Positions 1 through 54,549 of a DNA stretch of 54,549 bases are shown one piece after another. How positions within the stretch are numbered: the stretch's first letter is position 1; each line of letters opens with the position of its first letter. The notes beneath the pieces were generated by a model. That model saw nothing but the letters and a program-made list of their open reading frames with translations, did not search any database and was not told where the DNA came from. The position numbers were made by a program, and so were the translations under genes. The DNA is from an uncultured Pseudomonadales bacterium (GTDB taxonomy: Bacteria; Patescibacteriota; Microgenomatia; UBA1400; MFAQ01): assembly GCA_964586045.1 (NCBI GenBank), contig CAZPFY010000003.1, forward strand, positions 1 to 54,549. Direction: 5' to 3'.

Positions 1-4
1 TGAT

Positions 5-78
5 GGGCCGATAGCTCAGCTGGTTAGAGCGTCGAGCTTATACCTCGAATGTCCCTGGTTCGAATCCAGGTCGGCCCA
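5..78 (+). tRNA. tRNA-Ile, anticodon UAU (reads AUA)
   Basis: Hand-folded cloverleaf: acceptor GGGCCGA/TCGGCCC, D arm GCTC..GAGC, anticodon arm TCGAG-CTTATAC-CTCGA (U33-UAU-A37), T arm CCTGG-TTCGAAT-CCAGG, discriminator A; CCA not encoded. Confidence 0.85.
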
Positions 79-117
79 CAAGAAGCGTGAGATAGAACAG
101 ATGTTAGAATAAGGATA

Positions 118-477
118 ATGGTTAAAAAGAAACTAAAGAAAAAGTTGCAAGATAGAGTTCTTCGGGTTTCCAGTGCTGTTTTGGAGCAGAATGACTTTGC
201 CCAGAGTAAGTCTTGGCCGCAAGAGATGATGATAAATGGAGACCTTGATCTTGGAAAAAGCGGTAATCCGGTAACTATTTTTATAGAAGATGAGATAACT
301 GGAGAACAGCTGGAGATATCTGGCGTTAGAAACGCCTTTTTGATTGTCGAAGATTCCCGTAAAAAAATTTCAGGTTGGTTAGCTATGGCAATAGGCTCAG
401 TGGATAAGATGAACGCTGTACTAAGTTTTTTGTCTCAATCTACCTTGGAAGCACTGAAGCGGTTTACAGGTCGATAA
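118..477 (+). CDS. hypothetical protein (119 aa)
   Basis: Complete ORF; TGtTAGAAT box at 102-110 ends 7 nt before the ATG (leaderless layout shared by many genes here); no family recognised; 3' end overlaps the convergent recombinase by 14 nt. Confidence 0.4.
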   Translation: MVKKKLKKKLQDRVLRVSSAVLEQNDFAQSKSWPQEMMINGDLDLGKSGNPVTIFIEDEITGEQLEISGVRNAFLIVEDSRKKISGWLAMAIGSVDKMNAVLSFLSQSTLEALKRFTGR

Positions 478-1330
478 GTTTTGGTTTGTCCTTAGCTGGT
501 TTCTCAGAAATGAATTCTAAGTATTTTTCAGTGGTAGATAGTCTTTTGTGGCCAACGAGCTTGCTTATGTAAACTAAAGGACTGCCAGAGGTAAGCTGTT
601 GGGCAATAAAAGTGTGCCTTAAATCATTAACCTTAGCATTTTGGATACCAGCAATGTGGAAATAGCGGTCCAAGTTAGAACGAATGTTGCGGATTAAGAA
701 AGTGTTACCAGTTTTGGTGATAAAAACACTGTCGTTGGTGCTTTTTGGTCTTATGGCGATGTATTTTTCCAAAGACTCTTTGGCTGGCTGATTGAAAGGG
801 ATAGTTCTTTCTGGATGAGATTCAAAGGCACGAATAATCATTTGATTTGTTTGGAAATCAATATCTTTGATTTTGAGATTGGCAAGCTCAGAAATTCTCA
901 TGCCTGTTTGAAGTAGGAGTTCGACGATGGCTGCCATACGCAGGTCGTCTTTGCAGACGTCTCTCAAGGCACGATATTCAAGCTTGTTTAAAAGTCTGGG
1001 TGGTTTGATGTCGTATTTGGGGTGGGTGACTTCGGTGGCAGGATTGTCGACAATGACACCATTGACTTGGATGTAAGAGAAGAAGCTCTTGATGGAGTTA
1101 ATTTTGCGAGAAATTGACTTAGTGGTGTAGTTTTTTTGAGACAAGTCCTCTTTGAAGGCGTCAATGTCAGCCTTAGTAATGTCTTTAAGGGAGTCTTTAC
1201 CGTTTTTGCTGATAAAGTCGGTGAGTTGCTCTATATCTTTAGAGTAGGCTAAAATGGTAGCAGAAGCTCTGCCTTGTTTGGAGAGGTTCTCTTTGAAGCT
1301 ATTTATAGCGGATTTGGCGTTTTGTTCCAT
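464..1330 (-). CDS. tyrosine recombinase, XerC/XerD-like
   Basis: 288 aa; catalytic R..HxxR..H..Y pattern (TGMRISE, LRHTF, GHKRLSTTEKY) and N-terminal core-binding domain. Confidence 0.85.
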   Translation of the reverse strand: MEQNAKSAINSFKENLSKQGRASATILAYSKDIEQLTDFISKNGKDSLKDITKADIDAFKEDLSQKNYTTKSISRKINSIKSFFSYIQVNGVIVDNPATEVTHPKYDIKPPRLLNKLEYRALRDVCKDDLRMAAIVELLLQTGMRISELANLKIKDIDFQTNQMIIRAFESHPERTIPFNQPAKESLEKYIAIRPKSTNDSVFITKTGNTFLIRNIRSNLDRYFHIAGIQNAKVNDLRHTFIAQQLTSGSPLVYISKLVGHKRLSTTEKYLEFISEKPAKDKPKLIDL

Positions 1331-1364
1331 ATATGACGTCTATTATAACACTCTAGGTCTACAA

Positions 1365-1742
1365 ATGCAAGTATCAAAAAGAGCTCGCGATGGAGGTGTC
1401 AAAAAGGGGTGGTTGGGATGGGTGTTTTTGGTTGTTATTTGGCTATTAATTGTGTCGATGAGTAGGGACTACTTTCAGACAAAAAAGGGGTTTTTGAGGA
1501 TAAAAGAGACTGAAAGTCGTTTGGTTGAGGTTAAAAGTAAGAATGCGGAGTTAGAAAATAGATTGAAAGAGGTGAGCCTGCCAGAATATAAAGAAAGGTT
1601 ATTGAGAGAGAAGCTAAATTTACAAAGATCCGATGAGCTAGTGGTTATTTTGCCGGGTTTGGGAGCTAAAGTTATAAGACAAGAAAATACACAAGAAATA
1701 CACACAAATTGGAGAAAATGGATGAGCCTGTTGGGATTTTGA
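1365..1742 (+). CDS. FtsB/DivIC-like septum formation initiator (TM helix + coiled coil)
   Basis: Start moved to the internal ATG at 1365, because the upstream part of ORF 1254..1742 overlaps the recombinase start; TM segment WLGWVFLVVIWLLIV followed by a heptad-rich segment LVEVKSKNAELENRLKEV. Confidence 0.5.
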   Translation: MQVSKRARDGGVKKGWLGWVFLVVIWLLIVSMSRDYFQTKKGFLRIKETESRLVEVKSKNAELENRLKEVSLPEYKERLLREKLNLQRSDELVVILPGLGAKVIRQENTQEIHTNWRKWMSLLGF

Positions 1743-1945
1743 CGGAAAAAGGATCTTTGTTGCGGGGCTAGGGATCCGCCCCCTAATTAATCAGGATTAT
1801 GAGCCCTGAAAGATACTTACCTTCCCCCCGCAAAGAGGGAACAGGCTTATTTTAGCACGGATTTAGGTTCTATTGTAAACGAAAGTGGTTTCGTGGCTGG
1901 TGGATGTTAAAATATTAAAGACCGTCTTTCTTGAAGGCGAAATGA

Positions 1946-2019
1946 GGCAGGGTAGCTCAAATGGTTAGAGCGGAGGATTCATAAACCTCAGGTAGTGGGT
2001 TCGATACCCACCCCTGCTA
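1946..2019 (+). tRNA. tRNA with CAU anticodon (elongator Met; Ile2 not excluded)
   Basis: Acceptor GGCAGGG/CCCTGCT, D arm GCTC..GAGC, anticodon loop TTCATAA, T arm GTGGG-TTCGATA-CCCAC, discriminator A; lacks the initiator-type GGG/CCC anticodon stem; A31-A39 mismatch. Confidence 0.8.
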
Positions 2020-2032
2020 CTATAATAAAGAT

Positions 2033-3034
2033 ATGAAAAAGAGAATACTGACGGGCGATAGGCCTACCGGAAAGCTACACCTTGGTCATTTGCTGGGATC
2101 GTTACAGAATCGAGTTAAGCTTCAGGATGAGTATGAACAATTTGTGTTAATCGCCAACGTCCAAGCCTTGACGGACAACTTTGAGAACCCAGAGAAGGTT
2201 TCAGAGAGTATGTACGAGCTTTTGTGTGATTATTATGCGGTGGGAATTGACTTTGAGAAATCGACGGTATTTGTTCAAAGCGAAGTGAAACAAATTCATG
2301 AGATATTTGTGTACTTGTCGAATTTTGTAACGATTCAGCAAATTAGCCACAATCCAACCATAAAGACCGAACTGGCTCAAAAGGGAATGGAGCAGTCGAC
2401 ACCTTTAGGTTTTTTTATGTATCCGGTTCATCAAGTGGGAGACATTTTGGCTGTTAACGCTGACCTTGTGCCTGTTGGTAAGGATCAGCTACCAATGATT
2501 GAAACGACGCGGGATTTGGCTAGAAAGTTTAATACTACATATAAGGTAGATGTTTTACATGAGCCTGAGGCTTTGGTGGGAGTGGAAAAGAATGTACCTG
2601 GAATTGACGGAAACGAAAAAATGGGAAAGAGCTTGAATAACGCAATTTACTTATCGGATGACGAAAAAACTTTGAGAGAGAAGGTTTTTAAAATTTATAC
2701 GGATCCGGGTAGGATTCACGCTACAGATCCCGGAAAATTGGAGGGAAACATTGCATTTACTTATCATGATTTGTTTAACCATAATAAATTGGAAGTTGAA
2801 GATCTGAAATCGAGGTATGTGGTGGGTAAGGTAGGAGATGTTGAGGTAAAAGAAAAACTTTTTATTGCTATAAATGAGATTCTCACGCCAATAAGAGACA
2901 GAAGAAAAGAGGCTGAGCTGATTAAGACTGAGTTGATGGGTAAAGCCTTAGAGGGAAGTAAGCGCGTAAGTGGAATAGCTGAAGAGATAGTAGATAGAAT
3001 GAAATCGGCAATGAAAATTAATTTTAAACAATGA
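2033..3034 (+). CDS. trpS: tryptophanyl-tRNA synthetase
   Basis: 333 aa class I aaRS; HIGH-type GKLHLGHLLG and KMSKS-type KMGKSLNN; size typical of TrpRS; TATAAT 2021-2026 lies 6 nt before the ATG. Confidence 0.9.
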   Translation: MKKRILTGDRPTGKLHLGHLLGSLQNRVKLQDEYEQFVLIANVQALTDNFENPEKVSESMYELLCDYYAVGIDFEKSTVFVQSEVKQIHEIFVYLSNFVTIQQISHNPTIKTELAQKGMEQSTPLGFFMYPVHQVGDILAVNADLVPVGKDQLPMIETTRDLARKFNTTYKVDVLHEPEALVGVEKNVPGIDGNEKMGKSLNNAIYLSDDEKTLREKVFKIYTDPGRIHATDPGKLEGNIAFTYHDLFNHNKLEVEDLKSRYVVGKVGDVEVKEKLFIAINEILTPIRDRRKEAELIKTELMGKALEGSKRVSGIAEEIVDRMKSAMKINFKQ

Positions 3035-3366
3035 AAGAACTAGTAAATTACGATGATTTTGGAAAACTTGAGATAAGAGCTGGGTTGATTGTAGAAGCAG
3101 ACGCCCCTGAGTGGAGCGAGAAATTAATTCGCTATGTGATTGATTTTGGGGAAGAACTTGGAAAACGAACACTTTTTTCGGGAATTAGAGCTTTTTACAC
3201 CCCTGAAGAATTAGTAGGTAAAAAAGTACCCGTCATTTTGAACATGGCACCAAAAAAAATGGGGCAAGAGTTTTCGGAGGGAATGGTGTTGATGGTTGAC
3301 GGCACCGAGAAGCCAATAATGATATTTTTATCTGATTCAGTTGAGCTTGGGGCAGTGGTAAGATAG
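3031..3366 (+). CDS. free-standing tRNA-binding domain protein (Trbp111/CsaA-like OB fold)
   Basis: 111 aa; FGKLEIRAGLIVEA...KKVPVILNMAPKKMGQEFSEGMVL resembles the C-terminal tRNA-binding domain of MetRS/EMAP; ATGA overlap with the trpS stop. Confidence 0.7.
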   Translation: MKELVNYDDFGKLEIRAGLIVEADAPEWSEKLIRYVIDFGEELGKRTLFSGIRAFYTPEELVGKKVPVILNMAPKKMGQEFSEGMVLMVDGTEKPIMIFLSDSVELGAVVR

Positions 3367-3380
3367 TTAGACAAATAAAT

Positions 3381-5228
3381 ATGCAAACTAAAAAACTAGA
3401 ATTTAAGCTAAATTTAAACTTTAAGAGGATGTTGATGTGGGGGTTGATTCTCTTTTTGTTCTTACCAAGTTTAATAAAGTTATTTTTGGGAGGCACTGGT
3501 TTGGTGAAGAACCTGTCGCTTTCGGAAGTAATAACAGAAATTAAACAAGGAAAAATAACAAAAGTTCAGATTAGAGGAGACGATATTATGGTTTATTATC
3601 CCAAAGACGATAAAGGGGTGGAGCCGCTTGGTATTTCTCGTAAAGAGGAAGGATCTAGTTTTATTGATCAGCTTCAAAAGGCGGGTGTGGATGAAAGTAA
3701 GGTAAAAATTGAGGTTGTGTCGCAAGACTTCGGAAAAGCCTTTTGGGATGTTGTTTCGTTGATGCTTCCTATTGTTGGTTTTGGCTTGTTAATGTTTTAT
3801 ATGATGAGAAAGCAAGGTGGGGGTGGCGATATGTTTGGAATTGGAAAAAGCAAGGCGAAATTATTTGCAAAAGGAAAACAAAGTATTAAATTTGCAGATG
3901 TGGCTGGAGTGGATGAGGCAAAAAAAGAGTTGGTTGAAGTGGTAGACTTTTTAAAGAACCCAAAAAAATATTTGGACTTAGGAGCTAGAACCCCCAAGGG
4001 TGTTTTGCTTACTGGTCCGGCTGGGGTAGGGAAAACGCTTTTGGCAAGGGCTGTGGCAGGTGAGGCGGGAGTTCCTTTCTTTTCGATGGCTGGTTCTGAG
4101 TTTATGGAAATGCTGGTTGGAGTTGGAGCTAGTAGGGTTCGAGATCTTTTTGATACGGCCAAGAAAGCAGCTCCGGCAATTATTTTTATAGATGAGATGG
4201 ATGCTATTGGTAGAACCAGAGGTGCTGGTGGGGCAATGGGTGGGCACGACGAAAGAGAACAGACGCTAAATCAGATTTTGGTAGAGATGGATGGATTTTC
4301 GAAAAATGAAAATGTAATAGTGATGGCGGCGACGAATAGACCAGATGTTTTGGATCCGGCTTTGGTACGACCAGGAAGATTTGATAGAAGAGTAACCCTT
4401 GATTTACCAGATATAAAGGGGCGAAAAGAGATTTTGGAAATTCACAAAAAAGGTAAGCCCTTTGCAAAAGCAGTTAACTGGGATAAGGTTGCTCAGGGAA
4501 CGGTAGGTTTTTCGGGGGCTGACCTTGAGAATATGTTAAATGAGTCAGCTATTTTGACCGCAAGAGATAATAAAAAAGAAATTGGAACTAAGGATATTGA
4601 AGAAGCAGGTTTGAAAGTTAAGATGGGCCCGGAGCGAAGAAGACTTTCCAGTGACTTGGAAAAAAAGATGACGGCTTATCATGAAATGGGACATGCTTTG
4701 GTAGGACACTTGCTTTCCGGAACAGATCCAATTCACCGAATTAGTATTGTAGCTCGAGGAATGGCCCTGGGTTTTACGATGAGTAGGCCAATGACAGATA
4801 AGTATCAGCAAACAGAGAGTGAGCTAAAACACAACATTGCGATGATGCTAGCAGGAAGAGCAGCAGAGAAAATTATTTTTAATGAACTTACGGCTGGAGC
4901 GAGCAATGACATAGAGAGAGCAACTATGCTGGCGCGACGAATGGTGGTTGATTTTGGAATGAGTGTTCTTGGTCCAATATCGCTTAGTCAGTCGATGGAG
5001 AGTAACTCCTGGGGTTATGTGAATGGAGACTCGGGAAAATTGTCTGAAGTGATGCAAACAAAGGTGGACGAGGAAATAAAAAAGAAAATCGACGAAGGAT
5101 ATGGCTTGGCGGAAAGATTGATTAAAAAGCACAAAAAAATATTAGATAAGTTGTCGAATAAAATTATTGAGGTGGAATCGATGGAGCAAGACGAATTTGA
5201 AGAAATTGTTGGAATGACTAAAGGGTAA
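3381..5228 (+). CDS. ftsH: ATP-dependent zinc metalloprotease FtsH
   Basis: 615 aa; TM N-terminus, Walker A GPAGVGKT, Walker [13 protein letters not shown] region, zinc motif HEMGHAL. Confidence 0.95.
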
Positions 5229-5237
5229 TTTGAATAA

Positions 5238-6182
5238 ATGAAAAAATTAATACTAATAGACGTTAATGCTTTGTTGCACAGAGCTTTTCACGCTTACCCG
5301 CCGTTTACGACACCAAAAGGTGAATTAGTTGGGGCGGTTTATGGTTTTACATCGCTGTTGTTTTCTGTCATTGAAAAACTTTCACCAACGCATGTTGTTG
5401 TCGCTTGGGATGTAAAAGGGGAGCTGTTGAGAAAAAAAGAGTATGGGGAATATAAAGCAAACAGGGGGCCGATGGATGAGACCTTGGTTTCGCAGATAGA
5501 GAGAACGAAAGAGGTTGTCGAAGCATTGAACATTCCTCAGTTTGGAATAGAAGGGTATGAGGCAGATGATATTATTGGAACTTTATCAATGGTAGGTGAA
5601 GAAAAAACTCAAAAACCCAAAAACCCAAAAACTCAAGATATAGAAGAAATTCAAGTAATTATTGTGACTGGAGACAGAGATTCTTTGCAGTTAATTCAGG
5701 GCAAGAAAGTGGTGGTTTATTTGCCTATACAGAACAAATATGCGCAATCGGTTGTTTTTGATGAAGATAAGGTAATGGAGGTGTATGGAATTAAGCCCAA
5801 ACAAGTTGTCGACTTGAAGGGTCTTATGGGCGACGCCTCGGATAACATTCCTGGTGTAAAGGGAATCGGAAAGGTAACAGCAACAAAACTGATTAAAGAT
5901 TTTGGTTCGGTTGAAGGAGTGTATAAAAATATTGATAGCAAAGAAATTAAGCCAAGAACAAGAGAGTTACTCCTTGCGGATAAAGAGATGGCGATTAAAA
6001 GTAGGCATTTGGCAGAAATAGTTAGGGACGTACCAATGGAATTTAGCTGGGAGGATTGTTTGCTTGCGGATTATGATAAGAAAAAAGTGGTCGACTTGCT
6101 GACTGAGCTAAACTTTAAAAGTTTGCTTGGGAAGTTGCCAGAGGAGAATTTTGAAAAAGAAATAGTAGATATCTTTATATGA
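5238..6182 (+). CDS. stand-alone 5'-3' exonuclease (Pol I N-terminal/FEN-like domain)
   Basis: 314 aa; YKANR, GYEADDIIGT, TGDRDSLQL, GDASDNIPGVKGIGKVTA motifs; no polymerase domain; carries A-rich repeat R1 in frame. Confidence 0.85.
   Translation: MKKLILIDVNALLHRAFHAYPPFTTPKGELVGAVYGFTSLLFSVIEKLSPTHVVVAWDVKGELLRKKEYGEYKANRGPMDETLVSQIERTKEVVEALNIPQFGIEGYEADDIIGTLSMVGEEKTQKPKNPKTQDIEEIQVIIVTGDRDSLQLIQGKKVVVYLPIQNKYAQSVVFDEDKVMEVYGIKPKQVVDLKGLMGDASDNIPGVKGIGKVTATKLIKDFGSVEGVYKNIDSKEIKPRTRELLLADKEMAIKSRHLAEIVRDVPMEFSWEDCLLADYDKKKVVDLLTELNFKSLLGKLPEENFEKEIVDIFI
5602..5639 (+). repeat. A-rich oligo-repeat R1 (in frame in the exonuclease gene)
   Basis: aaaaaactcaaaaacccaaaaacccaaaaactcaagat, translated EKTQKPKNPKTQD. 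Confidence 0.8.
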
Positions 6183-7288
6183 AAGTAGCTTTGGTTCATG
6201 ATTATATAAAGGAGTTTGGGGGAGCAGAGAGAGTTTTGAAGTCGCTTTCTGACATATATCCAGAGTCTCCGATTTATACTTCGTTTGTACTTAGAGATTC
6301 GAACTGTGCTAAAGCATTTGGAGACAAAAAAATTATTGAGAGTAAATTGGGTTGGCTATTGAAGCATTTTAATTTGTATAGTCCATTGCGATTTTTGGCG
6401 CCTTTGGTATGGCGGAGTATTGATCTTTCGGAGTATGATTTGGTAATTACCTCGTGCTCTTCATTCTTTGCTAGAGGGTTTAGGGTGCGACCAGAAACAA
6501 CGGTAATAGCTTATTGTCATACGCCGCCCAGGTTTTTGTATGGATATGAAACGAGTATTAATTTGCAAAGATTTTGGATCGTTAGAGCTTATGCGGTTGT
6601 GGTGAATCACTTTTTGCGGATTTTTGACCTTTGGAGCTCACAAAGAGTGAATTTTTGGATTGTTAATTCTGAGAACGTGAGGAAAAGGGTGTGGAAATTT
6701 TATCGAAAAGAAGCGGTTGTTGTTTATCCGCCGGTAAAAGTAGAAGAATTGATTGAAAAAGCCAAGAAGGCAAAGAAGGAAGATTACTTTTTAATCGTGT
6801 CGCGATTGGTAGGGGCAAAGGGAATAGTAGAGGCGGCAAAGGCTGTTACTAATTTGGGTTATAAATTAAAAATATCAGGTGAGGCCGTTGGGTTTTCGAG
6901 TATTAAAAAAGAACTGTTGAATATGAAGGGGGTTGAGCTTTTGGGGCGTGTAAGTGATGCTAAGATAGGAAAAATATTTGCAAAAGCGAGAGGGTTTATT
7001 GCCTTGGCAAAAGAAGAAGATTTTGGAATAACTCCCGTAGAGGCGATGGCGGCCGGAACTCCGGTAATAGCTTTTAATGGAGGTGGTTTTAAAGAAACTG
7101 TAATTGACGGAGAAACAGGAGTGTTGGTCAATGATCTTGAGGAAAAAACTTTAGAGGAAGCGATAAAAAAAATTATTAGACGTGTTTGGAAAAAAACAGA
7201 ATTGCAAAAACGAGCAATGTTGTTTTCGGAAAAAAGGTTTGTAGGTGAAATAAAGAAAGTTGTTAAGTGGGTGGTAACTGAAAAGTAG
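6179..7288 (+). CDS. glycosyltransferase, GT4 (GT-B) family
   Basis: 369 aa; C-terminal EDFGITPVEAMAAGTPVIAFNGGGFKETV (E-x7-E type motif). Confidence 0.75.
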   Translation: MKVALVHDYIKEFGGAERVLKSLSDIYPESPIYTSFVLRDSNCAKAFGDKKIIESKLGWLLKHFNLYSPLRFLAPLVWRSIDLSEYDLVITSCSSFFARGFRVRPETTVIAYCHTPPRFLYGYETSINLQRFWIVRAYAVVVNHFLRIFDLWSSQRVNFWIVNSENVRKRVWKFYRKEAVVVYPPVKVEELIEKAKKAKKEDYFLIVSRLVGAKGIVEAAKAVTNLGYKLKISGEAVGFSSIKKELLNMKGVELLGRVSDAKIGKIFAKARGFIALAKEEDFGITPVEAMAAGTPVIAFNGGGFKETVIDGETGVLVNDLEEKTLEEAIKKIIRRVWKKTELQKRAMLFSEKRFVGEIKKVVKWVVTEK

Positions 7289-8182
7289 ATGCCAGAATTG
7301 CCAGAAGTTGAAACAATCGCTGTTCAATTAAATGAAGTATTAATCGGTAAGATTGTAAGCAACGTAGTGATTCACAGGGAGAAGAATTTTTTGGGGAGTT
7401 CCGAGGAGCTAATTGGAAGGAAAATAAAGAAAGTGGGTAGAAAGGCGAAGATGGTAGGGATAGAATTTGAGGGTTACGAAAATCTTGTTCAAGTGCATTT
7501 AAAAATGACTGGACAATTAATTTTCCAGGAGAAAATTAAAAAAACTCAAGAACTCAAGGAAACAAGAACTCAAAATTTTGAAAACCGAGTAGTGGGGGGG
7601 CATCCCACTTCTGATTGGGTGAAGAGCTTGCCAAGCAAACACACTAGAGTTGAGATTGTTTTTGAGGATGGATCGGTTTTATTTTTTAATGACATGAGAG
7701 CTTTTGGGTGGATGAGGATTGTAGAAAAAACTCAAAAAATCGAAAACTCAAAAAATCAAATTCCGGATGTGGTGGATAAAGAATTTAGTTTGGACTATTT
7801 TGAAAGAGTATTAAAGAAATATAAAAGACCAATAAAAATAGTGTTGTTGGATCAACAATTAATGGGAGGAATAGGAAATATTTATGCCAATGACGCTCTT
7901 AATTTAGCGAGAATTTTGCCAACCAGAAAAGCTAGTGAACTAAGTAAAAAAGAAGTTGGTGTATTGCATAAGGCCATAAAGTTTGTAATTGATTTGGGAA
8001 TAAAGTGTGGGGGAGCTAGCGCGGCTAATTATGTAGACACAAAAGGACTTGGTGGAACTTACCAGAATTACTTTTTGACTTATAAACAAGACGGGAAGCC
8101 TTGTAAAAATTGTGGGGAGAAAATTGTTAAGATTAAACTTGGAGGAAGAGGGACTTTTTACTGCCCTAACTGCCAAAAATAA
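7289..8182 (+). CDS. mutM: formamidopyrimidine-DNA glycosylase
   Basis: Starts MPELPEVE; H2TH region; C-terminal zinc finger CKNCG..YCPNC; carries repeats R2 and R3 in frame. Confidence 0.9.
   Translation: MPELPEVETIAVQLNEVLIGKIVSNVVIHREKNFLGSSEELIGRKIKKVGRKAKMVGIEFEGYENLVQVHLKMTGQLIFQEKIKKTQELKETRTQNFENRVVGGHPTSDWVKSLPSKHTRVEIVFEDGSVLFFNDMRAFGWMRIVEKTQKIENSKNQIPDVVDKEFSLDYFERVLKKYKRPIKIVLLDQQLMGGIGNIYANDALNLARILPTRKASELSKKEVGVLHKAIKFVIDLGIKCGGASAANYVDTKGLGGTYQNYFLTYKQDGKPCKNCGEKIVKIKLGGRGTFYCPNCQK
7538..7576 (+). repeat. A-rich oligo-repeat R2 (in frame in mutM)
   Basis: aaaaaaactcaagaactcaaggaaacaagaactcaaaat, translated KKTQELKETRTQN. Confidence 0.7.
7725..7760 (+). repeat. A-rich oligo-repeat R3 (in frame in mutM)
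   Basis: aaaaaactcaaaaaatcgaaaactcaaaaaatcaaa, translated EKTQKIENSKNQ. Confidence 0.8.
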
Positions 8183-8346
8183 ATTTATTTGCTTTTCGGT
8201 CACATCCTTTGTTGTCGACCGAAAGATTTCGCCCGCGTCGAAATTTTCTTGTTTGCGGTGCCTAGACTCCTGAGTACAGGAGACCATGCTCTACGCACCT
8301 TGCAAAATATCGCCACAAAGGATATGACCTTGGCAAATAAACTTAT
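8181..8346. repeat. structured intergenic element, copy SR-A
   Basis: Starts at the mutM stop. Outer helix tttatttgc/gcaaataaa; second helix GGTCACATCCTTTGT/ACAAAGGATATGACC (15 pairs, 1 mismatch). Core TTGTCGACCGAAAG and hairpin CTCCTG-agta-CAGGAG shared with SR-B. Confidence 0.7.
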
Positions 8347-8403
8347 TTCGAGTTATTTTTGTTAATTTGCGGTTAATAATTAGCTTGATGATATACTTTA
8401 GGC

Positions 8404-9456
8404 GTGGGAATAAGGAAATTAAGCTTAACTGATTTTAGAAATTATGAGATAAAAGAAATAGATTTTGGTGATGGAGTGAACGTGATTTTTGGGGAAAATG
8501 CTAAAGGGAAAACGAATATTTTGGAGGCGGTTTATTTGATTAGTATTGGAGAAAGTTTTAGGGCCAGGCGTACTGAAGAAATGGTGAGGTTTGGGATGGA
8601 ACTTGGAAAAGTGAAAGCGGATGTTGTCTGGGAGAATGGAGACTGTCAGGATATAGAAGTGATGGTAAATGGAGGAATAGTGATGGGAAAAGTGGTAAAC
8701 AAAAGAAAGTACCTAATTGATGGTGTGTCTCGAAGGAGGAAAGATCTGCTGGGTTTGGTGCCGGTGGTGATTTTTCGTCCTGAGGATGTGGAACTGGTTA
8801 GTGGTTCGGCGGATATTCGAAGAAAATTTATGGATAGACTATTGATTCAAGTTGACAAGGTATATGAGAATAGCATCACGACTTACGAACAAGCTCTTAA
8901 AAGAAGAAATAAAATATTGGACGCGATTAGAGACGGGTCGGCAAATAGATATGCTTTGACTTTTTGGGATTCTCTTTTGATTAAACATGGTAATGTGGTA
9001 ACGGTGAAAAGACAGGAATTGGTGCAGTACATTAATGATTTGTTTGCTAGGAGCGAGCTGTTCAAAAAAATAAAACTTAATTATGAAATGAGTACTATAA
9101 GTGAGTCGCGGCTAAATCAGTATAAGGATGCGGAGGTGGCTGTAGGATACACTTTGGTAGGGCCACACAAAGACGATTTGGTAGTAAATGAAGGCGAAAG
9201 GAATCTTTCGACTTTTGGATCGCGCGGAGAACAGAGAATGGCGGTTTTGGCATTGAAAATGGGGGAAATATATTTTTTGGAAGAAATGGGTAAGAAAAAA
9301 GCGTTGTTGCTTTTGGATGATATTTTTTCGGAACTGGACGCAGTTCACAAACAAGAAGTTTTGAGAGTAACCGAAGGCAGGCAGGTTATAGTAACTACAG
9401 CAGATGAGAGTGACGCCTCAATGTTTAAAAAAGCGAAGAGAATTGATTTGGATTAA
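8404..9456 (+). CDS. recF: DNA replication and repair protein RecF
   Basis: GTG start; Walker A GENAKGKTN, signature FGSRGEQRM, Walker B LLLDDIFSELD; TGaTATACT box 6 nt upstream of the start. Confidence 0.9.
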   Translation: MGIRKLSLTDFRNYEIKEIDFGDGVNVIFGENAKGKTNILEAVYLISIGESFRARRTEEMVRFGMELGKVKADVVWENGDCQDIEVMVNGGIVMGKVVNKRKYLIDGVSRRRKDLLGLVPVVIFRPEDVELVSGSADIRRKFMDRLLIQVDKVYENSITTYEQALKRRNKILDAIRDGSANRYALTFWDSLLIKHGNVVTVKRQELVQYINDLFARSELFKKIKLNYEMSTISESRLNQYKDAEVAVGYTLVGPHKDDLVVNEGERNLSTFGSRGEQRMAVLALKMGEIYFLEEMGKKKALLLLDDIFSELDAVHKQEVLRVTEGRQVIVTTADESDASMFKKAKRIDLD

Positions 9457-9460
9457 AAAA

Positions 9461-9721
9461 TTATTCGGTGATTTTTTTGCTGATTTTGGTGAGTTGGTAG
9501 GAAACAAAAACGGCAAAGATGGTGATGAGAATGGCGTAGATAAAAAGGGAGAGAGCACCTGAACCCTTGGAAAAGTAGGGCTTGATATAGACGTTGACGT
9601 ATTCCGTAATGGCTTCGTTCCAGGCTAAGGCAGCAACCAAGCCGAGAGAAGAAGTGGCTAAGGTAAGGGTTTGGGCGAGGATTTTGAGATGAACTTGGGA
9701 AGGAGATTTCTTTTTGAGCAT
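9461..9721 (-). CDS. small membrane protein (86 aa), unknown function
   Basis: Two predicted TM helices; TATAAT (9733-9728, minus strand) 6 nt before the ATG. Confidence 0.5.
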   Translation of the reverse strand: MLKKKSPSQVHLKILAQTLTLATSSLGLVAALAWNEAITEYVNVYIKPYFSKGSGALSLFIYAILITIFAVFVSYQLTKISKKITE

Positions 9722-9732
9722 AGATATATTAT

Positions 9733-9770
9733 AAAACTCAAAAACTCAAAAAACCAAAAACTCAAAATGA
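9733..9770 (+). repeat. A-rich oligo-repeat R4 (divergent intergenic region)
   Basis: aaaactcaaaaactcaaaaaaccaaaaactcaaaatga; its left edge abuts the -10 box of the minus-strand gene 9461..9721. Confidence 0.8.
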
Positions 9771-9843
9771 GGTGTTGATACAAGAGCTATCTGCGCATAT
9801 AAACGCTGCGCTTGTTGTTGACTTGATATAAAATACATGTGAA

Positions 9844-10710
9844 ATGAAAATAGAGAAATTTGAGGAAAGATGGTTTTTGGAATCAAAAACTTTTAAAGAG
9901 GCAAAAAGTAAATTTTCTGGTGGCCAAGTAACGATTGTTGGGGGAAGTAATTTGTTTCATGGGGCACCAATAATGGCTCTAAAAGCTTGTAGTAGAGTTG
10001 TGGGAATGGTTTATTTTGCAAGTCCAAAGGATGATAAAGGGGCGGCAGACATAATAAAAAGTGAGGTTCAGTCATTTGTTTGGATACCAGAAGACGACGT
10101 TGAGGGTTACATAGAAAAATCGGATGCGGTGCTTATAGGACCAGGAATGATGAGAAGCCATGTTAAAGAACATGGTTTTGTTTGTGATGATGAAGGAAAA
10201 ATAACTAGAGAAATGACACTTGGTCTATTTAAAAAGTTCCCGCAGAAAAAATGGATTGTTGATGGTGGCGCTTTGCAAGTAATACATGTGAACGAAATTC
10301 CTAAGGGGGCAATAGTGACCCCAAATAGTAAAGAGTTCGAGATGATTTTTGGGATTAAGCAGCCAGAAGAAGTTGAAAAGAGGGGTGAATTAATTTTTAA
10401 AACTGCAAAAGAAAATGGAATTGTAATTTTGATAAAAGATGAGGTGTCGGTGGTAAGCGATGGAGAAAGAGTTGTAACAATCCCTGGAGGAAGCGATGGT
10501 TTGGTAAAGGGTGGGGTGGGGGACACAACGGCAGGTTTGGTTTTGGGATTTTTGGCAAAGGATGAACCTTTGTTGGCGGTATGCTTAGCATCCCATTTAA
10601 TAAAATTGGCTGGCAAAGAACTAATGCAAGAAAGAGGTTTGATGTTTAGCGCTCAAGATGTCGCGGAAAAGGTGCCATTGGTTTATGGAGAAATGTTGGG
10701 AAGATTGTGA
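9844..10710 (+). CDS. nnrD: ADP-dependent NAD(P)H-hydrate dehydratase (YjeF C-terminal/carbohydrate kinase family)
   Basis: 288 aa; GGQVTIVGGS, GPGM, C-terminal GGVGDTTAGLVLGFLA motif. Confidence 0.75.
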   Translation: MKIEKFEERWFLESKTFKEAKSKFSGGQVTIVGGSNLFHGAPIMALKACSRVVGMVYFASPKDDKGAADIIKSEVQSFVWIPEDDVEGYIEKSDAVLIGPGMMRSHVKEHGFVCDDEGKITREMTLGLFKKFPQKKWIVDGGALQVIHVNEIPKGAIVTPNSKEFEMIFGIKQPEEVEKRGELIFKTAKENGIVILIKDEVSVVSDGERVVTIPGGSDGLVKGGVGDTTAGLVLGFLAKDEPLLAVCLASHLIKLAGKELMQERGLMFSAQDVAEKVPLVYGEMLGRL

Positions 10711-10740
10711 TTCACCGCAAAATATGCGAAAATAAAAGAA

Positions 10741-11841
10741 GTGTTTTTCCCAAAGTACGAAATATCTACCCGATTGCTGAATAGCCTGATAAAAGTGGAG
10801 GTTGATTTGAACATATTAAGAAACATAGAGATTCCGACTGAGTGGCAATTTCGCTTAAAGAAAGAAGTTTTGGCTAAGAGGCTGACAAGTAGTTTGAGGT
10901 TTGTAGACATTGACTTGAGTAGTGAGCTAATTGGAAAAATATTGGTTGATGATCCAGGGCGAGATGAGAGCGTTGCCGAGATAGCTTTACGTTTAGGAGT
11001 TGCGGTAAAGGAGAGAGATTTACAAGCGGTTATAAACTGGCTAAATGGTCAAAGACTGGTTGATCAGATTGTATATTTGTCGACTAAATTTAGACAAAAT
11101 GAAGTGGGTGAAAAAGAACTGGTACAGTTAAATAAATTAGTTGGGGAGAGGCTGGTAAGTGTTGAAAGTTTGGGTTCGTGGAGAACGGATTCTTTTGTGG
11201 AGGGCTCGGTACTCGATCACCCTAAGTCTCACGAGGTGCCATACCAACTAGAAGATTTGCTGAACTGGAATAAAAACGTGACAGTGGAGACTATTCATCC
11301 TGTATTAAGATCGGTAATTTTGTTTGGGGAACTACTTAGAATAAGACCTTTTTTGCACAATAATTTGCAGACAGTTACTTTTTTTTGTCAGTTAATTTTG
11401 GGTGCGTCTGGTTACGATATGACTTATTGTGTTTTGGAAGAAGAATTGTTTAAAAATAAACACAACTTATTTGAAGTTGTGGCAAAGATGAATGATTCGG
11501 GTAGTGGTTGTGGGGAGCTTATGGAATATGTGGTTGGCGGTATGGCTGTAGCTTGTGAAAAAGCGAGATTGAAAGTATTGAGTGCTACAGGAGAGTCGGT
11601 TAAATATAAGACAGAGGCTGGGCGAGCTGTAGCGCTGACAGAGCGACAGGTGGCACTTATGGAAGAATTGACGGTAAAAAATCAGCTTACAATAAAAGAA
11701 CTTCGTCAAGTATTGCCTTTGGTGTCTGACGATACTATTTTGAGAGACCTTAAGGACTTGGTGGGAAAGAAAATGATAAGAAAGAGAGGAAAGACAAAGG
11801 GAGCGGTGTATGTATTAGGAAAGGCAAAAGGTTTAAGTTGA
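10741..11841 (+). CDS. Fic-family-like protein with degenerate active-site motif and C-terminal winged-helix
   Basis: GTG start. RPFLHNNLQTV occupies the place of HPFxxGNGR, so the catalytic His is absent. C-terminus LTIKELRQVLPLVSDDTILRDLKDLVGKKMI looks like a DeoR/wHTH. Confidence 0.4.
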   Translation: MFFPKYEISTRLLNSLIKVEVDLNILRNIEIPTEWQFRLKKEVLAKRLTSSLRFVDIDLSSELIGKILVDDPGRDESVAEIALRLGVAVKERDLQAVINWLNGQRLVDQIVYLSTKFRQNEVGEKELVQLNKLVGERLVSVESLGSWRTDSFVEGSVLDHPKSHEVPYQLEDLLNWNKNVTVETIHPVLRSVILFGELLRIRPFLHNNLQTVTFFCQLILGASGYDMTYCVLEEELFKNKHNLFEVVAKMNDSGSGCGELMEYVVGGMAVACEKARLKVLSATGESVKYKTEAGRAVALTERQVALMEELTVKNQLTIKELRQVLPLVSDDTILRDLKDLVGKKMIRKRGKTKGAVYVLGKAKGLS

Positions 11842-11853
11842 TATACTATCTGT

Positions 11854-13590
11854 ATGCTGTTTAGAGAATTTGCTGAGTATTTAGAAAAATTGGAGAAGAT
11901 ATCTTCTCGATTGGAGATTACTACATTGCTTGCGGAACTTATTAAAAAGTTTGAGCCAGGTGAGGCAGCAAAAGGTATCTACTTGACCCAAGGCCTGTTG
12001 GGTCCGATATTTGACAATAGAGAATTCAGTATGGCGGCTAAGATGGTAATTCGATCGGTGGCCTTGGCTTTTGAAAAAAGTGCTGAGGTTGTAGAAAAAG
12101 AGTATAAAAGAGTTGGGGACTTGGGTGAAGTGGTCGTAAATTACGGGGTGGATAAAAAAACGAAGAATATTAGTTTGACTGAGGTTTTTGAAGATTTGAG
12201 AACGATTGCTTATTTTGAGGGTGCTGGTAGCCAAGAATTGAAAGTAGGCAAGCTTTCGGAGCTAATTGGGAAGATATCTTTTTTAGAAGGAAAGTTTGTA
12301 GTGAGAATGGTGATGGGTAAATTGCGTTTGGGTTTCTCGGAGAAAACGGTTTTTGATGCTCTATCGCAGATAGAAAGCGGAAATAAATCCTTGAGAAAAG
12401 AAATGGATAAAGTTTATCAATTGTATCCGGACTCTGGAGAAATAGTGAGAGCTTTTAAGGAAGATGGTTCAGGTGGACTAAAAAAAATTAAAGTGAAAGT
12501 GGGGGTGCCGATTGTCCCAGCTCTTTGCCAACGACTTAATACCTACGAGGAGATAGTGAAAAATATGGGTGAAGTAGCGATTGAGCCGAAATATGATGGA
12601 ACAAGAGTGCAGATACATTTTAAAAAAACCAAAAACTCAAAAAATCAAAATGATGTTTTGATAAAGAGTTTTACGAGGAATTTGGAGGAGAGTAGTGCGA
12701 TGTTTCCGGAGCTTAAAAAAATGGCAGAGTACACAAACGCTGACGAGCTAATTTTGGACTGTGAGGCAGTGGGGTATGATCCAAAAACAGGGAGAATATT
12801 GAACTTTCAGGAAACAATAACGAGAAAACGAAAACATGGAGTAGAAGAAGCAGCGGCTAGTGTGCCATTGAGGTTTTTTGTTTTTGATGTTTTGTTTTGG
12901 AATGGGGAGAGCTTGCTTTCTAAAAACTACTTTGAAAGAAGAGAGTTGCTAAAAAAAATAATTTTGAAAAATGAGACTTTGGTGGTTGATGAGTTTGTAA
13001 AAACTAATAATCCGATAGAACTTGAAGAAATTCACACTCGATTTTTGGAGGAGGGATATGAGGGGGCTGTAATGAAGATGTGGAGTGGTGAGTATTTGCC
13101 TGGTAGACAAGGTTGGAACTGGGTAAAAATTAAAGAGGCGGAAGGAACAAGTGGAAAACTGGCCGATACATTTGATCTTGTGGTTTTGGGTTATTACTAC
13201 GGAAGAGGTAAGAGGGCTGGTTTTGGTATGGGTGCTTTTTTGGCGGGATTAAAAAAAGGGGAAGAGTGGGTGTCGATAGCCAAAATAGGAACAGGGCTGA
13301 CAGACTTGGAGTTTAAAGAGTTGAGAAAAAGATTGGATGCGCTTGAGTTGCAAAAGAAGCCTGAAAACTTTTTGGTAGAAGATATTTTGGCCCCAGATGT
13401 ATGGGTTAGTCCTAAGGTAGTAGTTGAAATTGCGGCAGACGAAGTAACCAAAAGCCCATCTCACTCTGGAGGACTAGCTTTACGATTTCCCAGACTGGTT
13501 CGATTTAGAGATGATAAGGGAGCAGAACAATCTACGGGTTGGGAGGAAATATTAAGTATTGCAAAGATATCGGGGAATGAAATAAGTTAA
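11854..13590 (+). CDS. lig: ATP-dependent DNA ligase (archaeal/eukaryal Lig1-like, with N-terminal DNA-binding domain)
   Basis: 578 aa; adenylation motif I EPKYDGTR, motifs EGAVMK and WVKIK; TGaTATACT 6 nt before the ATG; repeat R5 in frame just after motif I. Confidence 0.9.
   Translation: MLFREFAEYLEKLEKISSRLEITTLLAELIKKFEPGEAAKGIYLTQGLLGPIFDNREFSMAAKMVIRSVALAFEKSAEVVEKEYKRVGDLGEVVVNYGVDKKTKNISLTEVFEDLRTIAYFEGAGSQELKVGKLSELIGKISFLEGKFVVRMVMGKLRLGFSEKTVFDALSQIESGNKSLRKEMDKVYQLYPDSGEIVRAFKEDGSGGLKKIKVKVGVPIVPALCQRLNTYEEIVKNMGEVAIEPKYDGTRVQIHFKKTKNSKNQNDVLIKSFTRNLEESSAMFPELKKMAEYTNADELILDCEAVGYDPKTGRILNFQETITRKRKHGVEEAAASVPLRFFVFDVLFWNGESLLSKNYFERRELLKKIILKNETLVVDEFVKTNNPIELEEIHTRFLEEGYEGAVMKMWSGEYLPGRQGWNWVKIKEAEGTSGKLADTFDLVVLGYYYGRGKRAGFGMGAFLAGLKKGEEWVSIAKIGTGLTDLEFKELRKRLDALELQKKPENFLVEDILAPDVWVSPKVVVEIAADEVTKSPSHSGGLALRFPRLVRFRDDKGAEQSTGWEEILSIAKISGNEIS
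12622..12653 (+). repeat. A-rich oligo-repeat R5 (in frame in the DNA ligase gene)
   Basis: aaaaaaaccaaaaactcaaaaaatcaaaatga, translated KKTKNSKNQND. Confidence 0.8.
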
Positions 13591-13619
13591 AAACTCAAAA
13601 AATCAAAAACTCAAAATGA
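13589..13619 (+). repeat. A-rich oligo-repeat R6 (intergenic, consensus copy)
   Basis: aaaaactcaaaaaatcaaaaactcaaaatga, beginning inside the ligase stop codon. Confidence 0.85.
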
Positions 13620-13663
13620 TGTTTGTTGGTTACAGGAGGTGGTAGGTGTATTAGAATAGAGGG

Positions 13664-14296
13664 ATGGAAACTATAAAAAAGCTGGTGGATGTTTTTTTGC
13701 ACATAGATAAAAATTTGGCAATGGTTACTAGCCAGTATGGCTTTTTGACTTATGGTATCTTGTTTTTAGTTGTTTTTATGGAAACGGGATTTGTGGTAAC
13801 ACCTTTTTTGCCTGGGGATTCCTTGCTTTTTGCCTCTGGAGCTTTGGCGGCTTTGGGTAGTTTTAATTTTTGGATTTTATATCCCCTGATGCTTGTGGCA
13901 GCGATTGTAGGGGATACAGTTAATTATTGGATAGGGGACAAATTTGAGAAAAGTGTTTTTGACGGTAGAAGTAAGATATTTAAGAAAGAGTACTTGGAAC
14001 AAGCAGAAGAGTTTTATGCTAAGCACGGGGGGAAAGCCATTGTGTTTGCTCGCTTTGTTCCTATTGTTCGTACCTTTGCTCCATTTGTCGCTGGTATAAG
14101 TAAAATGCACTATGCGGATTTTATTAAATATAATATGGTTGGTGGATTTTTGTGGGTTACCTTGTTTCTGGGTGGAGGATTTTTGTTTGGGAACTTGCCT
14201 GTGGTAAAAGAAAACTTTCACTATATGGTTTTGGGAATAATTGCGGTGTCGGTTGTTCCTATTTTTGTAGAGATTGCCAAGAGAAAGAAAAAGTAA
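13664..14296 (+). CDS. DedA family membrane protein
   Basis: 210 aa; VTPFLPGDSLLFASGALAA and FARFVPIVRTFAPFVAG motifs; TAGAAT 6 nt before the ATG. Confidence 0.85.
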   Translation: METIKKLVDVFLHIDKNLAMVTSQYGFLTYGILFLVVFMETGFVVTPFLPGDSLLFASGALAALGSFNFWILYPLMLVAAIVGDTVNYWIGDKFEKSVFDGRSKIFKKEYLEQAEEFYAKHGGKAIVFARFVPIVRTFAPFVAGISKMHYADFIKYNMVGGFLWVTLFLGGGFLFGNLPVVKENFHYMVLGIIAVSVVPIFVEIAKRKKK

Positions 14297-14315
14297 AGTG
14301 TGCTTTAATTAAGTT

Positions 14316-15278
14316 ATGGTAGGGGAAATACTAAAAGGCTTTTTTCTGATATTGTTGTTGGTTTTTGCTTCTGGTGTGGCCGTCGATATTTTTGAAAAAA
14401 TTGCTCATGAGATAAAAATAAACAAATTGCTTTTGGCGACTTTTTTGGTTAGTTTTTCAACATCGCTGCCTGAGTTTTCGGTAGGTATTGTTTCAGCTTT
14501 GAGAGGAGAGCCACAAATTGCTTTGGGAAATTTGATTGGGGCAAATTTAGCCAATTTGAGCTGGATAATTGGAGGAGCAGCTATTGTAGCGGGAACAATT
14601 CCGGTAATTGGAGATTATTTAAGGAAGGATCTGTGGATGACGATGGGAATGGCAATGTTGCCATTTTTTATGATGACCGATGGTGAATTGTCTCGCCTGG
14701 AAGGATTCTTGCTTGTTGGTATTTATTTTTATTACGCAAAAACAATGGTTAATTATACTGAGGTGTTGAAGCATAGTAAGCTTAAGATTCACAAAAAAAC
14801 ACATTGGAAAATTAAAGGCCATTGGAATTGGATTGGCCAGATTGTTTTGCTTTTAGGCGCTTTGGTGATAATGGCAATATCCTCTCATTATTTAATTGAG
14901 GTGGCATTGCTAGCGACAGAGACGCTAGGAGTTAATGCCTACTGGGTAGGACTGCTTATTATTTCTTTGGGGACAACTTTACCGGAGTTGGTTTTGTCTC
15001 TTTTTGCTGCCAAACAGGGTGATGTTTCGCTGTTGCTTGGAAATATTTTGGGTAGTGTAGTTGTTAACTCGACTTTTATTTTGGGAATCATAGCGATAAT
15101 TACACCGGTTGTTTTTGAATCTTCTGTCCAAAAAGGGGTGTCGGGATTGTTTTTGATAGTAATTTTGGGGCTTTTTTGGCTTTTTACGAAATCAAAACGA
15201 AAGTTGGAAAGGTGGGAGGGGCTAACCTTGGTAGGGATTTACTTGATGTTTGTAGGATTGCAATTTTTGGTGGTTTGA
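14316..15278 (+). CDS. Ca2+/Na+ antiporter (CaCA family, YrbG-like)
   Basis: 320 aa polytopic; two alpha-repeats GNLIGANLANL and GNILGSVVVNSTFILG; TGcTTTAAT 6 nt before the ATG. Confidence 0.75.
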   Translation: MVGEILKGFFLILLLVFASGVAVDIFEKIAHEIKINKLLLATFLVSFSTSLPEFSVGIVSALRGEPQIALGNLIGANLANLSWIIGGAAIVAGTIPVIGDYLRKDLWMTMGMAMLPFFMMTDGELSRLEGFLLVGIYFYYAKTMVNYTEVLKHSKLKIHKKTHWKIKGHWNWIGQIVLLLGALVIMAISSHYLIEVALLATETLGVNAYWVGLLIISLGTTLPELVLSLFAAKQGDVSLLLGNILGSVVVNSTFILGIIAIITPVVFESSVQKGVSGLFLIVILGLFWLFTKSKRKLERWEGLTLVGIYLMFVGLQFLVV

Positions 15279-16130
15279 TTATTCTTCGAACTCAATAAGG
15301 GATTGAAGTTGTTCCAGTATTTTTTGTTTTTTGATTGGCTTGTTGAGAAAAAGGTCAAGTTTGGTTATCAGATTGTCATCTGATGATTTTTTGAAAGCTT
15401 TACCACCCATTGGATATTCTTGTTTTTGATCAATGGGTTGTTTGGTTAGATATTTAAGAAGTAACGTGGCAGATTTTTGTATTACCTTGATTGTCCCGTG
15501 AGCGTGATATCGGCGGAGAGAAACAATAAAGCGGGGATCGTGGATAACTCTAAAAGAGTGGCCATTTTTATACACCCTTCGAACGAAGTCTGTATCTTCG
15601 GCAAATCCAATTTTGGGGTCAAACCCGGTTGTTTTTTTGAAAACTGAGTTTTTACATCCTATCATGGCACCCAACCCGGTAGGATTTTTGGTAAGCAAAC
15701 TAGCTTCCAGTAGTAAATTGAGGCTGGTTGCGATAGTTTTGTCCTTTTGATTGTTCGTTTCGGGGAGAACCCAGCAAGTAAAAGCATCTGTTGGTTTATA
15801 TATTAACTGATAGTGAAGACCTTCCAAAAAATATTTTGGGAGTCGGTTGTCGGCATCGCTAAAAATAAGATATTCTCCTCGGGATAGTTTGGCGCCCATA
15901 TTTCTCTGGATAGAAACATTCCTTCTGGTGGAGCTTGTGACTTTTAGTGATGGTATTTTGTTAACGTATTCGCTTGCTTTTTTGAAAGTTTGGTCATCTG
16001 AGTGTCCATCGACTATGGTAACTTCGAAGCTCTGAAAGGTTTGATTGATTAGATCGTCAAGCAGCTTAGGAAGGTATTTTTCTTCGTTGAGAGCGGGGAT
16101 GATTATTGAAAAAAAAGGTCTTTGGGGCAT
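15279..16130 (-). CDS. glycosyltransferase family 2
   Basis: SIIIPALNEEKYL..VDGHSDDQT. Start set at the ATG at 16130 (TATAAT 16143-16138, 7 nt upstream), because the 15 extra codons of ORF 15279..16175 are just the reverse complement of repeat R7. Confidence 0.8.
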   Translation of the reverse strand: MPQRPFFSIIIPALNEEKYLPKLLDDLINQTFQSFEVTIVDGHSDDQTFKKASEYVNKIPSLKVTSSTRRNVSIQRNMGAKLSRGEYLIFSDADNRLPKYFLEGLHYQLIYKPTDAFTCWVLPETNNQKDKTIATSLNLLLEASLLTKNPTGLGAMIGCKNSVFKKTTGFDPKIGFAEDTDFVRRVYKNGHSFRVIHDPRFIVSLRRYHAHGTIKVIQKSATLLLKYLTKQPIDQKQEYPMGGKAFKKSSDDNLITKLDLFLNKPIKKQKILEQLQSLIEFEE

Positions 16131-16142
16131 AAAGCCTATTAT

Positions 16143-16178
16143 AAAACCCAAAAACCCAAAAAACCAAAAACTCAAAAT
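16143..16178 (+). repeat. A-rich oligo-repeat R7 (divergent intergenic region)
   Basis: aaaacccaaaaacccaaaaaaccaaaaactcaaaat; shares the left flank ttataaaac with R4. Confidence 0.8.
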
Positions 16179-16244
16179 AAGGTAGTGAGATAAGTGCTTA
16201 CTTGATAAACGCTACGCTTGTATCAGCTTGATATAATTCATAAT

Positions 16245-16766
16245 ATGAAACTAATTGTAGGTTTGGGAAATATTGGGAAAGAGTATGTCAATACTAGGCA
16301 CAATGCTGGATTTATGGCAATTGAGAAACTGTTGGCTGGGCAGATAGCAAGGCCAGATAGTAAGTTTGAGGCCGAAGTTTTTAAGGCAGGGGAGATGCTT
16401 CTTTGTAAACCAACAACCTTTATGAATGATTCTGGTAGGGCGGTACGGAAAATAATGGATTTTTATAAGTTGAGTACTGAAGATGTTGCAATAATTCATG
16501 ACGATCTCGATATTGAACTTGGAGAATATAAAATACAAAAAGGGGTTGGCCCTAAAGTTCACAATGGGGTAACTTCGGTTGAACAAGCGCTCGGAACGAA
16601 AGATTTTTTGAGAGTGAGGCTGGGAATTAACAATAGGTCGGAAAGCGGATTTGGTGGGAGTGGTGCAGATTATGTATTGACTCGGTTTACGAGTGATGAA
16701 CTGGAAATAATTGGCGACACAATTGAAGAAGCAATGGATGAGTTAGTTGTAGCTTTGAGCCTGTAG
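16245..16766 (+). CDS. pth: peptidyl-tRNA hydrolase
   Basis: MKLIVGLGNIGKEYVNTRHNAGF N-terminus; start set at ATG 16245 (TGaTATAAT 16229-16237, 7 nt upstream) rather than TTG 16218. Confidence 0.9.
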   Translation: MKLIVGLGNIGKEYVNTRHNAGFMAIEKLLAGQIARPDSKFEAEVFKAGEMLLCKPTTFMNDSGRAVRKIMDFYKLSTEDVAIIHDDLDIELGEYKIQKGVGPKVHNGVTSVEQALGTKDFLRVRLGINNRSESGFGGSGADYVLTRFTSDELEIIGDTIEEAMDELVVALSL

Positions 16767-18554
16767 ACTAAATAGTTCGTGATAGCGAGATTTGTTTTTC
16801 ATTAATTGATTGTGGCTACCTTCTTCAACAAGAACTCCCTGTTCAATAACGAGAATTTTATCGGCTTTGCGGACAGTGCTGAAGCGATGTGAAACTAAGA
16901 TGATCATTTTGTTTTTGTCAATTTTTATTATCGACTCAAAGATTTTTTCTTCTGATTCTGGGTCGACATTGGAGGTTGGTTCGTCGAGAATGATCATATG
17001 GGCATCTCGATAGAGGGTTCTGGCGAGAGCAATTCGCTGCCATTGACCTTTGCTGGGCTCGATGCCTTTGGCAAATTCTTTATCTAGAGGATTACTATAC
17101 TTGAGAGGGAGGCTGTCTACAAATTTGTCCATGTCAGTATATTTGGCGACCTTTTTGATTTCCTTTAGTTTTAATTTTTTCTTGACATCTCCAAAGTGGA
17201 TGTTGTCTTTGGCGGAGAAGGGATACTGGGCAAAGTCCTGGAAGAGAGCAGCAATGGCATGGCGATATGATTCTAGATCGTATTCAAAAATATTCCGACC
17301 GTTAAGAAGTATTTCTCCTTTTTGGGGTTCGTAAAAGCGACATATAATTTTGATGAGGGTAGTTTTGCCCGCGCCGTTTTCACCAACAATAGCGGTATTT
17401 TCGGTAGGATTGATGGTAAAAGAAAGATCCTTGAGATTCCAGTCGGGTGAACTTTGGTATTTGAACCAGACATTTTTGAAAACCAAACCAGATTCAATTT
17501 TTTCTGGCAAATTAACACCGGAGATTTGTTCGTCTGGTAGATTTATAAAGTTTTCGTAGTCGTTAATAAAGGTGTAGTTTTGATATAAATCACTGGACTC
17601 ACGAATAAGGCGTGCGACATAGTTTGTAAAACGATTGATGGAGCTGCTAGTAGTTTGAGCGGTACCGAGAGTCATTTGCTTGATGATGGCCAGATAAAAA
17701 AGATAGACACGAGTGCCGTTTTCGAAAAGGATGAGTGGGGCAGAGTAAACTCTTTGAAGTTTGCTGTACTTAAGGCGGTGTTTCTCGTTGTCCTTGTAGT
17801 ACTGAATGGCCATTTTGAGGCGGCGATTAAGAAGAATATTGACATGGTTTAAAATTTTGTTTTCGTACAAATAGCGTCCTTTTGTAGCAAAGTCATCAAG
17901 TGCTGCCCAAATCCGCCATTGGGGAGCATAGTGGTTTCTAATCGCTCTCCAGGCGTTTGTTCTCTTGATGCCGAGACTGATGCGTGGGATTGCGAGGAGG
18001 ATGGCGGGGACAACAATGAGGGGCTGGAATTTTAAGATGAGGATTGAGGTACTAATGAGGCCAAAAAAGATTGAGGGAAAAGAACCGAGAGGATTGATGA
18101 TGGCCCAAATAGAGTTTCCTGAAGAATCTTGAACTTTTTGAAAAGTATTTCTGATTTCTGGGTTTTCGGCTTGTGGAACTGAGAGGGAATTGATCTTTCT
18201 ACTAAGTTTAATGTTGATGGTCTCTTTTATGAGACCTGATAGAGTGTTGGAATATACATCGGCGTAGTCGTTGATTAGTTGTTGGATTTGGTTGATGCAG
18301 ATAGTAATGAGGGTAAGTATCAAAATTGTTTGAAGGGGCTGTATGTAGTCACCTGAAGTCATTCCCTTGAGAATGCTGTCCGTAATGTTTTTGGTGATAA
18401 GGAGATCTGGATAAACAAGTAGTCCGTCGATTGATCCGGCGATGGTGATAAAAAGAAAGTATTTTTTGTTTGTTTGCCAAGCTAAGAGAATCGTGGAACG
18501 ATAAGTTCTAAGAAATTTCTTTATATTTATAAGATTCAGATTTTTGATTTTCAT
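16743..18554 (-). CDS. ABC transporter, fused permease/ATPase (MsbA-like exporter)
   Basis: 603 aa; six-TM N-terminal half; Walker A GENGAGKTT, signature-like SKGQWQR, Walker B IILDEPTS. Confidence 0.9.
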   Translation of the reverse strand: MKIKNLNLINIKKFLRTYRSTILLAWQTNKKYFLFITIAGSIDGLLVYPDLLITKNITDSILKGMTSGDYIQPLQTILILTLITICINQIQQLINDYADVYSNTLSGLIKETINIKLSRKINSLSVPQAENPEIRNTFQKVQDSSGNSIWAIINPLGSFPSIFFGLISTSILILKFQPLIVVPAILLAIPRISLGIKRTNAWRAIRNHYAPQWRIWAALDDFATKGRYLYENKILNHVNILLNRRLKMAIQYYKDNEKHRLKYSKLQRVYSAPLILFENGTRVYLFYLAIIKQMTLGTAQTTSSSINRFTNYVARLIRESSDLYQNYTFINDYENFINLPDEQISGVNLPEKIESGLVFKNVWFKYQSSPDWNLKDLSFTINPTENTAIVGENGAGKTTLIKIICRFYEPQKGEILLNGRNIFEYDLESYRHAIAALFQDFAQYPFSAKDNIHFGDVKKKLKLKEIKKVAKYTDMDKFVDSLPLKYSNPLDKEFAKGIEPSKGQWQRIALARTLYRDAHMIILDEPTSNVDPESEEKIFESIIKIDKNKMIILVSHRFSTVRKADKILVIEQGVLVEEGSHNQLMKNKSRYHELFSLQAQSYN

Positions 18555-18597
18555 GAAGTGGTCAAATTAATTATAAAGAATATAAATATAAAATATA

Positions 18598-18906
18598 ATG
18601 GTTAATATGGACACAGGTTTTAAAAAATTGGTTAATGTATTGGACAAGTTTGAGATGGGAGAAGAAAAACAAAAACGGATCAGTAGAGAGTTTCAAGATT
18701 ATGCTTACCGTTTGGCGGTGGCACTGGACGATACTGCCCACACAGCAATATATATGAGGATGGCCAAAAACACACCGAGAGAAGTTTTGGAGAAGGCAAA
18801 AAGTTTTGTGATTGATTCTAGCGCCAGGAGTAAAGCGAAGATGTTTATGTGGAAGGTGAGGCAGATAAAAGAAGAACTCAAGAACTCAAAAACTCAAAAA
18901 CTCTAA
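18598..18906 (+). CDS. hypothetical protein (102 aa)
   Basis: Complete ORF, no family recognised; the last 10 codons and the stop are supplied by repeat R8. Confidence 0.4.
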   Translation: MVNMDTGFKKLVNVLDKFEMGEEKQKRISREFQDYAYRLAVALDDTAHTAIYMRMAKNTPREVLEKAKSFVIDSSARSKAKMFMWKVRQIKEELKNSKTQKL

Positions 18907-18909
18907 ATG
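18872..18909 (+). repeat. A-rich oligo-repeat R8 (forms the C-terminus of ORF 18598..18906)
   Basis: aagaactcaagaactcaaaaactcaaaaactctaaatg, translated EELKNSKTQKL then stop. Confidence 0.75.
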
Positions 18910-18935
18910 TTGAATTACTTTGTTATTATTAGTTA

Positions 18936-20183
18936 ATGGAGAGAAAATTTAATTTTGGGGATTTGAAAAAAAGTTTTTGGGGTAGAGTGATGGTTGTTAG
19001 TTTGGTTTTGTTTTTTGTTTATTTGGGGGATGGAATTCTTTCTGATTGGGTTCCTGCTTATATTCAGAGTTCGATGGGAAATTCTTTTTTGATGGGAATA
19101 ATTATTTCTTTTTCTTCGGTGATTGGCTTTGCCTCAGATCTTATTTTTCCTCAATTGTTAAAAAGCTTTAAAACTAGAAAGTTAATTTTGATGGCGATTG
19201 GGTCTAGTTTGGTGTTTTGTGGAATATTGCTTTGGTCCACCTATTGGCCTTTAGTGGTGTTGTTTTTGGTTTCTATGGCCGTTTGGGGTATTTATTATGA
19301 ATTTTTGGGATTTGGAGGGCAACAATTTGTTTCGGAATCCGTACCGGCTTCGGCAAGGTCTGGAGCGTGGGCAATAATTGGGACCTTTAGAAGCTTGGCC
19401 TATTTTTTGGGTCCAATAATTGGTAGTTGGTTGACTATTAATAGAAATAATAGCGAAGTAGTAATTGTTTCAGCGATTTTTGTGGTAATCGGATATTTGT
19501 TTTGGTTGATTTCTGGGAGAGAAGGGAGTGAGGTTCCACTAGTTGCAGAACACGTTAAGGTAAATATTTGGGACGAATCGAAGCACTGGAAGGTTTTGTT
19601 TGAACATGTTTGGCCAGTTTTGACGATTAGTTTGATGATGGGAATAGTGGACGCTACTTTTTGGACAACAGGGACGGTACTGTCGGATAATTTGGCAAAA
19701 AACAGCTGGTGGGGAGGAATGTTTTTACCATTGTATATGTTACCAATGATTTTTATGGGGGTTTTGGTTGCTAAGTGGGGAGTGTACAAGGGTAAGAAAA
19801 AAATGGCTGAGGTTTTTATGCTAGTGGCTGGGATATTACTTGCTTTGATAGGGTGGAGAAGTGAAGTTTGGTTTTTGCTGATAATGTCTTTTGGGGTTGG
19901 TGCTTCGCTAGCTGTCGCTTGGCCAATGACTGACGCGGTGTATTCGGATATCGTGGCAAGAATGGGAAGAGAAGGGAAACATATGATGGGCCTTTCGGGG
20001 TCGACAATTAGTTTGGCCTACATAGTAGGCCCGGTGCTTGTTGGCTTCATTGCTAGTAGGGTTGGGGAAGTTAAAACTTTTGAGTATATGGGAATTGCAA
20101 TGACGGTAACGGCCACCATACTTTTGTTTGTAACTCCTAAAAAGTTACGGTTGCCACAAGAAGAAATACAAAAGTGGGAGTAG
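18936..20183 (+). CDS. MFS transporter
   Basis: 415 aa, about 12 TM segments; TGtTATTAT 6 nt before the ATG. Confidence 0.65.
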   Translation: MERKFNFGDLKKSFWGRVMVVSLVLFFVYLGDGILSDWVPAYIQSSMGNSFLMGIIISFSSVIGFASDLIFPQLLKSFKTRKLILMAIGSSLVFCGILLWSTYWPLVVLFLVSMAVWGIYYEFLGFGGQQFVSESVPASARSGAWAIIGTFRSLAYFLGPIIGSWLTINRNNSEVVIVSAIFVVIGYLFWLISGREGSEVPLVAEHVKVNIWDESKHWKVLFEHVWPVLTISLMMGIVDATFWTTGTVLSDNLAKNSWWGGMFLPLYMLPMIFMGVLVAKWGVYKGKKKMAEVFMLVAGILLALIGWRSEVWFLLIMSFGVGASLAVAWPMTDAVYSDIVARMGREGKHMMGLSGSTISLAYIVGPVLVGFIASRVGEVKTFEYMGIAMTVTATILLFVTPKKLRLPQEEIQKWE

Positions 20184-20196
20184 AATTAATTTTGAG

Positions 20197-20754
20197 ATGA
20201 AAAATGTAAATAAAATTATTTTGCATCAGTATGTGCTTTTTGGTATTTTGGGGATATTGGTACTGCGGACTTTGTTGGCAACTCAGTTTTATGTGGGTTT
20301 GGGTTTACTGTGGTGGTTGCTGGGAGCGATGATTGGCTTTTTGTTTGTGTTTGTTGACAGTTTTGTTTTTAGTTTGATGATGAAACCCAACGAATCAATA
20401 ACAGATAGATTGAAAGAGTTTTTTGATAAAAGAAATATTAAAGGTAATATTGCTCTGTTGCTTATGGAAAAAATGGAGCATAAACAGCAAATAATGAGAA
20501 GCTTTTTGTTTTTGGTAACTTGGGTGGTACTTGGTTTTTTGACGATGAGCAGTATAGTAAATGATTTTTCACGAGGACTTGTTTTGGGAATTGGGACGCA
20601 CTTGGTCTTTGATTTGGTTTATGACTATTTTTACGATAAGCCTAGCTTTGATAATTGGTTTTGGCAGATAAAAAGAGAGTTGAGCCATGAAGAAAAAAGG
20701 AATGTTTTGATGATTGTTTGTTTTGTTTACTTTGTTTTGGCGATGAGGTTTTGA
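20197..20754 (+). CDS. membrane protein, unknown function (185 aa)
   Basis: Several hydrophobic helices; no family recognised. Confidence 0.45.
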   Translation: MKNVNKIILHQYVLFGILGILVLRTLLATQFYVGLGLLWWLLGAMIGFLFVFVDSFVFSLMMKPNESITDRLKEFFDKRNIKGNIALLLMEKMEHKQQIMRSFLFLVTWVVLGFLTMSSIVNDFSRGLVLGIGTHLVFDLVYDYFYDKPSFDNWFWQIKRELSHEEKRNVLMIVCFVYFVLAMRF

Positions 20755-20762
20755 GAAATAAA

Positions 20763-20784
20763 AACACCCCAAAAGTGGGGTGTT
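20763..20784. terminator. hairpin terminator between convergent genes
   Basis: AACACCCC-aaaagt-GGGGTGTT, A-run on the left (U-run for the minus transcript). Confidence 0.6.
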
Positions 20785-20790
20785 GGATAT

Positions 20791-21396
20791 TTATTCGTCT
20801 GAGCTAAGCTTTTCAACTTTTTTGACTTCAATACTGATTGCATCTCCGGCGAGCACTGTGCCAATGATTGCGCCGATTATGAAGTATATGAATGAGGCGC
20901 CTAAGCGAGTTAGAATGGCCATGGGGAATCCTAAAACCATTAACAATATGTTATAGATTAGCCATAGGAGTATCGCAATTATGGTTGGATCTGAAATTTC
21001 AGACTCTTCTTTTGGAGCGGGTGAAACTCCTATCCCAAAACCGCATATCGCAATGTAAATATTACTAGCGAGAGTGAAGCCCCAGACTGCGGTATCTATG
21101 TTCACAAAGAACAGAAGGGCAACGGTGGCGACGAAGAAGGAAAAGAGATAGGTTGCGGAGACGACGGTGAAGACCGGGTTTTCGGGAATAGTTGGTTTTG
21201 TTTTTTTCGAATCGGTTTCTTGCTGAACTTCTAATGATTCTTCTACCTCAGCTTCCTGTTGGTCAGACTCTTTAAGCTGATCGACTTCGAGGAAGTGTGT
21301 TTTGCCACAGTTTGGACACGCGTAAACTTCGTTGGGTTTGATATCTGTGAGATTGGCACCACATCGTAAGCAGTAGATCATAATTAGGTTTGCCAT
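20791..21396 (-). CDS. zinc-ribbon membrane protein (201 aa)
   Basis: N-terminal CLRCG..CPNCG zinc ribbon, acidic linker, four hydrophobic helices; AAGGAG SD. Confidence 0.5.
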   Translation of the reverse strand: MANLIMIYCLRCGANLTDIKPNEVYACPNCGKTHFLEVDQLKESDQQEAEVEESLEVQQETDSKKTKPTIPENPVFTVVSATYLFSFFVATVALLFFVNIDTAVWGFTLASNIYIAICGFGIGVSPAPKEESEISDPTIIAILLWLIYNILLMVLGFPMAILTRLGASFIYFIIGAIIGTVLAGDAISIEVKKVEKLSSDE

Positions 21397-21495
21397 AGAG
21401 CATTACTCCTTTTGATATAGAATGTTAGTTTGCTGTCCTATATTATATCACAACCGGTATTTGGTAGGTAGAACTTTGAGGCTAAAAAACCTCGC

Positions 21496-21906
21496 TTAGG
21501 GCGAGGTTTGGGGAGAGGTGATTTTGGCCACATGTCTGCCGAGGTTTGTAAAAAACGCAATTATGGCTATGGTGATTAGGAAATGAGCTATAAAACCGCT
21601 GATTATGTTAAAAATAAGGTTTGATGTGAATTTATAAAATACAAATGGGAAGATGAAAAAATTGATAACATACGTTGCGACAGCAAAGCCTGACATCTCT
21701 GAGTTTATTCTGGCATTTGGATAAATTTGGTCAGACATCCCTTTGAGTACACACAATGTTGTAAAAAAGAAAAGTTTTACGAAATATATGCTGAACCAGT
21801 CTGTGTTATTTTGAAGCAAAAGGCCGGTGTTAATTAGAAAGAAAGCGGTGGAAAGTGCAACAACATATTTTTTGTAGGGCGATACCTTGGGAGACTTTTT
21901 GGTCAT
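21496..21906 (-). CDS. membrane protein, unknown function (136 aa)
   Basis: Four hydrophobic helices; AAGGAG SD 6 nt upstream; shares a promoter/leader motif with the neighbouring minus-strand gene. Confidence 0.45.
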   Translation of the reverse strand: MTKKSPKVSPYKKYVVALSTAFFLINTGLLLQNNTDWFSIYFVKLFFFTTLCVLKGMSDQIYPNARINSEMSGFAVATYVINFFIFPFVFYKFTSNLIFNIISGFIAHFLITIAIIAFFTNLGRHVAKITSPQTSP

Positions 21907-21976
21907 TTTTGACTCCTTATTTTAATTTGCTGTCCCATATTATATATCAATAAAGTTATTGTCGGTAATTTGCTTA

Positions 21977-22005
21977 TTGACATACCCTGCTGGGGTATGT
22001 ATGAT
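21977..22005 (+). promoter_or_regulatory. sigma70-type promoter with embedded CsoR-family-type operator
   Basis: TTGACA (21977-82), 17 nt spacer, TATGAT (22000-05); the spacer is the inverted repeat ACATACCC-tgctg-GGGTATGT (21980-22000). Confidence 0.65.
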
Positions 22006-22015
22006 AAAAGAAGTT

Positions 22016-22045
22016 AAAACTCAAAAAATCAAAAACTCAAAATGA
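22016..22045 (+). repeat. A-rich oligo-repeat R9 (5' UTR; its terminal ATG is the start codon of 22042..22269)
   Basis: aaaactcaaaaaatcaaaaactcaaaatga. Confidence 0.85.
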
Positions 22046-22269
22046 ATGTTGAAGAAAAGAAAAAATTGCAGGTAGCCTTGAGGCGGGTTCAAGGACAAAT
22101 TGGAGGAATAGAAAAAATGGTAGCTGGAGATAAGAGTTGTGACGCGGTGGTAACTCAAATTGTGGCTTCGATGAGCTCGCTGCGGAGTGTGGCAAAAACT
22201 TTGTTGGCTGAAGCGGTAGGTAGCTGCTCAAAAGAAGATTACACTAAACTTTTAAAAAGATTTCTTTAA
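22042..22269 (+). CDS. CsoR/RcnR/FrmR-family (DUF156) metal- or thiol-sensing repressor
   Basis: 75 aa; LRRVQGQIGGIEKMV helix; two Cys (KSCDAV, GSCSKED) with no His in the CsoR Cu-ligand position. Confidence 0.75.
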   Translation: MNVEEKKKLQVALRRVQGQIGGIEKMVAGDKSCDAVVTQIVASMSSLRSVAKTLLAEAVGSCSKEDYTKLLKRFL

Positions 22270-22295
22270 TATTTATTATTTATAATTAAAAAAAT

Positions 22296-22619
22296 ATGGC
22301 GTTATTACATTTTACAGACCAAACGTTTGATCAAGAGGTATTAAAAGCGGACAAGCCGGTTTTAGTGGACTTTTTTGCTGATTGGTGTGGACCATGCCGA
22401 ATGGTGGCTCCGGTAATTGAGGAGCTGTCTGGAACTTATGATGGTAAGGTGTTGGTGGGGAAACTTGATGTGGATGCTAATCCAAAAGTGGCTGGGGATT
22501 ATAGAGTAATGAGTATTCCTACAGTAATTGTTTTTGAGAAAGGCAAGGAAGTTTCTCGACAGGTTGGATTTGCGGGAAAAGAGGGATACATTAAGATGCT
22601 AGAGCAAGTTATTAAATAA
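22296..22619 (+). CDS. trxA: thioredoxin
   Basis: 107 aa, WCGPC active site. Confidence 0.95.
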   Translation: MALLHFTDQTFDQEVLKADKPVLVDFFADWCGPCRMVAPVIEELSGTYDGKVLVGKLDVDANPKVAGDYRVMSIPTVIVFEKGKEVSRQVGFAGKEGYIKMLEQVIK

Positions 22620-22787
22620 TTTTTGATTTTTTGTCGGCTCATGTTCTTTTTGTCGACCGATAGTTCCACATCTCCTGCGGATGTGGCCTATCTACATACT
22701 CGACTCAAAATTCCTGAGTACAGGATCCAAGCATTTTGAGTCTGCGTAAGTTCTCCAAAAGAACAAAAGCCTTTAAAATCAAAAATT
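22619..22787. repeat. structured intergenic element, copy SR-B
   Basis: Begins at the trxA stop. Helices: tttttgatttt/aaaatcaaaaa; GGCT..TGTTCTTTT/AAAAGAACA..AGCC; CCACATC-tcctgcg-GATGTGG; CTCAAAAT[TCCTG-agta-CAGGA tccaagc]ATTTTGAG. Confidence 0.75.
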
Positions 22788-22819
22788 GATTATTAGTGCA
22801 TATATATTAAGATTTAGAT

Positions 22820-23830
22820 ATGGAAAAGAAAATTTGGGATGTGGTAATTATTGGTGGTGGACCAAGTGGCTATACGGCGGCGATATACGCTGCGCGAGCA
22901 ACTTTATCGACCTTGGTGCTTACGGGTATTGCAGCTGGTGGTCAACTAATGAATACAACTGAGGTAGAGAATTTCCCTGGGTTTGGTAAGGGAATACAGG
23001 GACCGGACTTGATGATGGAGATGATGGACCAGGCTAAAAGATTTGGGGCGGAACTGAAAATGGAAAATGTAACGAAGGTGGAATCTGTAAAAACTCAAAA
23101 AATCAAAAACTCAAAAAATCAAAATGAGGAATTTGATTTGAAAAAAATATTTGTGGGAGAAGAGGAGATATTGGCAAAGACGGTAATTATTTCGACGGGG
23201 GCAGGTTCTAAATGGCTGGGTGTAGGCGAAGAAAAATATTTGGGCAAAGGGGTAAGCACTTGTGCGGTTTGTGATGCGGCTTTTTTTCGAGATAAAGTAA
23301 CTTATGTAGTGGGAGGGGGAGATGCGGCAATAGAGGATGCTTTGGCTCTTGCCAAATTTGCTAAGAGAGTAAATTTGGTAGTGAGAAGATCTGAGCTTAG
23401 GGCAAGTAAGATAATGCAGGAGAGAGTGTTGAACAATCCAAAGATAAAGATAATTTGGAATAGTGAAACAGTGGAAGTTGGAGGAGACGATGCGTTAAAA
23501 ACTCTAAAAATCAAAAATTCAAAAACTCAAAATGTGGAGGAGTTTGTAACAGATGGGCTGTTTTTGGCTATTGGTCATTTTCCGACTACTGGTTTGTTTA
23601 AGGGGCAAGTAGAACTTAACGAAAAAGATTTTGTGAAGACAGCAGTAAATGGTGAGTTGAAAACTGATTGGCTGGAAGGATATCCAACTCAAACATCTAT
23701 CAGTGGTGTCTTTGCCTGTGGAGATGTGGTGGACTTTCGCTATAAGCAAGCAATTACGGCGGCGGGGATGGGGTGTCAGGCAGCACTCGACGCAGAAAAA
23801 TATTTAACAGGAAAAACAACAAGTTATTGA
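22820..23830 (+). CDS. trxB: thioredoxin-disulfide reductase
   Basis: 336 aa; GGGPSGYTAA FAD motif, redox CAVCD, GGGDAAIEDA NADPH motif, GDV; carries repeats R10 and R11 in frame. Confidence 0.95.
   Translation: MEKKIWDVVIIGGGPSGYTAAIYAARATLSTLVLTGIAAGGQLMNTTEVENFPGFGKGIQGPDLMMEMMDQAKRFGAELKMENVTKVESVKTQKIKNSKNQNEEFDLKKIFVGEEEILAKTVIISTGAGSKWLGVGEEKYLGKGVSTCAVCDAAFFRDKVTYVVGGGDAAIEDALALAKFAKRVNLVVRRSELRASKIMQERVLNNPKIKIIWNSETVEVGGDDALKTLKIKNSKTQNVEEFVTDGLFLAIGHFPTTGLFKGQVELNEKDFVKTAVNGELKTDWLEGYPTQTSISGVFACGDVVDFRYKQAITAAGMGCQAALDAEKYLTGKTTSY
23089..23127 (+). repeat. A-rich oligo-repeat R10 (in frame in trxB)
   Basis: aaaaactcaaaaaatcaaaaactcaaaaaatcaaaatga, translated KTQKIKNSKNQNE. Confidence 0.85.
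23497..23534 (+). repeat. A-rich oligo-repeat R11 (in frame in trxB)
   Basis: aaaaactctaaaaatcaaaaattcaaaaactcaaaatg, translated KTLKIKNSKTQN. Confidence 0.8.
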
Positions 23831-23831
23831 T

Positions 23832-24425
23832 ATGGGAGATCAAGAAATAAAAGAAAAGGTTGAGGGTCTAATGGGTAAATTGGAACACTCACCTGATATG
23901 GATGGTGGAGAAATGCAAGACGTAGTGGATAGTAATGATATGGTGATTGGAGTGTTGCCAAGGGGGGTTATTTGGGATAATGGCTTGGAAAATAATACAA
24001 GGGTGGTGAATATTTTTGTTCAAAATGAAAAAGGTGAGGTACTTTTGCCCGTACGATCATACAAAAAGAGATACTTGCCTGGTGGCTATGATTATTCCTG
24101 CGGAGAGAATTTGCAATCAGGTGAAGATTACTTTTCGGCTGCTGTCAGGGGGCTAAAAGAGGAGCTAGGGGTTGAGGGTGAGGCTTTGGTTGAAAAAGTA
24201 GCCTTTGTTCCCGATAAGTCGAAAGATACGTTTTGTTTTGGTAGGGCATATTTGTGTGTTATTGATACGGAGAAAGTTTTGGTTAGGACGAATGGGGATG
24301 AGGTGGAGAGGTTTGAGTGGAAGAGTTTGGATGAGATAAGAACAATGCTAAAAACAGAACAAGATAGATTTAAAAGAGACTATAAATCTATTTTTGAAAT
24401 GGTTTTTGGAATAGAGATGGTATAA
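23832..24425 (+). CDS. NUDIX hydrolase
   Basis: 197 aa; Nudix box GENLQSGEDYFSAAVRGLKEELGV. Confidence 0.75.
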   Translation: MGDQEIKEKVEGLMGKLEHSPDMDGGEMQDVVDSNDMVIGVLPRGVIWDNGLENNTRVVNIFVQNEKGEVLLPVRSYKKRYLPGGYDYSCGENLQSGEDYFSAAVRGLKEELGVEGEALVEKVAFVPDKSKDTFCFGRAYLCVIDTEKVLVRTNGDEVERFEWKSLDEIRTMLKTEQDRFKRDYKSIFEMVFGIEMV

Positions 24426-24459
24426 TAGGCCTATAAGTAAACTTTGACAGGAGGTATTT

Positions 24460-24717
24460 GTGGCTAAAAATTGGCAAGAAGAACTTCTTGAGTTGTTGAG
24501 ACCTCTGATGATGTGCTCAACCGAAGATCGGTACAAGATCTTGTTGCAAACAAATTTCGGTAAAAAGTATATTGATTCTTTTAATTTGCAAAACAGCATT
24601 CTTGAGGTAAAGATCGGTATTGCAGATATTCTTATGAGAATTGGGGGTGAGCAAGACTTTTTAGAAGAACTAAAGAAGTTTCCAATTCCAGAATGGTACA
24701 AACAGATTAAAAAGTAG
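24460..24717 (+). CDS. small protein, paralog 1 of a tandem pair (85 aa)
   Basis: GTG start behind AGGAGG SD; aligns over its whole length with the next ORF (L..PLMMCS.E.RY....GK..I...N...S...V......IL.R.GG...F..E..K.P.PEWYK). Confidence 0.55.
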   Translation: MAKNWQEELLELLRPLMMCSTEDRYKILLQTNFGKKYIDSFNLQNSILEVKIGIADILMRIGGEQDFLEELKKFPIPEWYKQIKK

Positions 24718-24728
24718 GAGGCAGGAAA

Positions 24729-24977
24729 ATGGATGAAAGTCAAAAGAAGAGACTCCAGAAAGCACTGATGCCACTTTTGATGTGTTCTGTTGAGCAACGT
24801 TACGCACTATTTTATTTATCTAAGACTGGTAAGCGGTTTATTTCACAACTTAACTTTGAAGGTAGTGTCGTTGATGTGATGGGTAGGGTGGCGATAATTC
24901 TTGAGAGGTTTGGTGGTATTGGCGAGTTTGTTGATGAATTTGAAAAATTACCAAAGCCTGAGTGGTATAAGGAATAG
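24729..24977 (+). CDS. small protein, paralog 2 of a tandem pair (82 aa)
   Basis: ATG behind AGGAGG SD; paralogous to 24460..24717. Confidence 0.55.
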   Translation: MDESQKKRLQKALMPLLMCSVEQRYALFYLSKTGKRFISQLNFEGSVVDVMGRVAIILERFGGIGEFVDEFEKLPKPEWYKE

Positions 24978-25110
24978 TCCTCCAGAGATGGGGGATTTTT
25001 TTGTAGTCATTTTTTGTTTTTGTTACTGTTTCGGAATGAGTTAAAATATCTGTAAGCAACCATTTGAGATTGCTTCGGTTCGAGTACGAGACTCGCAATG
25101 ACGAAGAAAG

Positions 25111-26808
25111 ATGAAAATTAAAGAAATAATCGTAGAGGCAATTAAAAAACTGGAACTGGACGCAGAAGTATTGGTGGAGCGCCCAGGAGATATGGAGCGG
25201 GGAGATTTCTCCTGTAATATTGTCATGGTTTTGGCGAGAAAGACTGGGGAGAATCCAAGGGAACTGGCAGAAAAATTGGTGGAGAAACTGAAAAAAGATA
25301 AAGAGCTAGCGCTAGTCGTTGATTTGGAAAAAATTGAAGTCGCTGGGCCGGGGTTTATAAATTTTTGGGTTCGAGACGAGTATTTGTCGCTCGCCATGGG
25401 ACTTGCAAAAAATGATGAGTATTGGGGGCAGAGTGAGTTTATGAAAGGGAAGAAAGTTTTGGTGGAGTATAGTTCGCCTAATGTAGCCAAGAGGTTTTCG
25501 GTGGGACACTTGAGATCCACAATCGTAGGTCAGGCAATATATAACCTGTATAAAGCAAGTGGGGCAAAGATGACGAATGATAATCATTTGGGAGATTGGG
25601 GAACGCAGTTTGGAATGATTGTGGCGGGAGTAGAGGAAGAAAAACTAGATTTGGAATCACTAACAATTGAGAGTTTAGAGGAGCTATACGTCCGATTTAA
25701 TAAAAGAATTGAAGATAATTTGGAACTTAGGAATATAGCAAAAGAAGCCTTTGCGCGGTTGGAAAAAGGTGACGAAAACGCAAGAGCTATATGGAAAAAG
25801 ACGATAGAAGTGTCGATGGCTGAGTTTGAGAAAATATATGAAAAACTGGGGGTTAAATTTGAAAATACTTACGGGGAAAGTGCTTATGAGAAGATGATGC
25901 CCGAGATAATTGAAGAGGCCAAGAAAAAAGGAATAGCGGTTGAAGGGGAGGGCGGGGCATGGATTGTGAAGTTTGAGGAAAATGGGAAAGAGTACATGTC
26001 TCCGGCGATGCTGGTAAAAGGAGACGGAACAACAACTTATTTTACGAGAGACTTGGCGACAATTAAATTGAGACTTACAGAAGAAAAACTAAATGTTGAT
26101 TTGTATGTTTATGAGGTTGGCGGAGAACAGAGACTTCACTTGAGACAGGTTTTTGAGGTAGTTCGAAAGCTATGGCCGACAGAGACGGAAGGAAAGAGGT
26201 TTGTCCATGTTCCCCATGGATTGCTAACTTTACCTGAAGGAAAAATGAGCACTAGAAAGGGAAATACAATAAAACTGGAAGAGTTATTGGATAAGGCACA
26301 AGATGAAGCCTTGGATAGATCGGAGGGAAAATACACGAAGAAAGAAGCGGAGTTGATGGGGATAAATGCGGTGAAGTATAACGAACTGCGAAGGTCTCCA
26401 GGTATGGATTATGTATTTTTGTGGGAGGAGGCATTATCGATGGCGGGAAATAGTGCGCCATATATTAATTATGCGTATGTAAGAGCGAAGAAGATTGGTG
26501 AAAAAATCGAAACTGAAAAAACTCAAAAACTCAAAATATTGTTTGAGGGGGAGGAGAAAAATTTGGCGAGATGGCTTATGAAGTTTGCTGAAGGAGAGGT
26601 GGTGGAAGAGGCAGCAAAAAATTTTTCACCTCAATTAATTTGTGCTTATCTTTTTGAAGTGGCGAAGAGATTTAATGCTTTTTATGATCAGAATAAGGTA
26701 CTTGATGATCCGCGGGAGAAAGAAAGATTGGTTCTTGTTTCTGCTGTTGCAGAGATAATTAAAAGAGGGATGAAGTTGTTGGGGATAGAGATGGTGGAGA
26801 AGATGTAA
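25111..26808 (+). CDS. argS: arginyl-tRNA synthetase
   Basis: 565 aa; N-terminal Arg_tRNA_synt_N, class I HIGH-type SSPNVAKRFSVGHLRS, KMSTRKG (KMSKS), DALR anticodon-binding C-terminus; repeat R12 in frame. Confidence 0.95.
   Translation: MKIKEIIVEAIKKLELDAEVLVERPGDMERGDFSCNIVMVLARKTGENPRELAEKLVEKLKKDKELALVVDLEKIEVAGPGFINFWVRDEYLSLAMGLAKNDEYWGQSEFMKGKKVLVEYSSPNVAKRFSVGHLRSTIVGQAIYNLYKASGAKMTNDNHLGDWGTQFGMIVAGVEEEKLDLESLTIESLEELYVRFNKRIEDNLELRNIAKEAFARLEKGDENARAIWKKTIEVSMAEFEKIYEKLGVKFENTYGESAYEKMMPEIIEEAKKKGIAVEGEGGAWIVKFEENGKEYMSPAMLVKGDGTTTYFTRDLATIKLRLTEEKLNVDLYVYEVGGEQRLHLRQVFEVVRKLWPTETEGKRFVHVPHGLLTLPEGKMSTRKGNTIKLEELLDKAQDEALDRSEGKYTKKEAELMGINAVKYNELRRSPGMDYVFLWEEALSMAGNSAPYINYAYVRAKKIGEKIETEKTQKLKILFEGEEKNLARWLMKFAEGEVVEEAAKNFSPQLICAYLFEVAKRFNAFYDQNKVLDDPREKERLVLVSAVAEIIKRGMKLLGIEMVEKM
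26501..26537 (+). repeat. A-rich oligo-repeat R12 (in frame in argS)
   Basis: aaaaaatcgaaactgaaaaaactcaaaaactcaaaat, translated EKIETEKTQKLKI. Confidence 0.7.
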
Positions 26809-26818
26809 CCATAATAAA

Positions 26819-26836
26819 GCCCCGAAAATTCGGGGC
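26819..26836. terminator. hairpin between convergent argS and 26842..27294
   Basis: GCCCCG-aaaatt-CGGGGC; U-run only for the minus-strand transcript. Confidence 0.55.
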
Positions 26837-26841
26837 GTGGG

Positions 26842-27294
26842 TTATCGGCTTTCTGTTTGAGCACTTAAGATTTCGATTTGGTTTTTGACATGGGTAAAGC
26901 AGTAGTGGGCATCTTGGGGACTAGCTACGATGGAGATGACCACCCTAGTATCGTTATTGATCCAGATAGCATCACAGTAGCCTTCTGTAGAGATATTGGC
27001 GTCTGGATCATCATTTTGGCAAGCACAATCGTCGAGGTAGCCGGCTTGGAGTTCTTTGGCAATAGCTAGACAAGCATCGTGGTCAAAGTTTGAGGGTACT
27101 GCTCTCGCAATTGGTGGTTTTTTTCTTTTGATGTTTAAAAAGGTCCCGTAAGAAAAGTCGGTAATTTTGTCGCCATTGAACTGGATGAAGGAGACGTAGA
27201 TAAACGGGGTATTGCCGGGGTCAAAAAAGATATCATCTTCAATTGGTATTGCGAGAAACTTGATTAGAGCCTCGATTTGCTTGAGGTGGTTCAT
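26842..27294 (-). CDS. hypothetical acidic protein (150 aa)
   Basis: Start set at ATG 27294 behind AAGGAG SD; the longer ORF to 27360 would overlap lysS; no family recognised. Confidence 0.5.
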   Translation of the reverse strand: MNHLKQIEALIKFLAIPIEDDIFFDPGNTPFIYVSFIQFNGDKITDFSYGTFLNIKRKKPPIARAVPSNFDHDACLAIAKELQAGYLDDCACQNDDPDANISTEGYCDAIWINNDTRVVISIVASPQDAHYCFTHVKNQIEILSAQTESR

Positions 27295-27353
27295 TTTTGG
27301 CTCCTTTGTTTTAAAAGTGTGAATAGACCGTATCTTAGGGTAGAATTGGACAT

Positions 27354-28832
27354 ATGGCAAGTAGACTAGACGAAATACTTAAGGAGAGGGAAAAGAAGAT
27401 TGATAATCTTAAACTTATTGGAATTGAACTTTATCCGGCTAAAGCTCACAAAGATTTGGCGAACAAAGAGGTGGTGGATAACTTTGAGAAATACAACGGT
27501 AAGATAATGACTTTGGCAGGAAGAATTATGGCTTGGAGGGAACATGGAAAACTTATTTTTGGTCAAATAATGGACCAAAGTGGTCGAATTCAGCTTTTTA
27601 TTCGCTCTGATATTTTGGAAATTACTAATAAAGAGAAACAATTTATTGGTTTTGAAGATTTGGAACTACTTGATATTGGAGATATTATCGAAGCTAATGG
27701 AGAAGTGGTAAAGACTAGAACTGGCGAGGTATCGCTGATGGTTAATTCGATTCGGCTACTTACTAAGTCTCGTTTACCACTACCTGATAAATGGGAGGGA
27801 ATAAACAATCCAGATGAGGCGATGAGAAAGAGATACCTGGATCTATTGATGAATCCAGAAAAAATGAGAAGATTTGAGAGGAAGTCAAAGTTTTGGGATA
27901 GTGCGAGAAGCTTTTTGAAAGAGAGAGGGTTTATGGAAGTTGAAACACCGGTGCTGGAGAGCGTTACTGGAGGGGCGGACGCACGACCATTCGTAACCCA
28001 CATGAATTCGATTGACCAAGATTTTTTCCTGAGAATTTCAACCGAGCTTTATCAAAAAAGATTGATTGGGGCTGGCTTTGAAAAAATATATACCTTGGCA
28101 CCAAATTTTCGCAATGAAGGAATGGATGATGAGCATTTGCCGGAGTATTACTCGATCGAGTGGTATTGGGCTTACGCTGATTATAGAGATAACATGGAGT
28201 TAACTAAGGAGCTGTATCGATATGTTGTTAAAGAAGTTTATGGAAAGACAGAATTTGAGAGTCGAGGGATGAAGTATGATTTGGCGGACGAATGGGAGGA
28301 AATTGATTATTTGAGTGTGATAAAGGAAAAAATTGGGATTGATATCATCGAATCTAGTGATGCAGAAATGCTAGAAGCTATAAAAAAGGTGGGAGTGAAA
28401 CTGACGGGGGAGGTTAATCGAGCAAGGCTTGTAGATAACTGCTGGAAAGTGGTTCGAAAGACAATTGCCGGTCCCGCATTTCTTCTCAATGAGCCCAAGT
28501 TTATGTCTCCTTTGGCGAAAAGTAAGTCTGATGATCCAGAAATTACCGAAAGATTTCATATTATTTTGGCTGGATCAGAACTGGGAAATGGTTATTCGGA
28601 ATTGAATGATCCTGTTGATCAAAGAGAACGCTTTGAGGAACAAGAAAAAGCTAGAGAGAAGGGCGATGAGGAGTCGCAAATGATGGATACCGATTTTGTG
28701 GATATGCTTTCTTATGGCATGCCACCTACTTCTGGGTTTGGAATGTCTGAGAGACTATTTTGGTTTTTGGAAGATGTGTCTGGAAGGGAAGGGACACTGT
28801 TTCCGCCTTTAAGAACGAAAAAAGAGCAATAA
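27354..28832 (+). CDS. lysS: lysyl-tRNA synthetase, class II
   Basis: 492 aa; N-terminal OB anticodon-binding domain, class II motifs (FRNEG, GSELGNGYSEL, GMPPTSGFGMSERL); TAGAAT 7 nt before the ATG. Confidence 0.95.
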   Translation: MASRLDEILKEREKKIDNLKLIGIELYPAKAHKDLANKEVVDNFEKYNGKIMTLAGRIMAWREHGKLIFGQIMDQSGRIQLFIRSDILEITNKEKQFIGFEDLELLDIGDIIEANGEVVKTRTGEVSLMVNSIRLLTKSRLPLPDKWEGINNPDEAMRKRYLDLLMNPEKMRRFERKSKFWDSARSFLKERGFMEVETPVLESVTGGADARPFVTHMNSIDQDFFLRISTELYQKRLIGAGFEKIYTLAPNFRNEGMDDEHLPEYYSIEWYWAYADYRDNMELTKELYRYVVKEVYGKTEFESRGMKYDLADEWEEIDYLSVIKEKIGIDIIESSDAEMLEAIKKVGVKLTGEVNRARLVDNCWKVVRKTIAGPAFLLNEPKFMSPLAKSKSDDPEITERFHIILAGSELGNGYSELNDPVDQRERFEEQEKAREKGDEESQMMDTDFVDMLSYGMPPTSGFGMSERLFWFLEDVSGREGTLFPPLRTKKEQ

Positions 28833-28863
28833 AAAAGCCCCGGATTCGGGGCTTTTGATTTTT
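28831..28863. terminator. bidirectional intrinsic terminator (lysS / candidate ncRNA X1)
   Basis: AGCCCC-ggattc-GGGGCT flanked by A6 and T-rich runs. Confidence 0.75.
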
Positions 28864-29029
28864 GACCGAGAGATAAAGACATTATTCTGCTGGTGTCTCT
28901 TCCTGCAGAACCAAGTGGAGACCACTGTTTATCAGTTTCACAGTGCACTTGCCGCTTTTTCCGCATTGGCCCAATTGCCTAGCTGCATCATGTCTTGACT
29001 CGGCCAGGCAGAGAAAAAACTGCTTGGAT
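28834..29029 (-). ncRNA. candidate ncRNA X1 (~195 nt), unclassified
   Basis: Minus-strand TTGACA (29064-59), 17 nt, TAACAT (29041-36) upstream; ends at the 28831-28863 terminator. No credible ORF (only a 17-codon ORF without SD). Mutually exclusive helices: TCTGCCTGG/CCAGCAGA versus GGCCGAG/CTCGGTC and GACAT/ATGTC. Confidence 0.3.
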
Positions 29030-29091
29030 GTGAGTATGTTACAACCTATATTAATATTTGTCAAGTGGTATAGAAGTGGGTATTTTTGGCA

Positions 29092-29350
29092 AAAAAAAGC
29101 CCCACCTTTGTAGTTTGCAAAGGTGGGCACCGTCGTCGCGAACGCCGACGGGGTGTGTGGTGGAGTAGGGCGCCTTCCAGAAACCTGTAGCTTGGCAGAC
29201 ACGGCTTAACGCGCTGTTTCGCATCTGGTGTGAGGGTAAGCTCGGGAACATGTTTCCCGCACCTCAGCTTGTGAGCATCTTACTCACTCTGCTTTTAAAC
29301 TCCACCTTCGACCCAACCTGAGGCTCACCCCAAGCAATTAAGGTCGAGAT
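29092..29350 (-). ncRNA. candidate ncRNA X2 (~260 nt), unclassified
   Basis: Consensus minus-strand promoter TTGACA (29385-80), 17 nt, TAAAAT (29362-57). Terminator GCCCACCTTTG-caaacta-CAAAGGTGGGGC plus U8 (29091-29130). Several GC-rich helices including a UUCG-capped hairpin. All ORFs here are low-complexity shadows. Confidence 0.5.
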
Positions 29351-29437
29351 GGGGAGATTTTATGACTATAGGTAGTTTTTGTCAAGTTCTTGGGTGATAT
29401 AATATCCTATATCATCTTTTAAAAGCTGGAGGAAGCT

Positions 29438-29752
29438 GTGGAAAAAGCGGAAATGGAAGCGATTGTTGATTCTTTACGATCGAATCAAGATGTGGTGGTC
29501 CGATTTAAGACTGCTACATATGAAGATCTAATGGTTCTAATAGATCTTTATCTGATGTACTACTTGCACTTGAATAAGCTTGCCTGCGATAAACTAGATA
29601 ACGCTTTTTTGCTTGTACTTTTGGAGAAGGAGATTGAGGATAGGAGTTTTGAAGTAAATACTTGGCATCACTTTGACGATCAGGCAAAAATGGTCTGGAA
29701 AGAGAAGTTGCTGCCTTGCCTTGAAGCAATTGAAATTAAAAAGACCCCGTGA
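29438..29752 (+). CDS. hypothetical protein (104 aa)
   Basis: GTG start behind GGAGG SD; TGaTATAAT promoter at 29393-29401; terminator overlaps the stop codon. Confidence 0.45.
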   Translation: MEKAEMEAIVDSLRSNQDVVVRFKTATYEDLMVLIDLYLMYYLHLNKLACDKLDNAFLLVLLEKEIEDRSFEVNTWHHFDDQAKMVWKEKLLPCLEAIEIKKTP

Positions 29753-29767
29753 GGGGTCTTTTCTTTT
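29737..29767. terminator. bidirectional intrinsic terminator (29438 ORF / hsp20)
   Basis: AAGACCCC-gtga-GGGGTCTT flanked by A- and T-runs. Confidence 0.75.
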
Positions 29768-29787
29768 GCTTGTTGCCGTTAGAACTT

Positions 29788-30198
29788 TTAGGATTTCTTG
29801 ACAGAAATCTTTTTTGGTTGCGCCTCGGCTAACTTTTTGAAAGTTACTTTCATAACGCCATTTTTGTACTCGGCATCTGGTTCACTTTTTTCGTCAATAT
29901 CGCCAGGGACAGCAAGTCGGTAGCTAAAAGAGTTGGAGGAGTAGCGATAAAACTTGCGTTTTTTGTTTTCTTCTTCCTCTTTCTTTTCACCTCTTAGCCA
30001 AAGCTGGCCTTTGTGATAGGTGACTTCGATGTCTTCGCTTTCTAGGCCAGGCATGTTGGCCTCGATGTAAACGTTTTTTTCATCTTCGGAAACTGAAAGG
30101 TCGGAACCTGTTACCGTAGGAGCAAAGAAGTCGTCGTCGCTTAATAATGATTTGGTCGGGAAGGACCAGAAGGATTTGGGGACTATATCTAATGACAT
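29788..30198 (-). CDS. small heat-shock protein, Hsp20/alpha-crystallin family
   Basis: 136 aa; alpha-crystallin domain (DLSVSEDEKNVYIEANMPG..., AEYKNGVMKVTFKK). Confidence 0.9.
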   Translation of the reverse strand: MSLDIVPKSFWSFPTKSLLSDDDFFAPTVTGSDLSVSEDEKNVYIEANMPGLESEDIEVTYHKGQLWLRGEKKEEEENKKRKFYRYSSNSFSYRLAVPGDIDEKSEPDAEYKNGVMKVTFKKLAEAQPKKISVKKS

Positions 30199-30240
30199 AT
30201 GTTTTAGAATATGTAATTAATAAATAGTAATTGATAACAA

Positions 30241-30267
30241 TTAGCAGTCTAATACAATGACTGCCAA
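30241..30267. promoter_or_regulatory. CIRCE-like inverted repeat upstream of hsp20
   Basis: TTAGCAGTC-N9-GACTGCCAA versus CIRCE TTAGCACTC-N9-GAGTGCTAA; overlaps a minus-strand TTGACA promoter (30275-30270). Confidence 0.55.
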
Positions 30268-30292
30268 CTTGTCAAGAGGTTTTTGAAAAGAA

Positions 30293-30393
30293 AAAAGCCT
30301 CTATAAAGAGGCTTTGGATTTTTGGAGCGGGTGAAAGAAGCTGTTGAGTGGATTCAACAGAGGGTTCGACCTTCACCCGCACGAGAAACTTAC
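30293..30393 (-). ncRNA. candidate small RNA X3 (~100 nt)
   Basis: Minus-strand TTGACT (30427-22), 16 nt, TAGAAT (30405-00). Long hairpin GCGGGUGAA...UUCACCCGC followed by UCCA. Then terminator AAAGCCTCT-ttat-AGAGGCTTT plus U-run (30294-30315). Confidence 0.4.
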
Positions 30394-30445
30394 AGGTTGA
30401 TTCTAATATGTAAATATTAAAAGTCAATAGGTGTATAATTTGGAT

Positions 30446-30586
30446 TAGTTAAATTGTTTCGGTGATCCGACTACCAATCGGGGAGAAGCAGGTATGAAAC
30501 ACCAACGTTTCGGAACTAAGAGCTACTAAGAAGCAGGATGGAACCGCCCCAAAAGGGCTCCTGCACAAGGTAGTTTTTTTGTTTTT
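30446..30586 (+). ncRNA. candidate RNA X4 / thrS-upstream leader (~140 nt)
   Basis: TGTATAAT at 30432-30439; closing helix CTACC...GGTAG followed by T7; internal hairpins TCGG-tgat-CCGA, GAAAC-accaac-GTTTC, GCCC-caaaa-GGGC; duplicated GAAGCAGG. Confidence 0.3.
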
Positions 30587-30595
30587 ATTATTAGC

Positions 30596-30779
30596 AATTT
30601 AAATTTAAATCGTGCGCCTTGCTACATTCTTTTTTGGCGACCGATAGTTCCAGCTTTCCTGCGGAGCTGGCCTATCTACATTCTCGTCCCAATTTCCCGC
30701 TAAAGCGGGACCAAGCAAATTGGGACTGTGAAAGTTCGCAAAAAGAAAATAGCTTTGACGCTTTTTAAATTTAAAATTA
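30596..30779. repeat. structured intergenic element, copy SR-C
   Basis: Outer helix aatttaaatttaaat/atttaaatttaaaatt. Core GGCGACCGATAGTTCCAGCT-ttcctgcgg-AGCTGGCCTATCTACAT matches SR-B. CCCAATT[TCCCGC-taaa-GCGGGA ccaagca]AATTGGG is a compensated version of the SR-B helices. Confidence 0.75.
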
Positions 30780-30789
30780 GTAACAAAAA

Positions 30790-32055
30790 ATGGATAATAA
30801 ACCACAAAATAATATAGAAGAAAATTTGGATCCAAGAGATCATCGAGTCTTGGGGAGAGAGTTGGACTTGTTTACTTTTTCGGATACGGTGGGAAAAGGA
30901 TTGCCTCTTTGGACTTCGCGTGGAGCAACTTTTCGACGAGAGTTGGAAAGATTTGTGGTAGATACCGAGCTAGCTTGGGGATACCAACATGTTTACACGC
31001 CAGATATTGCCAAGATTGACTTGTATAAAAAGTCTGGACACTATCCTTACTACAAGGACACGATGTATGCACCGATTGATGTCGATGGTGAAGAATTTAT
31101 GCTTCGTCCAATGACATGTCCTCATCACTTTGAACTTTATTTGAGTAAACCAAGAAGCTATCGCGAACTGCCTATGAGAATTGCGGAGATGGCTAAGCTG
31201 TATCGCTATGAATTATCGGGGGTCTTGTCTGGACTTACTCGAGTTCGCTCGTTTTGTCTCGCTGACGCGCACATAATCTGTGCTGACGCAGAGCAAGCTC
31301 ACAAAGAGATTGCGGGGGCACTAGACCTTATCGACTATATGGCTGGGGTGTTTGGTTTGAAAATGGGAGAGAATTATAAATATCGATTGTCTTTGGGGGA
31401 TAGAGAAAATAAAGAGAAGTATTTTGATGACCCGAAAGCCTGGGAAGAATCTGAAGAGATACTGCGAAAAGTTCTTAAGGAAAGAAATGTGGAGTTTGTG
31501 GAAGCAAAAGACGAAGCAGCATTTTATGGTCCAAAAATCGATGTTCAAATGACCAAAATGAATGGCGTGGAGGAGACGGCCTTTACTGTTCAGTATGACT
31601 TTGTAATGCCCACCAGGTTTGATCTGAAGTTTGTTGATAATAATGGAGAGGAGAAGCGACCTTTGGTGGTACACCGATCGAGCATTGGAGCGATTGAAAG
31701 AATTGCCGCCTTTTTGTTGGAACATTTCAACGGTGCCTTGCCGGTTTGGCTTTCGCCGGTGCAAGTAAAAGTTTTGCCAATCTCAGAAAAGGTTTTTGAG
31801 TACGCCTTGGAAGTAACTGAGGCTCTTAAAAAAAGCGGTATTCGGGTGGAACTGGACAATGAATCTGAATCTCTCGGTAAAAAAATCCGTAATGCGGAAA
31901 GTATGAAAATTCCTTACATGATAATTGTGGGTGAAAAAGAAGCGGAAAATAAAACAGTTTCGCTGCGCGCTCGTGGACATAAGGATTTGGGAGTGATGAG
32001 TATTGGTGAGGTAGCTGAAAAAGTTGGCAAAGAAATTAAAGAAAAAACGATATAG
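30790..32055 (+). CDS. thrS: threonyl-tRNA synthetase, catalytic core plus anticodon-binding domain only (no TGS/editing domain)
   Basis: 421 aa starting at the core motif PRDHRVLGRELDLF; zinc-site MTCPHH, class II motifs, C-terminal anticodon-binding domain. Confidence 0.9.
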   Translation: MDNKPQNNIEENLDPRDHRVLGRELDLFTFSDTVGKGLPLWTSRGATFRRELERFVVDTELAWGYQHVYTPDIAKIDLYKKSGHYPYYKDTMYAPIDVDGEEFMLRPMTCPHHFELYLSKPRSYRELPMRIAEMAKLYRYELSGVLSGLTRVRSFCLADAHIICADAEQAHKEIAGALDLIDYMAGVFGLKMGENYKYRLSLGDRENKEKYFDDPKAWEESEEILRKVLKERNVEFVEAKDEAAFYGPKIDVQMTKMNGVEETAFTVQYDFVMPTRFDLKFVDNNGEEKRPLVVHRSSIGAIERIAAFLLEHFNGALPVWLSPVQVKVLPISEKVFEYALEVTEALKKSGIRVELDNESESLGKKIRNAESMKIPYMIIVGEKEAENKTVSLRARGHKDLGVMSIGEVAEKVGKEIKEKTI

Positions 32056-32056
32056 C

Positions 32057-33079
32057 ATGACCAGTGAACAAGTATCTACATTTTTGGTCGATAGACTAAA
32101 AAACCGTAAAGAGTACAGTTTGACCGGTGAAGATAAAGAACTTATAGAAGAAGGTAGAATTGTTGACTTTATTATTACTAGATTAACATCTGGAAAATAT
32201 AGAAAAAATAAATTAGATGAAGTATCTAGGGTGAATATTGAGAAAAGAGTTAGGATTCAGGTAGAGAATAATGAGCCAATTCGTTTAACATTTCCATTTG
32301 GTGGTTATAAAAATTATCAAATGCAAAGTTATCCACTAGTTGATTGGGCGGAGTTTTTTGTAGTGGCGTATTACTCTGACTACATGAATCAAATCGTGCC
32401 GTTTTACAAGCCAGGGGCAGTGCTTGAGTTTTGTAGCGATGAGATAGCTCTTGAGAAAATTGACAATGTCCCTTTGGATAAAACTCAAGATTACAATGAG
32501 TCATTTTCTAATCTTATTGCGTTGTTTTCAAAATTTTTACCTGATAATCTGGTAATAAAGCTGGTCAGAGTAAGAGATGTATACGAAAGCGAAGACGATC
32601 TTTGGGGAGAACTTGCAAAAGGAATGGAGATGACTAAAAGCAATTGGGATAACTTCGATGAAGTCAAAAAGGAGGGGAGAAAATCGATGTTTAAACTTAA
32701 TTATATTTTTCCTAATGGTGAAGGTTGGGAACAAATGAGCGAGAATGACAGAGGTGAGATGATGAGAAAAAATACATCCTTTCATGACGCTTATTTAGCT
32801 TTGTCAAAAAGAAAGCAATTGGTTCGTGGTGAAGATAAAATTGTTATCTTTCCGTTTCCTCTGCCCGATGCGGTTTCTTTGGGAAGTACTAAGTATTCAG
32901 TCGCTAAATTTTGGAGCGGTTATGGAGCTCTAAAAATAGTAAACGACCAAATTCAAGATTGCGTGATGTCTCCAGATAAGCTAGCCCTGACAAACTTTGA
33001 AGAGGTCGCAGTGAGCGGTATAGATTTGGTTGGATTTGACAAAATTAGGGTTTACAAAGATAACAAAAATACCATTTAA
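32057..33079 (+). CDS. PvcA/Dit1-like protein (isonitrile-synthase family), tentative
   Basis: Start set at ATG 32057, 1 nt after the thrS stop. IRLTFPFGGYKN...PLVDWAE...YKPGAVLEFCSDE resembles, from memory, PvcA IHFVLPAFPAKSPN...PLPDMAE...YAPGARLTICSDG. Confidence 0.35.
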   Translation: MTSEQVSTFLVDRLKNRKEYSLTGEDKELIEEGRIVDFIITRLTSGKYRKNKLDEVSRVNIEKRVRIQVENNEPIRLTFPFGGYKNYQMQSYPLVDWAEFFVVAYYSDYMNQIVPFYKPGAVLEFCSDEIALEKIDNVPLDKTQDYNESFSNLIALFSKFLPDNLVIKLVRVRDVYESEDDLWGELAKGMEMTKSNWDNFDEVKKEGRKSMFKLNYIFPNGEGWEQMSENDRGEMMRKNTSFHDAYLALSKRKQLVRGEDKIVIFPFPLPDAVSLGSTKYSVAKFWSGYGALKIVNDQIQDCVMSPDKLALTNFEEVAVSGIDLVGFDKIRVYKDNKNTI

Positions 33080-33080
33080 T

Positions 33081-33665
33081 ATGATGAAGATATGTTTGTG
33101 CAGACACGGGCAAACTACAGGGGATATAGAAGATAGATATGGCGGCGATTATGATGATCATTTGACCGATCTTGGTATTTCTCAGGCGCAGGCATTGGCA
33201 GATTCTCTAAAATCTAGGGGAATCGAGAAGATATTTGTGAGTCCACTGATAAGGGCTAGGGAGACGGCAGAAATATTGGGGCAAGTTCTCAATCTGGTTC
33301 CTGAAGTGATTCCGGATCTAAAGGAAAGAAATCGAAATGGGATTTTGACCGGGATGATCAAGTCGGAAGCAAAGGAAAAATACCCAGAAGTTGTTTCGGT
33401 ACTAAGTGATTACAGAAACGCTATTGAAGGAGCGGAAGGCTTGGATGACTTTGAGAAAAGGATAAACCGATCAATTGAGATGATTTCTAAAACTAATTAT
33501 AAAACCATTGTGATCGTGACTCACGGTGGGCCAATACTCACAATATTAAGGGCGATAGAGGACGCGCCAGATTATAAAATTGAGGATTGTGGATTTGCGG
33601 AACTATTGTCAGATCATGGAAAAATGACGGTTTCCAAACTAAATGGCATTACAAAGGTTGAATGA
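33081..33665 (+). CDS. histidine phosphatase family protein (phosphoglycerate-mutase-like)
   Basis: Start set at ATG 33081, 1 nt after the preceding stop; RHGQT catalytic motif, SPLIRARETA, THGG. Confidence 0.8.
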   Translation: MMKICLCRHGQTTGDIEDRYGGDYDDHLTDLGISQAQALADSLKSRGIEKIFVSPLIRARETAEILGQVLNLVPEVIPDLKERNRNGILTGMIKSEAKEKYPEVVSVLSDYRNAIEGAEGLDDFEKRINRSIEMISKTNYKTIVIVTHGGPILTILRAIEDAPDYKIEDCGFAELLSDHGKMTVSKLNGITKVE

Positions 33666-33798
33666 GAAGTGAATCGTGCTAATAATGTTTGCTGGTCAGC
33701 AACAATAAATAAGACGAGCTAAGCGATTGGTCTATTTTTGAGACAAAAAATTGAAAAGAGATAGAAAAACCCCCTACGAGGCGTAGGGGGTTCGGTCT

Positions 33799-34149
33799 TT
33801 ATCGTTCCCAACCTTCTGGGTGGAGGTATTGATGTAAGAATTGTGGTGCAGCTTGGGTGAGGAAATTCACTGTATTGAGAGTGCAAACCTTTTTCTTTCC
33901 CCAAATGATCTTAATTGAGTCGCTTTCTCGAAGGTCAATGATTACTTCCATATTTTCGTCTGGCAAGTATGGTTTTCTTATGAGACCAGTGGGGGTGGCG
34001 ATTGCCAAACACAGTGCGGTAAGGTCGTTCGGTGTTAGTGGTAAACAATAACTATTTTCTTCTTCTGAGGTTAGTTGTACGGTTGTTGGTTCTGAATCGT
34101 GATGAATAATGGTAGCCCAGCCCCTGTTGTCTAAAGTCATTAGGTTCAA
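33799..34149 (-). CDS. hypothetical protein (116 aa)
   Basis: TTG start 6 nt behind AGGAGG SD; intrinsic terminator CCCCCTACG-cctc-GTAGGGGG plus U-run downstream; no family recognised. Confidence 0.45.
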   Translation of the reverse strand: MNLMTLDNRGWATIIHHDSEPTTVQLTSEEENSYCLPLTPNDLTALCLAIATPTGLIRKPYLPDENMEVIIDLRESDSIKIIWGKKKVCTLNTVNFLTQAAPQFLHQYLHPEGWER

Positions 34150-34267
34150 GTCGTGCCTCCTGTAAATGTGATTTGGGTTATTTTAACATACTTAACCCTA
34201 TAATTTTAATGGAGGCAACAAAGTACGAAATGATGTCAAATATTCAAAGCTGATGTATTATTGAGTA

Positions 34268-34438
34268 ATGGTGCAAATGGTTGGTTTGACGAGACATGGA
34301 CGGTTTAGGATACCAATGAAAATGTTGGTCAAGTATGGTAAGGATAGACCAAAAAAAGTAACAATAGAAGATCTTGGGAATGGATGGTTGGTAAAGTTGC
34401 TACCAAATGACAAGAGGCTGCTTGCTAAGAATAAATAG
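34268..34438 (+). CDS. AbrB/SpoVT/MazE-type small DNA-binding protein (56 aa), not in the ORF track
   Basis: MVQMVGLTRHGRFRIPMKMLVKYGKDRPKKVTIEDLGNGWLVKLLPNDKRLLAKNK: the GRxxIP..... looped-hinge-helix pattern; TATTAT 6 nt before the ATG. Confidence 0.4.
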   Translation: MVQMVGLTRHGRFRIPMKMLVKYGKDRPKKVTIEDLGNGWLVKLLPNDKRLLAKNK

Positions 34439-34453
34439 GGTAAAATTGGTGAC

Positions 34454-35659
34454 ATGGATAATGTCAAGAAAAAGGAATTAATTGAGTCCCTCGTCACTCG
34501 AGGAGTGGAAAATATTATTCCTAGTAAGGATAAGCTGTTGGAACTGCTTAACTCTGGGAAAACCTTAAACGTATATTTGGGAATAGACCCGACGGCTACA
34601 AGAATTCATTTGGGACATGCTTTTCCCTTGCGAAAGTTACAGATTTTGGCTGATTTGGGACATAATGTAACATTTTTGATAGGCGACTTTACAGCAAAAG
34701 TGGGAGACACTTCGGATAAAGAGACAGAAAGACCAGTGCTTACGGATGAAGAAATAAAGGTAAATTTTGAAACATATAAACGACAAGCAGAAAAGTTTTT
34801 GGATTTTGACAAAGTTAAAGTGCATCATAATAGTGAATGGCTTAGTAAGCTGAACTTTGGAGAAGTATTAAAATTGACACAAAACTTTTCTTTGAATGAC
34901 TTTATTGGTAGAGAGCTGGTTAAAAAAAGATTAGCAGAAGGTAAAAGAGTAAGCTTACCAGAAACTTTGTATCCAATAATGCAGGGGTATGATAGTTACT
35001 TTTTGGATACAGATATTCAACTCGGAGGAACTGATCAAACATTTAACATGCAAGCCGGAAGAACATTGCAGAAAAACCTAAGAGAAAGAGAAAGTTTTGT
35101 GATGGCTAACGGATTTTTGCCTGGAACAGATGGAAGAAAAATGAGTAAAACTTGGGGGAACGCTGTATGGATAGAGGATTCTCCTGAAGATATTTATGGC
35201 AAAATAATGTCCATAGCTGACGACGTAATTGGGACTTACTATGAAATGGGAACGAATGCTAAAACGGAAATAATTGAGGAGGCTAAAGAGAGATTGGCAA
35301 CAGGAGAAAACCCCATGATTCTAAAAAAGGAACTGGCAAAACTAATAGTAAGAGAACTGCACGGCTTTATGGCCGTAAAAACAGCAGAAGATCACTTTCA
35401 AAAAACAGTGGTGGAGAAAACTGCCGGTGAAGAAACAAAAGAAGTAAAGGTAGAATTTCCTTTGACGGTGATGGGAGGAGAGAATAGTTTGATGGCTATA
35501 CTTTTGGACAATAGATTAATTAGTAGTAATTCGGAGTTTAAAATTCTTTTGGCAGAAGGGGCTATATATATGGATGAAGTAAGGCTGGTTAGAGAGCAAA
35601 GTATACTTAAGCCTGGGGTGGTGAGAGTGGGGAAGAGAAAGTATTTGAAGTTGGTTTGA
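34454..35659 (+). CDS. tyrS: tyrosyl-tRNA synthetase (copy 1)
   Basis: 401 aa; YLGIDPT, HLGH, VGDTSDK, LYPIMQGYD, KMSKT, C-terminal S4-like domain; TAAAAT 7 nt before the ATG. Confidence 0.9.
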   Translation: MDNVKKKELIESLVTRGVENIIPSKDKLLELLNSGKTLNVYLGIDPTATRIHLGHAFPLRKLQILADLGHNVTFLIGDFTAKVGDTSDKETERPVLTDEEIKVNFETYKRQAEKFLDFDKVKVHHNSEWLSKLNFGEVLKLTQNFSLNDFIGRELVKKRLAEGKRVSLPETLYPIMQGYDSYFLDTDIQLGGTDQTFNMQAGRTLQKNLRERESFVMANGFLPGTDGRKMSKTWGNAVWIEDSPEDIYGKIMSIADDVIGTYYEMGTNAKTEIIEEAKERLATGENPMILKKELAKLIVRELHGFMAVKTAEDHFQKTVVEKTAGEETKEVKVEFPLTVMGGENSLMAILLDNRLISSNSEFKILLAEGAIYMDEVRLVREQSILKPGVVRVGKRKYLKLV

Positions 35660-35790
35660 TATAATACTAATGATGACTAAATTTGTTGTAGACATCCATC
35701 ATCGCCATGTTTGCCATTTGCTTGGTGGGGTTTAACGGATTTTGCTTAACGAAGATAAACCCCGCAAGAAGCGGGGTTTGTCGTTATTTG
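35657..35790 (+). promoter_or_regulatory. candidate His leader-peptide attenuator upstream of hisS
   Basis: TGaTATAAT (35657-65). ORF 35670/35673..35735 encodes M(M)TKFVVDIHHRHVCHLLGGV. GGGGTTT (35727-33, overlapping the stop) is complementary to AAACCCC, the 5' arm of terminator AAACCCCGC-aagaa-GCGGGGTTT (35757-79). Confidence 0.4.
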
Positions 35791-35822
35791 GAGGTATTAT
35801 TAGATATATAAAATAAAAAAAT

Positions 35823-37025
35823 ATGGAAATACAAACACTAAAAGGATTTAGAGATTTTTTGCCTGAAGAGGCAAGGAAGCGCCAGTGGGTGAAAAACAAA
35901 ATGATTGAGGTAGCTGAAAGATGGGGTTATGAACCGATCGAAACGCCAACCCTTGAACCATATTCGCTTTTTAAAGGAGAGGTTGGAGAAGACGAAAAAC
36001 TTTTTTATAAATTTGTCGATAATGGTGGGCGAGAGGTTATGCTTCGATATGACCAAACTGTGCCGACATGTCGTTTTGTGGCCAATAATTTAAATTCTTT
36101 AACTATGCCGTTTAGACGTTATCAATGTCAGTCTGTATTCCGTGCTGAGAATCCACAAAAGGGACGATATCGTGATCCTATTCAATTTGATGTAGATATT
36201 TATGGAATCGCTTCTCCAACAGCTGACGCTGAGGTTATGGCAGAAAATTTGGATACATATTTGAGCTTAGGATTTAAAAAACCTGTGGTTCTGTTAAATA
36301 ACAGAGATTTAATGAAAGAAATTCCTTATGAAGCAATCGTAGCAATAGATAAGCTTAAAAAAATTGGTAAAGACGGCGTTATACAAGACATGTTAAATAA
36401 GGGGATTGGAAAAATACAAGCAGATATGTATTTTGAACAAGTGCAAAATATAAAACCAGATGAAACGATTAATACAATTATTTCCTACTTGGAAAAATCG
36501 GGATTTGGTAAAGAATTTTACAGATTTGAGCCGACTCTGGCGCGTTCTTTTTCATATTCTCAAGGACCTATTTGGGAAATGGTAATTGAAGACTATACAG
36601 CTGGTTCTGTTGGTGGCGGTGAAAGATATGATGGTTTGATGGAAAGGCTAACTGGTATGAAAATTCCAGCGACAGGGATTGGTATGGGTTTTGATCGTAC
36701 CGTTGAGGCGGCGGATTTACTTGGATTGATTCCAACTACACAAACAAAAACAAAAGTTTTAGTTACTGCATTTTCCTCTGAGCAAAGAGATAAGGCTATA
36801 GAAACGGCATGTTATTTCCGTGCAGAAGGCGTTAACGCAGAGCTGTACCCTGAAGATAGCAAAATAGATAAGCAATTAAAGTACGGAAACAAAAAGGGAA
36901 TTCCTTATGTCGTAATTATAGGAGCTGATGAAGTGAAGGTTGGAAAAGTATCTCTTAAAAATATGAAGACAGGGGAGCAAGAGATGATAACGATCGAAGA
37001 AGTGATGAAAAAATATCTTGATTAG
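35823..37025 (+). CDS. hisS: histidyl-tRNA synthetase
   Basis: 400 aa class II; RYDQTVPTCRF, FRAENPQKGRYRDPIQFDVDIYG, GGGERYD, C-terminal anticodon-binding domain. Confidence 0.9.
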   Translation: MEIQTLKGFRDFLPEEARKRQWVKNKMIEVAERWGYEPIETPTLEPYSLFKGEVGEDEKLFYKFVDNGGREVMLRYDQTVPTCRFVANNLNSLTMPFRRYQCQSVFRAENPQKGRYRDPIQFDVDIYGIASPTADAEVMAENLDTYLSLGFKKPVVLLNNRDLMKEIPYEAIVAIDKLKKIGKDGVIQDMLNKGIGKIQADMYFEQVQNIKPDETINTIISYLEKSGFGKEFYRFEPTLARSFSYSQGPIWEMVIEDYTAGSVGGGERYDGLMERLTGMKIPATGIGMGFDRTVEAADLLGLIPTTQTKTKVLVTAFSSEQRDKAIETACYFRAEGVNAELYPEDSKIDKQLKYGNKKGIPYVVIIGADEVKVGKVSLKNMKTGEQEMITIEEVMKKYLD

Positions 37026-38464
37026 AAATTATTAATTATTTGTTGATGAATTTCTTTTGTTTTTTGTAATAGTGTTTTGGTTCCTTTGTTTGGTTTGAGG
37101 ATAATTTTAGGTATGCCATTTTTAAATACAATGTGAGAGCCTAGATAACCAAATTCTGTTTGAGTTGAAACTCTATTAATTTTTGAACTTGATATATTAA
37201 GTATTGATTTTATGACTGATACTATTTCGTGAACTGGTCCGAACCTTGTTCTCTCAGTATGTTTTCTTATTTCTGGGGAATAGTTTTTTACAAAGTTTAA
37301 AACCTTTAAGTTTGTCGTTGGGAAAAGAAGATTTTTCTTGCGCTTTACAATAATTATTTTGTCTCCATGTTCACCAATCACATCAAAACCTTTTTGTTTT
37401 TGGACTTTGAGTCTACTATAGTCCAACCCAAGACCTACTCCATATATCTGATGAGATGAAAGTGAAAAGTTGCTTGATTTGAGAAGTGTTGACGCGAGAA
37501 TGTCTACGGGATTTGTAACTACAAGTATGGTTCCAGCAAAGGATCTTAGGGATTTGGGAGAGAATAAATGTTTAATAGCTTCAGCGTTAGTTGAGAATTT
37601 GTTGAACCTTTCGTTGTCTGATTTGACATTTACAGGCGGATTGGGTGAATTAAAACATATAACAACGATATTGCTCTTCCTTAGCAATGAACTAGATGAT
37701 TTATATATAGTAATTTTCTTTCTTGGATTTGCGCTTTTTAGATCCAGAACTATTGATTTTAGTCTTAATATATTTCTTGAGTACAAATTAATATTCTTTA
37801 TCCAATTTTTACCAACTAGTAGGTTCGCCAGATCTTGACCAATTGTTCCTACCCCAATAATGCCAATTGTTTTTTTAGGACTCCAATTAATACTTTTTAT
37901 TAAATGAAGAAACCATTTTTGAGGAGTGCTTCTGTTTCCAAGACACAAATGCTTGTCAAAAATTTTTTTAAAAATTTTCTTGGAAGTTTTTCTTATAAGA
38001 GTTTTCTTATCGATATCTGGAATTGCTTTGTAATAAATTTGAAGTAACTCCTTTCTTGTACTTTTGAAAACATCTCGAATATCTTCTGGTATTAAAAAAA
38101 TAATTTGATCTACTTTAGACTTTGTTTTTAATTTGTTTTTGTCTCTATAATTTATGTCTCCGGCATATATATTATTATTTGTTACCCAGGTGGCAACGAA
38201 GTCGTTTGCAAGAATCTTGAATCCAGATTCTTTAAATATTTCTGATAAAGTAGATTTCCCTGATTTTGAAGGACCTGATATTAAATAACATCTTTTCCCA
38301 TTTGTAATCAAAGTTGAATGTAATACTAGATATTTTGAAGAAATTTTTCGTGTAATTTGAAGCCTAATGCCTTTTTTTTCTTTGGCAGAAAGCGTCTTTT
38401 TGTTCAAATGAAACCTAAACATTTTTTTTGTTCCAGCAATAGAAAACAAATGTATGTAGGTCAT
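37022..38464 (-). CDS. fusion protein: N-terminal HprK-like P-loop domain plus C-terminal lactate/malate dehydrogenase-like domain
   Basis: 480 aa; LISGPSKSGKSTL P-loop; IGIIGVGTIGQDLA (Rossmann), VVTNPVDILA, LDYSRL, IGEHGD (LDH/MDH catalytic His); much lower G+C and K/N/I/S-rich composition compared with neighbours. Confidence 0.55.
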   Translation of the reverse strand: MTYIHLFSIAGTKKMFRFHLNKKTLSAKEKKGIRLQITRKISSKYLVLHSTLITNGKRCYLISGPSKSGKSTLSEIFKESGFKILANDFVATWVTNNNIYAGDINYRDKNKLKTKSKVDQIIFLIPEDIRDVFKSTRKELLQIYYKAIPDIDKKTLIRKTSKKIFKKIFDKHLCLGNRSTPQKWFLHLIKSINWSPKKTIGIIGVGTIGQDLANLLVGKNWIKNINLYSRNILRLKSIVLDLKSANPRKKITIYKSSSSLLRKSNIVVICFNSPNPPVNVKSDNERFNKFSTNAEAIKHLFSPKSLRSFAGTILVVTNPVDILASTLLKSSNFSLSSHQIYGVGLGLDYSRLKVQKQKGFDVIGEHGDKIIIVKRKKNLLFPTTNLKVLNFVKNYSPEIRKHTERTRFGPVHEIVSVIKSILNISSSKINRVSTQTEFGYLGSHIVFKNGIPKIILKPNKGTKTLLQKTKEIHQQIINNF

Positions 38465-38534
38465 TTATATCGATATGTTATCACGACTTATACTGAATGT
38501 TGACTTTTGAAATAAAAGATATATGATCAGTTTA

Positions 38535-38816
38535 AAGCTTAGAAGGAGAGAAAGTAGGCTTCCTTGGTGACACAAGAGAACTCGTGGCTGGTGAAAGCGA
38601 GTCGAACAAGGTGAGTTGAATTACCCTCTGGAGCAGATCTAGCCAAACTAGATACGGATTCTAACCGTAAAGTAGAAAAAGTATGTCACCCAAAATAGGG
38701 TAACGGAGTACTTATTAAGTCTGGAGCTGTGAAGCTCTAGAAATGCAAGGTGGTACCGTCTTGTTAAAAGACCCTTGTCTAATCCTAATTTTATTGGGGT
38801 TTGACGAGGGTTTTTT
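38535..38816 (+). promoter_or_regulatory. T-box riboswitch leader
   Basis: Promoter TTGACT (38500-05), 16 nt, TATGAT (38522-27). Stem I has an AGUA/GAA S-turn, AGAGAA bulge and GGUGAAAG distal loop, followed by Stem II/III hairpins. Antiterminator CAAGG-UGGUACC-GUC..GAC-CCUUG (38746-76). Terminator ACCCUUGUC/GACGAGGGU plus U5 (38771-38816). Confidence 0.85.
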
Positions 38817-38848
38817 GTTATCAATATATTACTTAAATAAACATAAAA

Positions 38849-41146
38849 ATGGAAAAACTAAGAAGGGTTGATCAAATTTCGACTCACGAAGTGGAGAACA
38901 AGATTTGTGAGATAAATGCCAGAAAAGAGCTAGTGTTCAAAGCTGGGCTATTTTCTGATGACAACAATGACGAGTTCAAAGTTGTTTTGGGTAATGGAGA
39001 AGAGGTGGGTATTTTTAAAACTTGGGCAGTTCCTGTCATCCCAATGCTCGAAACTGGTAGTGGGAGAGAAATATCGTGGAATGAACTCGAGATGTGGAAA
39101 GAAAGAATGAGAGCAAACCCAGTACTACTATGGGAAACGTTGGAAAAGTGGAGGAGTAGAACCGAAGCTGACGACAGAAGGCTTTGTATCATATTTAACG
39201 AGAGAGAACTTCCGAAGGGAAAAGTTGATCGAGTTAGTGAATTAGCAATGAGATTGAAAATTGCTTTTGGAAGTGCGTCTCCGTTTTACCATATTGAAGC
39301 GATGGTGGGCGATGGTAATTTTACGCCAGGAAATCCGTTTGTTGGAGATTTGGGGACAGGACAAGAAGGTGGTTTCTTGGATATGGCGGGGATGCTGTTG
39401 CCATCTGCTTTGGGTGATATGGTAAAGGCAGAGAAGTTAAACTGGAACTCTCTGGACTGGGAAAAAATCAAGAAACAAGTAGATCAAAACTCAGATATTT
39501 CAAGAATGGCTGCTTTGATGCGAATTGCACGGGTGGCTGGCCTAAAGACTGAAGAGGTTCTTTTTGCGGCCAATGCGCTTGAATGGATTCCTGTGAGTGT
39601 GGGTGGGAAAAAGGGTGACTTGCCTGAAGAACTGGCGATGCAAGAATTGCTATCAAGTGACATCAGAAAAGAAAAGCTAACTTTGGGGGCAGTGGCCAGA
39701 GATATGAATGGATTGGTGCGTTTCTTGAACTGGACTCCATTAGTAATAAATGAAGTTAATTTTACTCACGCTGCGTGGTGGAAGTACGCAGCTGTTTGCG
39801 AAACTTCAAACCAGATAATTGAAGAGTTGTCGGATGGTTCATTAATTGTCCCTGAGCATAGACAAGAGTTCTTGGAAGTGGTTTTGCCACAGTTAAAGAA
39901 TTTGGATGCTTCCTCGGCAAGGGGGAGATTTGCTCTATGGATGTTGGAGAATGGCTGGTTGGATAAAAGTATTCTCGAAAGATTGGGTAAATTGGAAAAC
40001 AGAATGGTTGGCGAGGTGGCAAAAAGAATGGTGGGGTTGGAAAAAGACAATGAAGTTATTAAGTTGGGAGAAAGTAACAATCGTTTCTTGGTGGGTGGAA
40101 AAGCAGCTGGTTTAGGTGAAGTGGCTGAGATATTTGGAAAAGAGTTTGTTGGAGATGCGGTGGTTGTAACTAGTGAGTGTGTCACTAGATGGTTGAACGA
40201 TCAAGGTAAATTGCAAGAGCTGGTCAATCAATTGGTCAAAGAAGAAGATGTAAATAAAAAATTACGTTTGGCAGAAAAGATTAGAAGCGGTTTGGCTAGA
40301 CTAGTGTTTTCGGATATAGTTGTGGATAAGGTTGTGGGTCAAATCAAAGGTTCTTCTTTTGCGGTTCGATCATCGTCGTTTGATGAAGACACCTTGGTAA
40401 ATGGAACAGCAGCGGGAATTTATGAGAGCGAGATTGGGGTTACAAGAGAGGAGCTGGGGGTAAAACTAGTAGAGGTAATAAGCTCGTTTTTTTCTGAGAA
40501 AGCGGTGAGTTACAGACACTTGCACGGATTGTCAGATGAGCCCGTGTTTGCAGTTGTAGTTCAAGAATACATATCTGGTAGTGGTGGAGTGGTTTTTTCA
40601 AGTGGAAACAGTCGAGATTGGTCAGTTTTTACAGGTGAAACTCCCGGTCATGTGGTGGGAGGTGAAAACAAATTTGATTCGGAGACTGTTGAGAATGGAA
40701 AACTTGAAAGTAATGTGAGATTTGGTTGGGTAGATCCAGAAATTATGTCCCAGATTGGAAATATGGCGATACTGGCAGAGACCGTATTGGGAGGAAAAAC
40801 TGATATGGAGTTTGTGGTAGGTGAAAAAGGAGTCAGGATTTTGCAGCTAAGAATGTTAAATTCGGCTGAAGAGAGAGGTGGTACCAAAAAGCGACCTGCG
40901 GAGAGATGGTATGAGTTGCGAGGAGGTTCTGATATAAGTGGTGTAATTTTTCAGGAATCCTCTGTAGGGTTGGTGCTTGCTGAAGATATAAATATTGATC
41001 AGTTTCAAGGAGAGCTTTTTCGGTGTCTGATAAAAAATAAAGATAAGGTGTCTGAGCTAAACTTACCTCATAGAATCCCGCAAACTAGCCACTTTGCCAA
41101 TATATGTCTGAACTTGGGTATAAAATTATCTTTTAGAAATGAATAA
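38849..41146 (+). CDS. unknown N-terminal region (~400 aa) fused to a PPDK_N-type (PEP/pyruvate-binding) ATP-grasp domain
   Basis: 765 aa; C-terminal half has VGGKAAGLGE, FAVRSSSFDEDT, FFSEKAVSYR, AVVVQEYISGSGGVVFS; no swivel-His or PEP-utilizer C-terminal domain; first gene after the T-box. Confidence 0.6.
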   Translation: MEKLRRVDQISTHEVENKICEINARKELVFKAGLFSDDNNDEFKVVLGNGEEVGIFKTWAVPVIPMLETGSGREISWNELEMWKERMRANPVLLWETLEKWRSRTEADDRRLCIIFNERELPKGKVDRVSELAMRLKIAFGSASPFYHIEAMVGDGNFTPGNPFVGDLGTGQEGGFLDMAGMLLPSALGDMVKAEKLNWNSLDWEKIKKQVDQNSDISRMAALMRIARVAGLKTEEVLFAANALEWIPVSVGGKKGDLPEELAMQELLSSDIRKEKLTLGAVARDMNGLVRFLNWTPLVINEVNFTHAAWWKYAAVCETSNQIIEELSDGSLIVPEHRQEFLEVVLPQLKNLDASSARGRFALWMLENGWLDKSILERLGKLENRMVGEVAKRMVGLEKDNEVIKLGESNNRFLVGGKAAGLGEVAEIFGKEFVGDAVVVTSECVTRWLNDQGKLQELVNQLVKEEDVNKKLRLAEKIRSGLARLVFSDIVVDKVVGQIKGSSFAVRSSSFDEDTLVNGTAAGIYESEIGVTREELGVKLVEVISSFFSEKAVSYRHLHGLSDEPVFAVVVQEYISGSGGVVFSSGNSRDWSVFTGETPGHVVGGENKFDSETVENGKLESNVRFGWVDPEIMSQIGNMAILAETVLGGKTDMEFVVGEKGVRILQLRMLNSAEERGGTKKRPAERWYELRGGSDISGVIFQESSVGLVLAEDINIDQFQGELFRCLIKNKDKVSELNLPHRIPQTSHFANICLNLGIKLSFRNE

Positions 41147-41873
41147 AATTAAAGAAGAAACTATAAAAAAAGTTGGAGAAGCAGCTGTGAAGTTGGATTG
41201 GGAACTGGCTTTTGGCGGTAAGTCATATGGCAATAGGCATCTGTTTAGGGTAAACAAAATTGCAAAGTTCTTGCAGAAGAAAGAGGGGGGGGATTTGGAT
41301 ATTGTACTTTTGGGAGCTTGGGTTCATGATGTAGCTCTGGTAGCGGGAAGTGATTATGAACAAGATCGGGTAAGGATGGAGACAACAAAGTTCTTGCAAA
41401 AGTTTGATGAACTTGATGAAGTTATAAAAGAGAAGGTTGTATTGTGTGCTGTGGAACACGAAAGTGAGAGTGAGGTGGCATCAATAGAAGCTAAGATTGT
41501 TCATGATGCGGATGCGCTGGATAAATGTGGTCCCTTGGGGGTAATAAGACATATTTGGAAAATGACAAATATGTTGGAAAACCATCCCCTGACAGAAATT
41601 TCTGACTTGAGTAATCTTGAAAAACATTTGGAAAGTAGGAGAGTAAATTTGCAAACTGATTTTGCCAAAAAGATTGCCAAAGATCTTAACATCTTTGCGG
41701 TATTATTTTTTGTAAATAAGGATCACGCCTTGAAACAAATGAAGGAAATTTCTCGTCTGGCTTGGGAGGGAAAAACTTCTGATAAGATTGCAGAAAGGTT
41801 GGTAAAAAATAACAAAGGTAGTTGGTTTGATGAATTAAAGAAGCAGCTTGACACCGGTATGGTTGAGGTATAG
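41139..41873 (+). CDS. HD-domain phosphohydrolase
   Basis: 244 aa; H..(GAWVHDVAL)..(IVHDADALDK) HD-superfamily pattern; start overlaps the upstream stop (ATGAATAA). Confidence 0.7.
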   Translation: MNKIKEETIKKVGEAAVKLDWELAFGGKSYGNRHLFRVNKIAKFLQKKEGGDLDIVLLGAWVHDVALVAGSDYEQDRVRMETTKFLQKFDELDEVIKEKVVLCAVEHESESEVASIEAKIVHDADALDKCGPLGVIRHIWKMTNMLENHPLTEISDLSNLEKHLESRRVNLQTDFAKKIAKDLNIFAVLFFVNKDHALKQMKEISRLAWEGKTSDKIAERLVKNNKGSWFDELKKQLDTGMVEV

Positions 41874-41922
41874 GATACGTCAAGATGATAAATAGTTATT
41901 ACTATTTTATTGGTAGTATTTG

Positions 41923-41955
41923 AAAAAAGGGCACCGGTTGGTGCCCTTTTTTTTT
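41923..41955. terminator. strong intrinsic terminator after the T-box operon
   Basis: A6-GGGCACC-ggtt-GGTGCCC-T9. Confidence 0.8.
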
Positions 41956-41977
41956 ATTAATTAATATATAAAAACAA

Positions 41978-43447
41978 ATGGCAAAAAGGATAGAAGAGGT
42001 AAGAAAGTACTTTGTTAATCCTGAAGATCCTGGTTCAGTAGAGAAACTGGCTGGATTAGGTGCCGACACAATCAGGGTGATGGCGGATATATATGCTTCG
42101 GGTGGAGATGTTGAAAAGATGAACTCTAATTCGGTCGAATGGATGGAGAGAAATGGTGGCGATGAAGTATCTCAAGTAATTGGCGAGTTGTTGTCCAGGG
42201 AAGCAGAAACAAGAAGATTTGATAATAAATTTATGGGACAGATTCATCCCCAGGGGAATATGGTGGGTATTTTGGGTAACCTGGTGGCAGCTTACATGAA
42301 TACAAATACCATTGTGAAGGAGGTGTCGATGTCTGAGCATAAGATGGAGGGAGAGGTTGTTGGGTGGTTGGGGGATATGTTTGGTTATAAAAAAAATGAG
42401 TTTAGTGGTAATGTGGTGACAGATGGAACCTTGGCAAGCTTGACTGCTTTGTGGGTGGCTAGAGCAAAAAAAGTAAAGGAGATCACTGATCGGGGTGATG
42501 ATCCAAACAAAACAATAATGCATGTATTGGTAAACGATATGAAGCATTATTCAATTGATAAATCTTGTGAAATTTTGGGAACAAATATAAAAGTGGATGT
42601 TTTGAGTAGAAATGGATATAAAACAGATTTAAATTCATGTGCTGAAATAATAAGAGAAGTTTGGGAAAAGGGCGAAGAGGTGATGGCGATTGTGGGTCTT
42701 GCTGGTGAAACCGAGACGGCGGAAGTTGACAATCTTTTTGGTTTGGCTCAAATCTCTCGTGCTAATGGAATCTACTTACATGTAGACGCTGCTTATGGTG
42801 GCCCCTTTGTTTTGTCATCAAGAAATTCTCTTTTTCGAGGAATTGAACTGGCAGATTCGATAACTGTCGATCCGCATAAGATGTTGTACGTACCATATCA
42901 GGCTGGGGTTGTGCTTTTTAGGGATAAAAAAGATCACGCTCTTATTCAAAAGAATGCGAGGTATTTGCAGCCAGAAGAAAATGAAGGCCTGTTAGGAGAT
43001 CCGGATAAAAGAAATTATGGTTTTGCGGCAAGAGTTGAGGGCTCGATGGGGGCTGGTGGAGTTTTGTCGACTTGGGCAACCCTACGACTATTGGGGTCTG
43101 AAGGAGTGACAGCCCTATTAGAACATGACTTGGAGCTGACAAGGTATTGTTTTGAGAGGGTAAGCGCGTCAGAGATTTTGAGGCCGATTCATGTTCCAGA
43201 ACTAAACACATTACTCATAGGCTTGAGGAGTAACTTTGGTTTAGACGGAATGAATTACAAGAAATTGATGGAAAAAGTCCAAACCTCTGTGGATAAGAAA
43301 TACGGATATTATATTTCGGTGAATGGTGAGGTTGATAACGGCTGGTCTGCGTTTAGATTTGTGGCGATGCACCCCTGGACAACAGAACAAGATGTTGAAA
43401 CACTAATAACGTTATTAGAAAAAGAAGTGGTTGCAAGTATTTATTAA
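41978..43447 (+). CDS. PLP-dependent amino-acid decarboxylase, group II
   Basis: 489 aa; HVDAAYGG, SITVDPHKMLYVPYQAG (PLP lysine in HK), fold-type I layout. Confidence 0.8.
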   Translation: MAKRIEEVRKYFVNPEDPGSVEKLAGLGADTIRVMADIYASGGDVEKMNSNSVEWMERNGGDEVSQVIGELLSREAETRRFDNKFMGQIHPQGNMVGILGNLVAAYMNTNTIVKEVSMSEHKMEGEVVGWLGDMFGYKKNEFSGNVVTDGTLASLTALWVARAKKVKEITDRGDDPNKTIMHVLVNDMKHYSIDKSCEILGTNIKVDVLSRNGYKTDLNSCAEIIREVWEKGEEVMAIVGLAGETETAEVDNLFGLAQISRANGIYLHVDAAYGGPFVLSSRNSLFRGIELADSITVDPHKMLYVPYQAGVVLFRDKKDHALIQKNARYLQPEENEGLLGDPDKRNYGFAARVEGSMGAGGVLSTWATLRLLGSEGVTALLEHDLELTRYCFERVSASEILRPIHVPELNTLLIGLRSNFGLDGMNYKKLMEKVQTSVDKKYGYYISVNGEVDNGWSAFRFVAMHPWTTEQDVETLITLLEKEVVASIY

Positions 43448-43467
43448 ATTATTATTTACAAGGACAG

Positions 43468-44712
43468 ATGAAAGAAAAACAATACGAAGAACTTAGGTCG
43501 GGTTTGGAGGAAGAGATTACAGTACAGACAGTGTTAGAACGAGCAGTGTTTGATGTTTTACCTGACAAGGAAGGGGTTGCACGGTTAATGGAAGAGAGAC
43601 CAATAAAATTGTATTTAGGGATCGACCCCACTAGTCCAGATTTGCATGTAGGCCATGCGGTACCGCTTCGAAAGTTGAAGCAGTTTCAGGATTTGGGGCA
43701 TGAGGTAACTCTGTTGTTTGGAACTTTTACTGGGAAAATTGGAGACCCAACGGATAAGCTGGCAACTAGGAAAAAGCTTAATGATGGACAAATAGAAACC
43801 AATATTGCAACATATATTGAGCAAGCAGGGAAAATATTAGATTTTTCTGATCGAAGCACTAATCCAGTAAAAATTGTTTATAACGAAGAATGGTTGGGTA
43901 GGATGAATTTTGCTGAGGTGGTGGAGCTAGCTTCAAATTTTTCGGTTCAACAGATGTTGGAGCGTTCTATGTTTCAGGAAAGAATAGCAACCAAGAAACC
44001 TTTGTTTTTGCATGAATTACTTTATCCACTTATGCAAGGAATGGATTCTGTAGCTTTGGGGGTAGATTTGGAGATAGGTGGTAGTGATCAGATTTTTAAT
44101 ATGTTGGTGGGAAGAGATTTGATGAGAAAACTGTCTAACAGGGAGAAATGGGTGATGGCTTTGAAATTGATTGAAGATCCAAACGGAAGAAAGATGGGAA
44201 AAACCGAAGGGAACATTGTAAATGTTATGGATCCTGCCTCTTGGAAATATGAGGCGATGATGACATGGCCAGATGGAGCTATTCCTGTCGGTTTTGAGCT
44301 GTTAACAAACTTGGAAATGCGTATGGTTGACGATTTGAAAAATGGATTGATGGGGGGTGGAGTGGATGTGTTGGAGGCGAAACGAGCAATGGCATACAGA
44401 GTTGTTGCGGAATTTGATGGTGAAGAAGCTGCTGTTATGGCGGAAACAGAGTTTGATTTGGTTCATAAAAATGGCGAGTTGCCGAGTGTAATTAAAAATT
44501 CGCTAATTTATCCCGACTTTGATCTGTATCGCACTTTGGTTTCAAGTGGTTTAGTGAGAAACTATGAAGAAGCCAAACAAGTAGTATCAAACAGATCTGT
44601 GTTGGTTGATAATGCACCAGTGAAGGCTAGTTTTAAAGATTGGAGAAATGGCCAGGTATTAAGTATCGGAAGAAAGGTGATAAAAAATTATAGGAGAATA
44701 GTGATTACCTAG
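43468..44712 (+). CDS. tyrosyl-tRNA synthetase paralog (copy 2)
   Basis: 414 aa; YLGIDPT, HVGH, IGDPTDK, LYPLMQGMD, KMGKT, S4-like C-terminus; Tyr-binding residues (Y34, D78, Y169, Q173, D176 equivalents) appear retained. Confidence 0.85.
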   Translation: MKEKQYEELRSGLEEEITVQTVLERAVFDVLPDKEGVARLMEERPIKLYLGIDPTSPDLHVGHAVPLRKLKQFQDLGHEVTLLFGTFTGKIGDPTDKLATRKKLNDGQIETNIATYIEQAGKILDFSDRSTNPVKIVYNEEWLGRMNFAEVVELASNFSVQQMLERSMFQERIATKKPLFLHELLYPLMQGMDSVALGVDLEIGGSDQIFNMLVGRDLMRKLSNREKWVMALKLIEDPNGRKMGKTEGNIVNVMDPASWKYEAMMTWPDGAIPVGFELLTNLEMRMVDDLKNGLMGGGVDVLEAKRAMAYRVVAEFDGEEAAVMAETEFDLVHKNGELPSVIKNSLIYPDFDLYRTLVSSGLVRNYEEAKQVVSNRSVLVDNAPVKASFKDWRNGQVLSIGRKVIKNYRRIVIT

Positions 44713-44713
44713 C

Positions 44714-44751
44714 TTGACACGGTTGTGTTAATGTGTTAGTATGCTAACACA
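44714..44751 (+). promoter_or_regulatory. promoter with overlapping palindromic operator upstream of the yerC-like gene
   Basis: TTGACA (44714-19), 17 nt, TAGTAT (44737-42); TGTGTTAG-tatg-CTAACACA (44732-51) plus a third TGTGTTA half-site at 44724-30. Confidence 0.6.
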
Positions 44752-44763
44752 GTAAAACAAAAT

Positions 44764-45063
44764 ATGGATAAAACAAATGACTGGAAAAATAGGGATACAA
44801 AGCTTCTTTTTGAGGCTATTTTGAGTTTGAAGTCTGTAAGTGAAATGGAGAGTTTTTTTCGAGACTTGATGACACCACAAGAAATTGAGACTTTTTCGGA
44901 GAGATTTAAGGTAGCGGTGATGCTAACCAAAGGTGTTCCGTATAGAGAAATATATGATAAAACTGGAGTTAGCACAGCGACAATTACGAGGGTGAATCAG
45001 TGGCTGGAGAGAGGCTTGGGGGGTTATAAAATGGCGATATTAAGACTAAAAATAAATAAATAA
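44764..45063 (+). CDS. YerC/YecD-family TrpR-related DNA-binding protein
   Basis: 99 aa; LFEAIL.L....E...FFRDL.TP.E......R..V...L..G..YREI...TG.S.ATITRV pattern. Confidence 0.8.
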   Translation: MDKTNDWKNRDTKLLFEAILSLKSVSEMESFFRDLMTPQEIETFSERFKVAVMLTKGVPYREIYDKTGVSTATITRVNQWLERGLGGYKMAILRLKINK

Positions 45064-45065
45064 AA

Positions 45066-46148
45066 ATGAATAAAGAAGAATTTCTCAAACAACTAGGGGA
45101 TTTGGTAGCCATAAAGTCTTTATCTGGTGATATGGTGGCAAACGCTGCTGGTTTGGACTATGTCGTAAGCCTACTAAATAAAAACTTGTTTTTGGAGAGA
45201 GTAAAAAATGGCAAAGCAGAAGTCTTGATCGCTTCGGTAAATAAAGGTGAAACTCCAAAATTTTGTTATATGGTACATATGGATGTGGTGGCTGGGACAG
45301 ACGACCAGTTTGTTATGAGGATTGAAGATAACAAGGCCTTTGGAAGAGGAACTTGTGACATGAAGTTTTCGATTCCTTTGGGGATATCACTTATTAATGA
45401 GGCAAGCGAGAAAAATGTCGATTTTTGCTTGATGATAACTACCGATGAGGAAATTGGTGGTTTGGAGGGAGCTAAGATAATTGCCGAAAGAGGGTTTGCG
45501 CCAGAGATCTTGATAGTTCCAGATGGGGGAGAAAACCTAAACTTTGTTGATAAGGCCAAAGGAGTGTGCCAGTTGAGATTGGTAGCAAAAGGAACTCCGG
45601 CACATGCTAGTAGGCCTTGGCAGGGGAAAAACGCAATTGATTCTCTAGTGTTACTTGGGTCAAAATTGTTAGATATTTATGGAAAAAATAGTTTACAGGA
45701 AACTTGGGAGACAACTATGAATATCGGAACGATTAATGGGGGAATATCGACTAATCAGGTTTGTCCGGAAGCAGAGATGAAGATTGACTTTCGTTATCCA
45801 GAAACAGATTCAATCGAGAAAATTACTTCGGCCGTCCAGGGAATTGTTGATGGTTTGAAGCTGGATATCGAAGTTTCTAAGATGTCGACAGGACTACCCA
45901 CTTTTACAGATGTGAATAATGCAGAGGTAAAAAAATATTTGAAAATAATGAGTGAAGAGTTTGGACAGGAAATACAAATAAAACAAACCTACGGAGCGTC
46001 CGACGCAAGACACTTCGCCGCTTCTGGATCACCAGTACTCATGCACAAGCCACTGGGGGGGGAGATTCACTCGGCCAATGAATGGGTTGATATTGATTCG
46101 GTCATGATTTTTTATAAAGGGTTACAAAAGTATTTAGGTCTAGTATAA
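45066..46148 (+). CDS. M20-family metallopeptidase/deacylase (ArgE/DapE/ACY1-like)
   Basis: 360 aa; MVHMDVV, GRGTCDMK, TTDEEIGG, dimerisation insert, HSANEW. Confidence 0.8.
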   Translation: MNKEEFLKQLGDLVAIKSLSGDMVANAAGLDYVVSLLNKNLFLERVKNGKAEVLIASVNKGETPKFCYMVHMDVVAGTDDQFVMRIEDNKAFGRGTCDMKFSIPLGISLINEASEKNVDFCLMITTDEEIGGLEGAKIIAERGFAPEILIVPDGGENLNFVDKAKGVCQLRLVAKGTPAHASRPWQGKNAIDSLVLLGSKLLDIYGKNSLQETWETTMNIGTINGGISTNQVCPEAEMKIDFRYPETDSIEKITSAVQGIVDGLKLDIEVSKMSTGLPTFTDVNNAEVKKYLKIMSEEFGQEIQIKQTYGASDARHFAASGSPVLMHKPLGGEIHSANEWVDIDSVMIFYKGLQKYLGLV

Positions 46149-46281
46149 TATAAGATATGAAAAGCGCATTTTGCCTTTACCATCATTACAATTTTTCTCT
46201 TTTGGAGAGAGGGTTGTTTTGATGTTTTTCTAGAAAAAAATGATGCCAACCCCCTCCCCAAAAAGGAGGGGGTTTTGTTTT
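46144..46281 (+). promoter_or_regulatory. second candidate leader-peptide attenuator
   Basis: TATAAT (46144-49), 7 nt, then ORF 46157..46222 encoding MKSAFCLYHHYNFSLLERGLF. GGGTTG (46211-16) is complementary to CAACCC in the 5' arm of terminator AACCCCCTCC-ccaaaaa-GGAGGGGGTT plus T-run (46248-81). Confidence 0.35.
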
Positions 46282-46325
46282 CTGCCCAATAAAAGAGAAA
46301 ACAAGTTCATTAAAAAGGAGTCAAG

Positions 46326-47213
46326 ATGAAAAAGCTGTTTAGATATTTTACGGAAGGGATTACTTCGGAAACGCTGCGGTCAGTTGGTGCAGAGATTGAA
46401 ACTCAGTTTTTTGACAGTATTGGCTTTGCCATATCTACAGAAAAGTCTCAAAAGATGCTTATTTTGTTGACAGAAAAAGAGTGGAGTATCACGGGGAACA
46501 AGGGCAAATTAATTACGTCACTTACGGACAGAGAAGGAAATCAAATTAATTATGAATTGGGTAGACACAATATTGAGATATCGACAGCGCCTTCTAGCCC
46601 AAAAAATATAACTAGAGTGATGAGAAAGTGTTTGGACCAGTTGTATTGGTCGGCCGATTTGGTGGGCGCAGAACCATATTTTGCGCCAATATTTGTCGAT
46701 GATGACGATTTGCTGATGATACCTGATGAGAGAGATGCGACGTGGTTGCAGCTCGATGGAAGATCTGCCTTGGCACCGCTTGCCAAAACATCCTCGGTGC
46801 AGTTTACTTTTTCGGTATCGCCAGGTGAGGCGGTTTCGGTTCTTAACAAATTAGGAAATAAAATAAACTTGTTTTTGGAAGATTATCCTCAAGAAGCTGT
46901 GTGGAGAAGATATATTAAGGATTCGCTTGCCAATTATCGACCAGATCGATATGGTGGCCCAATACTGTTTGATTCGTTGGATGACTATTGTAATAAACTT
47001 GCTAAAAATGATGTGGTAGTCGGTTCTCGTTTGCTGCCCTATGAAAAAGTTGAGAATTTAGATATTCCGTTATATTTGCGAAGCATATGGTGGTATTTCC
47101 GGTTGAAAAGATATGGATCTGATTTGTGTATTGAGGTAAGACCAATTTCTAGAAGAAGAGATGATTTGTTTGATCTTCAACTGAAGAATGTACTGGATAT
47201 AGTCGGAAGTTAG
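46326..47213 (+). CDS. carboxylate-amine ligase, GCS2 (YbdK/glutamate-cysteine-ligase-2)-like, short
   Basis: 295 aa; GAEIETQF, ELGRHNIEISTAP, WWYFRLKRYGSDLCIEVRPIS resemble YbdK blocks GIELEMQ, E..LE..T, HWDIRP...VEVRV (from memory); AAGGAG SD. Confidence 0.45.
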   Translation: MKKLFRYFTEGITSETLRSVGAEIETQFFDSIGFAISTEKSQKMLILLTEKEWSITGNKGKLITSLTDREGNQINYELGRHNIEISTAPSSPKNITRVMRKCLDQLYWSADLVGAEPYFAPIFVDDDDLLMIPDERDATWLQLDGRSALAPLAKTSSVQFTFSVSPGEAVSVLNKLGNKINLFLEDYPQEAVWRRYIKDSLANYRPDRYGGPILFDSLDDYCNKLAKNDVVVGSRLLPYEKVENLDIPLYLRSIWWYFRLKRYGSDLCIEVRPISRRRDDLFDLQLKNVLDIVGS

Positions 47214-47224
47214 TATGGTTTTTT

Positions 47225-47250
47225 ACCGGTCGCCTAAGGCGACCGGTTTT
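47225..47250. terminator. bidirectional terminator (GCS2-like gene / glyQS)
   Basis: ACCGGTCGC-ctaag-GCGACCGGT flanked by T-runs on both strands. Confidence 0.75.
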
Positions 47251-47251
47251 C

Positions 47252-48628
47252 TTATGCCAAATTTTTTCTGAGAAATCCTTGAAGATCATCGACACTGATT
47301 CTTTGTTGAGTAGCTGTGTCGCGGTCTCTTATGGTTATGGTATTGTCCTCTAGGGTTTGGTAGTCGATGGTGACGCAATAGTTGGTACCGATTTCGTCGT
47401 GAGTGTAATAACGTTTGCCAATGTTACCTCTTTCGTCTAGGGCTGTGGGGAATAGAAATCTTATAGAATCGAAAACTTCTCTGGCTTTGGCAGAAATATT
47501 TTCTTTGTTAGCAACTAAGGGGAAGATGGCTACCTTGTAGGGAGAAAGGACAGCAGGAAGTTTGAGAACGACTCTTTGTTTTTCTAAATCCTCGACATAG
47601 GCATTCATCAGGATAATGGTGACCAGACGAGAAAGGCCGAAGGTGGGCTCAATAACGTGAGGAATAAATTTTTCGTTGGTGTAAGGATCGGCGTAACGTA
47701 GATCGACTCCTGATTTTTCGATGTGATTTTTGAGGTCGAAGTCGGTGCGATAGGCCAGACCAAACATCTCTTTGTAACCCCAAGGGAACTGATACTCCAA
47801 GTCTTCGGTGCGAGAGCTGTAGTGGCTAAGTTCTTCTTTGGTGTGAGACCTCCAGCGTAGTTTGGATTCGTCTAGCCCCAGAGAAACGGCAAACTTGTAC
47901 ATTTCGTCTTTCCAGTATTCAAAATGTTTTTCCCATTCTTCGGGCTTTACAAAATATTCAAATTCGGCGAGGTCGAATTCAAGTGTCCTAAAAGTAAATT
48001 TACCCATGGTGATTTCGTTGCGAAAGGCTTTGCCGGACTGAGCTAGACCAAAGGGGAGGCGAGGATGGAGTGAATCTAGGACTTGTTTAAAATCGACAAA
48101 CATACCTTGGGCAAGTTCGCCGCGAAGATAGGCGGTGTTTTTGCCTTCGGTAATGATGCCGATTTGGGTTTCGAATAACTGATTGAAGTTTCTAACTTTG
48201 GTCCAGTTTTGTTTTTTGCATTTGGGACAAGTTATTTTGTTGTCGGCGATGAGCTGGTCTAATTCCGAAAGTGGCTTGCCTTCGACGTTACCAAGATCGG
48301 GTAGGGCATCTTCGACTAGATGATCGGCACGGGTGCGGTAGTTGCAGTCCAAGCAGTCGATCATGATATTGGTAAAACTGGCAGCATGACCGGAGGCTTC
48401 CCAAACTTTGGGACTCATAAGTACGGAGGTGTCTAAACCAAACATGTCTTGTCTGTTAGTGACAAAAGTTTTCCACCAGTGATTGAGAAGATTTCGTTTT
48501 AGCTCGGTTCCCAGAGGACCAAAGTCGTAAGTATTAGCTAAACCGCCATAGATTTCGGAGCCGGCAAAAATGAAGCCGCGGCGTTTAGCTAAGGAAATGA
48601 CTTTGTCGAGTGTAACTTGGTTGTCCAT
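47252..48628 (-). CDS. glyQS: glycyl-tRNA synthetase, homodimeric (alpha2) type
   Basis: Start set at ATG 48628 (MDNQVTLDKVISLAKRRGFIFAGSEIYGG); the 19 extra codons of ORF 47252..48685 are the reverse complement of repeat R13; class II motifs and C-terminal anticodon-binding domain. Confidence 0.9.
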   Translation of the reverse strand: MDNQVTLDKVISLAKRRGFIFAGSEIYGGLANTYDFGPLGTELKRNLLNHWWKTFVTNRQDMFGLDTSVLMSPKVWEASGHAASFTNIMIDCLDCNYRTRADHLVEDALPDLGNVEGKPLSELDQLIADNKITCPKCKKQNWTKVRNFNQLFETQIGIITEGKNTAYLRGELAQGMFVDFKQVLDSLHPRLPFGLAQSGKAFRNEITMGKFTFRTLEFDLAEFEYFVKPEEWEKHFEYWKDEMYKFAVSLGLDESKLRWRSHTKEELSHYSSRTEDLEYQFPWGYKEMFGLAYRTDFDLKNHIEKSGVDLRYADPYTNEKFIPHVIEPTFGLSRLVTIILMNAYVEDLEKQRVVLKLPAVLSPYKVAIFPLVANKENISAKAREVFDSIRFLFPTALDERGNIGKRYYTHDEIGTNYCVTIDYQTLEDNTITIRDRDTATQQRISVDDLQGFLRKNLA

Positions 48629-48652
48629 GATGGATTCTATTATAGCTTGACT

Positions 48653-48689
48653 AGAACTCAAGGAATCAAGAACTCGAGAACTCAAGATG
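48653..48689 (+). repeat. A-rich oligo-repeat R13 (G-substituted variant, divergent intergenic region)
   Basis: agaactcaaggaatcaagaactcgagaactcaagatg. Confidence 0.7.
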
Positions 48690-48746
48690 TGTAGTAAATT
48701 TTTTGCCTGCGAGGATACTCCTCGCAGGTGGTAGAATTGGGAGTTA

Positions 48747-49974
48747 ATGAAAGAGGGAGAGATTTTGAGACCATGTAAAGAGTTTGTTCATCGACCTGAG
48801 GATTTTATGGTGGATAGAGGTGGAATGATAATGGAAGCACTGATTCTGGCAATGACAGTTCATGATGGAGAAAAAAGAAAAACGCCACCATATGAAGATT
48901 ATGTGGAACATTGTGTGGCTGTAGCTAGTATTTTGGAGAGTTGGGGAGGAAGTAACGAGGAGGAACTAGTAGCGGCGTTGCTTCATGACTCTATAGAAAA
49001 TCATCCAGACCTGATAAGCCTTGAGAATATTAGAGAGTTTTTTTGGAGACAGAGTGGCTTTTTTGGTAGATGGAGTAACGAAATTAAAATTGAAAGATAG
49101 AGGAAAAAGTGAGTTTGAGACGATGCGGAAGATAGCGAGAGATAGTTTGATTGATGAAGGGGTGGCCCGGTTGAAACTTGCTGATAGAGTACATAACATG
49201 ATGACGATGGAGGGAATGAAGCCGGAGACGCAAATAAAGAAGGCCAGAGAAACGCTGAAAGTTTATGCTCCTTTGGCCTTATCCTTTGGGGTGTGGGAAG
49301 TGAGAAATCTATTACAAGACCTGTCTTTTCCTTATTTGGATGCGGAAAGGTACTGGAGAGTAAGAAGCGAAGTGGATGGCGACCTTAGGCTACGAGCTGA
49401 TTTTGTAAACGAAGTGGAGAAAATGATTGAAACAAATTTGATAGAAGCTGGGCTGAAAGTTGAGGTGAACCATGTAATTGGGGGATATTTTGAGATTGCT
49501 GAGAAACTTAAAAAAAGGAAATGTAATCTTGACGAAATAAATGAAGTGATAAGTTTTAGGGTGCTACTTACGGATATTAATAGTTGTTATGAAGCGATGA
49601 CGGTGGTGAGGTCTAGGTTGTTGGGATCTTTGGTTGGCGAGATGCATGTTGACTATTTGCAGAAAAGCGCGGTTAATGGCTATAGTGCCTTGGAGGACGT
49701 TTATGAGTTTGGAGAGGGAAGAATTGAAATTTGTTTTACGACGAAAGAACGAGAAAAAGTTAATCAGTGGGGGTTTGGTAAAGAAACCAGAAGAAAAGTC
49801 ATATTTACTCCAAAAGAAGAATTGATATTTTTGAAGCCAGAAGCAACGGGTTACGATTTGGTTAATAAACTGGAAAATGTTTTGAGTAAAGAAGTAATGG
49901 CGATAGTAATAGAAGGTGTTATTTGCGATCTGGGTACAGTGCTTCCCAACGCGAGTTTGGTGGAGATAATATAA
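48747..49974 (+). pseudogene. Rel/SpoT homolog (HD hydrolase plus degenerate synthetase domain), interrupted by a +1 frameshift in a T7 run
   Basis: ORF 48747..49100 carries the HD motif (PYEDYVEHCVAVASIL, AALLHDSIEN). ORF 49021..49974 continues with FGDRVAFLVDGVTKL and a RelA_SpoT-like fold. The frames can only be joined at ttttttt 49038-49044. Confidence 0.7.
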
Positions 49975-49989
49975 AAAGAACTCAAGATG
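49973..49989 (+). repeat. A-rich oligo-repeat R14 (single unit)
   Basis: aaaaagaactcaagatg directly after the Rel stop codon. Confidence 0.5.
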
Positions 49990-50015
49990 TTGAATTTCGG
50001 AATATAATGATTGCT

Positions 50016-50636
50016 ATGGCAAATAAAAAGAAGCTGGTAGAGAAAAAGGAGCAGAGTATAAAAAAACATTTTGGAGTTAAGTTTTGGATTGCGCTGATTG
50101 TGATTTTGGTGTTTTATTTTGTTTTGCTTGGTCTGCAAATGTTTAGAGAGAATAGAATGCTAAGGGAGGCGGCAATAAATAAGTATCCGGTTGTTTTGAA
50201 AAATTATCCTGAAACTGGAAACTGGAAGACTTACAAGAACGACATCTGGACATTTAAATACCCCAAAGATTGGTTAGTGGTAGATTGTGGTAGTAAGGTT
50301 AGTCTTTTAATGGGACCTCAGCTTGAGAATGGACAGAAAATAGACTGTAAAGATGAATATCCTCACCCCAATAAAGCGATTTATGTATTCAGAGGTAAAG
50401 CCGTAGACGAAACGAATGGCTTTGGGAAGGATCCTGAAAACAAGAGAATGGGTTCATTTGAAAAAATTATCATTGATGCAAAGGAAGCTTGGCTTGATAC
50501 TTCTATTTACAATGGTATGTTGTTGCAACAATCAATTTTTGTGAAATTTGGAGAATATGTTGATCATATAAATTTGTGGGAAAAAGAACACAAAGAAACG
50601 TATGACAAGATAATTTCGACTTTTAGGTATTTGTAA
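50016..50636 (+). CDS. membrane-anchored protein, unknown function
   Basis: Start set at ATG 50016 (TATAAT 50003-08, 7 nt upstream; ATG 50007 is also possible); basic N-terminus, one TM helix FWIALIVILVFYFVLLGL, then a ~150 aa extracytoplasmic domain. Confidence 0.5.
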   Translation: MANKKKLVEKKEQSIKKHFGVKFWIALIVILVFYFVLLGLQMFRENRMLREAAINKYPVVLKNYPETGNWKTYKNDIWTFKYPKDWLVVDCGSKVSLLMGPQLENGQKIDCKDEYPHPNKAIYVFRGKAVDETNGFGKDPENKRMGSFEKIIIDAKEAWLDTSIYNGMLLQQSIFVKFGEYVDHINLWEKEHKETYDKIISTFRYL

Positions 50637-50637
50637 T

Positions 50638-51951
50638 CTAGGGAGTGAGGCGTTTGACACCGCGGTAGAGGTAGGTGGCTTCGCGGATGTTGTCGAGACC
50701 TAAAAGTTTCATGATGAAGCGATTTGGGCCAGCACCAAGTCCGCCATGAGGAGGACAACCATATTTGAAGAAGTTGAGGTAGTCTTGAATCGTGTCCAGA
50801 TTGATATTTTTGTCGATGGCGTTTTGTTTTAATTCTTCGTAACGGTGTTCACGTTTGGCGCCACTAGTAATCTCTAAACCGTTCCAAAGTAAGTCAAATG
50901 TTTTGCTAAGCTTAGGATCGTTCTCGTATTTTTGGCTATAAAAAGCGCGTCCTGCGGTGGGGTAGTCAATGACAAAAACAAATTCACTGTTGTGATTAAT
51001 TTTTGCATATTCACCAATACCTTTTTCTTCTTCTGGGGAAAGATCGGCTACTTTGTCGCTAGTGATACCTTTTTCTTTTAAGATTTTTTTGACTTCGGCG
51101 AAGGGGATTCTGGGGAAAGGAAGAGTGGGAACAACTAATTCTCGATTGAAAACCCTTAGGATTTCCTCGCCGTAAACTTCTTTGATTTTGGTAACGATTT
51201 CAACCAGGAGTTTTTCTTCGACATCCATAACCTCATGATGAGATTCGATGTAGGACATTTCTAAGTCGTAACCAGTAAATTCGGTATTATGGCGAGAGGT
51301 GAAGGAGGGGTCGGCGCGAAAAACGGGTCCGATTTCGAAAACTTTTTCTAAACCAGCGGCCATACCCATCTGTTTGTAGAACTGGGGTGATTGGGTGAGG
51401 TAGGCTTTGCGGTCGAAGTATTGAATCTCAAAAAGCTCGGCGCCGCCTTCGCTAGGTGAGGCAGTAGTTTTTGGGGAATGGATTTGGAGAAAGCCATTGT
51501 CAGTTAAAAAATTGGTAAAGACTTGGTCCATTAAAGTCCAAACTTTAAAAATTAGAGAGTTGTGTTCTTTGCGAAGATCGAGATATCTCCAGTCGAGACG
51601 GACATCTAAGTTTGTTTCACCTTCACTTTTTTCGTTGACAGGGATGGGAAGTTCTGGCTCGGCCACACTAAGAACCTCGACGGTGTCGATGAAAACTTCG
51701 ATACCGTTAGGAGCTTGGGCGTTTTCTTTGGCATCACCCTCGATACTAATGACGGATTCGAGAGAAAGGTCGGCAATTTTCTGGAAATTTTCTGTGTTGC
51801 CTTTGATAACCACGGTTTGGACACTGCCGGTAATATCGCGAAGGATGAGGAAGATAATGCCGCCTTGCTTGCGAATGGTTTCGGCAAAGCCGCTTACTTT
51901 GACCTTTTGGCCAAGATTGTTTTTGAGATCGGCGATGTAGGTTCGAGTCAT
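50638..51951 (-). CDS. aspS: aspartyl-tRNA synthetase, archaeal/eukaryal type (class IIb)
   Basis: 437 aa; N-terminal OB fold, FRADPSFTSRHNTEF motif 2, C-terminal GGLGAGPNRFIMKLLGLDNIREATYLYRGVKRLTP; TATAAT (51963-58) 6 nt before the ATG. Confidence 0.8.
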   Translation of the reverse strand: MTRTYIADLKNNLGQKVKVSGFAETIRKQGGIIFLILRDITGSVQTVVIKGNTENFQKIADLSLESVISIEGDAKENAQAPNGIEVFIDTVEVLSVAEPELPIPVNEKSEGETNLDVRLDWRYLDLRKEHNSLIFKVWTLMDQVFTNFLTDNGFLQIHSPKTTASPSEGGAELFEIQYFDRKAYLTQSPQFYKQMGMAAGLEKVFEIGPVFRADPSFTSRHNTEFTGYDLEMSYIESHHEVMDVEEKLLVEIVTKIKEVYGEEILRVFNRELVVPTLPFPRIPFAEVKKILKEKGITSDKVADLSPEEEKGIGEYAKINHNSEFVFVIDYPTAGRAFYSQKYENDPKLSKTFDLLWNGLEITSGAKREHRYEELKQNAIDKNINLDTIQDYLNFFKYGCPPHGGLGAGPNRFIMKLLGLDNIREATYLYRGVKRLTP

Positions 51952-52075
51952 GAGATGATTATAACAAGCTCATAATGACTTTTGTGATTATGAGCGTAGT
52001 TATAAGAGGAAGCGCAGGAAGATATTTTGATAATAATTATTATCAAAAAGATGACGAGCAAGCTCTTATACAGTC

Positions 52076-52118
52076 AAAAAAACTCAAGAACTCAAAAAAT
52101 CAAAAACTCAAGATAATG
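52076..52118 (+). repeat. A-rich oligo-repeat R15 (intergenic)
   Basis: aaaaaaactcaagaactcaaaaaatcaaaaactcaagataatg, bracketed by 19-nt direct repeats at 52048-66 and 52142-60. Confidence 0.8.
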
Positions 52119-52213
52119 AGTAAATTCGTATATGTTATGAGAAGATGACGAGCAAGCTCTGATAGCGGATTTGTTATAATGTGCCATAGTTTTAAAATTG
52201 AAATGGAGGATAA

Positions 52214-52462
52214 ATGGCTGAAATAAAAGAGTTAAAGGAATTGGTTAAAGAATTGACGGTAATGGTGGAAAAACCTGAGAATAAGGCTGAGGGAAAAGAG
52301 AAGTTTTCGGAGATGTCGATAGAAGCTTATTTGATTTCAATTGGCAAATCGTGGCTTGATCTTGATGAAAAGCTGATAAGAGAAAATGCGGGTGCTGTTT
52401 GGGTAGTCAGAGCGGGTACTGGGGAGATACCAATTCCATTCCCTGTTGATATTTTTAATTAG
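52214..52462 (+). CDS. hypothetical protein (82 aa)
   Basis: GGAGGA SD, TGtTATAAT promoter about 30 nt upstream, terminator TCCCTC-gctggtgt-GAGGGA plus T5 downstream. Confidence 0.45.
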   Translation: MAEIKELKELVKELTVMVEKPENKAEGKEKFSEMSIEAYLISIGKSWLDLDEKLIRENAGAVWVVRAGTGEIPIPFPVDIFN

Positions 52463-52505
52463 TTTGGATATATCCCTCGCTGGTGTGAGGGATTTTTGTG
52501 CCTAA

Positions 52506-53051
52506 ATGATAAAATACTTGCCTATGCTTGAGAGAAATGAGTTTTTTGGGCAGTATGAGGAAAAATTGAACCTAGCTGAGCTGAGTAAGAATAAGTATTC
52601 TTTACCTGTAAAAGTGGAGGATGTTTTGGGAATTTGGAAACCAATGTATTCACCAGAACATAGTGGTGAAATGGCTCCTGCGGTAGATATAGCCGTTATC
52701 GACCCAAGAATTAAAGAAACTGAGGTTTTGTGTCCTTGCGATGGGGAAGTGGTTTGTGGTGTTTTGACAAATACTAAGTGGGGCACAGGTCCAGAGTATA
52801 AAAATTTATTAAACTGGGTACAAATTAGAACGGCAGATAATGAATTTTTTGAATTGGCACATATCATACCTATAGAGAGGCGAATATTGAGAGTGGGAGA
52901 TCGAGTTCGAAAAGGTGAGGTTATCGCTATTGCGGGACTTAATGGGAGAATGACAGAGACTGGTGGAAAGGTCGATGCTCACATCCATATGTTTGTCTAT
53001 AAATACAATTTTGGAAACTATAAAGGTTTGATAATAAACTGGGAGCAATAA
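52506..53051 (+). CDS. M23/LytM-like peptidase domain protein (tentative)
   Basis: 181 aa; ..VDIAV..CPCDGEVV..ELAHI..VGDRVRKGEVIAIAGLNG..DAHIHMFV follows the H/D...G.V..G..IG..G....H.H pattern of M23; no signal peptide seen. Confidence 0.45.
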   Translation: MIKYLPMLERNEFFGQYEEKLNLAELSKNKYSLPVKVEDVLGIWKPMYSPEHSGEMAPAVDIAVIDPRIKETEVLCPCDGEVVCGVLTNTKWGTGPEYKNLLNWVQIRTADNEFFELAHIIPIERRILRVGDRVRKGEVIAIAGLNGRMTETGGKVDAHIHMFVYKYNFGNYKGLIINWEQ

Positions 53052-53060
53052 TATTTTATT

Positions 53061-53091
53061 TCTGGATTCCTTACAAGCACTGAATGACAGA
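53061..53091 (+). repeat. degenerate intergenic copy of the GGATTCCGG..CCGGAATGACAGA palindromic element
   Basis: tctggattccttacaagcactgaatgacaga; both flanks match the two leuS copies, the stem is destroyed. Confidence 0.55.
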
Positions 53092-53114
53092 TATTTTTGT
53101 ATTAGAATATAGGC

Positions 53115-54549
53115 ATGGCTTATGATTTTAAGGAGATAGAAAAAAAGTGGACGGGAAAATTTGTGAATTTTGATGGTTACAAGGGTAAGGATTTTGATAA
53201 GAGAGAAAAGAAGTATGTTTTGGTTGAGTTTCCTTATCCTTCTGGCGAAGGACTGCATGTAGGTCACGCATTTTCCATGACAGGAGCCGATGTCTACGCT
53301 AGGTTTATGCGGAAGCAGAATAAAAATGTCATGTTTCCCATGGGATTTGATGCTTTTGGTCTCCCCTCTGAGAACTACGCCATTAAAACAGGGATTCAAC
53401 CACAAGTAACAACGGATAGGGTAACGAAACTTTTTCGAAAACAGATGGACGCGATGGCATTTTCTTTTGACTGGGAGAGAGAGGTGAACACAACCTTACC
53501 CAACTACTATAAATGGACACAATGGATATTTACTAAACTTTTTGAGAAGGGGTTGGCCTTTAAAAAAGAAATGCCAATTAATTGGTGCCCATCGTGCAAG
53601 ATAGGACTCGCCAACGAAGAGGTAATTGACGGGAATTGTGAAAGATGTGGGACTGAAACAAGCAAGCGAAATATTTCCCAGTGGGTAGTAAGGATTACTG
53701 ACTACGCTGATAGGCTGGTAGAGGGCCTGAAAGACACCGACTTTATTGAAAAAGTGAAGGCGGCGCAGGTGAATTGGATTGATAGGAGGGAGGGGGTGGA
53801 AATTGATTTTGAGATTAAGTATCCAGATGGATTCCGGATCAAGTCCGGAATGACAGATGGAGGAGAAAAGATTAAAATTTTTACGACGAGGGCGGATACA
53901 TTGGCAGGGGTGGAGTTTGTAGTGGTGGCACCAGAACATCCAATTGTTAAGGAAATATTAAGTGATGATAGTTCTGGATTCCGGGTCAAGCCCGGAATGA
54001 CAGAGTTATTTGATTATGTGGAGGAATTTAGAAAGAGGGATGTGAAGGATAGAAGTGAAAGAAAGAAAACTGGAGTACTTTTGCTAATTAAAGCAATTAA
54101 TCCTCTGACACAAAAAGAAGTTCCAGTTTATGTTTCTGACTACGTCTCGATGGACTTTGGGACTGGGGCGATTATGGGTGTTCCATCCCACGATGAGCGT
54201 GATAATGAGTTTGCCGAGGCTTTAGGGATTACTTTTGATCCGAACTTTGCACAAAGTGAAAATAACGTTGGGGAGAAAAAAGTAACTTATCATCTAAGGG
54301 ATTGGATTTTTTCCCGTCAGCATTATTGGGGAGAGCCGATTCCGACGGTGGACTGTGCCAAGTGTGGGTGGATTCCGGTGTCGGAGAAGGATTTGCCGGT
54401 GATATTGCCAGAAGTGGAAAAATATCAACCGACAGATAACGGAGAGTCGCCTTTGGCTAACATATTTGATTGGGTAAAGACAACTTGTCCTAAGTGTGGT
54501 GGAGAAGCCAAGAGGGAAACAGATACCATGCCAAACTGGGCGGGAAGTG
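53115..54549 (+). CDS. leuS: leucyl-tRNA synthetase (5' part, runs off the window)
   Basis: Open frame from ATG 53115 to the window end; PYPSGEGLHVGHAFSMTGADVYARF (HIGH), WCPSC..CERCG zinc motif, FTTRADTL, CP1 region; TAGAAT 6 nt before the ATG. Confidence 0.9.
   Translation, partial: MAYDFKEIEKKWTGKFVNFDGYKGKDFDKREKKYVLVEFPYPSGEGLHVGHAFSMTGADVYARFMRKQNKNVMFPMGFDAFGLPSENYAIKTGIQPQVTTDRVTKLFRKQMDAMAFSFDWEREVNTTLPNYYKWTQWIFTKLFEKGLAFKKEMPINWCPSCKIGLANEEVIDGNCERCGTETSKRNISQWVVRITDYADRLVEGLKDTDFIEKVKAAQVNWIDRREGVEIDFEIKYPDGFRIKSGMTDGGEKIKIFTTRADTLAGVEFVVVAPEHPIVKEILSDDSSGFRVKPGMTELFDYVEEFRKRDVKDRSERKKTGVLLLIKAINPLTQKEVPVYVSDYVSMDFGTGAIMGVPSHDERDNEFAEALGITFDPNFAQSENNVGEKKVTYHLRDWIFSRQHYWGEPIPTVDCAKCGWIPVSEKDLPVILPEVEKYQPTDNGESPLANIFDWVKTTCPKCGGEAKRETDTMPNWAGS
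53829..53857 (+). repeat. palindromic element copy 1, in frame in leuS
   Basis: ggATTCCGGAtcaagTCCGGAATgacaga, translated DGFRIKSGMTDG. Confidence 0.75.
53977..54005 (+). repeat. palindromic element copy 2, in frame in leuS
   Basis: ggATTCCGGGtcaagCCCGGAATgacaga, translated SGFRVKPGMTEL; the A>G and T>C changes are compensatory in the stem. Confidence 0.75.

Follow-up and report, generated by a model that had tools for sequence, protein, structure and literature searches.

A strand-polar octanucleotide repeat family dispersed through housekeeping genes and promoter spacers of a Collierbacteria chromosome

Why should a short A-rich DNA repeat recur, always in one orientation, inside conserved housekeeping genes of a bacterium? 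We addressed this question in a stretch of 54,549 nt (the window), a chromosome piece with extreme GC skew from a tiny groundwater bacterium of the Collierbacteria (Microgenomates, CPR). Literature searches on the literal sequences and on CPR repeats found no description of the repeat.

Using Tandem Repeats Finder (TRF) and regex scans of both strands, we found 14 period-8 arrays in the 54 kb, all on the + strand (Table 1). A fifteenth copy, claimed in the original prediction, was not recovered by these scans. The arrays consist of 3-4.5 units (A5CTC/A6TC/A5CCC or AAGAACTC) and end in ...CTC-AAAAT; by TRF, the units stand head-to-tail at all 14 sites in 3.1-4.5 copies with 73-100% matches. The canonical form is the 28-mer T-(A5CTC/A6TC)3-AAAAT. 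The 3' end CTC-AAAAT (T in 14/14) is much better defined than the 5' end, and no conserved 5' flank was found when the array flanks were compared. Array length is limited to about 27-36 nt, spacers included, and the density is approximately one array per 4 kb. Eight arrays lie inside genes and are translated; six are intergenic.

A 29-mer consensus with up to 3 mismatches matched 10 times in the window and not once in 100 shuffles. Arrays of at least 3 units numbered ten on the + strand and zero on the - strand, against 0.01 predicted by Markov simulations of order 3 and order 5, and the 11-mer AAAACTCAAAA had zero occurrences in the window outside arrays. The predicted strand-polar, A-rich repeat is thus borne out in the window. 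Its frequency exceeds the expectation from A-rich codon usage, and codon usage or Markov chance was rejected as the source of the arrays.

Table 1. Period-8 arrays of the window with their positions and contexts
Feature	Position	Strand	Description
R1	5602..5636	+	Units CTC, CCC, CCC, CTC in 5'-3' exonuclease gene 5238-6182; peptide EEKTQKPKNPKTQD
R2	7543..7573	+	Degenerate G-type array (AACTCAAG units), mutM site 1; net insertion of ~15 aa vs 282-aa base form
R3	7725..7760	+	A-type array, mutM site 2 (interdomain linker); length-neutral replacement of ENYEKEMRKTS-type sequence
R4 cassette	9724..9835	+	TATTAT, array 9733-9767 and ~65 nt conserved downstream; divergent spacer of DUF5654 gene (-) and NAD(P)H-hydrate dehydratase-like gene (+)
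R5	12622..12650	+	ATP-dependent DNA ligase, 8 aa past motif I KYDG; +7 aa vs distant Collierbacteria
R6	13589..13616	+	Canonical 28-mer, 3 nt past ligase stop codon
R7 cassette	16135..16240	+	Paralog of R4 cassette (array 16143-16177); divergent spacer of GT2 (-) and pth (+)
R8	18875..18907	+	Encodes C-terminal tail (KEELKNSKTQKL) and stop codon of ORF 18598-18906
R9	22016..22044	+	Canonical array; 5' UTR of csoR-like gene 22042-22269, supplies ATG, no Shine-Dalgarno
R10	23089..23124	+	trxB site 1; net insertion of 14 aa, loop of beta hairpin
R11	23497..23532	+	trxB site 2; ancestral hairpin LKIKNSKTQN, length-neutral
R12	26510..26536	+	argS, loop preceding DALR domain helix
R13	48653..48687	+	G-type degenerate array; divergent spacer of class II aaRS gene (-) and RelA/SpoT-like HD gene (+)
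R14	52078..52111	+	Mixed-type array; divergent spacer 51952-52215, between copies of a 23-nt direct repeat

As predicted, the eight genic arrays lie in + strand ORFs, and Pfam confirmed the host identities (5'-3' exonuclease, Fpg/MutM with two arrays, ATP-dependent ligase, the C-terminus of ORF 18598, TrxB with two arrays, and ArgRS). The same reading frame in all genic copies, which had also been claimed, is real but trivial, an arithmetic result of the period: because 8 and 3 are coprime, every array with 3 or more units passes through all three phases. Comparison with orthologs indicates that loops have gained net insertions at trxB site 1, the ligase site and mutM site 1, as had been proposed for the first trxB and mutM copies; the TrxB insert maps to a low-confidence hairpin loop. 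At the R5 loop, inserts of 6, 7, 10, 14 or 22 aa occur in 22 of 120 ligase homologs. In L093, the exonuclease ortholog has a longer variable insert in the R1-equivalent loop, and mutM site 1 is a perfect canonical array. Four-unit arrays orthologous to R8 are present in L097, L098 and L099. The second trxB and mutM copies are length-neutral, in agreement with the original prediction, but the trxB copy is a motif-like ancestral hairpin and not the replacement of a linker by foreign sequence. The DNA of this hairpin either resembles the motif or may have been converted to it.

In close relatives, the trxB, ligase and mutM loops contain no, short or long arrays. Near-identical TrxB proteins have site 1 alleles of 0, +21 or +45 nt, the long one being the short one plus exactly 24 nt, which corresponds to three units or 8 aa. 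The P0004 allele has the 45-nt core of the window, and the remaining protein is 99% identical to P0009. Steps of 8 aa were again found in the ligase and mutM loops, with patchy presence across many lineages and with the motif at differing ligase sites in different lineages. Two further samples of the same strain, available as consensus assemblies only, were 99.97-99.98% identical with 0 gaps over six arrays. No elevated within-population instability was seen in these consensus assemblies, and since the arrays are identical in both samples, slippage is not fast. Indels of ~110 nt between L102 and L109, first taken for a mobile element, proved to be ordinary coding DNA and are probably assembly artefacts.

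At five of six orthologous sites, the array is AAGAACTC-type in relatives and canonical A-type in the window lineage. The ligase, csoR 5' UTR, trxB site 1 and 2, and argS arrays are G-type in L097 and L115 and A-type in the window; counted by eye from the shown sequences, the orthologous arrays contain 32 G in L097/L115 vs 4 in the window. A general shift in A/G composition was rejected, because the window and L097 do not differ in base or codon usage. Exact 23- to 28-mers are shared by Collierbacteria, Woesebacteria, Amesbacteria and Microgenomatus, lineages whose genes have otherwise diverged to saturation. An identical 23-mer in distant Microgenomates, and a motif common to genic and intergenic copies, uphold the claim that the nucleotide motif and not the peptide is conserved. 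As far as sequence comparison can tell, the replacement of G-type by A-type arrays at orthologous sites together with the identical 23-mer points to copying between loci.

Approximately 48 kb of syntenic, partly redundant DNA from more distant Collierbacteria (L007, L001, L002, L003) held one degenerate array only, a Collierbacteria contig of 1.09 Mb only 2 exact 23-mers, and a metagenome scan for the 28-mer returned only 11 loci, none from the window's own genome. Octamer tandem repeats as such are a background feature of bacteria in general, and the AAGAACTC unit forms multi-locus families in unrelated phyla. Similar arrays of an Acidobacteriota MAG immediately precede Shine-Dalgarno (SD) sequences or start codons, or immediately follow stop codons. 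Scans of viral contigs as a frequency control gave 4 versus 2 and 3, counts too low to inform.

Divergent promoter spacers hold five of the six intergenic arrays, an excess with P = 0.013 once length is corrected for. R4 and R7 both abut a minus-strand TATAAT, as predicted for the -10 boxes; at R4 this is the TATAAT-N6-ATG of the DUF5654 gene, and R13 lies 8 nt from a minus-strand TATAAT. What R4 and R7 share is a cassette of ~110 nt, larger than the flank TTATAAAAC described originally, and the R7 cassette is an insertion of ~88 nt relative to L097/L098. R9 was confirmed as the entire leader of the csoR-like gene. The promoter of this gene is TTGACA-17-TATGAT (21977-22005) with a CsoR-type palindrome in its spacer; the leader is kept in degenerate form in L097, L098 and L115, and L100 has a normal SD there. 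Two intergenic copies had been said to start at stop codons. R6 comes close to this, within a spacer of ~70 nt that is missing from relatives, but a second copy at a real stop codon was not confirmed. A promoter consensus scan of the window found no enrichment over shuffles, the csoR promoter excepted. Read by eye, R4, R7 and R13 lie upstream of putative + strand promoters, where the scan gives only a single weak match; sense transcription of these three arrays is improbable if the promoters are real.

The + strand contains only 13% C, yet it holds the C-containing orientation of the arrays, so that array polarity opposes base composition. The five longest G-free runs of this strand are arrays. 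The reverse complement (GAGTTTTT)n, read directly from the sequence, has TGA in each frame within 24 nt, and ~78% of genes are on the leading strand; these two facts would explain the strand polarity. The G-rich strand holds 54 of 58 non-redundant arrays. In L083, an array is in sense orientation inside a lagging-strand gene and thus on the C-rich strand, the single clear counter-example to replication orientation, and polarity appears to follow gene orientation. The arrays are clustered in the window, with an array-free gap of 22 kb (P = 0.009). This gap and the one degenerate array in ~48 kb of sister DNA show neither even spacing nor conservation among related species and, with L083, argue against the suggested replication-polar architecture signal.

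Our tentative preference is for a dispersed family of octanucleotide repeats: slippage and homology-driven copying would spread it, copies would persist at sites that tolerate them, and some would occasionally be co-opted. Such a family would be a simple-sequence, minisatellite-like 'genomic weed', characteristic of Microgenomates and strongly amplified in the window lineage. Replication slippage between neighbouring A-runs would add or remove units, and within genes survival would be restricted to three-unit steps (24 nt, 8 aa). Non-reciprocal copying guided by homology or microhomology (template switching or gene conversion) could seed new sites and overwrite old degenerate arrays, and copying between arrays would maintain a genome-wide consensus. 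Among the candidate explanations of the original prediction, the in-frame gene-converting element fits best. Since no frame of the A-rich strand has stop codons and the encoded K/N/S/T/Q peptide is hydrophilic, copies would be tolerated in surface loops, C-terminal tails and spacers. A few copies may have been co-opted, as the SD-less csoR 5' UTR and as the -35/upstream region of minus-strand promoters. We could show the repeat, its insertions and 24-nt steps, its turnover, the G-type to A-type replacement at fixed loci and a coding constraint on orientation; slippage plus copying as the mechanism, and neutrality, are what we infer. The repeat behaves like a self-propagating simple repeat, not a proven signal.

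Several findings count against this explanation. Exact 23- to 28-mers across distant lineages are not easily explained by pure drift and copying, and their identity suggests a sequence constraint, imposed by a function or by a sequence-specific enzyme. A free-running simple repeat would not usually combine a sharp 3' end with a loose 5' end. Arrays stay within about 27-36 nt even in spacers and are identical in the two further samples, intergenic copies concentrate in divergent promoter spacers, and no copying event between donor and recipient was caught directly.

A discrete mobile or enzyme-templated element is conceivable, although we consider it rather unlikely. A canonical 28-nt unit would be inserted or rewritten by a sequence-specific activity, such as a transposase that leaves a footprint or RNA-templated, telomerase- or retrohoming-like addition of (GAGTTTTT)n from a fixed ...CAT end, and the arrays would be the products. 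The conserved 28-mer and fixed 3' boundary with its variable 5' boundary are consistent with this, as are the new insertions in the window lineage, the overwriting of degenerate arrays at fixed loci, the look of a subfamily succession (degenerate G-type vs clean A-type copies) and the occurrence of the AAGAACTC unit in unrelated phyla. However, no terminal inverted repeats or palindromes were found at the arrays, empty and filled trxB alleles showed no flanking target-site duplication, and hairpins across array ends did not exceed random flanks in the window (P = 0.78). The window encodes no transposase or reverse transcriptase, its sole recombinase being a Xer-like integrase; unit number and type differ between copies, and slippage accounts for the 24-nt steps. 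The part of the original prediction resembling Rickettsia palindromic elements (RPEs) lacks the expected structure. A candidate duplication at R14 was rejected, as the 19-nt repeat flanking it belongs to the 23-nt direct repeat, a separate feature with three copies. Also unlikely is a conserved Microgenomates trans-acting factor that specifies the canonical 28-mer, either an uptake/recombination receptor or an RNA-templated or sequence-specific insertion activity, and that would keep writing and renewing the motif at numerous sites, loops of essential proteins among them.

An RNA element acting in cis on the sense strand is similarly improbable. Within transcripts otherwise rich in G and poor in C, the G-free, unstructured, A-rich arrays could serve as SD-independent ribosome loading or standby sites or be bound by Rho, an RNase or another RNA-binding protein. 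The csoR leader with its degenerate counterparts, the G-free runs, the sense orientation of all copies to the prevailing transcription and the Acidobacteriota arrays near start and stop codons argue for it. Yet most copies lie in coding loops with no evident function of this kind and are present or absent among close relatives, the distance to start or stop codons is not constant, and R4, R7 and R13 are probably not transcribed in sense. Rfam matches in the window at the gathering score were two tRNAs only, and 16 loci with related arrays gave no match. An antisense intrinsic terminator (hairpin of the last unit and 3' flank with a minus-strand U-tract) was rejected for the window (summed energy -45.1 vs null -52.5, P = 0.78). 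In L087 and L080, an array supplies the U-tract to the GC hairpin of a convergent gene. Quite improbable is a polar or self-recognition signal at the DNA level, like KOPS, Chi or DNA uptake sequences, that selection or uptake-biased recombination would maintain in naturally competent CPR cells. The density, the bias to the G-rich strand, lineage-specific 'dialects' and mosaic alleles suggestive of recombination are in its favour; the gene-oriented L083 array, the 22-kb gap and the scarcity in sister species oppose it, as do a strand bias in spacers that uptake signals lack and arrays of 3-4 units in place of single words. Selection for KTQKIKNSKNQ peptides as linkers, or a mere reflection of Lys/Asn-rich coding, is refuted as a general explanation and highly improbable. 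The ancestral LKxKNxKTG hairpin at trxB site 2, where native coding sequence was already motif-like, agrees with it, but the oligonucleotide-preserving Markov models, the six intergenic copies, the confinement of the 11-mer to arrays and the patchy inserts among near-identical proteins do not.

The preferred family of slipping and copied octamers has partial counterparts among known systems. Like the RPEs, described as selfish DNA in protein-coding genes, it is dispersed in-frame at tolerant surface positions of housekeeping genes and in spacers, and has proliferated in one lineage with a reduced genome. RPEs are single units of ~100-150 bp, palindromic and hairpin-forming, whereas the octamer arrays are tandem, 27-36 nt long and without palindromes, and change in 24-nt steps. 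In cyanobacterial STRR (short tandemly repeated repetitive heptamers), a few tandem units of 7 or 8 nt likewise form arrays that are dispersed over the genome in many copies, with the same unit across genera and no known function. STRR are intergenic; here, over half of the copies are translated in genes, and the unit is 8 nt and A-rich in a CPR host. Coding microsatellites and contingency loci of Haemophilus, Neisseria and Campylobacter share the tandem short units in ORFs and slippage-changed copy number; they switch on and off by frameshift and are hypervariable in populations, whereas our arrays show frame-preserving three-unit changes only, have essential hosts and are identical in the two further samples. 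USS/DUS, Chi and KOPS are also over-represented oligomers, one per few kb, at tolerant genic positions with dialects and strand bias. They are single 8- to 12-mers arising by point mutation and evenly spread, whereas the octamer arrays add length, cluster, orient with genes and are nearly absent in sister species. Lys/Asn-rich low-complexity inserts of AT-rich genomes, for instance in Plasmodium, are A-rich sense-strand repeats expanded by slippage in loops of conserved proteins, but are heterogeneous in sequence, in contrast to the specific 16- to 28-nt sequence that recurs exactly at unrelated loci, in distant lineages and at non-coding sites.

Given how tiny and streamlined CPR genomes are, one would not expect a repeat in loops of thioredoxin reductase, DNA ligase, Fpg, ArgRS and a FEN-like exonuclease. 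Through this repeat, slippage, inter-locus copying and recombination become tractable in unculturable organisms, and it also accounts for the uneven lengths and unusual Lys-rich insertions seen when CPR proteins are aligned. The co-opted copies would illustrate how repeats come to serve as an SD-less leader and, for leaderless genes, as the upstream promoter half. If the exact 28-mer conservation reflects a trans-acting factor, this would imply an undescribed uptake, drive or templated-insertion system, and a new kind of bacterial genome-wide drive element. Annotators should be aware of spurious ORF extensions through arrays, such as the TTG start called at 16175.

Tandem Repeats Finder and pattern scans detected 14 arrays with a period of 8 nt in the window (R1 to R14, numbered by position), each of 3.1–4.5 units and all on the + strand. 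With the 29-mer consensus and up to three mismatches, ten matches were found versus none in shuffled sequences. Arrays of at least three units numbered ten on the + strand and zero on the − strand, against 0.01 expected from order-3 and order-5 Markov simulations. These counts bear out the original prediction of a strand-polar A-rich repeat, and they are far above the level at which codon usage, named there as a possible trivial cause, would account for the motif and its bias. The 11-mer AAAACTCAAAA occurred 18 times, in every case within an array. The C-containing repeat strand lies on the C-poor strand, so that array orientation runs opposite to base composition, and the five longest G-free runs of the + strand are arrays. 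Twelve arrays are clustered within 21 kb, followed by a gap of 22 kb (P = 0.009).

The units come in two flavours, A-type (AAAAACTC and AAAAAATC) and the usually more degenerate G-type (AAGAACTC/AAGGAATC; R2, R13 and parts of R8 and R14). The 3′ edge was sharp (...CTC-AA(A/G)A-T), with the T shared by all 14 copies and a G four positions beyond it in 12; at the 5′ edge, the 14 copies had no defined boundary. Folding of the last unit with the 3′ flank gave short hairpins whose strength did not exceed that obtained with random flanks (P = 0.78). Neither inverted termini nor target duplications were found at the arrays, Rfam gave no match, and literature searches for the array sequences returned no hit. 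In kind, the arrays resemble the Rickettsia RPEs, which are in-frame selfish repeats, as well as cyanobacterial STRR arrays and coding microsatellites, but they fall outside the full definition of each.

Arrays (start positions) and other features of the window
Feature	Position	Strand	Remark
R1	5602	+	
R2	7543	+	mutM site 1
R3	7725	+	mutM site 2
R4	9733	+	
R5	12622	+	ligase
R6	13589	+	
R7	16143	+	
R8	18875	+	
R9	22016	+	csoR leader
R10	23089	+	trxB site 1
R11	23497	+	trxB site 2
R12	26510	+	argS
R13	48653	+	
R14	52078	+	
tRNA-Ile	5–79		anticodon TAT (UAU)
DUF5654 gene, start region	9722–9732	−	TATAAT before ATG
GT2 glycosyltransferase gene, start region	16128–16142	−	TATAAT before ATG
GT2 mechanical ORF call	16175	−	TTG start
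Two genes beside R9	20791–21906	−	201 aa and 136 aa
csoR promoter	21977–22005		TTGACA-17-TATGAT
RelA/SpoT-like HD-domain gene	48747–49974		frame shift near 49040
Direct repeats in R14 spacer	52048–52164		three copies, 23 nt

The constant reading frame of the genic copies, emphasized in the original prediction, turned out to be uninformative: since 8 and 3 are coprime, three or more units take any array through each of the three phases. (A5CTC)n is stop-free in every frame and its complement (GAGTTTTT)n contains TGA in each frame within 24 nt, and thus an array can lie in an ORF in sense orientation only. The fetched loci together yielded 58 non-redundant arrays, of which 36 were located in long sense frames and 54 on the G-rich strand. 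In the comparison locus L083, a canonical array within a lagging-strand gene is sense to that gene and lies on the C-rich strand; its orientation tracks the gene, not the replication fork. Intergenic arrays were on the G-rich strand in 20 of 22 cases, a figure in which gene and fork effects are confounded because ~80% of genes are co-oriented with replication.

The first copies in trxB and mutM had been proposed to be net insertions and the second copies length-neutral. Comparison with orthologs confirmed the insertions. At trxB site 1, 14 aa are inserted relative to sister Collierbacteria, in a low-confidence loop joining two hairpin strands (AlphaFold model, mean pLDDT 70). The MutM base form of 282 aa is devoid of arrays, and site 1 carries KTQKLKNSKTQ-type inserts of 12–15 aa, patchily distributed in lineages 56–77% identical and sometimes with nested extra inserts. 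Length-neutral replacement held for mutM site 2, where TQKIKNSKNQI stands in place of ENYEKEMRKTS in several lineages. At trxB site 2 the length is likewise unchanged but nothing foreign has been swapped in: LKIKNSKTQN is conserved in the clade and forms a confidently folded hairpin in the model; outgroups have IKNIKTGK or IKNVETGL. This site is native sequence that is motif-like or drawn towards the motif.

At trxB site 1, 28 close homologs had no insert, a short one (+7 aa) or a long one (+15 aa), and these states were intermingled among proteins 93–100% identical elsewhere. The long allele equals the short allele plus exactly 24 nt. Outside this site, the TrxB proteins P0004 and P0009 share 99% identity, yet P0004 has the 45-nt core of the window, as if a tract had been replaced locally or had recombined. 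Of 120 ligase homologs, 22 had an insert in the loop after KYDG (6, 7, 10, 14 or 22 aa), and the more distant ligases of L086 and L089 had the motif at other sites. All indels preserved the frame, which indicates that the arrays are translated and not removed.

Several comparisons favour copying of arrays between loci. Five loci with 75–89% TrxB identity (L097, L098, L112, L113 and L115) carried arrays at the same six sites as the window, namely the ligase loop, the tail of ORF 18598, the csoR 5′ UTR, trxB sites 1 and 2, and argS. Their arrays are G-type and often degenerate, whereas the window has clean A-type arrays at five of the six sites; counted by eye, the six arrays hold ~4 G in the window and ~32 in L097. 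The csoR leader of L115 reads AAGAACTC AAGGAATC AAATTAAT AAGAACTC AAGATAATG, and that of the window is the canonical AAAACTCAAAAAATCAAAAACTCAAAATG. Base and codon composition were rejected as the cause of the two types, as base composition and Lys/Arg/Glu codon usage were equal in the window and L097. The core 23-mer AAAACTCAAAAAATCAAAAACTC was unchanged in 24 loci from Collierbacteria, Woesebacteria, Amesbacteria and Microgenomatus genomes, and the canonical 28-mer in 11 metagenome loci. R6 and R7 were not present in the compared relatives; R4 and R7 have a cassette of ~110 nt in common. In more distant syntenic Collierbacteria (L007, L001, L002 and L003; ~48 kb, partly redundant), only one degenerate array was detected, which suggests that the family was amplified in the lineage of the window. 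In two additional samples of this strain, the arrays showed no differences and are thus not hypermutable. Two relatives of Collierbacteria GW2011_GWB2_45_17 (L109 and L102) differed by three gaps of 108–116 nt in otherwise 100% identical contigs, and one of the gaps begins within a G-type array; the absent sequence is ordinary coding DNA, and the gaps are therefore probably assembly artefacts.

Non-coding DNA makes up 12% of the window and contains six of the 14 arrays (P = 0.004); divergent spacers account for five of these intergenic copies (P = 0.013, corrected for spacer length). As predicted, R9 extends to the ATG of the csoR-like gene, without a Shine-Dalgarno sequence. A near-consensus promoter precedes it, with transcription predicted to begin ~4 nt before the array. 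The spacer of this promoter, which immediately precedes the csoR-like gene and trxA, contains a palindrome (ATACCC..GGGGTAT) resembling a CsoR-type operator. R4 and R7 could be seen to abut a minus-strand TATAAT directly, as had been claimed, and R13 is 8 nt from one. These TATAAT boxes are 6–10 nt before the ATG of the minus-strand genes, which suggests leaderless transcripts; the T-rich array complement would cover the −35/upstream region. R9, R4, R7 and R13 look like co-options, although this does not prove a function.

For the DUF5654 and GT2 genes, the distance from TATAAT to ATG is 6–7 nt, which again suggests mRNAs without a leader; for GT2, the mechanical call of the ORF crosses R7 spuriously. 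The three copies of the direct repeat AAGATGACGAGCAAGCTCTTATA, in the divergent spacer around R14, are 74–100% identical and look like operator sites. In L087 (1150–1210) and the orthologous L080, a canonical array is flanked by the stop codon of an S41 C-terminal peptidase gene on one side and a GC-rich hairpin on the other; read on the complementary strand, hairpin and array together make an intrinsic terminator of textbook form that serves the convergent gene.

The G-type pattern AAGAACTCAAGAACTCAAGAA is not confined to the CPR: species-representative genomes from many phyla contained at least 119 matching loci. A control octamer of matched composition had 40 loci, never several in one genome, and octamer tandem repeats are thus a general bacterial background; the AAGAACTC unit was at least three times commoner and formed dispersed families. 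By G+C and skew, ~24 of the 117 loci analysed from the AAGAACTCAAGAACTCAAGAA scan looked CPR-like; given a rough estimate of the small share of Microgenomates DNA in the collection, this corresponds to an enrichment per megabase on the order of 100-fold. One Acidobacteriota MAG had at least 14 among the matches listed, mostly intergenic and often beginning 0–7 nt past a stop codon or immediately preceding a Shine-Dalgarno sequence or a start codon. Multi-locus (AAGAACTC)n families (L120–L232, for example L125, L145, L158 and L185) occurred in unrelated phyla, with members in Acidobacteriota (MAG CAVONV01), Chthoniobacterales, Bacteroidales, Paenibacillus and an IMG/VR contig of 59% G+C. Such arrays, too, often began 0–7 nt past a stop codon or immediately upstream of a Shine-Dalgarno sequence, sometimes beside other 7- to 9-nt repeats, e.g. 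(CACTGGTGA)n.

An origin by codon usage or peptide selection is essentially excluded. Our leading, still tentative explanation is a dispersed octanucleotide repeat family. Unit number would change by slippage, homology-guided copying between loci would seed and homogenize arrays, and arrays would persist in tolerant contexts (sense orientation, loops, tails and spacers), with co-option of some. This model accounts least well for three features: how exactly the canonical sequence is conserved between distant lineages, how narrow the range of lengths is and how sharp the 3′ end is. These features leave room for three rivals: sequence-specific insertion or templating, which we regard as unlikely; a cis-element acting in the sense RNA, which we rank next; and a polar or uptake signal at the DNA level, the least probable of these.

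The window has 39% G+C, and its + strand contains 26% G, 13% C and 42 of 54 genes. GC skew was extreme and uniform (+0.18 to +0.43 in all 2-kb bins), still positive over minus-strand genes, and +0.24 to +0.33 in sister Collierbacteria loci. TrxB, the ligase and neighbours showed 55–80% identity and synteny to Candidatus Collierbacteria MAGs (Microgenomates, candidate phyla radiation). The gene content is housekeeping, with many aminoacyl-tRNA synthetases, FtsH, RecF, Fpg, the ATP-dependent ligase, a stand-alone 5′–3′ exonuclease, TrxA/TrxB and the CsoR-like repressor. In bacteria, AUA is normally read by a CAU tRNA carrying lysidine, and the tRNA-Ile of the window is unusual in this respect. 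The two minus-strand genes next to R9 are of unknown function (the 201-aa product has a zinc-ribbon-like N-terminus); their flanking genes are adjacent in L097, L098 and L007, and the pair is a lineage-specific insertion of ~1.2 kb. The RelA/SpoT-like gene consists of two overlapping ORFs with a frame change at a run of seven T. Its Pfam HD_4 match spans both, and pseudogenization, an error of assembly or programmed slippage could each explain the split.

Follow-up and report, generated by a model that had tools for sequence, protein, structure and literature searches.

The leader of a two-gene unit in the window, by which we mean the whole 54,549-nt stretch of DNA analyzed, is a genuine class I transcriptional T-box. 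Together, this tyrosine T-box and the kinase-like enzyme/phosphatase pair that follows it point to an undescribed tyrosine-linked phosphorylation step. The module belongs to a conserved gene cluster that is tyrosine-linked and specific to Patescibacteria, a group whose acquisition of amino acids is, to our knowledge, largely unexplained. The finding widens the T-box regulon beyond genes for aminoacyl-tRNA synthetases (aaRS), biosynthesis and transport to a kinase/phosphatase module. Sequence alone seldom reveals what an uncharacterized gene product acts on, and T-box specifiers are one of the few hints of this kind (PMC7778990); here the specifier assigns tyrosine to a new-fold protein family confined to Patescibacteria. 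The original prediction of a T-box-controlled operon is supported by the analysis, none of its three refuting conditions having been borne out, with refinements that concern the specifier, the swivel-His domain, the exchangeable HD partner and the source organism, which is a Patescibacterium.

The T-box leader and its conservation

The leader was compared with the Rfam T-box model RF00230, as had been proposed, and it matched the model over its full length (1-219 of 219) with 84.1 bits (E=8.2e-19 for the leader, 8.1e-17 window-wide). Because the curated gathering score of this model is 93, a default gathering scan misses the leader. The orthologous leaders scored 82-100.6 bits, and that of L001, at 100.6 bits, clears the gathering score. 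The sub-threshold score of the window leader is likely explained in part by an insertion of about 36 nt relative to the Rfam model, which contains a hairpin that is kept in close relatives. The features of the leader are listed below; the three Stem I motifs, the antiterminator and the terminator were read from the sequence, while Stems II, IIA/B and III were placed by alignment to the RF00230 consensus.

38500-38527, + strand: promoter-like -35 TTGACT, 16 nt, -10 TATGAT (consensus match at 10 of 12 positions)
38531-38779, + strand: T-box leader, RF00230 match
38537-38634, + strand: Stem I, with basal GC/GC pairs and lower helix GGAG (38545-38548)/CUCU (38626-38629)
38553-38556 and 38618-38620, + strand: Stem I S-turn, AGUA/GAA
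38575-38580, + strand: Stem I AG bulge, AGAGAA
38585-38597, + strand: Stem I distal loop, UGGCUGGUGAAAG
38622-38624, + strand: specifier UAC (Tyr), with unpaired C38625 between it and the lower helix
38635-38653, + strand: Stem II
38654-38668, + strand: Stem IIA/B element
38685-38704, + strand: lineage-specific hairpin GUCACCC/GGGUAAC, within the insertion
38720-38740, + strand: Stem III
38746-38777, + strand: antiterminator, A1 CAAGG/CCUUG, A2 GUCUU/AAGAC, 7-nt bulge UGGUACC at 38751-38757
38767-38816, + strand: intrinsic terminator, ACCCUUGUC...GACGAGGGU plus U6 at 38771-38816, which competes with the antiterminator for CCCUUG

The elements that had been read by eye, which were the promoter, the Stem I motifs, Stems II and III, the antiterminator with its UGGU bulge and the mutually exclusive terminator, were thus all located. 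The promoter is a match to the consensus of a kind that is not enriched over shuffles (7 promoter-type sites found, 9.5 expected). In Stem I, compensatory changes were present in 19 of the 21 pairs among 20 leaders, and across about 20 related leaders 9 of the 24 terminator pairs also had them. The antiterminator had 96.4% of its cells paired and 4 pairs with a compensatory change, values that were reached by none of 500 shuffles. The covariation of Stem I and of the terminator, together with the antiterminator pairing relative to shuffles, shows that the T-box anatomy did not arise by chance.

The same layout is seen in the Bacillus subtilis tyrS T-box leader, where Stem I likewise carries an S-turn, a UAC specifier, an AG bulge and a distal loop, and where Stems II, IIA/B and III, a UGGU bulge for A73, and competing antiterminator and terminator are also present. 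The leader described here differs from it in its occurrence in Patescibacteria, in having C instead of a purine behind the specifier, in the spacing of GAA and UAC, which is one nucleotide longer, and in the insertion of about 36 nt. The genes under its control also differ, being those of a dikinase-like/phosphatase operon and not tyrS.

The specifier codon

Two specifiers, UUA (Leu) and UAC (Tyr), had been considered for this leader; comparison of the related leaders indicates that UAC is the codon read and that UUA is not. UAC was found in at least 20 of the 23 readable leaders. The codon of a T-box specifier is anchored from its 3′ side (PMC2879506, PMC7778990), and the UAC of the window leader occupies this canonical frame. 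The specifier region of L032 and L058 reads GAA-A-UAC-C, so that UUA is replaced by AUA and UAC is kept, and in L092, which reads GAA-AU-UAC-C, UAC is still 3′-anchored while UUA is shifted. The tRNA-Tyr(GUA) genes adjoining orthologous loci carry A73, which is the discriminator required by the UGGU bulge and had been anticipated in the original prediction. The canonical frame, the retention of UAC where UUA is lost and the A73 of the neighboring tRNA-Tyr genes therefore indicate a tyrosine specifier. Against this reading counts a three-member subclade (L001-3), in which the region is GAAUUAACC and UAC is lost. The window itself is without its own tRNA-Tyr gene, and A73 was read from the orthologous loci. 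The residue 3′ of the specifier is not the usual purine, being C38625 in the window and C in most relatives, while it is A in L005, L006, L027, L031 and L035. A purine after the specifier is a conserved T-box feature, though not a universal one.

The retention of ACC or ACA in every leader, L001-3 included, where C and A are synonymous, and the presence of a ThrRS gene 7 kb upstream could suggest that the T-box senses tRNA-Thr through this codon, which lies flush against the lower helix. This reading is very improbable, however, since its frame is non-preferred, with no unpaired residue behind the codon (PMC7778990), the tRNA-Thr genes of L032 and L058 carry U73, which is mismatched to UGGU, an isoacceptor switch would be required, and the gene context is Tyr-specific. 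The sensing of tRNA-Leu via UUA right after the S-turn GAA can hardly be credited, because, although most leaders have UUA behind the S-turn and a purine comes next in L001-3, UUA is lost or shifted in L032, L058 and L092, which all keep UAC, the specifier is anchored on the opposite, 3′ side (PMC2879506, PMC7778990), UUA constitutes only 1% of Leu specifiers in TBDB (PMC7778990), and the cluster is without any Leu-related gene.

The 765-aa protein and its hydrolase partner

The two-gene unit and its closing terminator were found as the original prediction had described them, with an overlap of 8 nt between the two ORFs.

38849-41146, + strand: 765-aa ORF, first gene of the unit
38849-40054, + strand: N-terminal domain, residues 1-402, all-alpha and acidic
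40055-40864, + strand: PPDK_N-type ATP-grasp, about residues 403-672 (Pfam PF01326, 78.3 bits)
40886-41146, + strand: C-terminal segment of about 85 residues with His748 (codon 41090-41092) in a TSHFANIC motif, probable degenerate swivel-His domain
41139-41873, + strand: HD phosphohydrolase, YpgQ/YedJ-like (Pfam HD PF01966, 34.8 bits; cut-off 22)
41922-41953, + strand: intrinsic terminator, 14-bp stem with 6 GC pairs and a T-run

The N-terminal domain is, in a confident AF2 model (pLDDT 88.5), a new all-alpha fold without a known structural or sequence relative. Searches of Pfam, NCBIfam, PDB sequences and, with Foldseek, PDB structures found no relative (best Foldseek PDB E=0.27), including any known aaRS, transporter or biosynthetic module, identities that had been named for checking; Pfam and Foldseek PDB also showed no homology to the PEP/pyruvate barrel or to the RPH/HpeH substrate domain. 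Among 1.84 billion representatives just 95 clusters contain this domain. Its charge (pI 4.9) argues only weakly against tRNA binding.

Foldseek with the whole chain gave ATP-grasp proteins and no others, the top matches being RPH (5hv1, E=3.6e-12), PEP synthase (2ols), HpeI (9goj) and PPDK; RPH was also the best NCBIfam match of the protein. The invariant ATP-grasp residues are K418 (GGK), R507-S-S (RSS), and E654 and Q666 (E...Q). The swivel-His domain had been thought to be absent, but this claim was not confirmed, as His748, located 17 residues before the C-terminal end, is invariant even in the most divergent members. In these members bridging motifs such as TTSHLASIARQFGI come near the canonical GGxTSHAAIxAR. 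When the C-terminal segment was aligned to swivel-His domains by hhalign, the register was correct and the match weak (E=0.003, probability 10%; range 3-10%), while PF00391 was not detected in these 85 residues and searches of PDB sequences and profiles were negative. The segment is probably a degenerate swivel phosphohistidine domain. Should the histidine instead be non-catalytic, the protein would be an ATP-grasp ligase or an acyl-phosphate-forming enzyme, as the missing PF00391 match and the low hhalign probability might be taken to mean; we consider this quite unlikely given the invariance of His748, the resemblance of the bridging motifs to the canonical one, the placement of the motif near the C-terminus as in the RPH family, and a phosphatase partner that suits phosphotransfer. 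Moreover, PPDK_N-type ATP-grasp domains are not known outside His-swivel enzymes.

The 765-aa protein shares this ATP-grasp domain with RPH (5hv1) and PEP synthase/PPDK, and a TSH-type His near the C-terminus with RPH. The domain order is different, as the putative substrate domain precedes the ATP-grasp and the His in the 765-aa protein, while in RPH it lies between them; this domain is of the unrelated all-alpha fold, and the putative His domain has degenerated so far that Pfam does not recognize it. The two-component small-molecule dikinases HpeHI, PpsAB and CreHI, which have an RPH-like ATP-grasp and a swivel His, phosphorylate phenolic hydroxyls (PMC12167813). In contrast to these catabolic enzymes, the 765-aa protein is single-chain and, being T-box-controlled, of a biosynthesis or homeostasis type. 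The phenolic chemistry of these dikinases would fit a tyrosine-linked substrate. In the Hpe pathway a phosphatase acts downstream.

The best PDB matches of the HD protein were 2pjq (1.2e-9) and 5dqv (1.5e-7), with the metal ligands H...HD...D aligned. It is similar to YpgQ/YedJ-type proteins (5dqv, 3gw7, 2pjq; E=1e-9 to 1e-7) in this metal site and in its length of about 240 aa, and differs from them in its translational coupling to a dikinase-like gene. Of the 39 loci at which the gene downstream of the 765-aa ortholog could be assessed, 29 have an HD gene there, and in other lineages its place is taken by another hydrolase, so that the coupled gene belongs to one of four unrelated, mutually exclusive families: HD, PP2C/SpoIIE, His_Phos_1 or metallo-beta-lactamase (MBL) fold. 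A hydrolase partner is thus obligatory, and the fact that it is always a hydrolase, though drawn from unrelated families, speaks for a module of kinase and phosphatase. Beyond Patescibacteria, the gene contexts of HD homologs gave no useful information. What counts against this reading is that a kinase and a phosphatase encoded together would leave no net chemical change, except where another step lies between them or the pair serves in trapping.

Distribution and gene neighborhood

The leader was found upstream of 765-aa-gene orthologs at 34 loci besides the window. In the proposed survey of co-occurrence, 42 non-redundant loci could be assessed; a T-box preceded the ortholog in 24 of them, and in 16 of 16 at identities of at least 38%, where all of the orthologs are from Patescibacteria. 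A genome-wide scan with the 15-mer CAAGGTGGTACCGYC returned mostly chance matches in unrelated phyla, and its output had to be filtered with the leader profile before it was of use.

The recurring neighbors of the orthologs are TyrRS paralogs, of which the cluster carries two or three, tRNA-Tyr, a PLP decarboxylase and an M20 hydrolase, and the operon of L011 includes prephenate dehydratase. Part of the TyrRS adjacency may reflect general aaRS clustering, because the window lies in an aaRS-rich region. tRNA-Tyr genes that lack a variable arm are also present in the cluster. The enterococcal and lactobacillal tyrS-tdcA-tyrP tyramine cluster likewise combines a Tyr T-box with an additional TyrRS and a PLP decarboxylase; here, however, the T-box is not on tyrS, and the decarboxylase, with 98 bits in TIGR03811, is far below the enterococcal TDC cut-off of 905. 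No antiporter or transporter was seen among the window genes adjoining the operon, and PADLOC gave no defense-system match.

Proposed mechanism

We consider it rather probable that the operon encodes a His-swivel-type phosphotransferase and a phosphatase, which act on a tyrosine-related substrate to restore Tyr-tRNA charging. The T-box would read tRNA-Tyr through the UAC specifier and the pairing of its UGGU bulge with A73-CCA, and the free 3′ end of uncharged tRNA-Tyr would stabilize the antiterminator, allowing RNA polymerase to pass the terminator into the operon. The first gene would encode, as one chain, a phosphotransferase akin to the His-swivel dikinases, with ATP bound by the ATP-grasp domain, His748 as the proposed phosphoryl carrier and the family-specific N-terminal domain as the proposed acceptor binder, while the HD protein would hydrolyze the phosphorylated product or an intermediate. 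In this picture we infer that phosphate is carried as phosphohistidine, that the substrate is related to tyrosine and that the pair works in this physiological direction. The idea that such an acceptor is phosphorylated in dependence on ATP and His748, and that the partner undoes this step, is directly testable. More tentatively, with a chance that we put well below even, the enzyme and its interchangeable phosphatase could be a new ATP-driven phosphorylation/dephosphorylation route that supplies or recovers tyrosine in bacteria unable to make aromatic amino acids, in which a "tyrosine (or 4-hydroxyphenyl precursor), water dikinase", to give one example, would capture a phenolic substrate, or they could be part of a larger tRNA-Tyr-centered system with the paralogous TyrRS and the tRNA-Tyr genes that lack a variable arm.

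An unlikely alternative is that the phosphoryl group goes to a protein, or to the enzyme itself; the pair would then form an Enzyme I-like phosphorelay or regulatory switch, driven by ATP, that acts on TyrRS or a different factor, with the partner as reset phosphatase. PP2C/SpoIIE and His_Phos_1 (SixA-like) proteins are typically protein or phosphohistidine phosphatases, and pairs of a kinase and a PP2C within one operon are common in signaling, but with HD (YpgQ-like) and MBL partners, small-molecule or nucleotide substrates are more usual. The neighboring LDH-fusion gene weakly matches HprK-related kinases, but this match is far under the cut-off, and no HPr-like acceptor was found. It is more improbable still that the enzyme phosphorylates, and so inactivates, a natural TyrRS inhibitor in the manner of rifampin phosphotransferase, with the T-box sensing the charging defect and the extra TyrRS being resistant paralogs. 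Such a role would be consistent with RPH as the closest solved structure and best NCBIfam match, with the TyrRS paralogs of the cluster and with the logic of induction; however, the N-terminal domain is not related to the rifampin-binding domain of RPH, the cluster is broadly conserved alongside metabolic enzymes, and a dedicated phosphatase would reverse the inactivation.

Other T-box leaders in Patescibacteria

Our literature searches on T-boxes with CPR, Patescibacteria or PPDK_N found no report of Patescibacteria T-boxes, and a search on dikinases, Patescibacteria and tyrosine returned nothing related among titles and abstracts. No T-box lies ahead of either TyrRS gene in the window or of those in the related loci. 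The Tyr T-boxes of L169 and L138 lead other first genes, which encode proteins of 341 aa and 597 aa, respectively, that are unrelated to the 765-aa protein and have no Pfam or PDB match. T-boxes of Patescibacteria also precede ordinary genes, such as that of ArgRS.

Identification and conservation of the T-box leader

The intergenic region 38465-38848, which lies between a divergent gene (37022-38464, minus strand) and the ORF of the 765-aa protein (38849-41146), was searched with RF00230, the Rfam model of T-boxes. This Infernal search had been proposed as a check on the original prediction of a T-box at this site. With permissive filters the whole model (positions 1-219) matched nucleotides 38531-38779 with 84.1 bits, at E-values of 8.2e-19 for the leader searched alone and 8.1e-17 for the whole window, in which it was the only match to RF00230. 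This score is under the curated gathering score of 93, and the default Rfam scan of the window reported two tRNAs only, without the T-box. The alignment contains an insertion of about 36 nt after Stem IIA/B, which holds a hairpin (38685-38704), and the middle helix of Stem I is weak; together these two features likely explain the sub-gathering score. The individual elements that had been read by eye were each found where they had been placed, including promoter-like hexamers, the AGUA/GAA S-turn, AGAGAA and the distal loop of Stem I, the antiterminator CAAGG-UGGUACC-GUCUU/AAGAC-CCUUG, and a competing terminator with a U-run. The two ORFs described as coupled indeed overlap, by 8 nt, and the strong terminator proposed to close the unit is present at 41922-41953.

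Among the genome and metagenome loci compared here (numbered with the prefix L), Rfam identified a full-length T-box directly 5' of the orthologous gene in L001-L006 (82-100.6 bits), and the leader of L001 exceeds the gathering score. An nhmmer profile built from these leaders detected the T-box in 34 loci besides the window. After de-duplication it was present in 24 of the 42 non-redundant loci having enough upstream sequence; the original prediction would have been refuted if orthologs never carried one. By protein identity, these were 16/16 loci at 38% or above, 7/12 at 33.5-38% and 1/14 at lower identity. In 20 distinct leaders, compensatory changes were observed in 19 of the 21 Stem I pairs, and nine pairs covaried in the terminator. 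The antiterminator as specified was 96.4% paired with four covarying pairs, values reached by none of 500 shuffles, and it vies with the terminator for one strand, CCCUUG. Judged from this sequence comparison, the window leader is to be regarded as a functional, conserved transcriptional T-box.

Specificity of the T-box for tyrosine

On its 3' side, the specifier loop of the window reads GAA-U-UAC-C, with the lower helix CUCU after it, which had left two options, UUA (Leu) and UAC (Tyr, 38622-38624). According to the NMR study of B. subtilis tyrS, the specifier is located at the 3' end of the loop strand with a single unpaired residue after it, and the number of other loop nucleotides is variable (PMC2879506). 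The TBDB rule likewise looks for the specifier first at positions 2-4, starting from the bulge's 3' end, and the database gives UAC for 99% of Tyr T-boxes and UUA for 1% of Leu T-boxes (PMC7778990). By this 3'-anchored rule the window specifier reads UAC. UAC was present in at least 20 of the 23 readable leaders; L032 and L058 contain GAA-A-UAC-C, which keeps UAC and loses UUA, and in L092 (GAA-AU-UAC-C) UAC is still anchored at the 3' end despite a 5'-side insertion. Additionally, tRNA-Tyr(GUA) genes adjoin the module, i.e., the 765-aa gene and the overlapping hydrolase gene (41139-41873), in nine loci; in L004 and L031 they lie immediately 5' of the leader. All have A73, which UGGU requires. 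Hence, the Tyr option was upheld by the 3'-anchored rule, the comparative leaders and A73, while the Leu option was lost with UUA in L032 and L058. A Thr codon, ACC/ACA, read in the +1 frame would fit every leader, but the tRNA-Thr genes of L032 and L058 have U73. In the subclade of L001, L002 and L003 the leader has GAAUUAACC instead of GAAUUACC (L001:4100-4125, and the same leader position in L002 and L003), which abolishes UAC and gives AAC (Asn) by the TBDB rule; this 12-mer is identical in the three diverged genomes. Overall, it is very probable that the leader works by the standard T-box mechanism and is specific for Tyr.

Some of the tRNA-Tyr(GUA) genes adjoining the T-box lack the V-arm and are 71-74 nt long (L004:5417-5489, L005:3833-3903, L026:4066-4137, L027:2820-2893, L031:4416-4488), while L042:8076-8163 and L050:3450-3535 are normal class II tRNA-Tyr of 86-88 nt. 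The V-arm-less genes retain G1-C72 and A73, which is different from the V-arm-less tRNA-Tyr reported from CPR bacteria, where the pair is C1-G72 (PMC5370408). A tRNA-Ile with anticodon UAU is located at window 5-79; a 'Plastid-ycf2' Rfam match antisense to it (49.3 bits versus a gathering score of 65.7) is probably the same tRNA seen from the opposite strand.

Gene neighborhood of the module

The module is recurrently surrounded by one to three TyrRS paralogs, tRNA-Tyr, a group II PLP decarboxylase, an M20 hydrolase, a P-loop/LDH-like domain fusion and a TrpR-like protein. In L061 the module, decarboxylase, LDH-fusion and TyrRS follow one another in one direction, and the L011 order runs from TyrRS through the module and an ORF of 241 aa to prephenate dehydratase. 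TyrRS adjoins the module even in the T-box-less loci L010-L012. The window contains two TyrRS genes:

TyrRS paralogs in the window
34454-35659: TyrRS paralog, TIGR00234 match
43468-44712: TyrRS paralog, TIGR00234 match

These paralogs share 36% identity, and the residues that bind Tyr are conserved in each. In a further TyrRS copy, L001:7439-8614, HIGH is changed to HIGR, KMSKS to KMSSS and the Tyr34 equivalent to Phe. Genes for aaRS are unusually crowded at 25111-51951 of the window (ArgRS, two class IIb, ThrRS, two TyrRS, HisRS and one class IIa), which tempers the argument from TyrRS adjacency and leaves that from tRNA-Tyr untouched. The ThrRS has 421 aa and matches only positions 165-564 of 565 in TIGR00418 thrS, its N-terminal region being absent, and a short RelA/SpoT-like gene is located at 49021-49974. 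The gene diverging from the T-box promoter (37022-38464, minus strand) encodes a protein of 480 aa in which an N-terminal P-loop domain, weakly matching HprK-related kinases, is fused to an LDH/MDH-like NAD domain; this gene recurs in the cluster of L005, L006, L019, L027, L060 and L061. At 32024-33665, just 5' of TyrRS_a, a 351-aa ORF matches the tyrosine-modifying DIT1/PvcA family at a score under the threshold (22.8 versus 26.4 bits). This ORF and the beginning of a gene for a His_Phos_1 phosphatase (128.9 bits) overlap.

Domain structure of the 765-aa protein

There were 53 full-length relatives of the 765-aa protein (E <= 5e-69), none of them informatively named; the few that had a name in their source were called 'hypothetical protein'. 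From these, 13 genome and 46 metagenome loci were retrieved. The genome loci are mostly labeled Patescibacteria (Collier-, Woese-, Roizman-, Gracili- and Saccharibacteria or 'Patescibacteria group'), while four MAGs were labeled Gammaproteobacteria as binned (L006, L007, L011, L074).

The sole Pfam match was PPDK_N (residues 414-586), and the best NCBIfam matches, rifampin phosphotransferase (RPH) and PEP synthase, were far under cut-offs. An AlphaFold2 model obtained with 34 homologs (pLDDT 86.8, pTM 0.86) matched RPH (E=3.6e-12), PEP synthase, HpeI and PPDK in a Foldseek search of the PDB. The N-terminal region of about 400 aa, which the original prediction could not place, has no structural neighbor in the PDB by Foldseek (best E=0.27, TM <= 0.15) when its 402 residues are modeled separately (pLDDT 88.5), nor a match in a profile search of the PDB. 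In an exhaustive profile search this domain was found in only 95 clusters of 1.84 billion representatives; the full-length proteins among them are nearly all 690-910 aa, 10/10 divergent members scanned carry PPDK_N, and the domain is acidic (median pI 4.9).

The swivel-His domain had been considered missing, which is probably wrong. His748 is invariant in the motif ...RIP(R/Q)TSHFANIC.NLGIKL..., 17 residues before the C-terminus, and its equivalent is kept in the most divergent members, some of which are nearer the canonical motif, e.g., TTSHLASIARQFGISF. In the RPH family GGxT(S/C)HAA... is located at most 50 residues from the C-terminus (PMC12167813). The AlphaFold2 model predicts strand, helix, strand, TSH-helix and strand in the C-terminal segment. 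This is the order expected of a swivel domain. Alignment to the swivel domain with hhalign placed the motif in the right register, but with E=0.003 to 0.013 and probability of 3-10%, and Pfam detected no swivel domain in this segment. On balance, the sequence and the model suggest that a C-terminal swivel-His domain is probably present.

Partner hydrolases and the proposed reaction

An HD protein (PF01966) is encoded directly 3' of the 765-aa gene in 29 of the 39 non-redundant loci that could be assessed; that of the window is related to YpgQ, YedJ and lp_2664. In eight HD-less loci (L007, L008, L010, L028, L030, L032, L058, L037) a PP2C/SpoIIE-family phosphatase of about 247 aa is coupled downstream, while the coupled partner is His_Phos_1 in L011 (41.3 bits) and a metallo-beta-lactamase-fold hydrolase in L034 (78.6 bits). 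One slot is thus taken by hydrolases of four unrelated families, of which three are phosphatases, and these are never found together, a distribution which reads as non-orthologous displacement. Such interchangeable hydrolases suggest that the 765-aa enzyme makes a phosphorylated species needing hydrolysis, and the partner slot is the strongest indication of a phosphorylated product.

The favored reading is that phosphate would be transferred from the ATP-grasp domain via His748 to an acceptor, which would be a tyrosine-related substrate, and that the partner would hydrolyze the product. Such an enzyme would resemble the small-molecule dikinases, which phosphorylate phenolic hydroxyls and for which substrate capture was suggested as a possible role (PMC12167813). 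The PP2C and SixA-like partners could also fit a phosphorelay or a protein substrate. Less probable readings are that the enzyme inactivates an inhibitor of TyrRS in the manner of RPH, or that it is a ligase acting without phosphohistidine. As a variation on the dikinase theme the regulated module is undescribed, and its putative acceptor domain is new.

Other T-boxes in Patescibacteria

The riboswitch adds a new member to a known class, and literature searches found no report of T-boxes in its phylum, the Patescibacteria. Further T-boxes were found in these bacteria, including some before ordinary targets, where a small GNAT-like ORF is followed by an ArgRS or ArgH-like gene, or where LysX/ArgC-like genes follow:

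Other T-box leaders in Patescibacteria
L089:7180-7296, minus strand: T-box before ArgRS
L070:2178-2377: T-box before ArgH-like gene
L074:1752-1946: T-box
L103:2116-2199: T-box before LysX/ArgC-like genes
L169:1673-3013 (Collierbacteria PFUC01000071.1): Tyr-type leader and gene region, unannotated 341-aa protein
L138:2283-2659, minus strand: Tyr-type leader of an unannotated 597-aa protein (gene 382-2175)

In the last two cases, near-identical Tyr-type leaders precede proteins other than the 765-aa/HD pair. In L169 the 341-aa gene stands where the module would, with the same flanking genes (TyrRS_a on the 5' side, PLP decarboxylase and TrpR-like on the 3' side).
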